NCBI GenBank assembly: GCA_002633005.1
Contig: NMRA01000053.1
Coordinates: 590,151-654,150, forward strand
Length of the DNA: 64,000 nucleotides
DNA from: Phoronis australis
Lineage: Eukaryota; Animalia; Phoronida
Direction: 5' to 3'
The notes below the pieces were generated by a model, which was not told the origin of the DNA, made no database searches, and saw only the letters and a program-made list of their open reading frames with translations. The position numbers were made by a program, and so were the translations under genes. How positions within the stretch are numbered: position 1 is the first letter of the stretch; each line of letters opens with the position of its first letter. Below, piece after piece: positions 1 to 64,000 of the stretch.

Positions 1-2249
1 AATGTTTTTCAAGTTTTAGCGTAGCAAAATGATCGAATAAAGGGCACTGAAATGATAGAACAAGGCAGTTGTAAAATGATTCCCCTTGAATCGTTTGTCT
101 ATTCTCTTTTAACATTTACTAATTTTTTAACTAAAATTGAGTCCTGAGTTCAATGAAAATACATCGCCCACAATTTAAAAACTGTGGGCGATGAATGAAA
201 ATATCGCAATTTGTTTTCGGTGTAATTGTGAATTCAACGTACAGTTTACACGCAATTTGTATTGTAATAAAAAATTGACAGTTCAGTAACGATTCAATAA
301 TAATTTTCTGCTAAATGAGTCATAACATACATCGATTTAATATTGGTTCTTTGTCTTAGCAAGTACCATTTTTATAAGCAACAGTTGAAGTGCAAATATC
401 CCAGCGTCCGACGTTACGAAAACGCCCAACTCGCGAGTTGGGTAAAATTTCAACTCGCCATTTCGGATTCGTAAGGTTTGTCAGATTTGTATTACCACGG
501 ACTTCTGATAGGTGTCCCTTGCGGTGCAGTCCATTGTGATGCATACGCTGCCGCCGGGCAGAGAACCAAATCTAGTAGGTCACGATCAAATAAAAAAACA
601 ACGGCAAATAAACGCGACTGTTACAGTGAAAAACTGGGGATTTTTTAATGTAGTGTTAATTATTAGAAAGTAAGCATGCGTATCATTTCCTAGTATTCAA
701 CAATTTTGTAATTCGTCATGTTGCAATAACGCGCTTTATTCGGAATTGCCACAATTCCCCTTAGACGCAGCGCTACAAAAATTTGGCTCCGTTTTAATCG
801 TCTGCTGATGACTACACCAGTTACGACCTCGGTGTGACAAGCTATCACAAGAAATCTGCTGTTGGCACGCTGTTGCCACAGCACGTCCATTGTACAATAT
901 TTACGATTCTCACTACAAAACTGATCTGTCGTGTTATGTACGTAAACGCGTTTCCCGAAGTACGTACACCGTCTACACTCAATTCACTCACAGAACTGCA
1001 CTGTGATATAGGTATTTGAATTGTTAAAAGAATTTTTCCTGAGAAAGATTCACCCGCCGGCTTGTCTCACTGAAATAGATCGGTGTTCTAAAATTGATCC
1101 TAGTACATGTACGCGGTAACTTACTGGGCACCTTGGATTAAAACGTTTTCAATCTTTATTGTACATACGTCGTTAATGAACGCAATTCTCGTTTGAAAGA
1201 CATTAATAGCGTAGTAAAGGAACAAAACAAACAGTTGCCGCCCAGACCCCGCGTAGTAATTGATGCGGAAAATGCGTGCGTCGCTCGTATACATTTCTGA
1301 GAAATCTTGTCAACTTGCCACAATTCTTAAAGTAAATCTTATAAGTAACAAGCTTGTTTTGAATTAGATTTCTAAAACAATTACGCAACTCGATATGAAT
1401 TTTTATCAACCTTTATTAAACAAAATACACATAACAAAACGTGATTGGCAACTTCAGCAAGCCATACATGTCCACAAACATACCTGTGGTAGGGGTCATT
1501 TGCAACTCAATGTTATCTCAACATTAAGGGGCCAACTTTCATTGAAATCCTCAATTTTTTTGTCTTATTCTGAAATAGCCAAGACTTCTCTTTTAAAACA
1601 TTCGAAATTGTAATTCGTATTTGTTGCTGCCATGAGATATGAACTTTTCTTCAAGGTAAAATTAGATTTATTATAGTTGCTTGAAGGCTGGACTGAAATA
1701 TGAAGTTCTGCCGATGCACGTTTTATCAATCCAGGATTCACAATGATACAACTGCGTATTGCAGCAGCGTTGCTTGGAAGGGAGGGGGTCATCTCCAGAC
1801 CGTATCCCGAAAAGGAGGTGGGCGGCAGGGTTACACCCCCAGTGGGTGAGGGCAAACCACTGAGGGACGGCTCAAACCCTAGTGAAGAGGGAGAGGTGGC
1901 TTGCAGCTGCGCTTGTGACATCGCTGGCAACGAGAGCTGTGGCGCTCGAAATTGCTGGCAATCAGGGGAGAAGATAGACATTGAGGTGCTGTACTATTTA
2001 GGGTTAATCTTTATGAAAACGCAAACCACCAGTAGTTAAGAGTTAAACGAAAAGACCAAGGGTTTTACGAGATATGACAATATGAAGACGGGTTTGATAT
2101 TCAAAAGTATTTGAACTCGGACTCCGCCCTTTTTCAATTACTTTTGCCAGCCTTGTACTGTTTCAAAAGGAGATTGCAATGTACATTTCCACTGAAAGAT
2201 ACATATGCAGAAACAAAAAGAAAATAAGACGATGAATTTATATAACTCT

Positions 2250-2715
2250 GGCAAGGTCTTGGCCTTTTTGTTTACTATGAATGACTCATAGCGTTTACTT
2301 GTTTAATGTTTAAATTGCTTTTGCATATATTAGCAATGACTTTAACTGTTATATGATTAAAACAAAAAATATTGGATTAACGGTCGCGAAGACACTGTAA
2401 TTGTGTGATCTGTACCGTACTTATTATTCTGATCGCCAACCTTGCTCATAACAGTCATTAACTCTTTGCGCGAAAATACTTAAAAACGAGACTTTGCACG
2501 TGACACCTTGATTCAACCAAATTTCATGAAAGCCGTATTTTGATAGCAATTGTCTACGAGAAGACACCCAAGTATTTCTTCTAATCCGATCTAAATCAGC
2601 TAACATGTCATAAGACGCTTTAGCGTATCTAATAGGTGGCATTTTCAATAACTTTAGCCAATATTTTACACATGTGACACAGTGCTTTGCATAGAGCGGA
2701 AAATTCCACAACACA
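2250..2715 (-). mobile_element. Non-LTR retrotransposon (CR1/L2-group) ORF2 C-terminal fragment
   Basis: FPLY..CVKYWLKLLKM..RYAKASYDML..W.S..RQLLSKYGF.EIWLNQ..F..RV.D.Y.Q.W is typical of the post-RT region of invertebrate LINEs. Confidence 0.75.
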
Positions 2716-2855
2716 GCTAGCTGCGTTTGAACAAGAGTTTCAAACTCCAAGAGCAATTTTACAGAATTTAACATATACATTTTCAAGCCATTCACATTCT
2801 TTGAATCCCCAGATTGTCGCACCGTAGCACATAGTTGGCACAGCAATTTTTTATT

Positions 2856-3600
2856 GAACCCGGTCCGCAAGAGTTTCGAGTCGTCGACTTTACCACTGCA
2901 CCACTCAGCAGGTGACGTCATCGAACGTGAAAATAGAATACTTATATGAGCACGCGCAACAATCGCATGTTAAACAAAGGGTAGTGTACCGACATTTATA
3001 CGCTATGAAAAATAAAACGCATAATCTCCATAAAAACGATATTTTGATTCAGTGAAATTTTTCTCTCGTGTTCTCTCACTTGTAAATAAACCGGTCTCCA
3101 ATTTGAATGCGGATATCGTGTCATCAGGATCCTTTGGCTGGAGCTCTATACTCAGTTACCAGACGATATTTTCCCGCTTGGCGTGATAAAATGTGTAGTA
3201 AGCTATAATAGTGTCTAAACCTTATTTTATATATTCACTCTATTTCTATTTTGTTTAAATTTTCAGTTGGCTTTGAGTAAAAGCATTATTTGACAAAAAT
3301 AGCTCGGTTTTTCTTAAAAGGTCACGACCTCCGACCCCGAGCCTCTGACATAGAAAGTAGTTACAAAGCCTGGGTGAGTGGAGAAAGGTAGATCGATTCA
3401 TTGCAATGTTTCTCGTTCAGAATGAGGTATAAATAGATTATTAAATGTTCTCAGTCGTTATCCCCGTATTCTAGAGACCTCGTGGATTTTGGAGAATTAT
3501 TACCCTGGGGGCTAACGTCCCTTGGGCGATAATTTTCCAAAATCCACTCGGGCTCTAGAATACGGGTGATAACGACTTCGCTATGTAATAACCTATATTT
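2856..3600. repeat. Interspersed repeat copy 1 with terminal palindrome
   Basis: Collinear with 40878-41580; ~60-bp-arm hairpin at 3453-3577. Confidence 0.88.
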
Positions 3601-3854
3601 ATTCTGCCCTTAAAAGACTAGAACAACTCTTAAATGGGTTGACTGCGTGTACAAATGTGCCTGTTTAATTTTTGTTTATTGTACTTTGGGCCAGAGGCCT
3701 TTCATACAAAATAAACGTATACAGCTTATTATACTGAATAAAAAGTAGAGAGAAAAACTTGTAATTTTCTGTAAAAAAGTATTCCCATGATGTAAAAACG
3801 TTATGGCAGCTCAATGAGTAAGGTTGTAACAGCAGTTATTTCCACATCATTGGG

Positions 3855-4480
3855 GAGGGGGAGGAGGAGGGAGGGAGGGGGAGGGAGGGAGGGGGCAGGG
3901 AGGGGGGAGAGGGAGAGGGAGAGAGCGAGGGAGAGGGAGAGAGAGAGAGACTTTTATTTACATTAAGACATAGTACAATGATTAAATAATTGCGATTTAA
4001 ATCAGGAGGCCTGCTAAAGGTTTTCGACCGCTAATAAGAAGGTCCCCTGTACAAAATAAATTAATATAAATAAAAATCGTTAAGAATAAGTGAATAATCC
4101 AAAAGAGGAAAATAAAAAATACAAGATATACTAAGAAAAGAAATAGAATTATAGCCGTGAAAGGACCGACACGCCAGGAACCAAGAAGTGGACTGGCACA
4201 GCTCAAGAGATTTTGGGAACACAACTAGATACTGTTACATATGAAGCAATTGGAAATATGACAGATTGGATCATAGTTGGAGAATGCTTGCAAAGAGTGT
4301 GTTTTTATTATATTTAAAGCAGAGACTGGTATTTCGTTGTTAGTTTATAAGGCGAGGAATTTCAGGCTCTTGATGACAATTTGTTGGACGGGGGAATTGA
4401 AATTTTGGGTTATATTGTAACAGCAGCTGAGTATTGTTTCAGGTATGCAGGAGTTTTAACGTTTTAAGTTGGTTTACATT
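3855..4480 (-). mobile_element. LINE 3' end with AATAAA and (TC)n/C-rich tail
   Basis: Minus-strand KTHSLQAF..YDPICHISNCFIC* remnant, then a 3' UTR, AATAAA (~3953-3958) and a microsatellite tail (3855-3950). Confidence 0.6.
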
Positions 4481-4658
4481 GAAAGTAATTTTTAAGAAGG
4501 TAACTGGCCCAACAAGCTTACTCAATTCATGATTTTTGATAAGCTTGATTTACGCTTTTACAAGTACTGCGGAGTAATCTCGTTCCAAGCTTAGCCCGCA
4601 ATGAAAAGTAAGGGAGGAAGCAAATTTAGGGCTGGAGAAGCATTAGAACAGCCTCCCT

Positions 4659-4783
4659 TTCAGCAACGCTAGGACCTCGCTGAAAAGCAAGACTTCGCGA
4701 GATTACGTGAGATATTGCCGTGCATTTTAAATGAAAACACGTGACTTTGACTAGGTTTTAGCGAGGTCCTAGCGTCTACTGAA
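4659..4783. mobile_element. Short MITE / foldback
   Basis: TIR ttcag..acgctaggacctcgct.aaa / tttagcgaggtcctagcgt..ctgaa. Confidence 0.65.
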
Positions 4784-7530
4784 CGCACGCCAGGACTCTC
4801 AACAAGCTTGCACAAAGTTAGCTGAGTAAAAAGGAACTTTTTAACATCACTTCCATAGGTTTAATTGTCACGGTCCACAGAAACAGTTGATTTCCAAATG
4901 CAGGCTGTACATGGTCAGTGCAAGGACACGGGACACAGAACTATTACACAAAGTTTATTGCAAACAGTTAACTTAACTACGACCGAAGCTCCACAACCAC
5001 ATTTTTATTCACACATGTCATACAATTTAACATATGCATGGCTGAAAATTCCATGCATACACTTTGGTACTAAATATGAACAAAACAAAAAGCTTCAATC
5101 CTTATATAACCTGTCAACAACATTTTCAAAAATTGTCCATGAGCTTGGAAATGACGTTTAGAATACCATAATCGAGTGGCTCACGCAGATGCTCCACTTA
5201 TCAACAAAGTACCCTTTCCCTGAAATTTCTGGGACTTTTTAGTAAAGTTAACACATATTAGAAGAAACGAAAAGGCGCTGCTGTGTTTTTTTTCAGTGAA
5301 AAACCCTTATTTCTTCACAGCTTGAAAAATTGAATCCGGAATTTCGGTATTCATACAACACAAAGTTAATTCCAAAAATCTGAAATAGGTGCCCGGTCCC
5401 GAAGCGGACACTCCGTCATTCTGAATGCAATTGACTTGTGTATTGCTTCTTGTTAGATTTCGCAAACATCGCCGAATTCAACCGAAAAAGTGATAAAAAG
5501 TGTTATGAATGAAAATTTTTTCTCTTTATGGTTTCTTGCCTGAAGCAATAAATTAAGTAATTTCAGGTGTGACCGGGAGTCAAAATCGCAAGGACACACA
5601 ATGGAGTTCTTTTTCACATTATCTGGTCAAAACAATTTTCGAATTAAAAAATGTATATTGAAATTACAGTGTATGACATTGCTTTTACCTCTTTTTCAAA
5701 TAAAAGTGCTTAGAGACGTCTTTTCAATAACCGCAAGAAGATTAGCGCCAAGTTAGCTGTTTTTTATTTTACCGCCCTCTTTTCCAGAGTAAAATTAATC
5801 AAAATCAAAATTTGGTCAAATACGTCAGACGCTGGGTCGTTGAGATAACGCTAAAGCTTTCAAATAATGCGTTTGATTTTGACAAAAGCATTACAAAACT
5901 TAAAATTTGAATGTCAAAGTGCGTGCACCTGCTTCAAGTGTGCGGTTCGGGACTGTTCGGATATGAACACTCTTCGTGTACACCTGTGTGCAAAATATAA
6001 AAAGTCTAAGGCTTCCTACTTGAGATGACGCGGCAACAGCTGTTTCATAGATAAAATGCTATGGACCCTGCTTTGCGCTGACACGCGACGCAGATAAAAA
6101 GCCCTGAATAACCGCATCGGAATCAAGGGTATATGAAGCCACCGTGCACATACAAAATAAATTTTGTCAATTTTTTGTAAACTGACTTGAGACTAAAGGT
6201 CGTCTTAACACATAGCATCAGCATATTGTAGTAATAACTGTTTGCACATACAGTTATGAGCCAAAAGAAAACCCAAAGAACTGCTTGCAAGAAATTTAAT
6301 TTTTTTCCGAACCAAGCCTTCAGTTTCGTTGCTTTAACGTGAAGGCTGCTGTCGAAGTAATACAGACACGTGGAGTCACGTGCTTGGAAACTTCCTGCCA
6401 CTGAACGGGTGACATCTACCTTCTTGCATTAGCACGACCTATACTAAGCTTTGTGAAACGGGGGTTACTATCACAAGTTCAAGAAAAAGGCATATGATTA
6501 TCATATTAAACAATATAAAGACGTCCTTCCTATGCAGTTATTACATAAGCAAATGCAAAGGAGAGACAAGTTGACCCCTCCTTTCAGATTTCGAACTCAC
6601 AAGCATTAGTATCAATGGGCCCGAGGAAATATTTTTAGAACCACCATTACACTAATGTCTCCAATCTATTCAATTTTCTTGACTAACTTGTCAGTAAACA
6701 ACAAGCCAATCACAAGGCTATTCATTTGCTTTAGACACCAATTTTAAAGCACTGCCAGGGTGTCGGCTTTAAAATACACAACAACGACCTCTTTGTGCAT
6801 TTCCGTTAATTATTGCCCCAGTTTCTGAACAAACTCCCGGACTTATTTTTGGAATATCAGACAGTTAAGCAATGTGGCGGCTCCTAATACATGCCCTAAG
6901 CTCACTGAAAAGAAATATTGACGCAAATCCACACAGAGTGGTGATATTTACAAAATGCTTGTGATGTCATTGATTGATTGATAAGGTTGTCTCTATAACA
7001 TAATTTAAAATGGTTAAAAAAACAAAAAAAAAGAAGGAGCATCTCTAAAGACAGCTTATCTTGAATAAACGGCTTTTTCGTGAATAATAACCAAATAAGC
7101 ACAAACCACAAATAGATCACTGTCTCATGCAAATTAATAAATTTCCGGAATAACATCATCAAACAGCAGTGTGTGACAAAAGTCAAAACACCGTAAGGTG
7201 CTTCAGCATCACCAATATAATATACAGTTTTAGACAACGAAATGACGTAATCGACAGTATGTGCTGACACTCGACAATATATTCAAATTTAATTGTGTGT
7301 GTTCGTGTGAGCATGCACATGAATATGTATATATACTGAACACAATGATCTTGCAATCAAACACATGTAAGTGTTGAAATAAGACTAATACATAAACGAA
7401 ACACTAAACAGTTATGCCTCAACTATCCTTAAAACAGACCGCTGGTTGGTGTCGTCACAATCATGGTAAATCTTGCTGGCAGACCTCTTTGGTTACGAAG
7501 TATTCAAAATACTAGGTTGTGAATGTTCGC

Positions 7531-7586
7531 TCAACCAGAAGCCTTGTCGGTCTTGAGGCGTTTTTCGTATTCTTCTTCACTGAGTT
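7531..7586 (-). CDS. Terminal coding exon (ELSEEEYEKRLKTDKASG*)
   Basis: Strong acceptor tgtattttcag, phase 1, TGA at 7533-7531. Confidence 0.65.
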
Positions 7587-10500
7587 CTGAAAATACAACA
7601 GCCTATTGTACACACACCTAAACAAGCATAAATCTAGAGCAACAGTCACGGACAGCCTGAGTTAATTATTTAAGTACTGTATATAAAAAACCTTGTTCAT
7701 TAGGTGCCACATTTCAGGTACCTGGTCAATGATCTGAAAATCGAATTCGAAATTTCGTGCATAGGCCCGAACGAGAAAACAAGGTTAAAACCCTGTTTCG
7801 GTGTGTACCATCAAAACTGGATGAGAAGGGGAGGGTGGGTTAACGGACCCGTGACCCCTGTTCATTGCCAAAATGCCCTCACCCCGCTTGAAACCATTGT
7901 ACACGCTGTACATTTTAATTGTTGGGGCATAAGTGGGCTAAAATATGGCATGTACTTTGTGATGAAACAAGGTAATGCTTGAGTTTAACGATGTTTTTCA
8001 TTAGAGTGGTAGTATATGACTATTGTGACCAAGGTGAAACTCAGGCTGCGGCCTCAAGGCGATGTTCCTTATCTATATGTCGGGGAATCCATTGAGCAAG
8101 GCGCTGGTTAAATCACTGCCACGTGCAAGAGCGACTAGCTTCGTCTGATAGAACCTGGCCATTTCCGTTTGCTTACCACCAAACTTACTACAAAACGTAC
8201 CGAGAGTGACGATATTACTTCATGTACGCCAATCGAGGTACGTTTTGTATTTATTCCATACGCTTCGAATTCCTCAGTTTCTTTCATGTTTCCGCAAATT
8301 TTTTGAATACTTCACTCAGACTGTTCACATGGCGAATCACATCCTATTATGTATGTACTTGCGCGTTAGGTTGCAAGTTTTCTCTAGTAAAACAAACAGT
8401 TTTAAATGTAACGATTTATTACTTGAAAAGAGATAACAGCTCGGAAAACAACGGCAACTTAGCACTGAACTTGTAACATCTCGTGAAAATAGTTAAAAAA
8501 CAACATTTGAAATTGTAGTTACCGTGGAATCGGCGCCTGAGTTGCAGACGATATAATATTTAGCAAATGAAAACTGAGACAGAACTGTCATATAATTAAC
8601 AGTCCTGTTCCAGATGTTACGATTGGGATCTGATTGCATGTTGAGTGTTATTTACTCTGCTATAATTGAATCACTTTAAAATATTTTCGGAAAGTTTGAT
8701 GATCGAACCAGCTAATGAGATCGAGTCGACATTGCCCTACCTTTCCATGTCAGAGGTCACTGTTAAAGTAGCGCGGAGGTGAATACGGAAAACATTATTA
8801 CATGGCCGAATTTCCTTCCACAGATTCAACGCGCATGAGATAAATTGCTTGAGTGCATGTGAAAGCGCAATTCTTGCTTTGATACTGTAAATGTTTTTAG
8901 ATACTAATAGCCTTGATTAAGGAAATAGTTTGTCTGAAAATAATACAATCTCGAAATGTCACTTTTGTTGTACCGTATAATTAATACACTATGTGCGCGT
9001 ATTTAGGCCCGTGTACCTGGCCACGTTTGAAGCTGCGGCTATATCCAAAATTAGGTGGACGCGCCAATATAAGATTAACGATTTTAGTAAAAACGCCCTT
9101 GAAAGTGATACTGTGGAATTTGTGCACCCCCTCATTTTTAGGAAATAATAGCATATCAAATATGAAAACATTACAAATAATTTTGCACATGTCAGTAACT
9201 AAGACTGGAGTTTTATACGTGTCATTTCTACAAAGTACGTTCGCAAGTAAATCTAACGATGTCCTATCTGTGTTATAATGTAGGAAATGCGCTGGGAAAG
9301 ATTATACGCTTTTGCCGAAGACAAAGCGCCTGCCCGCATCAACAAGCATTATTTCGGATACACTTCCTTATGCTTGGGTCTAAATACGCGTAGCCGGCTT
9401 CTCTTTGAGAGGGTCATGCAGTTTGCCAAAGAGCCGAAAAGCAGTAATTGTTTTACGACATTGACCAACATTTGAATATGTTTTCTCATGCTAAATAACA
9501 GATTATTTGTTTTGGAATTTTTTTGATTTTGCGTCGTGGTTTTGTTACCTTCGCGTCACACATCAAATTTTGTAATAGCAGCATAGCTAAACCGAAGTGC
9601 AGACATTAAATGTGACTTTGGTCAAACGGGAATTTGGAATTCATCTAAGAAAAACATCCCTGTGGCAGTTTGCATCAACTAACGCTATTTCACAATCCCA
9701 ATAATATAAAATTATCTACATTTAGTAAAATGCAGCGTGATAAACGTAAACTTGAAATAGGCACGCTTTTGCGAAAGTCATTTTAAGCATTCTGTGACAC
9801 TGTTTGAGCTAAAATACCTAAAGCAGGTGACGACCCCTATCTTTATTGTTACTTAGAAAACAAGGTGGGCGTCAAAACACCCAGGAAACCAAACAGCGCC
9901 TGCTCGTGGACAAGCAAATTAAATTTGAGGTATTCAACATCAAAACAAAAAAACTTTTACCTACGCCAACATAAGAAAATCAGTGAATCGGGAAATAGAA
10001 TTGAAGTTGTTAAATTTACGTCGAACAAAGCATTAACCTGTCTTGAAAAGGACTTCACTCATTTATTCAATCAAAACTGGTTTTGCAGAAACCCATGTAA
10101 AATCCGCACAAGTGCCTGTGTTTAGGCGCCTACAACAAGAAAACTAATTCGATGACCCTCACATATTTTTTGCAGACTTGTAGCATGCAAATAACACATA
10201 CAAAGTATGAAATATCAAAAATTAACGATAAATCAAAACTGATCCTATTTCCACTTCTTCAGTTTCAAAAGATTCTGGAAAAAGCTAATTTTCGGACAAA
10301 TTACCCCTGACAATTCCTCAAACTTTTTCCCTGGGAGCCCTACAGTACAGTGCTTTGCTTTAGGGCCCATCAGATTGTTAAGACGGTCCATAGGCATTCA
10401 CAGTGATAATACCCGTGCTCCGATGACATTCAGTGGCTAAATGGTAATCTCAAAGGATGACTCCAAACAATTAATGTAAATTTGATACTAAGTTGTAGTC

Positions 10501-13500
10501 TTACCCTGGCGTAAGATCTGCATTACGCTATCCCCATGTCTTGCTTCTTCCTTGTTAAAGTCAATAGTGTACCTACAAGTTGACAAATGTATTGAACTGA
10601 AAATAGTCGGGTTTACAATAGCAAATAATAGGACAAGAACAAAATAGAACAGCTTTAATAGGTGCCCACCGTGTGCATCACAAACGATACTGACATATGG
10701 AGTGTCGACGATGCGGTGATCGAATCAATGTGCGCACCATCAGCTCTGATGGATCTTCATACTGAGAACACGGAAGAGCGATCAACAAAACTGGCACATA
10801 TTAAAGCAAACGTAATGACAATTTGTCATCACATTAGTCAGGTCTTTCCTCAAGAGGAACTCGTGTGACAAATTCTTCGAGGAGCCATCAAATAACTCGT
10901 AGACATAAACGCGGGTTAAGAGGAAACTAAGATAGCCCCTAGATGGCGCTACTGTTGAACAGTTAAAGAATTAATGTTAGCCAAACTCACCAACACATCC
11001 TTGAATTCGATAATTTTTCAAGCGGATGGCAGAAAAGACGACAGGCGCCAAGAACAGACATGGGAAACAATCAACATGGTAACTGGGATGACAAAAAGGC
11101 AAAATCCATAGAAACATATATGCTAAATTTCATGAAAACCTACCATACAACTTGGTAGAAATGAAAGCATGTGGAAAAACCAACAAGGGGACACTGTAGC
11201 AGTCGCTTTTCCCGAAATAAACGTCAGCCGCGCTCTCTTGCAAATAGTGCCTCAGAAACCACAATTTCCTGACCTTATATCAAGATATATATGTCAAATA
11301 TCGAGGGAAAGGAAAAAATTGGAGTCGGGGATGACTCAACATGAAAAATCAAGGAATTTGGTTGATATGACGTAGAGCCAAAGATTGCCACTGGGAGGCG
11401 CTACCGTATTCCTACTCGTGACCAAGTACAACCGTGCGCTCCTCAACACGTGATCGTTTGAGTAGTTTGGCAGATAGAGACAGACATACGCTAAAAAAGG
11501 CTCGACAACAGAGAAAATGGCCAGTAGGTGGACGTAGAATAGACCGAATTAGTCCGACATTAGGGAAAATATTGTCGTTATCTCGTTAGAAACAAACTTA
11601 ACCGGATACGTCAAAAGTCATCATTGTCTCTCGTCAGATCGATAGGAACACATCTGCCAATTATCATGAAGATCCTAAAAGGGGCTTAGGAGACAAAGCA
11701 GACGCATACGACGCTGGGCAATGTGACATCACAAATATATATTAGGGAGCATTAAAATCTTGTGATTGAACCCAATCCATAGTCATGCCATTACTCAATT
11801 CTGTGCCATAGACGGTATGTTTGTGTTAACAAACGTCTCACCACCCTAATACTTTTTATGGTTCCTCAAAAGGTACATGTAGCAACGGGTATTCCACAGT
11901 ATGGCCATTTTGCATGAGGGCTGCTGGAGTCACTGGGATGCTTTTAACATTCTCAATATTGGTGATATCATGAACCTGGGAACTGTTGTCGACATCATTT
12001 TCGGAGAAATCTAAATTAGCTTTAGTGGACAAGACTTACGTTGCTCCGTCGATCTCGATTTCCGTCGAGCCTCGAGGGTTTTCCTTATACTTCAGATCCA
12101 ACAGAATGGTAGTTTCTTGACTGTACATCAACCACTCGTTCGACTTATCCAAATAGAACCAAACTATTTTTGTACCGGGTGGTTCTCGAAATGGAAATTC
12201 GTTAGGCTCCGACAGGTCAGGTGCGCTGAAATAGTCCAGTTTCAGGTACCCTTACTTTAAACACATGTGCTTTCAGAAGCAAAGCTTTTCGGCACGTACA
12301 CCTGAGCGGTCCGTGGCGTCCAAAACAGCGGTTTATAGCATTTTATGTGTATACGGAATATACCATGGAACATTTATATATTAACAGTGTGAGAATTTGA
12401 AACAATGGAGAAACAGCTTCGTGTGGCTGTCTTCATTAATCTCTACTCACTTGCGTGTTTGCGTATATGGCTATTTTTCACCATTGTCCTTTTTGAGCCA
12501 ATCTCATAATCCGAAACATACCAACGTTATTCAGATTTCTTCGACTTCGCAACATGATAAAACAATAGGTTCATTATCAATGATTTAAGAAATCATTAAT
12601 AGGAACTGCTGAAAGAGAAGAGGCGAAGCAGAAAGCATTATTATAATCCGTAGTTTTCCGCGCAGTGGTTCAAGTCACCGTAGTACATTCAAAGTTATCT
12701 ACTCAAATGGCAATCGTATCGAGATTGATCGCCATATCCTCGGCTCCATTCGGAAGTTGTACATCACAAGCCTCGGCGGAATCGTGACTCTTGTCCAAGG
12801 TAACGTTTATCCTAATTTGACATATGTCTGTGCTGAAGTCTGCCTATAATCAAATTACTTACACAACTTCTAAGTCAAAACATCCTTCAGATCCACACCG
12901 ATATGCATTACAGTGTCCATTAGGCCAACGTACCTACAAACAGACAAACAGATAGTTACTAAAGCTGAGGAGCAGACATCAGTCAAGGGCGACGTGTTCA
13001 TAATTCAAGAAAATGTGTTACTGGGACACCACATTCCTCGATGACATGACAGAACCATAGGCGGATTTAGGAGGGGGCCCAGGGGGCTCGGGCCCCCCCC
13101 CCTCTTGGCTGCCGCAAAAAAAATAAAACAGTAAGAGCGTAGGGAAATGGTGAGTATATTAATAAACCCCGGTAATTAAACTTATACGGATGAAAAGAAG
13201 ATTTAAATGTGTGCAGTTTTAGTGTTTNTCGTCTGCTCCACTGTGCAATGAAGAAAATTTACTTCATTTTTTAAAGAGAATGGAACCTGAGTGACGATGA
13301 AAAAACAGAAGCTGCTGGTAAGATGTGAATTTTAATCGAAGCCTTAGTGAATCACTCAGAAACTCGCAATACTCTCTTTGTCAAACCTTATCTTAAGACG
13401 ATTTCCAAAGCAATCCCGTCATTATTGCCAACACGAAAAACGGATTTGGTCTTTTGGGCATTTGAAGACTATTTTAAATCCGACAAATTTGTTAACAATT

Positions 13501-16500
13501 GATAGCACAAAATATAAAACGTGTAATAAGCATTACGGAAAGAAGTAGGTTTCGCGCGCAAACGCTGTGGACCATAAACAAGTAGGTCTTTTAGAATGGG
13601 ACTTGTAGTTAATCGTGGTGGTGTAGTGGTAACGCACGCGCTCGCTATTCGCTAGGTCGTGAGTTCGAGTCTCTGCTACGTTCAGTTTTTCCTGTTTGAC
13701 ACGTTCTCCGTGTTTTGTTTTTTTTCCTTTTTTTTCTTGGATAATACTTCAGGAATCAAGGAAAGTGCTTGATTTTTAGAGGTAAAAACAGAAAAATTTT
13801 CTGAGCGGGAGGGGGGCAAACCCCCCTCCCGACCTCCCCCCATTCGGTGCTATGCGCATCTACAATCGTGGTGCAGTTTGCGCAAATGCTTACAGCCGGA
13901 CAAAATGTTGGGCCCCCCCCTTGTGATATCCTAGATCCGCCACTGCAGAACTATTGTAAAACGTTGAAATGCGCCCACGGCAACACCGCAAACAGTATGG
14001 CTTTAGAACTGTTCATTATTAACATCATGTAATTTTCAAAAAAATATCACTCGAGGGCAAAGCATAAGCCACTTTCACACGTGTGTGTGGCTATTCATTG
14101 CATACCCATCATTCATAACTAGGGACTACGGAATGGAACTGACTGGTGATTGTGTCGCAAACAAATTTACACGGATGTTGCTAGTTGTTTGGAGAATGCG
14201 CAGTATAGATTTCGCCTAAAACACACTAAAACAATGTTATCCTTAAAATAAGGTTGTATAAACCAAACCATTTTTAGGAGTTAAATGGAATAATTTTCTG
14301 AACCTGATATCTAACAATGGATGCTTCATTATCCCAAAACTCTTACGACGAAATTGCTGTGAAATTATCTTTCAAGCTTTGTTGGTCATCCATAAAGAGA
14401 GGAGTTGGGAGTGTGTTGCCCATTTTTTAAATGTATTACTGTACAGAACAGAGAGCAAAGACATCATGCATGGAAACGTTTTTGTGACTAAAGCTCTAGC
14501 CATGACCAAATATCGACACTTCTAATCATGACTAACGTTCTAGTCACGTCGAATTGCATGAGTGCATTTGAATAGATTTAGTCACATTTTAGTCATATCC
14601 TTTGCATAATTGGGACGTATTAAAGCTCTAGCCATGACTGGAGCTCTAATCATTACTAGCTTTATGTCATAGACTAAAGCGTTATCCATGACTAGAAATT
14701 TTGACAGTTAAGTCCTCGACAAGGGTCTTAGTACGTACAGATTATGCAAATGAAGTGACTAAACGTGACTAATTCTGTTCAAATGCAGTCATGCACAGTC
14801 GATAGTCTCATTTTAGTCATGACTAATATGTGACTAATATGTGACTAATTTGCGACTAATAACTTACCAAAATTTTACTGACCTAGGTTAAGGATGGACA
14901 ATGAAAATCCCAATCAATTACCTCTTTTATTGCAAAACTATTGTGTTGTTCAGTAATTTTAAAGTTTTGGACCCAGCTGAGTGAAACTAAAATGATTAAA
15001 CAGACACAATAATAGCAATTAGGAAACATTTATGCTGTAGATTACAAAGCGCCTCGAAAACTGATACCTGGCAACGGGCCTGGTCAATCGTAATCCTGTT
15101 CAACTACCCGACCGTATTGCATAGCTTAGCGGATGACCGACAAACGCAAAAAACCTCTCTCATTTCCAGGTTGTACAAACACAAAACAAAAATCGCGTCC
15201 ACCCAAACAGTATTTAGGAGAATTTTACAAATATTTTGCCATAAGCATACGACTGTAGAGAATCAAAGTAAACAATGCCCCTTCGAGAGTACTAATGGTA
15301 TGTCTCGTGCGCTCCCATCGACTTTTGATGCTTCTGGGCATGTGTATTGAGAATGTGAACGGACTATATTCAGTGATTTCAGTTTTAAAGTTTGACACGA
15401 GAAAGGCACTGTGTAAAGAAGAAACGTTCATTCTAACTTACGTATACATGACCAGAGTCTTCAAGTTTGTATACCGTTCCGACTTCGCCAGCACCACCAT
15501 CTTGGTTTCCCCATTTCCAATCCGGGCCTGAAAGAAATAATCGGTTTAATGAGGGCCAGCTACCATTTGAATGTGTTGATCAGTGCTCTAGGATAAATGT
15601 TTTTCAAAAATGGCTTCAAACTTTTTGAATCACTTGCATTTTTCACAAAAAACGTAATTAAGACTAAGAGGATACAAAGTAACACGAATCTAACCACTTC
15701 CTTCAATACAGACACATAATGAGTCATTCACATGAATGGGGTTGAAGTCACGAGATAAACCGCCCGTGTTACACTCACCTCTTTTAACTTTAATCCCAAC
15801 CTTTGGGAAAGGATCGTTGGGATCAGCGACACGAGGATCATTTGTAGTCATGATGTCAAATTTATTGTTCCTTCCGAAATCATAACGGCGCTGTTTACCA
15901 GTTATATCCCACTCAACGGTGATGCTTTCTATAAATAATGTACAGTGTAGCTTATTCGATGACACTAGGCAAAAGCAAATGCAGCCTGTTTCACAAAAAT
16001 GTAACCTGTGTACGACTTACGCAAAAGTCGTCTGCTTAGGGTGTAAGGATTCGTGGGTAATTGACCTATCGCCACGATTTTGAGTGACAGCTTAACTAAC
16101 CAATCGGAACGCAGCATTATTGACACACCTTCGTTTCCAAGCCGCCATTTTACCCGTCAAACAACACGTCGTCAGGTAAAACCTATTGTTTGTCGACTTT
16201 AGTCAAGTGGGCGGAGCTTGCAATAGGTCAATTGGTGAAAACTGGTGGTTAACGGGCAAGCGAGAAACTCCTAACTTAACGTTCGAATGGAAAAAAGGAT
16301 ACTCCGGTGGACTTTGAGCATTTGCAGGGATCGCCAAATATGCGTCATTTGAAGGGTCCTAAAGCCAGTTGCATGAAACAGAACCAATAGGTACACAACT
16401 ATGTGTCCTAAATTTTCAGAGCATTTGTAGGCTTTTTCACTCACTAATGTTATGAATTTCTATTACTTTACCTTTTACCACATCTTCCAATAACATTATT

Positions 16501-19500
16501 TCATTGAAAATAAATGACCAAGTCCTTAAATTAAGTCCGTTGAATGAAACGATCCCCGTTTATTTTGTATAATATCTTAATATCCTTAAAAGAATTCGAG
16601 ATAGTGTTTAATTTCCCTATATATTTCTGAAAGCAAAAACAAGCAAAAATAACAGAAAAAAAGACAACCAGTGCTTTCACAAAGTCCACAAATGCACTAA
16701 AACTTAGGAAACACAAGAGAGTCATTATTGGAAATGTTCCATGCAACCGAGCACAAAAAGCTTCACATCCCTTCCCGTATGAGGTTTACTCGTTTTGGCG
16801 AGAGTTGCAAGTTTGGGCTCACGCTCCCGTTTCAACTGTGTGTGAAACACGTGTAGAAGCTATGATACTTCACTGTAAAAGGACACTGGTCTTTTCAAAG
16901 TTTGCTAATTTGAAAATACAAAATTAATGGTGACTTCTGTGATCGGTAGTATCAAATTTGAAGTGTTGAAAATACTAAGTGGAACGTAACTCTATAAATA
17001 TAATGAAAAATTAACTAATAATTGAAAACATTGCGTATGCAACTGAGTAGCTCGGATGAGACGTGCAACATCAAAAGCACGACATCGAACATCTAGGCCA
17101 CGTAAAACTTAAGAGAGTAAAATTTGAAATTATCGGGGTAATTCCAAATTTAACTAGAAAAGCTCACAGAAGTGTTCGCAAACAAACCGTCTGGGTGATG
17201 TTTCACAACTGTTCCAGTACCGAGGTGCTCTGAGTTATTTTTGTCGTCTCCGACGTAAACTACACGACTCCCTAACGGAAGATCTGAATTCAACTCCCTC
17301 ACGTCTTCGTTTCGGTCTTCACCCTTAGAACCTCCATCCTCATAAGCTATGGCTATCACTACCTTGTAACATTCATCCTGTGAATAGAATATTTAATAAC
17401 GAATGAAGTAACTGGATCGGTTAAGTAATTGTAGCAGTCACGATGCAAGATGGGTTAGGGCGATTGCTCTTTCATTTTGAAGTTGTATAATGTGTCACAC
17501 TGAGTTCATGGAAGAAATTTGCAACGAAAAAATGACCCCAACCCCGAATTAGATCTTGAAACATCAGAATCTCATTTTAGTAGTGCATCTCAAAGAAACG
17601 CGGTTTGAGCATCAAAATACATGTATATAATTTGGGAAACAGTGTTCGGTCATTTGTGAATCCAAACAGCACCCCAATGTCTGCCGCAAGTGGGGTTAGA
17701 AATGGCTGCCATGATAAATAAACCATAACAATGGTTATGTTAAATGGAAATCGTTACACCACTAACGGAAACTATGGGCGAAACTTATAAATTGCAATAT
17801 AGGCGTTGATAATTAAATACAAAGCTTATGGTGCTTTTTTTGTAGAGATGGTCATGTCAACTTGAATACGTCTTTCAGGCATTCATAGTGTACTAATTCT
17901 TGACAGAATCTCGAAGCTTTTGGTTCTTCTGTCCAAAATAGTTGACCAGGCAACGCCACACTCCACGCACAAAACACGGAATTTGGCCCAGGTAAAACCA
18001 CATCAGTGAATGCAACCTGCTCTTTTCAGATGCTAATAAAGAGCAGTCTCAGTTCGTGAAATGATTTCTGTAGACCCCAATTCCTGGGTTCGTTAAAAAT
18101 ACCTGGTTCACACACTTAATTTGTCCATTCGCAGCACAAATCATGGGTCATGAAAACATGTTATTACAAAGAATGTCTCAATGTACAAGCTTCTTTCAAG
18201 CTTACGTTTGACTACCCATACATGGAAAGGTGCGTCATTTTGCCATTCATTTCACCCCAGTAGCTAACGACTTTTCGCGTGGGTCTCCTGTTGAATATTT
18301 CTGAGTATGCCAGTGCCTCTGGTCTGACTAGCAGAGAGATAGATTATTAAAACATTGATTTCTGGGTTATATCACTGAATCTGAATTTTGACATGCTTAA
18401 GAGAAATGAAGATAGTGGTCGCCTAAAAAGTCGGACCCCAATCAATGTGCTAAATACACTGGTACCCATTTCAAGAATCGGCAACCGATTCCGATATTCG
18501 CGAAACATTCCTTTAGGAAAAGTCAGTGAAAATTTCCGACGGCCCAAAAATGCGAATTGTTGCCTTTGTGACTGAACATGATATTTACGTAAATTGAAGA
18601 AGAAGCGGGTGTCTGCTAGCTTGCGTGTGGATGGTTTGATCTGTTCAATATTTCTGAAGACATATTAGCTCCATGTTACAATAACTCCTTCTTGTGCTTG
18701 TGATGAAGACGTTTGCACCTATTGTCAAGTTACATGGTATCGAATAATGAGATAAATATACACCGCTTCTCCTTGTAAATTGGTAGTTTTGGATTTAACC
18801 ATTTCAGAAGCTCTTCATGGGATTTTAAAGCAACTACAAGCCACCCTTTTGTCGTAGGGAATGAAATTGGAGGTCATTTCTGAACTTGGAAAGAATTGAC
18901 AGACAGCTGGTGCTCGAGATCGGACATGGTCTCAAGGAATGAGGTCTCTTTTCTTGCTGAGCCCAGACATCACTATCTCATCCAAACTAAGGGCTCTAGC
19001 TGAAACCCGTTTTAAAACACTAAATGTCTTAAACTACAGTCAATGTACCGACGGGAGGTGATATTGCACCAGCTTTAAAGGAAGACGCGCGAGGAATCTC
19101 ACAGAAAAGGAGCCCAGGGTGGAAAATCAGTCATTCAGTGTAGTTTTACAGACCACTTCTATAAAGTAAAAGCAAAAGATACCGAGAGTCTTAGTTTTGA
19201 TTGAATGACAGTCTGAGAATCCTTGAAAAATGACAGACACCTAGCCGTTGATAGTAAAATGTTGGCATGGATCATTACCCACAACAATCTTACCAGCTCC
19301 ACAGGATCGTCTACGTCGAGAAGTTTTCTTGATTCTTCTGCATCATTGGTTATCAACCAGTTTTTGAAACTCAACTTGTCCGGCACCAAGTCAAGGATGT
19401 TAGCTTTGTCTGAAGCACAAATTTGTTAATCATAATGTGTCACAATGCGGTATAGTAACAGTTTTAACCCCTGTTCACATACTCGGATAAATCTGCATTG

Positions 19501-22500
19501 ACTTTGTACGCGACAATCGGGTTGTGTTGAGACAGTAGCGCAAAACTTGCAGACGACGTTTGCTGACTGAACAAACGTTGGACCGGTATCGACCATGTTG
19601 CACTACAACCTACAGGTGGTATATGACTTAAAGGCGAAGGCAACCCAGTACGCAGCAACAGCGTGGCATGCTGACTGACTCGTAAGCAAAAGCAAACGAC
19701 GACCGAACTTATCACAACCGAGGTAGAACAATGACTGACTCGACTGCTCTCACAGTCAGACTATATGAAAAGAAATTGGCGCGAAATTCTTGCCTCCCAA
19801 AACGTCACTTCCGGAGTAGACGACGAGTAATTAATTAAGTTACGAAAAGCAGTAAATAAGTGAAAAATATGTCTGGGATAATCAACGAACCTTATTTTTG
19901 CTAAAAATGGCATGAAAAAAGGTTGCCTTTGCCTTTAAAGCTGGAAAAGTCGTGTCGGTCTACTACTCTACCTACTTGGCCTATTTGAGCAACACTCGAT
20001 TTTTAAGCCACATATGCAAAATCGAGTGTGTAGACAGGGTGAATGAGGAAGTGGTGGAATAACATTAAAGTCATTCATTAAAAAATGATTACAGTTAAAC
20101 CTTTTAAAGCCAAATACTAGTCTTGAACTGATTGTTAATAAACGCTGCGTCGACTAGTGGAGGGTCTCAATCACAACTATAAACTGATAATCAGTTGAAA
20201 GCATTTCATGGGTTCAAAACACAATTTTATTAATCATTTGACTGTTTAGCAAACGGTTCCCAGAGACCCCATTTATGTCAAATGTACGTTTATTGAAAAT
20301 CCAGCAGATAAAAATAACTAAAAAGGACAGTAAAATTGTCCATCCCATTAACATATATCATCACCACATTAATTGCTGAAATAAAACAATGTCGTGGAAA
20401 ATCCGCAAACCATCAAAAGTTAAGGAGTTTGAAAACTTCTTAAAGAGGGGTTAAATGGGCCAAATGACTTTGAGCATGACAAATTTATGCATTATTTGTC
20501 AACTCAAGCGTGTCATGTCTTCTTTTATTGCTGAAATTAACTAATTACGTTAATTACTACCACACAATCCCACCAGGAGCCCCATTTAATGCCGAAAAAT
20601 TAGGTGGGGCTCGTACTAATCGAAGCAAATTACGTCATCTTTGTGACACGAGACGTGCAGGCCTTTGACACAAGAAAACTCACAACACGATGACGGGTGC
20701 ACATTTCAAATGGCAGAATTTCAAAACTACGTCCATCAGAGACAATTTTTTTATTTATATACATTAACACAGATCTTGCTACTTAAAACGGGCATAGAAC
20801 ATCCGACGGAGTCACAGTGCCCCAGTAGCGTGGCGTTGACAAAGTCAGTGGTGAGATCCCGGTGGGGGCCACTCGGACGTACTCAAAATAACATCAAAGA
20901 CTTATTCTCTACTTAAGACATCGGGCTCAAGGGACTAAAAATGGACTGTTGTTCAAATAGCCCTTGTGGGCAGAGTAAAGTAATTGATTGTTTACTGTCC
21001 CAACCGGGTTCAGTTGTTCACGCTATGGCTAGTCTAGAAGTGTGCTGTCTCACAAGATGGTGTGATGGAGGCGAGGGGGGTTACCGATGGGGGACAAAAT
21101 GTGTTGTAATTAATTAGTGGTTTAGTGGAATAAAACGAAACAAAGATATGATGCACAAATGTACATGTATTTAACATCCCTAAAGGCACTTGTCTCATTT
21201 TATCCCCACTTTAATTAGCAAACGTGAGCAAATTAATTGACTGTTGGGGTGAAATACCACCAACATTGAAATACGTATTCCTTGTGGTTTAATGGAAGGA
21301 CAGTGACTCAGATGAAAAATGAGTTTATTACGCAGAAATTCACAAGAAACATCAAGAAATAATAAAAAACTTTTACACCTACCTCTAAATGGTCTCGTAA
21401 ATCGACTGGCATAATAATTCCATCTGTAGTAACCACTGATTTGTTTGAGTGCATCAACGTCATTGTATCGTGCGTACACTCCGTTACCATTTTGTGCCAG
21501 TGACTTCAGAAACGACTTAAAATAAAACGTTAAATAAATAATAATCCGGTCAGTTTATGACCAACAACAATCCGATTCACAATGAATTGAGACAAACAAT
21601 TTTACAATAATTTTATCATATGATGGTTATATGTTAAACTCTACTAAAAGTTGACCACCGGAAAGATGCTAAACCTGTGTAATTTTTAAAATGACTGCCA
21701 CAGCTTCTAGAAACCACTAAGCAGCTGTAACTCATGAAATAATTGTGAAAAAACCTGATAGAAAGATTGTAGTGTTGAAGAACGCGTAACCCATTTGTAA
21801 CGCTAAAAATCAGACCACAGCACAGGTCCAATCTTCTTACCCGAAATCAAACTCTAAGTTATTTTAGGCATATTTTTCTACTTTTCTCAAGATATGTGTC
21901 TATTATTGCGTGCCCCGTGCACATTATACATAGGTGTTTTTAGTCCAAATTTGCACTTCATGACCTTTACAGCAACAAACTCGAGTGAAAACTCAAAATT
22001 CCGAGTTCAAACTCGTAGGCCATAGTCCCAGCTTACCTATCTTTCACGCCCTTATCTATTTCAAAGTGTCAACAAGAACTTTGGATCATGCTTTTCCAGA
22101 TGTTCAAACGTCATTTTCAGCTAAGTTACCAATAATACACTGGCACGTTTAGCACAAATATTAATTTCAAAGTTGGAAAAAAAATCAAATATTTTGCTAG
22201 ACACTAGGTGTCAGTGCAGAATGATCAGAAGAGCCAATGAAACCACAGGAGAGTATTGTGTCAGTGTCATTTCTACTATGTCTGCTCCCTGAACCACTGT
22301 GCTTCTTGAACCAAACACGAGTTTTGTGCCAACTGTGACACTGATGAGAAGATGAATTACTGTACGAGTGTATGAATTATTAACACAGCAATAGACTGTC
22401 AGGAGTTCTGCCCGCTGCTTCATTCATATCTAGGAAATTACTCACAATCCTGAGCTTCTTAGTTCCATTTATGAATTGTTTACAACCCAGATATAATGCT

Positions 22501-22557
22501 TTGCGATTTCTGTTTTTTGTCAATATTTCTTTGTATGTTCTGTGTATTCTTCAATAA

Positions 22558-22621
<64 letters not shown>

Positions 22622-25600
22622 CACTTTAATCCTGAGCTTCTGGAACTTACAGACATGGCCGGAAATCTGAGTCAACTAAGGCTACTGATTTTGAAAACAA
22701 ATGGATCCCTGAGTGTAAGGAAATTTTCATTTCTGAAAAGTTTTATTTTTGTGACAAAATAGAACTAATCTATCACAAACAGTCAGTGTTCATTGGTGTC
22801 ACGAAAATTGAAAGACCTTAAACAAGGAAGAAAGAGCGAGCTTATCGAAGAATTACTGAATTAACGCTGAGTCCTGTACTACTAGTAGTAGAAAACCAAG
22901 GAAGTTGCCAGTTCCATTGAACAGTGCTCAAAGAAAGAGGCCTATGCTGCACCATTTGTCAGAAAACGATGGTGGTCACAACTTACAAGCAACCACACAA
23001 ATACAAGCCAAAAGGAAATATGAAAACGTTTCCAAATTTGAAACATTACCTGGTCCTCATTTTGGAAATTTGCACTGAAGTGGCAGTTCCAAACTCAAAG
23101 GCACTGGCGGCAGATTTTACTAATGTGTAAGTGATCAGTATTGTTTTTTTTCTGAACTCCCATGTAGGGGGCGCAGCTTTCGAGCCCCAAAATTCAATTT
23201 CTTGCTCATGTCATTTTAATAAGAATAAGTCATTTTAAATAATAAGTTGTTCTTCAATTTTAGCTCAGATTTTTGAGTACCAAATTTTGTAGGCTGTCAT
23301 GAATTGGAGATTTTTTAGTGTAGACTGGAAGATGTTTATTCTTCCAGCTACCCACCTTATAACAGGGGATGCGTCGAAATGCTACAGTAAACGTTTTCCA
23401 ATTTCACACAAACACTATTTCCAAAACGACGCCGAACCCTTTGTATGCAAGCTCTACGGTGACTCATCACCTACAGTTAAGAAGCATGTTACCACATATT
23501 CAGGTTGAAATCAGTGATGGAATCACCTTTACCTCCTAATCAGGATTATTTGCTGTTACGTGCCAAACCAGCAAACGGGATGGCTGTTGGAACACAACAC
23601 GGTAATATGAAATTTCTGACTCTGCCATTAACCCCAGAACAAGTCATGAAAAATAAATTGCAAATATAAATGTAAAAATGTGACTGGTGCGAAAATGTGC
23701 TTTTGTTTGAAGTCAGGCATACCGTGTTCCTAGCTGTGTGACTGTCGGAGTGAATAACACGGTTTCTTAAAACAAATTTGTTCACGATAGTGATGATGTT
23801 GATGAAGCCACTTGGGAAGTGTACGCTATGTTGTTAAAAATTTAAAAACTGTAACATTATGGAAACATTGACAACATTCTGTCGTGCTCACTGTTTGTTC
23901 ACTGTGACTGTGAAAACTGTATTCAGTGTCTGTTCTACGAGCTTGTTGAGAATGAGCGATGTGGATTATGAGAATTATGACAACATTACAATGGAAGTGG
24001 TGATGGTTAATTCAATGAAGAAGCATTAGAAATTTTAAGTTATCCATATTTCGATTTAGATATCACATCTTCGTCTTGTTCCAAATGGTTTAAATGTTGC
24101 TCTTTTGATATGAGCTCAGAATACAATAGTGTTTTGGGCCAACAGGAGTCGTGGCTGAAATATTTTTTTCTTTTTAACACTTGTTCTGAGTAACTTTATA
24201 ATACTGATGATTTTTCTTGCCTAGTAACTTCAAATGAACAAAACCAAATCATTTAAAACTAAAGCACATTTAGTTAATTGTCTTCCGTTCTGTCAAGGAT
24301 GTTAAAGCGGCTGTAAACACACAATCCGTCCCTTAGACTAATTAGTATCAATCAATCTGCTCCTTACACAGATGTGGATCTAAGAATTTGAGGTAGAGTG
24401 TGCCAATATCAATGATCTGTGTTTGTACGTAACTTCATCAAGCAACAGAGTTTTCTGACGACACGTGTTTAAGGTAAACGTCTACCCTCATCCCCAGTTA
24501 TCTCATTTCTTCAATATAGCTTTTCAAATCTTAATTTTTAACTTGGCCACAGTCACATCATTTACAAGTCGAATGAACAGTGAACTGTAAAATGGAACAT
24601 TATCAATGCTCAAAACACCACAATAGCGACGAGATCGGGATTGCACCTTTACCTGAGGATCCTATCAAACCAGGTAATGCGTGGGAAAAGTGGCTTGGAA
24701 GTATGGAGTATCCAAATCACAAAACCTCAAGACGAAAAGGAAACTATCCTCACCACCCAAACTTCCCGTGTCCGGCAAAGGGTAAAACTTGTGGCATCTG
24801 TGGCAGGTTAAATAATTTTATTCACAAGTGCAGAAGTAATCCTCCAAACCAAATATGCTCAATCTCTAGAAATCGACAACCCTGACCGTTACTCGGAGTC
24901 ACGCGATGACTACTTGTTCGCAATGTCAAGCAAAGCTGCAGACCCACCGCTCTTTGACGTGTGTATTAACGACGTTACCCTGACCATTACGGCATATTCC
25001 GGTGCATCTACCAATGTTTTGAATAGAGTCGATTACCTCCAGCTGATCGGCCCTCCTGACCCATTACCTCACAAAACCATAATGCTTATCCCTATGTGCC
25101 AGTCAAACCTCTTACCGGCCTTTGGCGGGGGTTATGTAAGTGTGAACCAGTCATAGTCCGTGTAGACCTAGTTCTGAAACCAGTCATGCAACCACATCAC
25201 AAAATCCCATTTCATTTTCGCTAGAAAGTAGAAGATAAGTTCAATGAACTTGGCGATTCTGACATCATCAAGAAAGCAGAAGGTCCAACGACATGGACCT
25301 CACCAATCGTTATTGTACCCCAAGCCAATAACTCCGACGAGCATGTGAAGAATGTGTAGACATGCGAGCTGTCAACAAAGCCATCATCAGAGAACGCCAC
25401 ACAATCCCCACAATTTACGACGTTTTAGCTGACCTGAATGGGTGCAAGATATTCAGCAAAATTGCCTTTCTCCAAGTTGACCACCAGATTTTGCTTCACC
25501 CTGACTCTAGACACATTACAATATTTTTCACACATAAACACAGACCCGTGGCGATACAAGCGACTAAACTTTGGAATGTCCAGGTCAGCGGAAATTTTCC

Positions 25601-28600
25601 AAACGATCGATATCGAGACCAGAGCAAATACCCCTGGCATAAGAAACATCAGTGATGACATCAATGTAAGTGGCAGGAACCTCGAAGAATATGAAAAACG
25701 CCAGTGAGTTGTTTTAACTCGTCTTCCAGGGAAGTACATCCTAATCAATCCAACCAAATATGAGTTTCGCACAAAGTTCATGTTATTCTTTGGACATACG
25801 ATCTCTTCAGACGGACTTTTCCCAGATCCGAAGAAAGTAAACGAGTTTGAGTCACTTGAATCCCCAGCCAATGTATCTGATGTGAGAAGTCTGTTGATTT
25901 CTACGGCGTTCTGAGCCAGGTATATCAAGAATTTTGCCATTGTCACCCGACCACTCAGACTACTCACTCACCAAACCCAATCATGGGAATGGGGAGACAG
26001 TGAGGCAAATGCTTTTAATGACTTGAAACATGCATTACCAGAAAGCACCACGCTGGTCTAATTTGACCCCAATAAGGAGATAGTCATCTTGACAGATGGA
26101 AGCCCAATTATCATGGAAATAATCCTATTTCCCAGTGTACCCTGTCACTTGTGTAGTCTTCTGTTTCGTCTTAGAAGTTAAGAGACCATTCAACTGATGT
26201 TTTCTAAAAATTTTGAAGTAACAGACTTCGTCATCTGTTAGAAGATTTTACTTAGTTCGCTAAACTGCAAACAGGATTGACGAAACACAGTTGTCGAAAC
26301 TGAATCGAGGAAACACGATTCAGTTGACGACACTGAAATGCCGACAATGCATCAACGTAACGCAGTTGACGTGACAGAACGGAATCGACTGAACTGGTTT
26401 GACTAGGCCAAATGCCAAAGACGAAACAGGACTTTACAAAACACGATTGAATTGACGAAGTAGCATTATGTTTGCGATTTATGATAAAATTGATAACATG
26501 AGGTTGGTGAGTTGACATCGTAATCACGAAATGGCATAAACTAGAAAAAATGAAACCATTGAGTTGTCGTCTGATTCACGAAATAGCATTGGATTTGCAG
26601 CATCATAAGACTGAGTATGTTTTCTTGAATTGAATGTTCGATAGTAGCAATTTGTGCCTTTTGGGCTCCCCATAAAAAATCAACAAATACTGAGAATTTT
26701 GGGTGAGACCTTTGCAAAGCTTTTCCCCTAAGCAATTGAATGTGTCCAACAATTGCACTTGCAGTGGACTAGCATAAGCATGTAGTGACCTTTGCATTTA
26801 TGTCTCAATTATTGAAACTGTTTTTGTGATTTTGAAGAGTCGTGACAGTCGTCTTATTCAATTGCATTAATATCAAGATACGGGGCTACAAATCAAACTG
26901 TTGTCAAATTGTCAGTTTAACAATCTGTGCAGACTTTCAATGGATAACCTGTACCAAACTATTTGCAGTAAGCCAAACCATTTGCGCGAGTGACGACTTG
27001 CACAAATTGTTGCGTTTCAAATTTAGGATAAACTAGAACGTTGAATTAATTCTTCAGTCAATACGAAGACTGCCCTGCCTACTTCATCCGAACAAAGTCT
27101 AAAGTTACAATAAAATTGCAGTTTAAGATCAATTGCAGAGATATAGGAAATATATATTATGATGGTGAGCTGTTGTTTCCCATATCTAAACCACGAGTGG
27201 GATTTGAATGGTTTATTACCTCCGTGAGCAATAAATCCTCCAGATCTCACAATAGGTCTTAGTAAGAAAAATTGAGGTCGAAAACACTAACGATAATCCA
27301 TTTGAACTAATGTTTCTCATACAAATTTTACCTGTTCGTAGTCAGCTCCACACGCCACGATGTCTATTCGCATTTTGACAACGCCATGATGGTCAGATTT
27401 CTTAGCAAACACGCATACTGCGCTCATTACTCGCATCCGCGCCTGCGTGGAAGATGAAAAATAACACTTAAAATAGGGAGCGATATCACGTTACCGTTCA
27501 TTACTTCATTATCTAATACGCAAAACAAAAAGTACAAATTGTTCGTAATCGGTGTCCTTAGTTTGAATTTTGAGTTAATCGCCATTATTCGTGTGTTTTG
27601 ATTACATTAATTGTAAAAATCAGATTTGTCACTCGTCTTCGTTATCAGTCAAGGCTTTTGTTTTAAATTCTGATCGTCAGTGATTTCCATCAACCTTTGA
27701 GCAACAATTGTTCAAATTCAGAAATGCTCTTCAAGATGTGACTCTTCAAATGAAGGTACATTTTCATTTTTCTATTGTGAAAACGTCCTAATTTCATAAA
27801 AAAATGAACTTCAAAATCTTTCCCTGAGCCTAAGGAAAGCCGCCATCTTGGAGAAACCATATAGCCTAATATACATGTACACCTCAAATGTGTAACCTCG
27901 AACACTTGATACCTTTCTCTTGATTACCACAGTACTGCATTCGTCTGCACCTTCTCTACCTGACCTGCACAGTCCTACTGGCTGAGTGAAAGTCACGTGT
28001 CTTTCAGAATTAGCAGCAATGTAATGATGAAATTGAAAATGACTGCCAAATCCGTGTTCCCGTCAGATCTTTGCACATCATTATCTAGCTAGAAAGCGTG
28101 GAATGTACTTTTACTATAATTTCTATCTGCTGTATGCCCCTCCTACATGTATGAAAGTAATGACACAGGAAGGAGTACGCATACGATCGTGCTTGGTGTA
28201 GAATACTTAAGATTTTGGAGTTAAAATTATTCTAAAAATCAGAATTTTTTTTAGGTGTAAAACCCACCTGCATTTGAACACATAAAGAGGACAAGTTTAG
28301 AAAAACGTACGCTTTGCGACTTTGATCTGTCGTCGGTGACGACGTCATCATTATGAGGGTATCCATCACTAAAGACCACTATGCGGGATGGCACTCTTCG
28401 GCCGCACAATACAAGCTTTCCACCTAAAACGCAGGAATCTACGTTACAATTCAAACGCTGAATGGACAGTTAGGCTGCTAACATCATGCATGAATGAATG
28501 AATGAATGAATGAATTTATATCAGATTTTCAGTTCTTATGTATCGTTGCAGTACGCCCATCCTGGAATGAAATCTCTTTTTTGTTGAGGTAGAAAAAAAC

Positions 28601-31600
28601 ATCCCATATCTAACCTACTTTTCCAATAATCAGACACCCATTTTGTCAGTATCTTGGTGTCAGCATTGCAACTCAACATTTACGCGTCCGAAATAAGGCA
28701 AGTACCGTCCAATCCTTACCACATTTTATGGTGATTTAACACAAGATTCGGTATTTAGTGAAGTACAGTAATAATCTAACAATGCCACAAAGAAACGCAA
28801 GTCAGTCAGATCAAACAAGCAATGTCTTCCGTGATGTTCTACTTAGTCAACTACGGTTATTGGCGGATATGAAGGCGTAGCCGAAGTCAAATTCAGTTTC
28901 TTTGATAATAACATTCGTCACGTTTCATAAACAACTATCAACGAACTTGGTAGATATTGAGACATTTGCAAAATTCGCAAAAGACATAATTGTCAGTATA
29001 GGACCATGAGACAAAATTGTCACTATAGGACCACGAGACAACTACTACGCTAACAGTGGGGGGGGGGGGNNNGGGGGGGGGGGGAGTTGTTACCTCAACG
29101 CCTAAGAGAACAAAAGTCAGACTGTGACTAACCAGTCCTAATCTATTACCCAATTAACGCGCGTGGCTTATCCGCGCTGTTACAATGTCAGAATAAATAT
29201 TGATTAAGTAATTAGTAAGAATAGATCTATTTTAAGTTGCCTGAAATTTGTGCATATGTACTTTTAAATCATGGGGTCAGACTTGTTGACATGTACTTTA
29301 ACGTCATAATCTATTTTTAGATGGTGTTTACAACTTTGGGTTCTGGGGTCAAAGTACTCTAGAGATTCTAGAAAATTCTGAGAACAAATTGTAACAACCA
29401 ATAATGTGATTGGATATGATCATGTGGTTTTTATTATATTATGGGCTGAAATCAACAAGATAATTAGATGCGCTATAGTAGTTGAAGCATAAAGACTTGC
29501 TACGGTGTACAGAAACAATTGTACGACAGAGCCATCTCGTGGAAGATTCTAGAAAGGATCTTGGCAAGGGCAAGGGTTAACGAACAGGAAGTTAACTAAG
29601 AGCTTGTCACTACCTGAAGTGTTGCGTCAACAGCAAGAGACTGTGACCAGCAAGAAGAATCGCGGGTAGAAGAAATTGCTTGCAAGTGTTGCATCACCAG
29701 AGACGGTGACCAACAAGTACACTGTCGCTATACAGTGTGTGTGTAGTTCGAAGATTCACCAACAGGACAGTAATCCAACAAGTGGAGAGTCATAGCTTGG
29801 ATATCAGATAAGACATTTGATTGTTTTGGTTGTTTTATTAAAGTAATCTTTAAAGAGGGCGCTAGCGTAGTTACTCTTTGTAGTTGATAACTTAATTAAC
29901 AATAGGTTTCATTTGTCTAATTAGGGGTTATCATATAATAAATTAATTACTGGATTTGATTATTCACTCTCCATCTACGCACAATCTCAAAGCATAGCTA
30001 CCTTTTAAACAAACCCACAGTCAAATCTCTGACATACAAAAAACCTCTTCTCTAATTTCTCTTACAATACATTGATTTAAAAGAGTGGAAGACGGATAAA
30101 ATGTATTTTCCAGTTTTAAACACAGTCATGTTGGTTGCATGTCTTCATTATTATTCGGTTTTTGACTTCTCGCGCGTTAAACAGGCGCGTTAGTCTTAAT
30201 CCAGTTATCCCCATACTACTACTTACGGTTTCGCTTCTTTTTGAGACTTCAAAAAACTAAGCGAAGATATTTTCAAAACCGTTTCTCTATATACTATGAA
30301 TCTGGATTTATTTTAACATCGATCTCTTTTTATGCCGCATTCGTCAGTGAAATCACTGTCGACGAAATGCCGGCCACAGACACGGAGATGTTCCACGGCC
30401 TCATACTTGGCATTGACTGTGTACATTTCATTCTTCACTGCCGCGAGCCACTTCCAATTAGCATTTTGGGATCTCGAGGAAATCGATATACCCACTTTCC
30501 TCGCAGCTTCATAGTTCGCACATGCGGGAACAATACACCACACCATAGCGGCACTCACACTGCTGAAGAGTCACTGACGTCGCTGCGTCGTTTGCTCACA
30601 TTCTTCACAGGTTAACGCGACACCTCTCGGCGAGGTAAGATCGACCGTATACGAGGTGATGTGGATTTTGACCGATTAAGACGGTAAAATAGACTAATTA
30701 AATCGGGTGGCATTCTCCTTTAAGTTAGCAGCGCGAAGATTATGTTTGGATCTCGTATTGTTGGTTACGGTTATGGATTGAAAAATAGATAGAATGACGA
30801 GTAGTTCACACAGTTTAGTGATTATGTATGCTGAGACCCTCCGACGTACGGTTGCTCGTACTCCATTGTTCACAACTGTTTAAATTGCGTCTCAAATTTT
30901 ATTCATTTCAAAAATGGCTTTTTCAAATTTTGTGGTGATCTCAGTATTTTCTTTGGGAAATCTTTTTCTGTATGGTATGGTATACGTTGAGGTTATTGAA
31001 GGCGATAGCATAGGAATATTGTGGGTTGCACAAGGATGCCTCAGTTTGTTGGGGGCTTCTCTAGCAACGATTGAATTTAGATATACCAATTGTAATTCAT
31101 GAGTTAAGCGCTCATTGTTGTGTATTATTTCATGATATAACTCAAAATGTCTTTAAGTATTGGGTAACTGGGGTCACAGCCGGCAAGTCGTTGACAAACT
31201 GAGTTTCAGTTTGCAGCGTGTCAGAATATTTTGTAGCAAACTAAGGCGCTTGGTATTGTATTAAGAGAAATAACAACAGGGCAGAGATATGAAAGCTAGG
31301 ACAGACGAGTGCTAGAACGTGTATGAATGTTTTTCGAATATTGAAATCGTTAAAAGAATTATCCATTAAAGCTGCTTTGTTAGGGTAAGGGATTCAAAGT
31401 TCTAGGTAGAGGTCTGTGTGATATTCAGGAGAAATTGGATTTTTAAGTAGTTTGTTTTTCTCGGATATTGAAGTTGGAATGAATAAAATGAGTCTAATAA
31501 TAGTAAGAATTAACATTCGATCACTGGCGATAAAATTACGCATACATTGGTTTTTCAAAACCCCTGTAAGTCTCTTATTCTAAATCATATCAGGATAAAG

Positions 31601-34600
31601 AAATAACTCGAACCGATTGGTTCAAAACTGCTTAAGGTGAAAATACAAAAAGTTTTACAAGCATTGCAGAGCGTAGTTTAAGCCTTAACGAAGTTCATTT
31701 TAATTAATGACAATCTCCGCACCTAAGATATAATGCAAGATATAAAGATGTGCTTGTTATTGAAAATCAAGTTAACTTTATATTTAGAAATACTTTGCGG
31801 ACTTATTTGTAAAATCGTGATTTTACATTGCAGAGCCGATAGGGAACTCAATATATTATCTGATTTCGAAACAAACCATTCTCAGCCACCTCCTTCTGGG
31901 CTTCAGTTAATGCTTCCACCATAGGCGTGCCACCTCCTTGACTAAGAATATCTGGAAGTTAAACAGGCAACATTTAAAATTTTGACATACGTGCAAAATA
32001 GGTTTAGAGCTGACGAGTTTTATTCGTTATTTCATGTCATGTTTTAGTTGCCTTTGGCAACTGACGTCTGGCGAGGCTTCACATGTAAGAAAATCAGATA
32101 GCTGATCGGACGTCAGATGTCCTTCTGGCCAGATAGAATGTGAACACCGTACAAAATGTACACCAACCGTTGCATTTTAAGTTGTGAAGATGCGATTATT
32201 TTTCTTAGAAACCGCACATACTGCACTCAACCCAATCAGGTGAACAAAATTAGCTTCAGCTAAGACTTCTATTTTGTGTTCTGGTATCAGGTTGATATTA
32301 TATCGCCTCATCTGCACTTTTCAACACACTGTTATGCTGAAAGGAAAACTTGAGTTACACAGGCATCATGATAAAGTAAAAAACGATAACGTTGAAGCTT
32401 TGTCTTACCTGGTATCCGATAAAGACCTTTGTAATTACAAGTCAATGACTGCAGGCGTTCAGCAGTCCCACCAAAAGTTACAATACCGACATTTTCCTTA
32501 AGATTGTATAGTTCCTCGGTTCGTTGCATGTCTGGAACGAGAAAAACAACAAGGTGAAGATATGTCGCATCGAGGCAAGATACTGATCCAAACATACTTA
32601 AACAAGAGGAACAGAGAACTTTGATATGTGCCCACCGTATTCATCGCATGCAGTACATATACATAGGATAATCATTGCCACTGAAGTGACTGATACTAGA
32701 AACTTTAAACTAGCCTCTAGGAGGCACAAACCACCGAGGGTTAATCACTTAGTAACCGAAAAATATTATTACTATCTACATGTCTAAGGTTTTAGTTCTA
32801 CTTTGCAGTAGGTGGCACAGGCGAATCCAGTCAAAAAGATACATTTGTAGTGGCGTACGTAAGTGGTTTCCCACAAAAACGTTCTCTGCTCGTTCCTGTC
32901 AGTGTGAAAAAAAGTCTTTGCCCCAATTTAATTTAGTAAAGTAACCGACAGCAAGTCCAGTACCTTTCATTGGTCAAGTTTCAGAGAAGTCAATGAACTC
33001 ATCACGTTCAAAATCACCAGGAGCTACCGATGCGTCCAAAAAACAGTTCCCTGTCCTACAGATAGCAAATTCATAGAGGTAACACTTCTAAGGGTCACTT
33101 CCAGGGGACACCAATGCCTTGTGGAACAATCTAGGTTCATGCGTGACCAAATTGCGTCCCGTGGTCCAACTACTTTTAACCAGAACATCAGTCACGTAAG
33201 GTGACGTATATGAACTTCGCGTTGCTTTGATTCTTATAATGTACTTGAGACGTACCGCCTATCCATAAATTATGATTGAAGCAAGATTGCTCCCACTGAG
33301 TACACCACGGTTGAAATCAATAAGAATTGCTTATTTGCATATGTGTAGCTCACATTAATTGCAAAATTTTATTATCTATTCCCCGTCATGTTGGCCTGTA
33401 AAGATGGTTAGTGGCGAACGCCTTGGTAGGCAAGCCAAGAATAAGTTACAGTCCTTTGTCAAATATTTTGTACCATAATACAATGCTATGCATTTCTGTC
33501 TAGCGCTGTCTGAGTTCATGGCATGATTTCATCTTAGTAGCACAAGTAAACTAAATTAGTTTCCCACCCTGTGACTCGTGTGTTGTCGCCAATGCCCATT
33601 GTGTCGTTTTTTTTTTCTTCAAAGCATTGGCCGGTAACGACTGTGTGTTTAAATTTGTCTTCAAGCGCAAAACGCAATACGACAAAGAACCAATATTTGT
33701 TTTATGGACCTTAAGTACTAGTCCACGAGAGCACCAGCCATGAGCGGCAAGGTGGGGGTCAGCCGATTTTCACCAAATTTGGCACATAGGTAGTCCTATC
33801 GGATCTATAAACAGCGGTAAAATATTTCCTCAAAATATTGCGTTTTTTTAAAGTTATAGGTCAAACACATTTTACGGCTTCGCAGCCATGTTTTCACGGT
33901 ATAAAAACTGTCCAGTTTTAACTGTTCATATTTTTCCTTGAATGAAAGCTATTGATTTATTATTCACTGGGCATTGTTTAGTGGTGCCTGTTGATTGTTA
34001 CACAGATGTCTTGAAACACGATTCCGATTTACCACCATCATTTAGTAGTTTTACTACACTCCCCCCCGTTATGCCATTTTGAGGTTGTGTTCAGTACACT
34101 GCTGTACCAAATCTGCCCCCACTGTTATGAGAATGAAACTTAGCCAAAATGTTGACAAAACATGTTACTTTCATTTCATAAAATAAAAACTTTGTCAGCC
34201 AGTTTATTAGTTATATGTTTTGGCACCTCAAATGTACTAAAATGAGAAATTTTCATATAACTGAAATCGATGCGTGAGCACCGTAAAATCCGATTGTCCT
34301 TCATGTTTTTCGATATTTTGCAACAAGTTAGTTCCTCCTGAATGTTTTGAACGTTTTACTACTGATCACTTAGGGCTGTAGTACCCCTAAATACCATACA
34401 TGGCTCCATTTTGTAAAAAGCCGATTATGTCCTCCACAGTGAACAGGGTTAGACATGAACTCGACAAATGTAGGTTACATGTATTTTGATTTACATTTAC
34501 AGTTACTTTGCAATTTCCTCATGGGTATTTCTTCACACATATTCAAGTCAGATTTTCTGTTGATCAAATGTTCATGTAATGCATTGTAATATCAAATGAG

Positions 34601-37600
34601 TGATAAGTTAGGTTGCATGACCGCAATTTTTCCCACGACTTAAAACAAAAGACCGCAGAAATTTTCCTGACGAAATACCGGGTTTGCAGTTCTGTTAAAA
34701 CATTCGAATGACAAGACAAACTCCACCACTGTCCATGGCAACTCGTCGCATGTTTTTTTCCCATCGGTCCTATCATTGTTTTCCTTCGCTGTGTCATTGT
34801 TAGATGTAACAACACAGGTCGCATGGATATAGAACCTTGCGTACATCAGACCGTTGCCGATAAGTGCTCGTCATATCTTTATTATAACAACGGAAACAAT
34901 GAAGATGCTAATTTATTGTTCTCTATGCGACCAGGTTTCCAGTGGATGACCACAGAAGAGGAATCCCAAAGTACCCCCAACCAATTACCACGCACCTTAG
35001 TAACTATTACCGCGCACACGAATCCTTTCCGTGGAACCTGAACACCAAATTTTTATATCCGTGTATTGTGTTGTATTGCTCATGGTACGGGTTCAGACTC
35101 TGTTGTATTAAGATTCCAATCCCCAACCCTGTAATATGTAGTTTGAGTAAAATTTCTAGACAATGCAGGTTTATGGATTTATTCTCCTTCAAATGAAGAG
35201 TAAAAATCAAATTCTGCACAGGTTTTTTAAAAGCAATCACTTATTGGAAGATCACATATCTAAAAAATAAAACCATGTTTGACAATTTTATTCATTATCT
35301 TATTTGAAAATTGCCTACCTCACAGACAATTCATCTAAGTTGAAAATATTCCTTGTGAAAAAATATAAAATACCAACCAGAGACTTGCATACTACAAAAT
35401 ATGTTTTCGTAATACAATGCAAAGATAACTGTACAGTCAAAAGTGCAAATGTTATGACTCTAATAAAAATTGCCTTCTAGATCTTTTCAACACTCTAATT
35501 GCTACAGGACAGAGTCAACCACACAAAGCTCATGAAGTCAGGGAATTACATTTAAGGTGATGTAGTCTCACTGCGAAAAAGTGATTTCGCAATATCGCTG
35601 ACAACACTGGAAATCTCTTCTTCACAAACTTGAGATAGCTGTATTTACCACATCAATGTTCTTATCAAAACTAACCACCACAAAATGAAAAATTGGCTTG
35701 TTGGTTCCAATTAAGCAGCATTTTACAATGAAATGGTCATGAAAAAATACTTTTGCAACACGGTTTGCATTATAATTGCCCTACGATTACAGTTGTACAT
35801 ACATACTATACCCAGTAACAAAATTACCCATGGGAACCATAAAATGGTCAATTCGCCAAAAAAACAAGGAGCCACCAGAGCTAATGTGCCACTACTTTTC
35901 AGTACTACAACAAAAAATCATTTGAAGTGGACATAAACTCGCCTAAAATCACATAAAACAACTTTTGATTTAGACATTTTACCATCACGAAATAGGTATT
36001 ACTTCCAGGTCACTTTGAGCAATTTCAGAACTTTGAAAGATCTGGCAATATGCAATTGCTACCACACTAATAATGTGCGATTTTATACACACAGCATGGT
36101 CTCAAGGAATAGCAAACTGTCAATTCGCTACAATTCCAGAAATCACTTCCCATCTGGATAAGGAACAAACTGAGCAAAGTTTATAGAGGTAAATGGTCTA
36201 AATCAAAACTTATTACATCCTGGACAGAATATGGGTTTACAACCCAGGCAGAAAGATAAGTTAACAAAACCAGCCTAACTGCAACAGGGTCTCAAATTTC
36301 AGTAATATATACCCATATACAAACAAAAATCTACAATGGTAAATAAAATGCGGAAACATAAATTCAGATCAATTACGCATCTTCAAGGAAAAGAAATAGT
36401 ACAGAGGTCAGAAATCATCTAAATGTGATGGCGACACTGAGTAATCCTGTCAGACCAAAAAATCCAGTGGCTAAACAAAATGAACAATGTACCATTACCA
36501 TGTGGCCCAGGATCATAATCCGTGCCTGGACAAAAACTCAGTCTTAGACTAGGTAAATTTTAGACTTGTGCTGTTCACACAAGCAGTTCTGGTGCAAACA
36601 AAGCTTGCGACAACACACAAGCCTACTTCCCTACACAGCTGTGCTGATACAATAATGCCCCCACTGGATTTAGCANATTTGGTCAAAAATGACTCATTCC
36701 ACAGCAAGAAATTGCCTCATTTTGCCCCCAAGAACACTTCCCATGTATCTCCTAAACCACCAAACTTTGTGGTGTCATACTTCACCCATTTTCTCTCATC
36801 CCTAATGTGATTTATCAGACTAAACATAGATCTGAATGGTTGACCCCCCGCCTTGCCGCTTTTTGGCTGTACAGTGGTCGGTGGATCCGTGGACTGATAC
36901 TTAATTACACTTTCGATTCGCGCATAACAGGCTCAAAACAACGCTTCAATTTCTGGTATTTCCAGTTTTCATCATATCAAAAAGGTGCCTGCAGCATAAT
37001 AAGAGTAAAGAAATTTCTAGAGAAATAGCAATGAGAGACAGTACGGCAGCAAAATATTAATTTTGGCATGAGTTTCTTTATGAACGCCTATCATCTCATA
37101 ACACTTACCGGAAACCAAAGTCCTGAATGCTTGTCTCACATGCTTAAAACCTTCCTCGCCCATGCTGTCCGAACAATCGATGCAGAAAACGGTACCCAGT
37201 TCATCTGATTTAGCCCATGGTTCCGTATCTTGAAAAACATTTATCAAGTTATTTTAAAAACATCTAAAATAGACAGATACAGAGTCGTGTTGTTTTTCTT
37301 TTCTTGCCCCAACAAAATGGCCATCACAATTAAAAACAAGCTTAAAAGCTTGTACATGAAAGAGTAAATAAAAACGTAAAAACCGCAGAACTGCTATTTG
37401 TTATTTTAGTGATTTTTTCAGTTAACCAGTCTGATTTCACAGACATGTTCAATACTCTGGTGAAAACGAAAGAAACAGAATCTTTCATACCAAGTGTATT
37501 TCTTTCCTCGAGTTTTGTAGCCCACTTAAGATGCATGTCGAGAACAAATGGATTACTGCAATGACGATAACTCAGACACAAAGCAACTGTACTACAGCAG

Positions 37601-40600
37601 CACATTTTCAGCGACGTGTTTTAAATGTATTTCATTGAACCTAATACCGCATAAGGTGGCATTACCAAAACGGGTACCGAACCGTTGCGACGCCCTTCGA
37701 GCGTTACTAAGAGATCTCTGGTCGTTTCAAGGTGGGTTGCGTTCCATAGACGCAATAGTCTTGCAAAAAACTAAGGTCACACAAGACTTCCCAAAATCAC
37801 TTTAATAAAAGGCTAGTGTTGTGCGAGTATGTTCAAGCGTATGGTGTACCATGGACAGTTCCGACCTAATATTTTCACTTAAGTGCGACAAATAGGCACA
37901 TCAAAACCTCTAGCATGCGTCAAAAGAGAATTGAGTTTTCAAAATTTTGTGGGAGAGCTCCTCAGACCACCTGCGGGAGGGAATATCCCTCCCATAGCCT
38001 GCACGCTGCCCACTTCGTTGACCATTTGTCAATCAATCTGAAAATGCTTCCGACGTCACTGCATAAACTAGCAAAATCAGGGCAATTGAAGTGTTTTGTC
38101 GGTGAGGTTGTGATCATAAATTATTCACTGATTCTGTTGCATAAGTGACAGTTTCTCGCTGATATTGCTTTATTAGGGTCTTCAGCCAACAGTCGAAACC
38201 TAAGTACCTAGGTAGCTGTTTCACGTTCTGCAAATGTGCAATACAAGTACATAAAACCATTTTATGGTTTCTATTGCAACCTTTGTTTGTGGAACACAGA
38301 TGGCAGACTGCAATATAGCGACACAGTGTGCATATTCTTCTCTTTAAACAAATAAATAAAAACATATTGCATCATGATAGTAGAGTGTGACCCACGATAC
38401 TGGGCATGGTATAATAGAAAACTTAACAGTATACACCTTATATGGTTGACAACAATTTGTAAATCTTTCGCTAGGGAGGCGTCACTGGTCACGCAAAGCA
38501 GTATGGGTAATATTTTGGTTCATTGTGAGAATGGTACCTGGTAGAGGACGTGTCATTGAAAAAGCTACAATTATTGTTCCCATGGCGAAATCATTTGAGG
38601 TGTATAATTTGACGCAAACAAAAAGCAAAAAATTAGCTAGAGATCGGTTCCATAGTCCAAGGGGCCAAGAGTCCCAAATGAAATTTGCTTTTTGGTCAAT
38701 AGAATGGTCGATAGTACGAAGGGCCGATAGCCCTCACTTTATCTAACATATCTATTTACCATTTTACCACCTTCGTGAACTTATTGATTTACGATAGGTT
38801 GAAGCTTCCAACTTCAGAATGCCTGATTGCTACCGATTAGTCTTGCAAAAAAGGTTGTCATCTCGATGTGTCCAGGGTTCTAAGTGCCCCGTTTTATGTA
38901 TATCGGGTCCAAATGACCATTTTGAGTTGTCTAGGTCGCGAACGACGATCTCATGTTGATTTTTTGGCTGGCCGAGCGCTGACCAGAGACACATAGAATC
39001 CGGTGTGAACGCAGCCATTATACCCCTGCAGAAATTGTCCAGCTTGCATGTATTTGAATGAAGCATCCGGGTAATCAACTGAATAATGCGTATGCTGGCA
39101 TTCAAACACATGCAGCCAGGACATTCCCCACAGGGGGACAATCACAACTACCACACCGGGACACATAAAACCCGGCATACATACATGTAGAACCCCGTGC
39201 GATGCACAAAAATGGACATATAGAACCGAGACGCATAGAGCCCCGATATGCATAAAACGGGACACAAAGAACCCGGGACACATCGGGATGACCCCGACGA
39301 ACTCTATACGAATCCTTGTTGTTTTTAACTATGTGGGATCGACAAGACAGGTTTTAATTGTTAATGGAACATTATTCTAAGTTGTTGCATATGGTGTGCC
39401 AAGCAGGTAACTTCTTTCCGAATGAATGTCACAATTCTATCGGCGGTTTTCAGAAAAAAAAAACACTTACTCGAAATTAAAGCAGGTCTTACCTTAAGCT
39501 AAATAAACAAAAACACAAAAATACCTGATTACATTGATTGGATGAAGAATGATCAGATATGCATATAAACAAAATTGCATAAATTCATACAAAAACGTTT
39601 CAGTTATAACTCAGTGCTGACAAATAATGCAGGACAACAATTTTAGAAGTGTCGTGTTATTTTGTCTGTGAGCACTAACAATGGTTTGGAAAATTTACCA
39701 AAACGTTTGTTTGTATATATCTGTGTAAGTGTGTTAATTAAAGCGTTCATCATCACCTTCCCGTTGTCCACTTGGCCTAAGGCACAGGTTATACAAGTCC
39801 AAAATTGTTTTGTGACGGAAGGCGTATTTATATCCTATTTAAAACAGAAGCTAAACTTGTACATGTTACACAAGAGTAAACAGCAAGTACCTTGTTTACT
39901 CAGCTGACCAGCTTTAGCTTTAGCACCGGCATCCTGCGGTACATGAGCGTACGCAGCACCACCGTCGTTGTTTTCCTCATCATTCTTGAAATCTGTTGCT
40001 TTGATTTCATCGAGCAATACATTTGGGGCTGTATCTGTAATTCCTTAGTAAAACCACGTGAATGACTGCATCCAGTTTGGTCAAATGTTCATATTATGCT
40101 TTTGTTTTATTGTATCTATATATTCCAAATTAAAGTAATATTGGGAAAACACGATTACATCGAGTTTATTGATAATTATGATTAAACAGGTAAGTATGAA
40201 CAAACGTAACAAACGTAAAATTTTCCGTTTTTTGATGACATTTTAAAGACTGATTCTGATTATCAAACCCAAACAGCACCCAGAAATCCTCCAACAAATT
40301 CACTAAAAAGAAATTTGAAACCGATTTTGAGGCCGGTGGAGGCCTAAATAGGTAGTTAGCAGGAACGTAATGAACGTTGTGATAACAAAATTCCTATTAA
40401 AAACGTTTGAGTTAGGACTTAAACCAGTCAGTGCTGACATACAGAATGATAGAAGATAACGATTTTAGAAGTGTGTCCTACGATTTTGTCTGTCAGCACT
40501 AACGACGGTTTGGGAAATTTACCAAGACTTTTGTTTATTAAAGCCTTCGCAGCACCACCGTCGTTGTTTTCTTCATCAATCTTGAACTCTGGTTTGATTC

Positions 40601-43600
40601 CATCTTGCCATACCTTTGAGGCTGGAACTGTAATGCGTTAGTAATACACAAGTAAATGGTTGCGTCCAACTTGGCCAAATGTTCATATTTTTGTTTTTGT
40701 TTTATTTTATCTTTATCCAGATTAAAGTAACATTGCGAAAACACGACTATATCGAGTTTGCTGGTAACTATAATTATACCACAATATTAGCCTCGAATGG
40801 CCGATACAACCGTGTAACAACCCAAATAGTTATCTCACTAGTGAGATAACATTTTGGCGGGAAACGAGGCCGGGTTCGAACCCGGACCGCAAGAGTTTCG
40901 GTCGTCGACTTTACCACCGTACCACTCAGCGGCTGACGTCATCGGACGTGAAAATAGAATACTTATGAGCACGCGCAACACTCGCATGCTCAACAAAGGG
41001 CACTGTACTGAGATTTATACGCTATGAAAAACAAGACGCACAATTTCCACGAAAACTATATTTTAATTCACTGAAATTTTTCTCTCATGTTCTCTCACTT
41101 GTAAATCACCGATCTCCAATTTGAATGCGGGTATCGTGTCGTCGGGATCCTTTGACTTGAGAATTATACTCTGTTACCAGTTAACTTTAACAGACAGTAG
41201 TTTCTCGGTCGAAGCTCAGTATGATAAAATGTGTAGTAAGCTATAATGGTTGCTAAACCTTAATTTATACATTCCCTTTATTTCTACTTATTTTAAATTT
41301 TCAATTGGTTTTGAGTAAAAGCATTATGTGACAAAGTTCACGACCTCCGACCCCGGGCCTCTGACATAGAAAGTAGTTACAAAGCAGAGGCGAGTCGATA
41401 AAAGGTAGATCGATTCATTGCAATGTTTCTTGTTCAGTATGTTGTATAAATAGATTATTGCATGTTCTCAGTCGTTATCCCCCTTATCTAGAGCCCTCGC
41501 GGATTTTGTACAATTATCGCCCGAGGGGCGTCAGCGCCTCGGGCGATAACGACTTCGCCATGTAATAATCTACATTTACACAAGTGAGTATCGACAAAGA
41601 AATGAATGTAAAATTTTCCATTTTTTGATGGAAAGTTAAAGACTGATTCTAAGTTAAAGTTCTTTTGTGGCAAAATAACATATAATTAAACAAAAGGTAA
41701 GAACTTCACGTTAATGTGTACAGAATGTGGATTATGAACTGCTTTAATATATTATTAGATTATTTTACCTTCTTTATCTTGTGGGATACTTCCACTGGAA
41801 AAGAAATACCATGAGTCAGAGGTAAGCGTGGGGGTAAGACTTGAGAGACGAAATGCATTATAAATGTCAGTTTCGAACTAGATCGTGTACTAGATAACGG
41901 GGTTAATACCCTTTATTTTTATAGCACGTTTACTACATCCCGCATATGTGAACATTTGGTAATTTTTTCAACTTTCATCGCAATTGTCTACGCGATGCCG
42001 CAGCCTTCGACCATTTCGTTAAATTGATTCGTCAGTATCACAATCAATAATGACAAACCATTCATTCCACAATCGCCCTCACCATTCCTGCTCTGTGTAT
42101 CTCCTTCAGGTCAATTGTTTCAAGGCAATTTAATTGCTTCAACATAAGAGTGGAGTAATTTTTGATCTGAATCGTGGCTAGATGATACAATCGTGAAATT
42201 TGGCACAGATTTAGACTTTGACTGAGTTTTTGAAAAAAATATTTATCCATCGAAACCTCAAACATGGCGGCCATTTTTTTCAAGATGTGAAGGTATTTAA
42301 TGACAAAATTGTCTCTTATACCTTGAGGTTACAGTCATTGTGTTTTTGCCTTCTTGAAATCAATTATTCCATCGTTTATTGATTTATGTCCAAACACTCT
42401 AGTTATGACACTTAATCATTAAGAAAAAATAACAGTGAAACAAAGAATCAATTGCCCTTGACATCAACTTGTTGTTCAGTGGTGTCAAATGTCCGACAAT
42501 TTGTTGCTTATGAATAAAAACGTACCTGAATTAAATTAAGTAAAATTCTATGTCACTATCAGTTTAGAGAATTTGGCCTTGCTTGAGGACCACATTTCAG
42601 TACCAGCTTTTCTAGACATGTGCCACAGCATACGGTAAAATTGGAAACACTCTGGGGTTGCCAGAGAAGTCCATGGCGGATGTTTTTCGTTCACAAATCA
42701 GCCACAGAATTTCCTTCAATGGCTACTGACGAAACCATAGATCTGGAATGCAAACTTCGATCTCGTTTCTGAGCATTAGCCGCCCGTGCCTGAATTTAGT
42801 TTGCATTCGTTTGTTCCGTTGTGGGGAGGTTGAATAAATGTCCACTTCCTTTGCTAAAGGTTGTAGGTTCGAGTCCCACTGAGGCACACCATTGAGTCAG
42901 CTCTTTAGCACCCCAGACAAAAGTAATACAAACGACTAGATAAGTCATTGTTGATATTATTTCAATGATTCAAAAGATTTCTGTTCTAATGGTGAACACG
43001 CAATCACGAGAGCAAATTTCCCGGGAAAGGACTAACTCCTTGTACCCACGAAGAACCGATACTCGAATATTTTACATGTCTGGCATGCTGTGTGGGATGA
43101 CTATAAGTCACTGACGATTGGTGCCAAAGACACGGATATTCTTGATGCATACACTATAAGCAGTAGGCAAGAGCGTGTGTGCGTGTGCGCGCGCGTGTGT
43201 ATGCATGAACGCTCGCGAGGGTGTGTATGTGTTAGGCCATAGTCCCAGCTCTCCTATCTTTCAGCTCCACGACTGCTTTTGGGGAGAAACGGGAACTTTG
43301 CATACTAGTCAGGTTTTTGTGTAATTTTGTTGGAAATTTAGGGGGAAAGTGGAAACTATACATTTTTGAAAATCTCATGGAATGACAAATCAGAAAATAA
43401 TTGATTCCATTTTTTGCGGCCATCTTGGCAGCCATCTTGGATTTTCAAAAATGGCGCCGGTAAAATGGATTTTGTCCAATATCTACACTTTTGGGTCTCT
43501 GTTGGTTTTTATGGCTACACCTGCATTTCTCAGGTCAAGGAATTGAGAATTTTAATTTCTTGGGCGCCATCTTAGCAGCCTTTTTTAAAATGGAGCCCGT

Positions 43601-46600
43601 AAAATATATCTTACTCAGTATCTTTGATCTTGGGTCACTTAGAATGTTAGTTTTAATGGCTGCACCCACATTTTTGTGGTCAAGAAATCTGAAAATGCAA
43701 CTGAGAAACATAATCAAAACCTCACTTATTAGCAGCCACATTTTCTAAATGCATTCTTCATGTAATCCAACACATATGATCACTATCTTACTTTCTTGTA
43801 TATTTTGTTCGGAGCTTGTTTCCTTCAAGACACTTAAAACTAAACCAGTACCTAAACAACTTATTTACGTTTGAAGAACGTGAAAGTTTGTTTTTTTTGT
43901 AGTGTCAACAGTCTTTCAAAACTTTGAAATCAGTGTATGGATCATTACTATAGCCACCACTGTCATCAGGAACCACATCATCATCACTATTCTGACATTC
44001 AGCACTAAACTGACATACATCTGTGTAAGATAGGTTCTTTGATCGGCAAGAGCATCTTTGGGAAGAGGAATTGTTTTTGCACTGGCATCTAACCATCTCA
44101 ATGATAGCCTCTGGCGCCGGAAGCTCCTCAGTTATGAGTGTTTCAGTTGGTCATCTTTGTCCTTATAAATTCATTCTGCAATGGACCAAGGAGCTCCTGT
44201 CGAGCAATGTCTGCCTGGCCCCACACTCTGGCTTGAATAAACACCCTCAGCACATGTTGTTTCAAAGCACCAATGGTTGGTGGACGTTTGTCGCTGTCAG
44301 CCACATGTTTACAGAAGAGGTACCATCTCAGCTCTGGGATGCTATTTGTGTCTATACCCTGTGGTGAGTATGCACATGTAAATTGGGGCTAATGTGCAAA
44401 GAAGATCACCTGTTACTTCATAAGCAGTACAAAAAGTCTGCTGTACATTGATATCATCGGTGTTTGCCTTCAAAATATATATTCAACCTACAGAATGGAC
44501 CAGTGTTGTCTATCCATGTAAAAGCATGGAAAGCAGGAAGAGCTATTTGCTCGGACAGCACCTAATATTGTGCATATTGGATTCAACTTCACAATCCCAG
44601 ATGCCATGGGGACTGAAGTATTTCTGAGAAGCCTGTCATAATAGGCAATGACGAGTAAGTTGAGCCTTTTTTGGTCATGGGAGAGGAAACGGTTCATTGG
44701 GATGTTCTTTATGTAAGTCTCATGTCTTATCTGGTACAGACTTACTTGACCCATTCTCTGCCTCCTTCTTTCTCTTGTGGCTTGTTTCAAAGAGTTGTCT
44801 TTGTGGGTGTCAAAAACCGGAATGATATCGTCATAATCTCTAGTTAAGAAAATCACTTCCATATTATCCACACGTGCAGTTTTGTGGCTTCGGTGAACAC
44901 ACTCATTGGATGTTGTTTACATGTTTTCTGGGTCTAAAACCACTTTTGCAGCTTGAGGACTGTCCTGTTCTAAGACGTCTGCCTTGGAAAGTTTCTGCTC
45001 AAGGTGGATTCGATTCCATTTGTCTGTGAATGACAGCATTGCCCCACTGGCAGCAAAGATTGCTCTTGGTATTAGGGTGAATTCATAGTGGCTGATTGCA
45101 TGTTTCTGGTCGATTTGCCCAGCAGGCTACAACTTCTGTGGTTCTCGTCATTGATCCTCAGCCTGGTTACTGCTAAGCTTATCTGCCATCCGACTGTCAA
45201 AGGCAAAATGCATTTCCACTGAGTAGAGGAGAACTGGATTCCAAAGTGAACAGTGGAAATAATACCGAAATCTTCAAAAGATATGTCTCAAATGTCTTTT
45301 CAAAAAGATATAGATATACGCTGTTAATATACATGTAGGTTAATCTGCGATTCTGTGATTTCTTTAAATATTCTTGGGGTTCGTATCTGCTATTAAAATC
45401 ATTTAGATTATATGTACCATTTTAGAAATTTTTTTCAATTCCTAAAACTAACGTTCTAAGTGACCCAAAAGCAGAAATACTGAGCAAAATGTATTTTACG
45501 GGCGCCATTTGTGAAATTTTAAGATGGCCACCAAGATGGCCGCCAATAAAATTAAAATTTCCAATTCATTGACTTCAAAGCTGCAGGTGTAGCCATAAAA
45601 ACCAACATTCTAAGTGACCCAAAAGCGGATAAATTAGGCAAAATCCATTTTGCCTGTGCCATTTTTGAAAATCCACGATGGCCACCTAAAATAGAATCAA
45701 TTATTTTCTGATTCGTTTCCAAAAATGTATAGTTTCCACTTTCCCCAAAAAATTCCAACGATTGTCAAAATTTGGACATAGTAAACCTGACTATACAACC
45801 CATCTACAGATATTCAAAAGTCAATTTCAAAAAAGAATGCGTTTAGTAAGAATTTTAATTTGAAAAAAATAACATCAGCTAATATGTTAGCCACCAGAAC
45901 AACCAATGAGATGCCAGGAAAATAATGTATCTTTACCTTTCCCATTCCCAAGATGTCTGCTTCATGAAAACATTCGAGGACAGCCAGCAGATCCTATCCT
46001 GCTGGCTTGACTAACTTGTTTACAGTTACTGTTAACACTGAAAAGTATTAATTCTTGGATGGGTCTGCAAGTAATGGGCAGTTATCAAGGGCCAAGACTC
46101 ATACACGTAAACCAGCAGGCAGCAGTTAGGAATTGAGGAAATCCAAGTCAAAAGGCAAGTGTCAAACTCAAAGTCTCATCATAGCCTACTGATACAATTC
46201 TTGGTATGTTCCTGAATCATTTGTGCTTCCGCAAGTAGCAGTTTTGAGCCAGCTAGGACACTGCTGAAACCATGAACTATTGAATGATTGTGCGACTTCA
46301 CAATAGACTGGCAAGATGTCTGCCCCTTGTTGCATTCATGTCTCAGATTCTGCTAAAAATTCTGAGCTCCCGGAATTTTTGGATATTACGTAGTCTAAGG
46401 CTACTGCAAAAATGGATCAACACTGAGTGGAAGTGAACTATCATTGCTGAGAAGTTTCTAAGTTTTTTTTGAAAAAACAGAGCTCTTCAATCACAAGCAG
46501 CGTTACAGATACTTTGCGGATGCAACAAAAATTGAAATAGCTATTAAAAAAGAAAAAAAAACCAAGCTGGTGAAGGAAGCAATGTTGAGCCTACTAGAAA

Positions 46601-49600
46601 ATTAAGGGTATTGTCACTGTCATTTCCATTTAACAGTGCTCAAAGAAATGTATATGTGTGGCCACCACAATGTTTCATTTGTCACAAATCAAAGCCTATC
46701 ACAGAGAATTTCACAAACAAAAAAACTTGAAAACCTACCCCTGTTTCAAACACTCACCTGTAAATAGGCCTACCTATTCTCGATTCGAAAAACTCATTTA
46801 TGGTAAACAATCTTTAGTTTAGGCTAGAGAAAAAAGAATTATTTGTCTTGAAAAATTTGCAGTATTAGCCGTCCCAATGTCAAAGGTACTGGCAGTAGTT
46901 TTTACCTTCATGTGAGTGATCAGCACTGCTTTTTATGTATAGTAATTCATTATCTTGAAAATTCAAATGTTGCTCCGATTTCAGGGTCTCGCATTTTGAA
47001 GATTCTTAAATAGAGAATTTTTAGCGTTCGGAAATTTTTTTACTCTTAAATTCATGTGCTATCTAAAACGGGAAGCATCAAAAGAATTAGCTCTGCGGTA
47101 AATAAGATGCTTTCCAATTTCACACAGAAACTATTGCCAAAATGACCATTCCTCTATTTTCAAAGGCTGAACTACAATTTTGGGATGATATTTTTTTTCC
47201 ATGTCTTAAATTGTTCAAAGGCAACTGTACTGTGCAATCAATGCTAGTAATGATGCTCATTTCTCTTAATGCTTACTTTTGCTGAGAACTAACAAAATCA
47301 AATTTCACTCGTTGGCCGTACTGTGTGCTAAAGGGAAAAGCATTTTGGTTATCTGTTTCAGTAAAAGTATCATTGTAACAAGGCTGTAGTGTTTAGATGA
47401 AACGATATTCAGGGTCACAAAATTTTTCTATTCCGGGTAGGGTGCAGGCTTGCAGAGGTATTTTTTAAACTTTGTCATTTAAGTCGGGCTCAACATTATT
47501 TTGTGTTTCCTGGTCAACTCATGGAAGGCATTGAACCTTTTGTATGCAAGCTGTATTGCGACTCATCAAAAGTTAACAAAGCACGCTACTACATATTCAG
47601 GTTGAAATCTATGATGGAGTCATTTCTGCCTCCTAATCGTGATTGTTTGCTGTTACAAGCCAAAAGATCAAACTACCACCATGCCCTTCACAAATAAGCC
47701 TTGCAACAGCACGTCAGTGCACCATCTCCAGCTGGTAATGGGTGGCTGTTGGCGTTTGTTAGTCTGAAGTTGCACTGGATAACTCTGCCTTTAGCCCCAG
47801 AAAATGTCATGAAAAATTTTAATTACAAGTGTAAAATGAGAGGTTGTAGTACAAAAATTTGCTCCTGTTTGCCATGTTATAGGATGTGTGGCTCTAGAGA
47901 TTGTGTAAACATAGTGTCTCAAGAAACAACTTTTAATGACAATAAACGACGATGGAGTGAATAAAGAAACATAATAAGTTTGTGCTGTTATCAAAGAACA
48001 TTAAATCTGTAGCCAAATGGAAAATATTGACAACATTTTATCATGCTCATGGCTGTCTGGACTGCACGGTGTATCGTTCCCTGTGACAGTAGACAGTGAA
48101 TTGCAGTGTGGATAATGATAATTAATTGCGACAATTAATGTAAGTGGTGAAAGTGAACTTATTGCAAAAACGTTGGAAATGTATGTTGTTCATACAGTAT
48201 TTTTGTTGTGATATCAAATCTCCAAATGGTTAATAGTATTGTTCTTTTGGTAGGACTTAAGAATATATTAGTAAGTTTTCTGGCCTGCAACATGAGGCGC
48301 TGCTAAAATTTTTATTTTTCTCTTTTTGAGCAATTTTCCACGTAATGTCATAATATTTATCACTTTTGTGCCCACTAACTTCAAATGAACAAACCCCACT
48401 GAAATTATCATTCAGTTTTTGGCTAGTGTTGTTGGTTTTTGAAGATTTGTTTTATGTGCCAATTTTTAGATCAAATTTCTCGAAAACGTGCAAGTCAAAC
48501 CTTGGGAACTTTTTAGATTCTTAAAGTATAGTACTCAATGACCTTAAAACACCAAAATTTTCTTGCCCCCAAAAAGTAGCCACGGAAGTGATTTTCAAGG
48601 CCTCCTAGAGTCGAATGGACTATGGCCTATGTGAGTGTGGGGTGCATAAAAAGTATCAGTTCCGAGAACCCTGTGTACTTTTGAAAGCTTCCAAATCCAT
48701 CCATCTTCTCCATCGAAGTAGAAGGACTGTCAATTTGCTTTTGCTTCGAATCAGGCTCGTAAGTTTCTTGCCACGGAGGGTCAGATTCAGCCGCAAAGAT
48801 GGAAATATTGCCATGGTAACTTAAGAAAGTTCAATTACAATCCCTTTTAAAATTCAATCCAGCAATGACGCTGCTTCGGCAGAACAGTTACGCCCATGAC
48901 GGAAGTTGTTTTTGACACCAGAACATGGCTTGTGCAGTGGTCTTAAAACATTAGTTTGTCTCTATCATTCGTTTACTTACTTGCTGTAAATCCTGTCATC
49001 CTCTGTCTTGGAAGTCAAACCAGTACCATCCTGTGATACATAACACAGTTTAGTCAGAAAATGACACCTCTTGCATGTCTTAACTTCAACTCTGTAATAA
49101 CACTTCTGAATGGGTAAGTGACTGCAGCGAGCCGAAAAATGATGCCGCATGTTTTCTGATAAGATAGTTGGTGTTTGAGAATTTGCAACCGTCGCACAGC
49201 AGTTGTTGTGACTAGCATTTCAAATCGGAGGAACTATCTGTTGCAAGGTATGTATATTCCTGTTACGACAACTTTGTTAAAAGTTGTTGAAAGTTCAACA
49301 CTCAACCAAGACACTTGCGAAAAATATAGCGCAAGTCTTTGCAAAATATAGCCATAAATTACACGCAAAGCGTATGGTCGCATTAGGTTTATTCCCAAGT
49401 ATTATCCATCTTCGGACCGCAGCCCAGGCTGAAGTAAAAATTACCAAGTACCGCTTAAGATGAATTCTCACCGTTTTGACGCCCACTTACGTAGTAATTA
49501 GTAGTTATAACGTCACCCCTGTTTGCACTTGGGGGCAGCACAATGTACTCATTGTCGTTTGCTTCGTGTTGTTCTGAAAATTAAATTCCCGATTAGCTTA

Positions 49601-52600
49601 ATAGAAAAATACTGGGTTTCACGCTGTCGAAAATTTTGTTCGTTGATATCCCTTACACCTTATTCCCTTACACTTGTATGTTTGCATTTCCAACCGCTTA
49701 GAACAACTTTAAAGACTATGACTGAATTTCAAAGTAAACTGTGCAAAAATACTCACCGACGTCCTGTGGAAGGTTTGCTATACGTTTTAATTCATTTTTC
49801 AGTTTCCAGATTTCTTCCTTCGCATCATCTTTTTCTCGGATGTGCTGACGTTGCAGATCTTTTATTTCTTTGTCTTTCTTGTCCAAATTTTCATGGTATT
49901 CTGTTTCCTTACGTTCTAGTTCTTTGTTTTTCTTTTCCAAATTTGCATCGTATTCAATTTCTTTGCGTTTGAGTTCCATTTGTAGTTTTTTCTCAATTTC
50001 CATTGGCTCTTCAGCTAACTTCGCGTAATGATCCAGCTTACTTTCTAATTCACTCACTCGCTCTTTAAGATTCTTATTTTCAGCAATAAGCTTATCTCTC
50101 TTACATTGAAATTGCGCGTTTGCTAATTCAACGTTATTTTTATACTGTTTCAGTGCCGCCGCTGTTTTGTCGAGCTGTGCTTCTGAAGAGTTCGCCCTGG
50201 CGATGTGCGACTCCAGCGTTTCTTCAGCCTTTTCCATCCTTTTTCTGTACTCACGTGCAAACGCCTTCTCATCACTGAGTTCTTGTTGTAACTTTGACTT
50301 GCTTTTTTCATGCTCAATCACTTGGTTTTCCAGCTCACGAATACGTGAACTTAAAGCCATCTCTTTCTCAACATGGTTGGAGCAAAGAAGTTCAATTTTT
50401 AAACGCGCTTCGTCCAGCAAACATTGCTTATCTTGCACCAACTTCTCCAGAACAGCGTTTCTATTCTGCCGACGATACTTTCTAACATGTTGCATATTGT
50501 AGGACGATAATTCCAACACGTGTAAAATATTTTGAGTGGAGTAAGCAATCCTCCGCTTTCTAGAAGGCAGGTATTCTGTCGTTTTAACTTTAAGCTTGTA
50601 TTCTGAAAGTGAATATTTGACAGCAGTTTCAATCCTTAGTTCAATTTGAGGTACTTTTTTTGAAACCAATATAAATTTCACATTTTTGCCAGATGTGTCT
50701 CTTTTGAGGCGCTTGTAATATTAGAACTAACACGATGCTCATTCATTTTTGGAGATTTGTAATAGGCATAGGTGAAAATACAAAATAAAAAAAAATGTTG
50801 TAATTGTTAAGTGTCATTGTAACGGGGCTGAAAAATAATTCCAAGGGATGCTAAACCTTATTTTGGGCTCTGAACAGGGTCTGTATTAATGAAATCTTTA
50901 AATGTGAGATGTAGTGAGAGGATATCTAGTGTAAGGGCCAAGATAAGAACAAAATGTCATATCTCCGTTTCAAAATTAGAACCGAAATCGTTCTAAGATG
51001 AGACCAGAAGCCTGTTACAGAGTAAGCTTAAGATTAGACTTCAGGCCTAAATGACCAAAATTTAGGACCAATATTACTGTAACCTGTTGAGGAACAAATT
51101 TAGTTGATATTTTCACAATCTTATGTCCCTAAACAATGTCAAATTGGAGATCGGAGGCTTTCGATTCGAGAACTGGCAAAGGCTGAAGAGACAATGCAGT
51201 GCGACATAGCTTCACACATGAAAGAATACCATACCAGGGTTTTCTCTAGCAAGCGAGATTCCCATTGCGCCCAAAATGTCAATAAAGCCCCATTTGGATT
51301 TTTAAGATCACGGCTATTCTTTAAACCAAAATTTAGCACACCGACTCGCTTAATCTTGTGAATTCGCAACAAGTGGCGGAAGCGTAGTTTATAATCTCAC
51401 TTACTTCAAAAACCGACTTTTAAGTTAAAATTAAAATTAAAATTTCTCTCTAAGTCAAGACCCAACTTAGTATTCATGAAAAGGTCTTTTCTGAAATTTC
51501 GTCTTCGGTCTTAACTTAGTCCGATTCAGTGCAATGGGCCCACATTCGAGGCCTGCGCACGTCTGGTACAACGTGTATCAGACCGCCTCCAATTGTTTTG
51601 TTGTTTAGTCCGATTTTCGGTCTTCACTTAGACAAGTTTTCAATCTTAAGTTTTAAGTCAGTTTTCATGAAACGGAACCCTGGTGAAATCAATAAAAACA
51701 AGTTTTAGTGTCTCAGCGCATCCATGCTTTAAGGAATACTTGAGCACACTGACCCTTATTCATACTCCAAGTTCTTTGACATCATTAATATATATTGATA
51801 ACTCGTAGATAGAGAAATAGCATTCAAGGTATGAATCTCACCTTTCGTAAGCTCGCGACGCATTTTCATGTAATAATCGAAATCCATAGCAGGCTTAACT
51901 ATTGCAGGATTCATCGAAATAAGTTGTTTTTGCTCGTCTGTCATTGCTAGGTCCATCAACCGCCTTAAGAAACCGTCGCGGTAATGTTCGTTATTAAGCA
52001 CAATCCAATATTCGTCCAGTTGACAAACACTGCTAAATTGTAAAGTGAATATGATAGAGCCTTCGCGAAGACTTGTAACTGTTGTTTTCGTGTCTATTAG
52101 GTCAACTTGTTGGGGTTTCCAATCGCGTGTAGAATATTGGACACTTTGACCATCATCCACCGAGACGTGCAGCTCACATTCAATAGCTGAAAAGAAAAAT
52201 ATGCATTGCACTCACTTTTTGGATCGTTTTAGAGGTATGTCACTGTATAGCAAGGGTACCAAGTCATAAAATTATTCACAGAATTATGAATATATAACCT
52301 TAACTTAGACAGAAACAGTAACTGGTAATGCCACATCAAATCGCTGTCGCAGAACTTCAACTTAGGTAGTTTAACCCTAGTAAGACCAAGCTCGTTCAAT
52401 ACAAATTTCGTCCATTTTCGTGTGTATAGTATTACTACATGTACTAATGTCAGCTTGGGCAACGAAGTTCGCGAGCAAACGATATTTGAAATAAATTGAA
52501 ATGTTCAACTATGTTCAACTTACGAAAAATGACGAATGATCGTGAATAAAACTCTAAAATTCAAATTAAAAATGTCCAAAATCACCAAGTGTGCGGGTCT

Positions 52601-52857
52601 TAGCATTCTCTAACATTTATGGTGGAAAAGCTTCTCGGAGTTCCGGCAACATTTTGATCCTCAATTATCGTAACAGAACGCAAGTTAGAGCATCTTTGGG
52701 ATGTCTGTACCTGGTATAAAGAATACGATTAGTTTCCACTGGTTTAATCTAAATTTTATCTGTCTTATTCGCCGAAGTCTGATACACCACATTTAAGTTA
52801 TCTTCGCGAATTTTACAAGTATTTAAAGCAAGTCCTTGAAACGAATTTTGCTTGTGG

Positions 52858-52889
<32 letters not shown>

Positions 52890-53032
52890 ATCGTCACCAC
52901 CACCACCATCACCACCACCACCATCACCATCACCATCACCACCATCACCACCACCAACACCATCACCACCATCACCATCATCATCATCATCATTATCATA
53001 ACCATCACCATCATCATCATCACCATCATCAC

Positions 53033-53078
<46 letters not shown>

Positions 53079-54784
53079 GTCATCATCATCATAACTATTA
53101 ATTGCAATCGCGTAAACCTAAAAATTATGATTTTCACGTAATTTCCACAGACAAGATTATTTTGAACTTGCAATTTTCTATTTCATTGTCTACAAAAATT
53201 TGTCAGGGATTTTAAGACCTTTTAGTCCGAGATTGCTGCTGTCAAAATTCAAGATTTTCCATCTTTTCAAGGAACACCAAAGTGTTCAATTCAGGCTCGA
53301 AGTCCTCAACAGAAAGTCTAAAACACATTTTTGTATCTAATAGAGCATGGAAAGAGAATTAAATAGTGTCACGAGAGTAACGGCATTTTCCGTGAAAAAT
53401 CACAAGATTTAAAAAACACAATCTCGCGTTAATAAACCTCTGGCCATTATTTTCATACACTTCAACCTACTGTACTTAGTTAATGAGATCAAATTTTAAA
53501 GATACATATGCGTTTGCTGTTAGGTTAAGCCCACCACAGTTTCCGTGGGCAAGTGCCATAAGCGAAAAGCCACTTTTGCAATTTTCGTCTGCAGACATAT
53601 TACAACACCTCAGCGTTCCACAGACGCAGCACGAGGACACACTGAGATTTGTCTGCTAAATTCTTGTATCTACTGATCAAAGCACAGGTTTTTTCGATTC
53701 GTGTCCAACCGTATTCTATTGAAACAGTCAGTCGGCCAAAATCAGAAATATGATGGCAAAATCTTATTGTGGCTCATTTAAAACCCCGGGGAGAGGTTAT
53801 CAAGGCAGCAATACTCAATTCATCTTAGTAACACCCCTAAGTTTCAACAGCATGCATTCTGAGCAAGGCTGCCTGGTTGTAATACAAACTTAGTCTGGAA
53901 CCTGAAAAAGCTGATACTGACTAACTAATGCCTCGTTACCGTGGCAACATTGTCACTTTGCTATGAATGTGACTTTCGTTTTCGCTAAATTTTTGCTAAA
54001 ATACGTGACCATGTCGCCCGATTTATGGCAGATTCATAAAAAGACTAAAATCAAATTCTACGCGCTTTCTAATTTCAGAAAGTGTGTTTTTACCGAGAGA
54101 ACCTAGTTTTGTTGACATTTTGACTACACACACAATGAATGATTGAGGTTTAATAATAAATTATTAAGTGGCAATGCCAATAAATGATTTGGAATCCCTC
54201 GGAGAATAATAGTGTAGTCAAGATGCCAAATTTACCACCATGTATCCAACGGCGTTTTTACCTCAAAAGGTGTAACCCTGTTGTTCGCGGTATAGTCAAA
54301 ATCCCGACACCCTATTTCAAAACTATTTCAAATTTACAAACCTTTGTCCTTTAATGATGATTCAAGCTGGTCTGCAACGTGTCTTTGGCTATCTATCTTT
54401 TTCAAATATTTGATAAGCACAACAAATGCTTGAGAACCCAGTTTTGGAAGAATAAGCAATAATTTGCGGATCTTGTCTGTATCTGTTTCTTGGTTGTCGA
54501 TTGTTTCTTTCAGATGACAAGTTATTACTTTCTTTTGCAGTAGATAGTCAAGAAGCCCTCCCTTGATGATCAGGTTGCGAGCCATAAACAACGAGTTTTC
54601 CCGCAAGGCACTCCTTTGCTCTTCGGACATCTCTTTTGACACCTCTTTTCTTGGTTGGTCTGGGGGTAATAAAGATATATATGTGAGTAGCACCAGGCCT
54701 TGGTGCTAAAAAAGATGTGATTGCTATGTGCAAAAATAAGGTACTCTAAAAGCACTTACCCCTCCCCTTCCAATATGCCATCAT
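7531..54784 (-). CDS. Multi-exon gene (24 coding exons, ~1205 aa): CARD - TRADD-N-like - coiled coil - VWA - 2x MIB/HERC2 - WWE protein
   Basis: Exons in transcription order: 54760-54784, 54342-54659, 51842-52186, 49757-50602, 49491-49573, 48981-49030, 41769-41794, 40523-40627, 39891-40034, 39699-39776, 37109-37228, 32409-32531, 31877-31951, 28311-28423, 27332-27442, 21383-21515, 19294-19409, 17188-17377, 15779-15928, 15442-15527, 12863-12933, 12040-12225, 10505-10572, 7531-7586. All introns are GT..AG and phases chain with no stop; the sum is 3618 nt = 1206 codons including TGA. The VWA-to-WWE half is very secure; the join to the CARD half relies on short linker exons. Confidence 0.72.
10505..10572 (-). 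CDS. WWE domain exon 2 (TYTIDFNKEEARHGDSVMQILRQ)
   Basis: 'Y.IDF' WWE motif; acceptor cttgtag, donor gtaaga; phase 2-1. Confidence 0.82.
12040..12225 (-). CDS. WWE domain exon 1 (VWFYLDKSNEWLMYSQETTILLDLKYKEN..EIEIDG)
   Basis: W.y.d....W..Y.......l...y pattern; acceptor tatttcag, donor gtaagt; phase 2-2. Confidence 0.85.
12863..12933 (-). CDS. MIB/HERC2 #2 C-half (VRWPNGHCNAYRCGSEGCFDLEV)
   Basis: 'V.W.nG..N.YR.G.eG.fDL' motif; acceptor tttgtag, donor gtaagt; phase 0-2. Confidence 0.92.
13056..13945. mobile_element. hAT-like non-autonomous element with 6-bp TSD
   Basis: TIRs CATAGGCGGATTTAGGA / TCCTAGATCCGCCACTG, subterminal GGCCCCCCCC tracts, and CAGAAC duplicated at both flanks. Confidence 0.8.
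14480..14860. repeat. Foldback element built of TAGTCATGACTA-like motifs
   Basis: ~65-bp inverted arms (~14556-14623 vs ~14727-14794) plus many gactaa/tagtca units. Confidence 0.65.
15442..15527 (-). CDS. MIB/HERC2 #2 core (GPDWKWGNQDGGAGEVGTV)
   Basis: Canonical RGPDW.W..QDGG.G..GTV signature; acceptor ttctttcag, donor gtaagt. Confidence 0.95.
15779..15928 (-). CDS. Exon with C-half of MIB/HERC2 #1 and start of #2 (ITVEWD..RRYDFG..FDI..VGIKVKRG)
   Basis: 'V.WD.G...Y.fG....D' motif; acceptor tttatag, donor gtgagt; phase 1-1. Confidence 0.9.
16059..16233. mobile_element. Short MITE
   Basis: TIR aattgacctatcgc / gcaataggtcaatt. Confidence 0.6.
17188..17377 (-). CDS. Exon with N-half of first (degenerate) MIB/HERC2 domain (LPLGSRVV..GTGTVVKH)
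   Basis: 'LP.G.RV..G.GTV..H' pattern; acceptor ctattcacag, donor gtttgt; phase 0-1. Confidence 0.85.
19294..19409 (-). CDS. Helical linker exon (DKANILDLVPDKLSFKNWL..DPVEL), phase 1-0
   Basis: Acceptor tgcttcag, donor gtaaga; the only exon found that bridges phase 1 to 0 here. Confidence 0.75.
19632..19934. mobile_element. Kolobok-like MITE with TTAA TSD
   Basis: TTAA|AGGCGAAGGCAACC ... GGTTGCCTTTGCCT|TTAA (14-bp TIR, one mismatch). Confidence 0.8.
21383..21515 (-). CDS. VWA domain exon 6 (SFLKSLAQNGNGVY..)
   Basis: 'FL..LA..G.G.Y' VWA C-terminal motif; acceptor ttttattttaag, donor gtaggt; phase 0-1. Confidence 0.85.
22400..24250 (+). mobile_element. Diverged copy of the same Academ-derived element
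   Basis: Shares blocks with 46300-48400, e.g. gaacc.tttgtatgcaagct (23434/47534), acatattcaggttgaaatc, cctcctaatc and taacttcaaatgaacaaa; boundaries approximate. Confidence 0.65.
22559..22621. repeat. (TG)n(TA)n microsatellite
   Basis: Directly visible. Confidence 0.97.
24640..26130 (+). pseudogene. Decayed Ty3/gypsy LTR-retrotransposon gag-pol fragment
   Basis: Zn knuckle CPAKGKTCGICGRLNNFIHKC, protease remnant (YSGASTNVL), RT motifs (MRAVNKAIIRERHTIPT.., RYKRLNFG.., NISDDI) and RNase H start (LTDGSP), in PR-RT-RH order; many frameshifts and stops. Confidence 0.9.
27332..27442 (-). CDS. VWA domain exon 5 (ARMRVMSAV..RIDIVACGADYEQ)
   Basis: Helix plus beta-E 'I.hh..G'; acceptor ttccacgcag, donor gtaaaa; phase 0-0. 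Confidence 0.82.
28311..28423 (-). CDS. VWA domain exon 4 (RIVVFSDGYP, MIDAS Asp)
   Basis: 'hhhhSDG.P' motif; acceptor cgttttag, donor gtacgt; phase 1-0. Confidence 0.88.
30313..30723 (-). mobile_element. THAP-domain DNA transposon 5' remnant (Kolobok-like terminus)
   Basis: MVWCIVPAC..W..RVCGRHF..DF is a C2CH THAP signature. It lies ~165 bp inside a TTAA|AGG terminus (plus strand cattctcctttaa at ~30711-30723); no transposase downstream. Confidence 0.7.
31877..31951 (-). CDS. VWA domain exon 3 (DILSQGGGTPMVEALTEAQKEV, MIDAS Thr)
   Basis: GGGTP..AL..A motif; acceptor aacttccag, donor gtttgt; phase 1-1. Confidence 0.88.
32409..32531 (-). CDS. VWA domain exon 2 (LKENVGIVTFGG..LQSLTCNY)
   Basis: VWA beta-B/C pattern 'V.IVTF'; acceptor cgttccag, donor gtaaga; phase 1-1. 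Confidence 0.88.
33719..36897. mobile_element. Non-autonomous Academ-like TIR element (~3.2 kb)
   Basis: Left end tagtccacg..cagcca..agcggcaaggtgggggtca is the inverted match of right end tgaccccccgccttgccgct..tggctg..cgtggactga; TAC flanks both sides. Confidence 0.6.
37109..37228 (-). CDS. VWA domain exon 1 (TVFCIDCSDSMG, MIDAS DxSxS)
   Basis: Beta strand plus D-C-S-D-S motif, then helix GFKHVRQAFRTLV; acceptor tttttcaag, donor gtaagt. Confidence 0.9.
39699..39776 (-). CDS. Linker exon (GQVDNGKVMMNALINTLTQIYTNKRF), phase 1-1
   Basis: Acceptor gccttag, donor gtaaat, 78 nt open. Confidence 0.62.
39891..40034 (-). CDS. Linker exon (DTAPNVLLDEIKATDFKNDEENNDGGAAYAHVPQDAGAKAKAGQLSKQ), phase 1-1
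   Basis: Acceptor aattacag, donor gtactt, 144 nt open. Confidence 0.72.
40523..40627 (-). CDS. Linker exon (VPASKVWQDGIKPEFKIDEENNDGGAAKALINKSL), phase 1-1
   Basis: Acceptor cattacag, donor gtaaat, 105 nt open; paralogous to the two following exons. Confidence 0.6.
40790..41580. repeat. Interspersed repeat copy 2 (tRNA-like segment on minus strand plus partial palindrome)
   Basis: Same-orientation match to 2856-3600; minus-strand A/B-box-like TGGTACGGTGG..GGTTCGAACCC at ~40925-40873. Confidence 0.85.
41769..41794 (-). CDS. 26-nt micro-exon (NGSIPQDKE), phase 2-1
   Basis: Acceptor tttcttttccag, donor gtaaaa; restores frame between 48981 and 40627. Confidence 0.55.
43306..45793 (-). mobile_element. 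Academ-like DNA transposon, internally deleted and decayed
   Basis: Termini TAGTCAGGTTT.../...AAACCTGACTA with long imperfect TIRs (~43306-43700 vs ~45400-45793) and 3-bp TSD TAC on both sides. Minus-strand remnants VFDTHKDNSLKQATRERR and EMVRCQCK..RCSCR..NL..TDVC..C.N resemble Academ transposase and its Cys-rich C-terminus. Confidence 0.8.
46300..48622 (+). mobile_element. Academ-derived element remnant (second family), 3' end ...GGACTA
   Basis: Remnant EPFVCKLY..VNKARY.IF..LPPNRDCLLLQAKRSNY..*..PSPAGNGW..LAPENVM..KCK..GCSTKICSC at 47530-47910; left boundary uncertain. Confidence 0.7.
48981..49030 (-). CDS. Linker exon (DGTGLTSKTEDDRIYS), phase 0-2
   Basis: Acceptor tgtatcacag, donor gtaagt; only phase 0 is open. 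Confidence 0.68.
49491..49573 (-). CDS. Linker exon (EQHEANDNEYIVLPPSANRGDVITTNYY), phase 1-0
   Basis: Acceptor tttaattttcag, donor gtaagt; the open frame bridges the phases of its neighbours. Confidence 0.7.
49757..50602 (-). CDS. Long coiled-coil exon (282 codons, phase 1-1)
   Basis: 846 nt open frame, E/K/L/Q-rich with heptad-like periodicity (ELENQVIEHEKSKSKLQQEL.., KLIAENKNLKERVSELESKL). Acceptor cactttcag, donor gtgagt. Confidence 0.88.
51842..52186 (-). CDS. TRADD-N-like domain exon (phase 1-1)
   Basis: TVTSLREGSIIFTLQFSSVCQLDEYW..followed by helices; resembles the 'v.egSi.f.l.f.s...l..lw' signature of TRADD-like N-terminal domains found with death-fold domains in invertebrates. Acceptor ttcttttcag, donor gtgaga, 345 nt. 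Confidence 0.65.
52855..53095. repeat. Compound trinucleotide microsatellite (GTC/CAC/CAT)n
   Basis: Directly visible; it explains the poly-Met/Val and poly-Ile/Thr ORFs. Confidence 0.97.
54342..54659 (-). CDS. CARD-domain exon, proximal copy (phase 1-1)
   Basis: MSEEQRSALRENSLFMARNL..GLLDYLLQKKVIT..KETIDNQETDTDKIRKLLLILPKLGSQAFVVLIKYL..QRHVADQLE; acceptor ccccag, donor gtttgt, 318 nt. Confidence 0.88.
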
Positions 54785-54821
54785 AATTTCCACAATAATG
54801 AGGAAAATATACAGAAATAAT
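54760..54821 (-). CDS. Small exon probably carrying the start codon (MMAYWKGR, ATG at 54784)
   Basis: Strong acceptor ttttctttcag and donor gtaagt. The ATG is in frame (phase 1) with the CARD exon 54342-54659. Confidence 0.5.
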
Positions 54822-57249
54822 CTGAAAGAAAATTCAAGACAAAATAATAGTTTTATTGGAGATTTCCTATGCGTGCCATTTTTCAGTTAATTATGGAGAA
54901 AGGGCAAGAATTCAAAAATAAGAGTTGGCGAATGGTGTCACTGGATGCAGACACTGAATAAGCTGTTCACATCTACTGCAGAATCCAGCGCAATGACGAT
55001 GACGCCGTCTGAATTGGCAGCATCGATTCTCGATAACCAGTTTTATGCTGCCTTTACAAGCTTTTAAGTTGTTTCTGAAGGTTTGGCCGGAATAGATTCG
55101 TCGTTAGCCTATTAATCGCTCTTGAAATCCTATTACAGTACTTGTTCGGCTGCGGAGCACCATTGTGCAAATAAAGTGAACGCGTTACTTGTTGCTTTGG
55201 CGTTTCTCGCAGGTAGGCATCTCTTTGAATATTTTTTGTTGGTAGAGTTGCCTGATATTTACATACTGTTGTCTCAGATACCACAGAAACGTTAGTTACA
55301 TGGCGCTGTGTTGCATGCCATTTATTCTCAACAATTGGTCATCGACGCCGATTTTCTGAAAGTCAAGGCACGATTTTCTAATAAAAACTGTTACGGACTC
55401 CCATCTATTGGCTGTTGCATAAACCACAGTTGAAGTTACTGTATAACTATAGGTGGCGCGCTAGTCGCCGCGCATGTGCAACCCCATTTTTCTTTGGTGA
55501 CGAATTTTGAACTGAGACGTGTTTCTTGTTCGTTCCCATGTCATCCCACACAATTTCGTGTGTCATTAACAAAAACTGTAAAGCTGTATTTCACCCTCTT
55601 TATCTGGCTGAAAACAAAACTCAAGTTAAGCTCGGTGTTATAAGACGTGCTATATTTGCAGTCGATTTGCATTGAAAGTTTTTGTGACTTCTTGTAGGAG
55701 TCAATCGTTCTGCTATCAAATGGTCTTTTCTGAATCTACTTTTCAGTGTACATAACATTGTTCTCTTAACATCTTCCTTCCAAGCGTGAGTGTCCACTTT
55801 ATGATTTTTTCATCAAAATGCACTGAGTGTACATTCAATGTTACCATGGTCATCTCCGCCGTCGTGGTGGTCGTGGTGGTCGCCGCCGTCATCACCAAAA
55901 CTATTATTTGCACGAAATGAATTTTCAGATGCTTGTAATCACGTAAACTTAAAAATTATGGCTTTCACGTAACTTTCACAGACCAGAATATTTCGAAAAT
56001 TTGAACTTGCAACTTTGTAATTTTGTTTCCTACAACTTGTCAATACTTTCAAATACTTTAGAGATTGCTGGTGTCAAAATTCAAAACTTTACACCCCTTC
56101 AAAGAACATTGGAATATCCGTCTTGAGGACAGTCGTTTTCTCAGGCTCAAGTCCTTAATAAAATTTTTGTACCTAATGGAACAAGCAAGCAAAATGAGCA
56201 AGTGTCACGGGAGTGGCGGCATTCTTCGTGAAAATCACAAGACTTAAAAAACTCGATCACGTGATAATAAACCTCTGCCCGTCATTTTCATACACATCGG
56301 CCAACTGCACTCAGACACTGAGATCAACACGAATTCTAATGATACACATGCAATTACTGTGGATAGTTTCAACAACTGAGATTAGGTCACGCCCACCATA
56401 GTTTCCGTTGATAGGTTCCACAAGTGCAAGGCCACTTTTGCAGAAGTCCTCCCCAAACATATTAGAACAACGGTCCAGCGTTCCGCAGGCGCACCACTAG
56501 AACACCCTGAGCTTTAATCGTAAAATTCGTGTATCTACTGAACACAGCACTGTAAGGCTTTTCCGATTTGTTTCCCATGATATTTCACTGAAATTGTTAC
56601 GGTCAGTAGGCCAAAATCAGAAATTTTAAATGTAATATCAAATACACGTTAGAAGCCCGCAATCATGGTCAAATCGTATTGTTGCTCGCCCGTGAGACCT
56701 AGGGGAGTGGTTGTCAAGTCAGGGATACTCATTTCCTCTAAGTAACACCTTTAAGTTTCAATAGACGCAGCATGCATTCTGAGCAATGCTGCCTGCTCAT
56801 AAAACAAACATAATCTCGAAACTGAAAGTTCTGATAATGACTAACTAGTGCAACATTGTCCCTTTGCTATCAATGTGACTTTCGTTTTCGCTAAATTTTG
56901 TCACATTAATAAAAAGTCTAAGATCAAATTCTACGCGCTTTCTCCTTTCAGAAAATATGTACTATTACCGAGTTAGAGCCTAGTTTTGTAGACATCTTGA
57001 CTGCATACACAGACTTGTCGTTGAAGTCCTACATAACCTAAACAATGAATGATAGATGTTTAATAATTAATTATTAAGTAGTATTATCAATTAATGATCT
57101 GAAATCCCTCAGACCATAATAGTGTAGCTAAGATGACAAATTTACCACCATGTATCCGACGGCGTCTTTTCCTTAAAATGTGCAACCTTTGCTGTTTGCG
57201 GCATAATAAAGTCTCAGCGCCCTGTTGCAAAACTATTATGTTTACAAAC

Positions 57250-57570
57250 CTTGATCGTTTAAGGATGGTTCAAGCTGGTCTGCAACGTGTCGTTGACAAT
57301 TTCTCATTTTCAAATATTTGATAAGCACAGCAAATGCTCGAGAACCCCGTCTTGGAAGATCGTCCAATAACTCGCAGATTTTATTCTTATCTGTTTTTTG
57401 GGCGTGGATTCTTTCTTTCAGATCACAAGTTATTACTTTCTTTTCCAGTAGATAGTCAAGAAGATCTCCCTCCTCAACAACCAGGTTGTGAATCATAAAG
57501 GTCCGATTTTCCAGCAAGGCATTCCTTTGCTCTTTGGACATCTCTTTTGACATCTGTTGTGGTGGTTGGA
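57250..57570 (-). CDS. CARD-domain exon, distal duplicate copy (phase 1-1)
   Basis: MSKEQRNALLENRTFMIHNL..DLLDYLLEKKVIT..KERIHAQKTDKNKICELLDDLPRRGSRAFAVLIKYL..QRHVADQLE fits the six-helix CARD pattern (LLD.LP.RG..AF..L...L). Acceptor ttacttccag, donor gtttgt, 321 nt. Confidence 0.85.
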
Positions 57571-59569
57571 CTGGAAGTAATAACCATACAAGTGTGGGGT
57601 AGTACCAGGTTTCTGCATGTAAAGGACATGTGAGCGTTAAACTAAAAAAGATTTCCAATCTCCACAATAATGAGGAAAAATATACAGAAAGAAACTGAAA
57701 GCAAAATTCAAGACAAAATACTAGTTTAATTGGAAACTCATTACATGTTCCGCGTTCCAGTGAAAATGGAAAAATGGCAAGAGTTCAAAAATAAGAGTTA
57801 CAGAAGAATATCCCTGTGTGCAGAAACTCAAGAAGATTGTCACAACGGTCGCATAGTCCCGTGCAACGACGCCGAAGCCGTCCGAATTGACGTCGATTCT
57901 CGATAGCCAGATTTGTGCTGCCCTGGTGAGCTTTTAGGTAGTTTCTGAAGGTTTAGTCAGATTTGATCCGTCTTTAGCCTTAATTGTTCTCGAACTCCTG
58001 CCACAGTACCTGTTGGGCACCGGTTGTTAATATATAACGAACGCGTTACTTGTTGTCTTGGCGTTTCTCTTGCTTGGGCATTTCTTTGAATGTTTTTTTT
58101 TTTTGTAGATAGAGTTGCCAGATTTTTACATATTTTTCTCACAGATATCACAAAAACGTTGGGTACTTGTCGCTGTGTTCCACCATTTTTATTTTAACCA
58201 CTTGGTCACCAACGCTGATTTTCAGAAAGTCCAGGCAACATTTTCTAATGCAAAATCAAAATTTGTATTTTGCCCTCTATATCTGGCTGAAACAAAAACT
58301 TGAGTTAGACTTGGTGTTCAACGATTCTTTACCACGATAGGATTCCATTTCCTTTTCCAGCAAGAACATCAAAACCATCAGCAAATAATAAAAAAACACG
58401 CTTCAGAGATTTTTGTGGTAGCCTAACTATGAATATTCGTGTTGCCCGTGACTTGAATTGGTAATGGAATGGAATCCTATAAAATTTTGAAACGTTATGA
58501 GATCAATTTTCTGATTTCATTTTTTCGTCAACTAAACAGGGCAAAGTGCAGGGAAACGTTCAGTAAGAGTTTCTCTCTGCGAGAAAGTTATTGAGCTTGA
58601 CCCATATTTAAACTAGAGAATTGATATCCGTGTGCATTCATCAACAGTCAACTGATTGTTCAAAGATCTAATTCAATTCTAACCCAGATTAAATCACTTT
58701 TCCTCTATTTTTCTTTCTTGATTAAGAGCAAGAGGGGTGTCAACACAAAAAATAAAAACAACAATAAGATATTACGTATGGACCAAAATGTTGTAATTTG
58801 CGATACTCAAACACAATCTCAAAAAAGTACTTACGCAGACGTTTGAAACTCACAAAATATGGAAATGTAATTCAACCTATTAACACACTGACGTCATGCA
58901 ACGAAGAAATTGGTTTGAAATTCAGTCACTATTTAAGTTAATTTGTCTTTTCAGTAACCTGTATGAATCTTGCATATATGCCAGAGATACACCTGTCTGT
59001 AATGGGAAGCAGATTCCGAGACTCACACACTGCTTTGTGGATGTGTACAAGGAAAATCCCTCACACCAAGTATCAAAATTCAAGGAAAATTTAAAATTGT
59101 ATCAAACACCCAATAGCGTCTCTAACCCCTTTGAAAAATCATGAAACGCTGTTAACCATTTTATTTCAGTCAAAAAGTAGGATAGTGTTTCAAGTTTTTT
59201 TGAATCGAGAGATGACTTTGTATGCAAAATGAATTGTCACTCAAGTCACACAAAATGCCCCTAAAGAAATAGAAAATTTAAAAAAGCGTACGTACAAAGA
59301 ACTTTTGAGGTTTTAGACAGAGTATAATAATTTTATAAAACAAAATCTAGGTACAAAGCACTTACTTTGGGAAATAATCGAGGAATTTTGAATTTTAAAG
59401 AAAAAAATAACGATTATTTGGCTTCCCGTCACGTGATGTCATTAGTCGTAGACGTTCATCTGTTGACAGTAAATATGTAATGGTGGATAGTTATGCTTGT
59501 GTAAGAGAGAGCAAGCTTGACAATTGCTGTGAAGACAGGCACGGAGATGAGGATGAAGACGACACTTAC

Positions 59570-59660
59570 GTCATAGGTGAAACAGTTAATGAGTTATACT
59601 TGGCCGCATCGACCGACTTTGGCGAGTGAAGCCGAGTCGGAGCCCAATCAGTCTGCAGAC
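59570..59660 (-). promoter_or_regulatory. Possible promoter and non-coding first exon of the CARD-VWA gene
   Basis: Strong minus-strand donor gtaagt at 59569-59564, locally CpG-richer sequence, and CCAAT at 59644-59648; it lies between the CARD region and the upstream exon repeat. Confidence 0.25.
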
Positions 59661-60427
59661 AGTCTTGATTTCAGACTGGTAACTAAAGCCTTTCACTGAA
59701 TCACGGTATAATTTTCTAACCACTTTAGTGTCGAGTAAGTTTTTAACCGAACTGTCTAAGCTCACTCGTGAATAGCGGACACTGATTTCATTTCTTCGAA
59801 TGACGATTGCGTTTGTGAGGAACAATTATATCTAATTGTAGTGGTGCTACCTGGATATTACTTCTGGTAAATGATACTCGTTTCTCTCTTATATGTTACA
59901 AAATCATGATTATTTTGGTCCAGTGTCCGTCTCCAACCTCTGAGTCGGATGCTGTCGTGATCTCAAACTATTTGCGTGTAATCTCAATCCCATTTTCTAA
60001 TATTGGGCATTGATGTATATGTGGATTGCACACATTCCTACAAATTGTTAAACAATAATTAAGTGATGCAAAGGTACTGCAATCACATTCATTGTCTCAG
60101 TCATTATTTGATGCTGACAACCACGTTCCCAGCAATAGATCTCCATGAAATGCCCCTACACGTTGGAGAAACCTTCGTCAAATCTTCGTTTCTGCGACAG
60201 ATCGAAGCACGGTTCTTCATGATGGGTTGAGCACAGCGTGGTTCCCAAACTTTTCGCTTGCTCCACCAACTCACGAACCCGTGCCGTTTCTAGGCGATAA
60301 TAGGGTCATTTGGAAACGCAAAAGCTGAAATTTCGTCTATCCGACTGCTGTTACTGCATCCTCTGTACACTGCATATTTCCATAATACTCAATCGAACTC
60401 AGTTTTTGAGACCACTTCGGCTCGCGG

Positions 60428-63400
60428 CTGCAAACGCATGATTTGAATATTTTACAACACCATCGATGCTGTATTTCTTACAATGTCCAGTTAAGAAACA
60501 GGCCTGATAAAAAATAAAACATTAAAGCTACTTTCATTTCGTCTTCCTCATCGCATCTCCATTCTTCCCATTCCTCGCCTATCCCTTCCATATTTTGTGC
60601 AGTCAATACTTTTTGAAGGTAAGTCTTTCCATTCTAGGCAAGTTATCTAAATCCAACAGTACTTTTTCCCGTCCCCAATCCGTGGTTTCTATTGCATGAC
60701 GTTGTCTGTTAACTAAACATGAATGTTTTGAAATGAGCTCTTACCAATCCTACCTTCGTCATGGACATAGTGCTGTGAATCACTGGCCGGAGCGCATGAC
60801 TGTGAAAAAATACAATACTGTATGAACTATTGAAATAAAAACAGAGTGCAGGTGACCTAGTGCTTTTTTCGGTACATCAGGTGGGTTTAGGCAGCAAAGC
60901 CGGGCCCATTATACTAATTACCTGATTATGACTCATGGGGACCCGACATCATGGGATTCCGACTATGGACATCTGGTTTGAATTCTAATTTGATTAATGG
61001 TTTATTCAGCAATACTCTAACGTCCGGACAATCCGCTTGATTTAGTTGATTTCAAGTGTAGTATTAGTTGGACCGAGAATGTCAACCCTCGGAAATGCAC
61101 GTGCTTGTCAACTGATGGCAAATGGAACGTACTGCATACGCTGAAACTGTATGCATTCCCGTAACCTTTGAAAGACACCTTTAAACATATTTAAACTGAT
61201 TGAAAAAACCCAGAGATGCATGTCAACACGTCTTCGTCAAGATACTACCTGAAACCTAAATTTCAAATTTTATTTTAACTGTAATCAGGCGGTGAATAAT
61301 TTGCCTAGAAATATTTGGAATAAATCCTTGAGGATTTGGCTGTTTGGGATACCTAAACAGACATTTAACCCTTTGGGTTGACAAGTGGCCCTTACAGGTA
61401 GGTTTACAAGTTTTATGCATTTGGCTCCAGCCTTCACAATGTTTGAAACGACAACATTGAACTTACGTGCTGAAACTCCTCCACGCTCTTGCTGCTTAGG
61501 GTTTTCGTGTTGCTGTTGGGTGTACTCGTTTCGTCTAAGCACATTGGAATGGTTTGTTCAGGCGATTCTACGTTAAAAAACAACATAATAAACAATCGCC
61601 TTTCGCTACGTGTTCAAGATGAAAATTTCGGGTATTAGTCGAGTTCTAGAGCAAAATAGTGGCAAAGCTCAAAGGTAAATACCAACGCAAGCCGTTGTTA
61701 TGGGCCCATAAAAGATGTAAGATCACGTGTAAAATTACTTTGCCTCCTGCAAACGCATATTTTGATTATATTTCAACACCATCGATGCTGTATTTCTTAC
61801 AATGTCCAGTTAAGAATCAGGCCTGATAAAAAATAAAACATTAAAGCTACTTTCATTTCGTCTTCATCGTCGCATCTCCATTCTTCCTATTCCTCGCCTA
61901 TCCCTTCCATATTTTATGCAATCAATACCTTTTTGAAGGTAGGACTTTCCATTCTAGGCAAGTTATATAAATCCAAAAGTACTTTTTCCCGTCCCCAATC
62001 CGTGGTTTCTATTGCATGACGTTGTCTGTTAACTAAACATGAATGTTTTGAAATGAGCTCTTACCAATCCTACCTTCGTCATGGACATAGTGCTGTGAAT
62101 CACTGGCCGGAGCGCATGACTGTGAAAAAAATACAATACTGTATGAACTATGGAAATAAAAACAGAGTGCAGGTGACCTAGTGCTTTTTTCGGTACATCA
62201 TGTGGGTTTAGGCAGCAAAGCCGGGCCCATTACACTTATGCCTGACTATGACTCATGGGGACCCGCCATCATGGGTTTCCAACTATGGACATCTGATTTG
62301 AATTCTAAATTGATTAATGGTTTATTCAGTAATACTCTGACGTCAGGACAATCCGCTTCATTCAGTTGATTTCAAGTGTAGTATCAGCTGGACCGATAAC
62401 GTCAACCCTTGCAAATGCACGTGGTTGTCAACTGATGGATGACGGCAAATGGAACGTACTGCATACGTTGAAACTGTATTCATTCCCGCAACCTTAGAAA
62501 GATACCTTTAAACATGTTTAAATTGAATGAAATAACCCAGAGATGCATGTCAACACGTCTTCGTCAAGATACTACCCGAAACCTAAATTTCAAATTTTAT
62601 TTTAACTGTAATCAGGCGGTGACTAATTTGCCTAGAAATCTTCGGAGTAAACCCTTGAGGATTTGGCTGTTTGTATACCTAAACAGACATTTAAGCCTTT
62701 GGATTGACAAGTAGCCAAAACATCCAAATCATGTAGGTCTACAAGTTTTATGAATTCGGCTCCAGCCTGCACAATGTTTGAAAATAACAACATTGAACTT
62801 ACGTGCTGAAACTCGTCCACGGTATAGCTGCATAGGCTTACAGTGCTGCTGTTGGGTGTACTCGTTTCGTCTAAGCACTTTGGAATGGTTTGTTCAGGCG
62901 ATCCTACGTTAAAAACAACAGAAGAAACAATCGCCTTTCGCTTCGTGTTCAAGATGAAAATTTCGGGTAACAGCCGAGTTGTGGAGCAAAATTGTGGCAA
63001 AGCGCAAAGGTAAATACCAAAACAAAGCATTGTTATGAGCCCATAAAAGATGTAAGATCACGTGTAAAATAACTTTGCCTCCTGCAAATGCATGTTTTGA
63101 TTATTGTTCGACACCGTCGATGCTGTATGTCTTACAATGTCCAGTTAAGAAAGAGGCCTGATAAAAAATAAAACATTAAAGCTACTTTCATTTCATCTTC
63201 CACATCGCATCTCCATCCTTCCTATTCCTCGTCTATCCCTTCCATATTTTGTGCAGTCAATACTTTTTTGAAGGTAGGTTTTTCCATTCTAGACAAGTTA
63301 TCTAAATCCAAAAGTACTTTTTTCCAGTCCCCAATCCGTGGTTTCTATTGCATGACGTTGTCTGTTACTTAAACTAGAATGATTTGAAATGAGCTCTTTC

Positions 63401-63730
63401 CAATCCTACCTTCGTCATGGACGTAGTGCTGTGAACCACTCGCCGGAGCGCATGACTGTGAAAAAAATACATTACTGTATGAACTATGGACATAAAAACA
63501 GAAATGCAGGTGGCCTAGTGCCTTTGAGGTACATCAGGTGGGTTTAGGCAGCAAAGCCGTACCCATTACACTAATTACCTGATTATGACTCATGGGGACC
63601 AGACATCATGGGTTTTCAACTATGGACATCTGATTTTAATTCTAATTTGATTAATGGTTTATTCAGTAATACTCTAACATCAGGACAATCCGCTTGATTT
63701 AGTTGATTTCAAGTGTAGTATCAGTTGGAC
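60428..63730. repeat. Tandem repeat, ~1.32 kb unit, ~2.5 copies
   Basis: Units start at ctgcaaa(c/t)gcat at 60428, 61747 and 63082 (spacing 1319 and 1335) and are highly similar. The third copy is interrupted at ~63731. Confidence 0.95.
60478..63455 (-). CDS. Repeated small exons, probably the 3' end of a neighbouring gene entering from the right
   Basis: Exon A, 68 nt (62803-62870, 61467-61534; DETSTPNS..V(D/E)EFQH, phase 1-0). Exon B, 46 nt (63410-63455, 62074-62119, 60754-60799; SCAPAS(D/G)SQHYVHDE, phase 0-1). Exon C with stop (63132-63157, 61797-61822, 60478-60503; GL(F/I)LNWTL*). Synonymous differences between copies: GCC/GCG, TAT/TAC, CTG/CTC. Confidence 0.5.
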
Positions 63731-64000
63731 CATAGACTATAGTACATGGACCGCCAACTCCGTATACTTTCAATGGACGAAATCTGTGAGCTTACGCACA
63801 AGCCTTTACGTCATTATTCACTGGCGACACCTGGCTAAATTATCTGGTGTAATTTCCGGCAAGTACGTCGTCTGCTAATCATGGTCGGTTGCTGTGTGGC
63901 CGGTTGTTCGGCTACGCAGGCGAAATGCAGAGGCGTTAGCTTCCATAGTGTACGGAGACCCCAAAATCCGTTGTGGGAGAAAAAGTTATGTTCTCGCGTC

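Follow-up and report, generated by a model that had tools for sequence, protein, structure and literature searches.

In the brachiopod Lingula anatina, an expansion of the DEDD2 clade of TRADD-N proteins was tabulated by Kaur et al. (2021; PMC8195603, Figure 4 source data 1), where the proteins are labelled as uncharacterized. XP_013388646.1 (1221 aa) and XP_013417662.1 (1192 aa) contain a CARD, TRADD-N, a coiled coil, vWA, two Mib/Herc2 repeats, and WWE, and four Lingula proteins in total are annotated with this fusion, the others being XP_013421821.1 and XP_013421834.1 (PMC8195603). Other Lingula versions end at the vWA or in SH3+SH3, and proteins with CARD and TRADD-N only are present too (PMC8195603). 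Therefore, a constant head is joined to a variable tail in this expansion. A conserved uS motif and a switch model of TRADD-N, the latter a prediction, are given in the same paper. Cnidarian DED+TRADD-N(NCOA6)+vWA proteins (PMC8195603) share the order death fold, TRADD-N, and vWA with the protein described below, but they carry a DED instead of a CARD, belong to a different TRADD-N clade, and lack Mib/Herc2 and WWE.

A protein of the Lingula type appears to be encoded in the window, the whole stretch of 64,000 nucleotides of Phoronis australis DNA that was analysed. On the minus strand, the model rebuilt from the sequence has 24 exons with all 23 introns GT-AG and in phase, the same count as in the preliminary description, and the spliced ORF comprises 1301 aa from the first Met, its sole stop being the terminal TGA. 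The length of ~1205 aa given previously has to be revised; omission of one CARD exon gives 1199 codons. As an open multi-exon chain, the gene is real; Rfam gave no matches. In our main reading, held at a probability of roughly 0.6, one spliced gene encodes a non-enzymatic scaffold, 1301 aa or longer, with the predicted order CARD-CARD-TRADD-N-like-coiled coil-vWA-2xMib/Herc2-WWE. The scaffold likely belongs to the shuffled TRADD-N kind and serves in the cytosol as an adaptor for immune or cell-death signalling. Its architecture, compared by domain table, suggests membership of the Lingula-type CARD-TRADDN(DEDD2)-CC-vWA-MIB-WWE proteins: XP_013388646.1 and XP_013417662.1 have the same domain order, no enzyme domain, and 1192-1221 aa against the 1199 codons of the one-CARD form. 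The adaptor had been proposed as new, but the identical order was already tabulated for Lingula (Kaur et al. 2021, PMC8195603). Two features differ, namely two CARDs in Phoronis against one in all four WWE-bearing Lingula rows, and the probable Ser/Thr/Pro-rich N-terminal repeats of the Phoronis gene.

CARD1 (57570-57250) and CARD2 (54659-54342) each occupy a phase 1-1 exon and match Pfam CARD with E values of 1.2e-14 (54.5 bits, cut-off 23.9) and 7.5e-14, respectively. CARD2 is spliced, and the CARD1-CARD2 joint is present, in contigs assembled from a public sequencing run (X1), which is presumed to be RNA and whose contigs do skip GT-AG introns. Among solved structures, CARD1 is closest to the RAIDD CARD (E 5.9e-05), and vertebrate TRADD and RAIDD/CRADD are likewise non-enzymatic death-fold adaptors; in TRADD, the TRADD-N precedes a Death domain and binds TRAF2, a property that is not general across the superfamily. 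CARD9/CARMA are CARD-coiled-coil proteins, in which the coil clusters the CARD, and RIG-I and NOD2 are sensors with CARDs in tandem. The Phoronis protein resembles both groups, but it has no MAGUK, helicase, or NACHT, a TRADD-N-like domain lies between its CARDs and the coil, and its tandem CARD, unlike that of RIG-I or NOD2, is a local exon duplication.

The segment 53102-55382, which holds CARD2, matches 55933-58249, which holds CARD1; judged from this alignment, CARD2 is a tandem duplicate of CARD1, flanking intron included. Identity between the two CARD exons is 81%, no different from that of their flanks (78-81%); dN/dS is 0.94, and a value near 1 is also compatible with relaxed selection. 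Over 318 aligned letters the CARD pair has a single, in-frame indel, whereas the flanks have 43 indels (30 of them frameshifting) over 1804 letters. This pattern is as expected of a coding, fast-changing immune domain, and the origin of the tandem CARD by exon duplication, with divergence at the rate of its introns, is, from the alignment, a new observation. One may also suppose that the gene is a redundant copy in a birth-and-death family, under relaxed selection and still transcribed but with little function. The CARD exons being no more identical than their flanks would fit this, as would the degenerate WWE and first Mib/Herc2 repeat, and in raw reads of three RNA runs (X2-X4, 18-19% of each run) nearly all depth lies on intronic repeats and hardly any on coding exons. 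However, the entire exon chain is open, the CARD pair has no frameshifting indel compared with 30 for the flanks, the MIDAS-type and GS motifs are intact, and X1 has spliced contigs, so that a redundant copy is quite unlikely.

The 5' edge at 57570, formerly taken as the gene start, is not one. In one X1 contig (record 6), 29 letters that match nowhere in 38450-58400 precede 57571, and therefore 57570 is a splice acceptor. Upstream, at 60754-63455 on the minus strand, five probable coding exons (63455-63410, 62903-62803, 62119-62074, 61567-61467, and 60799-60754) have GT-AG introns and lead in frame into CARD1. They are copies of a two-exon unit (46 nt + 101 nt) within a ~1.3-kb tandem repeat that encodes a 49-aa Ser/Thr/Pro-rich repeat, and the exon copies have no indels compared with eight in the intron copies. 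A repeat-coded N-terminal extension is thus probable from its reading frame, and the gene may extend past the upstream edge of the window. Another first-exon candidate, ending at 59366, was rejected since its last base misfits the one-letter overlap of record 6. Exon duplication is seen at work in this gene: each CARD has a phase 1-1 exon to itself, and local duplication likewise gave rise to the linker and to the probable N-terminal repeats.

The TRADD-N-like domain lies in one exon (52186-51842), which is spliced in X1, including to the CARD exon. Pfam TRADD-like_N scores E 0.072, below its cut-off, and AlphaFold on the exon alone (single sequence) was uninformative (pLDDT 38). In the ESM Atlas, the top match is a TRADD-like_N cluster (0.94; 214 of 256 features), 15 of 30 matches fall in the TRADD-like_N set, and TRADD-like_N clusters rank above those of NCOA6. 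The GS (uS) motif is found as EGS at aa 249-251. The identity of this domain, weak in Pfam, is therefore supported by the ESM Atlas and the GS motif. It is followed by a long coiled-coil exon of 282 codons (50602-49757; spliced in X1), which is rich in E, K, R, and Q, shows a 3.5-residue periodicity in five of ten windows (p<0.05), and has generic coiled coils as its only look-alikes in the ESM Atlas. Six short linker exons span 49573-39699 (49573-49491, 49030-48981, 41794-41769, 40627-40523, 40043-39891, and 39776-39699), of which 40627-40523 and 40043-39891/39776-39699 have their source in a local duplication. A 6-nt exon candidate at 39498-39493 has strong sites, yet it was excluded because it would introduce a stop in phase 1.

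The N-terminal half, from CARD1 to the linker, is spliced as modelled. At least eight of the nine introns within 38450-58400 are present in spliced X1 contigs, among the joints listed, and a single contig of 1097 letters, with 19 differences over 999 letters, runs through the coiled coil, TRADD-N, and CARD2. Mapping of RNA across 49757>49573>49030>41794>40627 had been recommended as a check, and these joints, and those as far as 40043, are found in X1. X1 does not cover exon 39776-39699, which transcripts may skip; the frame is kept when it is left out. Invertebrate TRADD-N expansions are known solely from computation; for the CARD-TRADD-N-coil half, the Phoronis copy now provides support from RNA.

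The N-terminal half might instead be a gene of its own beside a second gene, or a short isoform that predominates, with CARD-CARD-TRADD-N-coil terminating near 38227 and vWA-Mib/Herc2-WWE starting from a first exon that ends at 37491. Behind an acceptor at 38227 come a stop and AATAAA at 38174, the donor at 37491 has an upstream phase-1 ATG, and the Lingula proteins with CARD and TRADD-N only would be a precedent. Such cryptic sites are commonplace, however, as AATAAA lies within 100 nt of 27 of 155 acceptors and a phase-1 ATG accompanies 20 of 101 donors. Region 38450-39781 has no X1 depth that would represent a 3' UTR, and therefore a terminator and a new promoter would both need to fit into ~1.2 kb. 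With the fused form annotated in four Lingula proteins, a two-gene arrangement is very unlikely, and phase, parsimony, and the Lingula precedent support the predicted joint between the CARD and vWA halves.

In the C-terminal half, the vWA (37228-21383) is formed by six exons (37228-37109, 32531-32409, 31951-31877, 28423-28311, 27442-27332, and 21515-21383). The first matches Pfam VWA (E 1.7e-4), positions 1-32 and then 37-62 of the VWA_2 profile fall on the first two, and the remaining four score nothing singly. The MIDAS pattern consists of DxSxS, a loop Thr, and a late Asp; here the set is complete, with DCSDS at aa 787, GGGTP at aa 856, and FSDG at aa 893; metal binding is putative. After an in-frame GT-AG exon without Pfam match (19409-19294), two Mib/Herc2 repeats occupy four exons between 17377 and 12863 (17377-17188, 15928-15779, 15527-15442, and 12933-12863). 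The first of these exons has no MIB match, and the Pfam MIB_HERC2 matches are E 0.011 (profile positions 40-65), 2.2e-08 (8-30), and 2.9e-06 (42-64); repeat 1 is degenerate in its first half and repeat 2 is canonical. For both vWA and Mib/Herc2, profile positions climb with exon order.

The WWE is split over two exons (12225-12040 and 10572-10505). Pfam WWE matches at E 1.4e-05 (positions 1-39), and the first half aligns to the WWE of DTX1 (E 0.0065) with Trp and Tyr kept. In ADP-ribose-binding WWE domains, the residues that contact ADP are a conserved Trp, Tyr, Gln, and Arg (PMC11269756). The second WWE exon matches nothing by Pfam or alignment, and no acceptor in the model is weaker than that at 12225. 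Compared by eye with the WWE motif, the second half seemingly lacks the Gln and looks degenerate, and the ADP-ribose sensing proposed previously is doubtful. The terminal exon (7586-7531) holds the in-frame TGA (7533-7531), with ATTAAA at 7293.

No RING, HECT, PARP, or NTPase domain was found in the exon-by-exon Pfam scans, covering 18 of the 24 exons, and the spliced model contains no RING or Walker A pattern and no segment above KD19 1.55; by these scans, the protein has no catalytic or membrane segment. The domain calls of the preliminary description thus hold in their order (CARDs, vWA, Mib/Herc2, and WWE by Pfam, TRADD-N by ESM Atlas and GS motif), as does its absence of catalytic domains. 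The E3 ligases Mindbomb and Deltex share the Mib/Herc2 and WWE recognition modules, but the Phoronis protein lacks ZZ, ankyrin, and RING and is not a ligase. An unlikely alternative is a single protein with a role other than in immunity, serving ubiquitin or Notch-type signalling as an adaptor or decoy that has no ligase of its own; Mib/Herc2 and WWE would capture substrates, and the CARDs would link these to developmental apoptosis. The absent RING, the WWE closest to Deltex1, and the peptide-binding MZM module that Mib/Herc2 repeats form in Mindbomb (PMC11887331) would suit it. However, the ZZ finger is missing between the repeats, repeat 1 is degenerate, and fast CARD divergence in a shuffled, lineage-restricted family suits conflict genes better.

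For the immune or cell-death adaptor, the following mechanism can be proposed. At rest, the TRADD-N-like domain would mask the CARDs; the C-terminal modules may bind a protein ligand, the metal site of the vWA taking an acidic residue and Mib/Herc2 a peptide; upon binding, the coiled coil would cluster the CARDs, which could recruit a CARD-bearing caspase or adaptor through homotypic contact. CARD-TRADD-N would be the constant output and the C-terminal part an exchangeable input. The scaffold suggested by the preliminary description fits the model that has been published for TRADD-N proteins (PMC8195603). The case for TRAF binding, also suggested there, is weak, as MATH does not partner TRADD-N universally (PMC8195603). 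In a bolder and improbable version, the protein is an NTPase-free cytosolic sensor. Its vWA, Mib/Herc2, and WWE would be integrated decoys of substrate receptors from the ubiquitin pathway and would trap proteins of pathogens or targets that are ADP-ribosylated; TRADD-N would serve as a release switch; and the tandem CARD, newly duplicated and diverging fast, would nucleate a filament that activates caspases.

Homologue searches with short, mostly single-exon queries, whose blanks are weak, returned 0 of 34 candidates in a search for longer proteins and no matches among 1.84 billion representatives for the TRADD-N exon, 0 of 3 candidates for a Mib/Herc2 exon, and 0 of 140 for a poorly aligned two-exon alignment. 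On the improbable sensor reading, and given a source species remote from Lingula, which the absent sequence matches allow, the architecture would be an old conserved receptor class and not a shuffle of one genome. Six Lingula identifiers were absent from main texts in the literature search, and no functional study of such proteins was among the matches listed. The architecture itself is not new, and the Phoronis gene can serve to test the switch proposed for TRADD-N. For invertebrate MIB_HERC2 + VWA, one domain survey, of 2007, was found in the literature.

The minus strand, read from 64000 to 4500 except 48500-42500, carries a real gene whose model comprises 24 exons (57570-7531) and 23 introns, all GT-AG; the joined exons stay in frame throughout, and the one stop codon is at the end. 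This bears out the in-phase exon chain of the preliminary description; its length of about 1205 aa does not hold, as the model predicts 1301 aa counted from the first Met, and about 1205 is near the one-CARD form (1199 codons). The GC content is 42.5% in exons versus 38.5% in introns.

Domains were scored exon by exon. Both CARDs are above the Pfam cut-off, and the nearest solved CARD structure is RAIDD. The TRADD-N-like exon matches Pfam weakly (E 0.072), but TRADD-like_N clusters rank highest for it in the Atlas (0.94, 214 of 256 features), and an EGS occupies the position where a conserved uS motif has been described for TRADD-N (PMC8195603, section 8). The coil exon shows heptad periodicity in five of ten windows. 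The first two vWA exons match Pfam in profile order, with the motifs DCSDS, GGGTP and FSDG; Mib/Herc2 matches fall on three exons, repeat 1 lacking the canonical first half, and WWE matches on the first of its exons only. These scores and motifs agree with the domains read earlier. The lack of an enzyme domain noted there also holds, and the spliced model contains neither a RING or Walker A pattern nor a membrane segment.

Four sequencing runs (X1-X4) were mapped to 38450-58400 of the window. Contigs of X1, a run taken as RNA by guess, skip GT-AG introns and match eight of the nine model introns in that stretch (among the 15 of 50 joint rows listed): 57250>54659, 54342>52186, 51842>50602, 49757>49573, 49491>49030, 48981>41794, 41769>40627 and 40523>40043. 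A single 1097-letter contig (19 differences in 999 letters) covers two of the joints cleanly, five others carry the flag 'between: not known', and 40523>40043 differs by one letter at the joint. Because these joints occur in X1 contigs, including all those across 49757>49573>49030>41794>40627 for which mapping had been proposed, the exons of the two CARDs, the TRADD-N-like domain, the coil and the linker are joined by splicing. There is no X1 depth in 38450-39781, so that exon 39776-39699 is without support, and no 3' UTR was seen in that stretch. Of the raw reads taken from X2-X4 (18-19% per run), nearly all fall on intronic repeats. Additional X1 contigs, deeper in coverage and 94-96% identical, align to the coil exon (49772-50296), and another X1 joint set has non-canonical ends (49757>49022, 48986>40591); both are probably paralogues or divergent alleles.

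From the sequence, the head (CARD1 to linker, 57570-39699) and the tail (vWA-Mib/Herc2-WWE, from 37228 downward) very probably form a single gene, the linker end and the first vWA exon having phase 1 in common with or without exon 39776. Two separate genes are improbable. In the gap, an acceptor at 38227 with AATAAA at 38174 might mark a terminal exon and a donor at 37491 a first exon, but sites like these do not exceed background: by matrices derived from the model's own exons, 27 of 155 cryptic acceptors and 20 of 101 cryptic donors are similar. A split would also require terminator and promoter both within about 1.2 kb. A 6-nt candidate micro-exon just above the vWA half (39498-39493, minus strand; donor score 10.5, strong) would introduce a stop in phase 1 and is a possible poison exon.

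Above the 5' end of the model, 60428-63731 holds about 2.5 copies of a tandem repeat of about 1.3 kb, 91% alike, each unit with two candidate coding exons (46 and 101 nt). These predicted exons are in frame with CARD1, extending the open frame to 1420 codons with no start reached, and the repeat is probably the 5' part of the gene; X1 itself shows an upstream exon of some kind. Duplication of the CARD exon took in about 2.4 kb of flanking sequence. Between the two copies, 67 of 105 residues and 81% of bases are identical, the base figure not exceeding that of the flanks (78-81%), and dN/dS is 0.94. A single 3-nt indel separates them, whereas the aligned flanks (1804 letters) hold 43 indels. 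The reading frame is protected and the residues are free to change, a pattern that either diversifying selection or relaxation would give in a two-sequence comparison. That the locus is a decaying gene copy is unlikely. The CARD2-TRADD-N intron contains a trinucleotide microsatellite of about 76 units (52857-53092).

CARDs recruit CARDs, and coils oligomerise. Domain order, head splicing and the absence of enzymes are seen directly, and the product is, with a probability of about 0.6, a cytosolic, non-enzymatic signalling scaffold. The TRADD-N-like domain would keep the CARDs masked at rest. In a published model, itself a prediction, TRADD-N lies between a constant and a variable part, keeps both inactive and changes configuration on a signal; MATH/TRAF is not a universal partner of TRADD-N (PMC8195603). 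The tail would bind a ligand, and clustered CARDs would engage a caspase or adaptor. Mib/Herc2 binds peptides in Mindbomb (PMC11887331) and WWE binds ADP-ribose via Trp, Tyr, Gln and Arg (PMC11269756); ADP-ribose sensing is the least secure step of the proposed mechanism. A non-immune adaptor without ligase activity is unlikely.

The preliminary description offered the architecture as possibly new; however, it is already tabulated for Lingula anatina, where four of the five WWE rows of the source file have it (Kaur et al. 2021, PMC8195603). Further rows for Lingula stop behind TRADD-N or vWA, or have SH3+SH3 as their last domains (among the matches listed, 30 of 77). The same study reports 33 DEDD2-clade copies in brachiopods, DED+TRADD-N+vWA proteins in cnidarians, and tandem CARDs ahead of TRADD-N, with different tails, in oyster and sponge rows (among the matches listed, 15 of 17). 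All such tabulated proteins are labelled uncharacterized (PMC8195603), and a literature search, with subscription journals outside its coverage, found no functional study among the records listed. Therefore, the architecture is known from computation and narrow in that table. Sequence searches, including phmmer, returned no relative's sequence; the empty phmmer result suggests that the library searched contains no close counterpart of this gene's product. Compared by architecture alone, which matches that of the Lingula proteins, it is a further member of a catalogued, uncharacterised architecture. The product is unlikely to be a sensor that carries decoys, lacks an NTPase and is conserved outside Lingula.

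Introns of the gene also hold probable remains of mobile elements. A THAP-domain fragment (30316-30570, minus strand; Pfam E 9.1e-06) is probably a DNA-transposon relic, and broken fragments at 24577-25967 (plus strand) are by eye LTR-retrotransposon gag/reverse transcriptase-like, although Pfam gives nothing for them at E 0.05. Relics that resemble transposases, have Cys-rich ends and are related to one another lie at 43900-44900, 47400-48400 and 23300-24250 (23434-24245 matches 47533-48396), and RNA reads accumulate on 43100-47800. Elsewhere in the window and within an intron, two copies of a repeat of about 700 bp (2856-3596 and 40878-41549) are 81% alike and abundant in all four runs.
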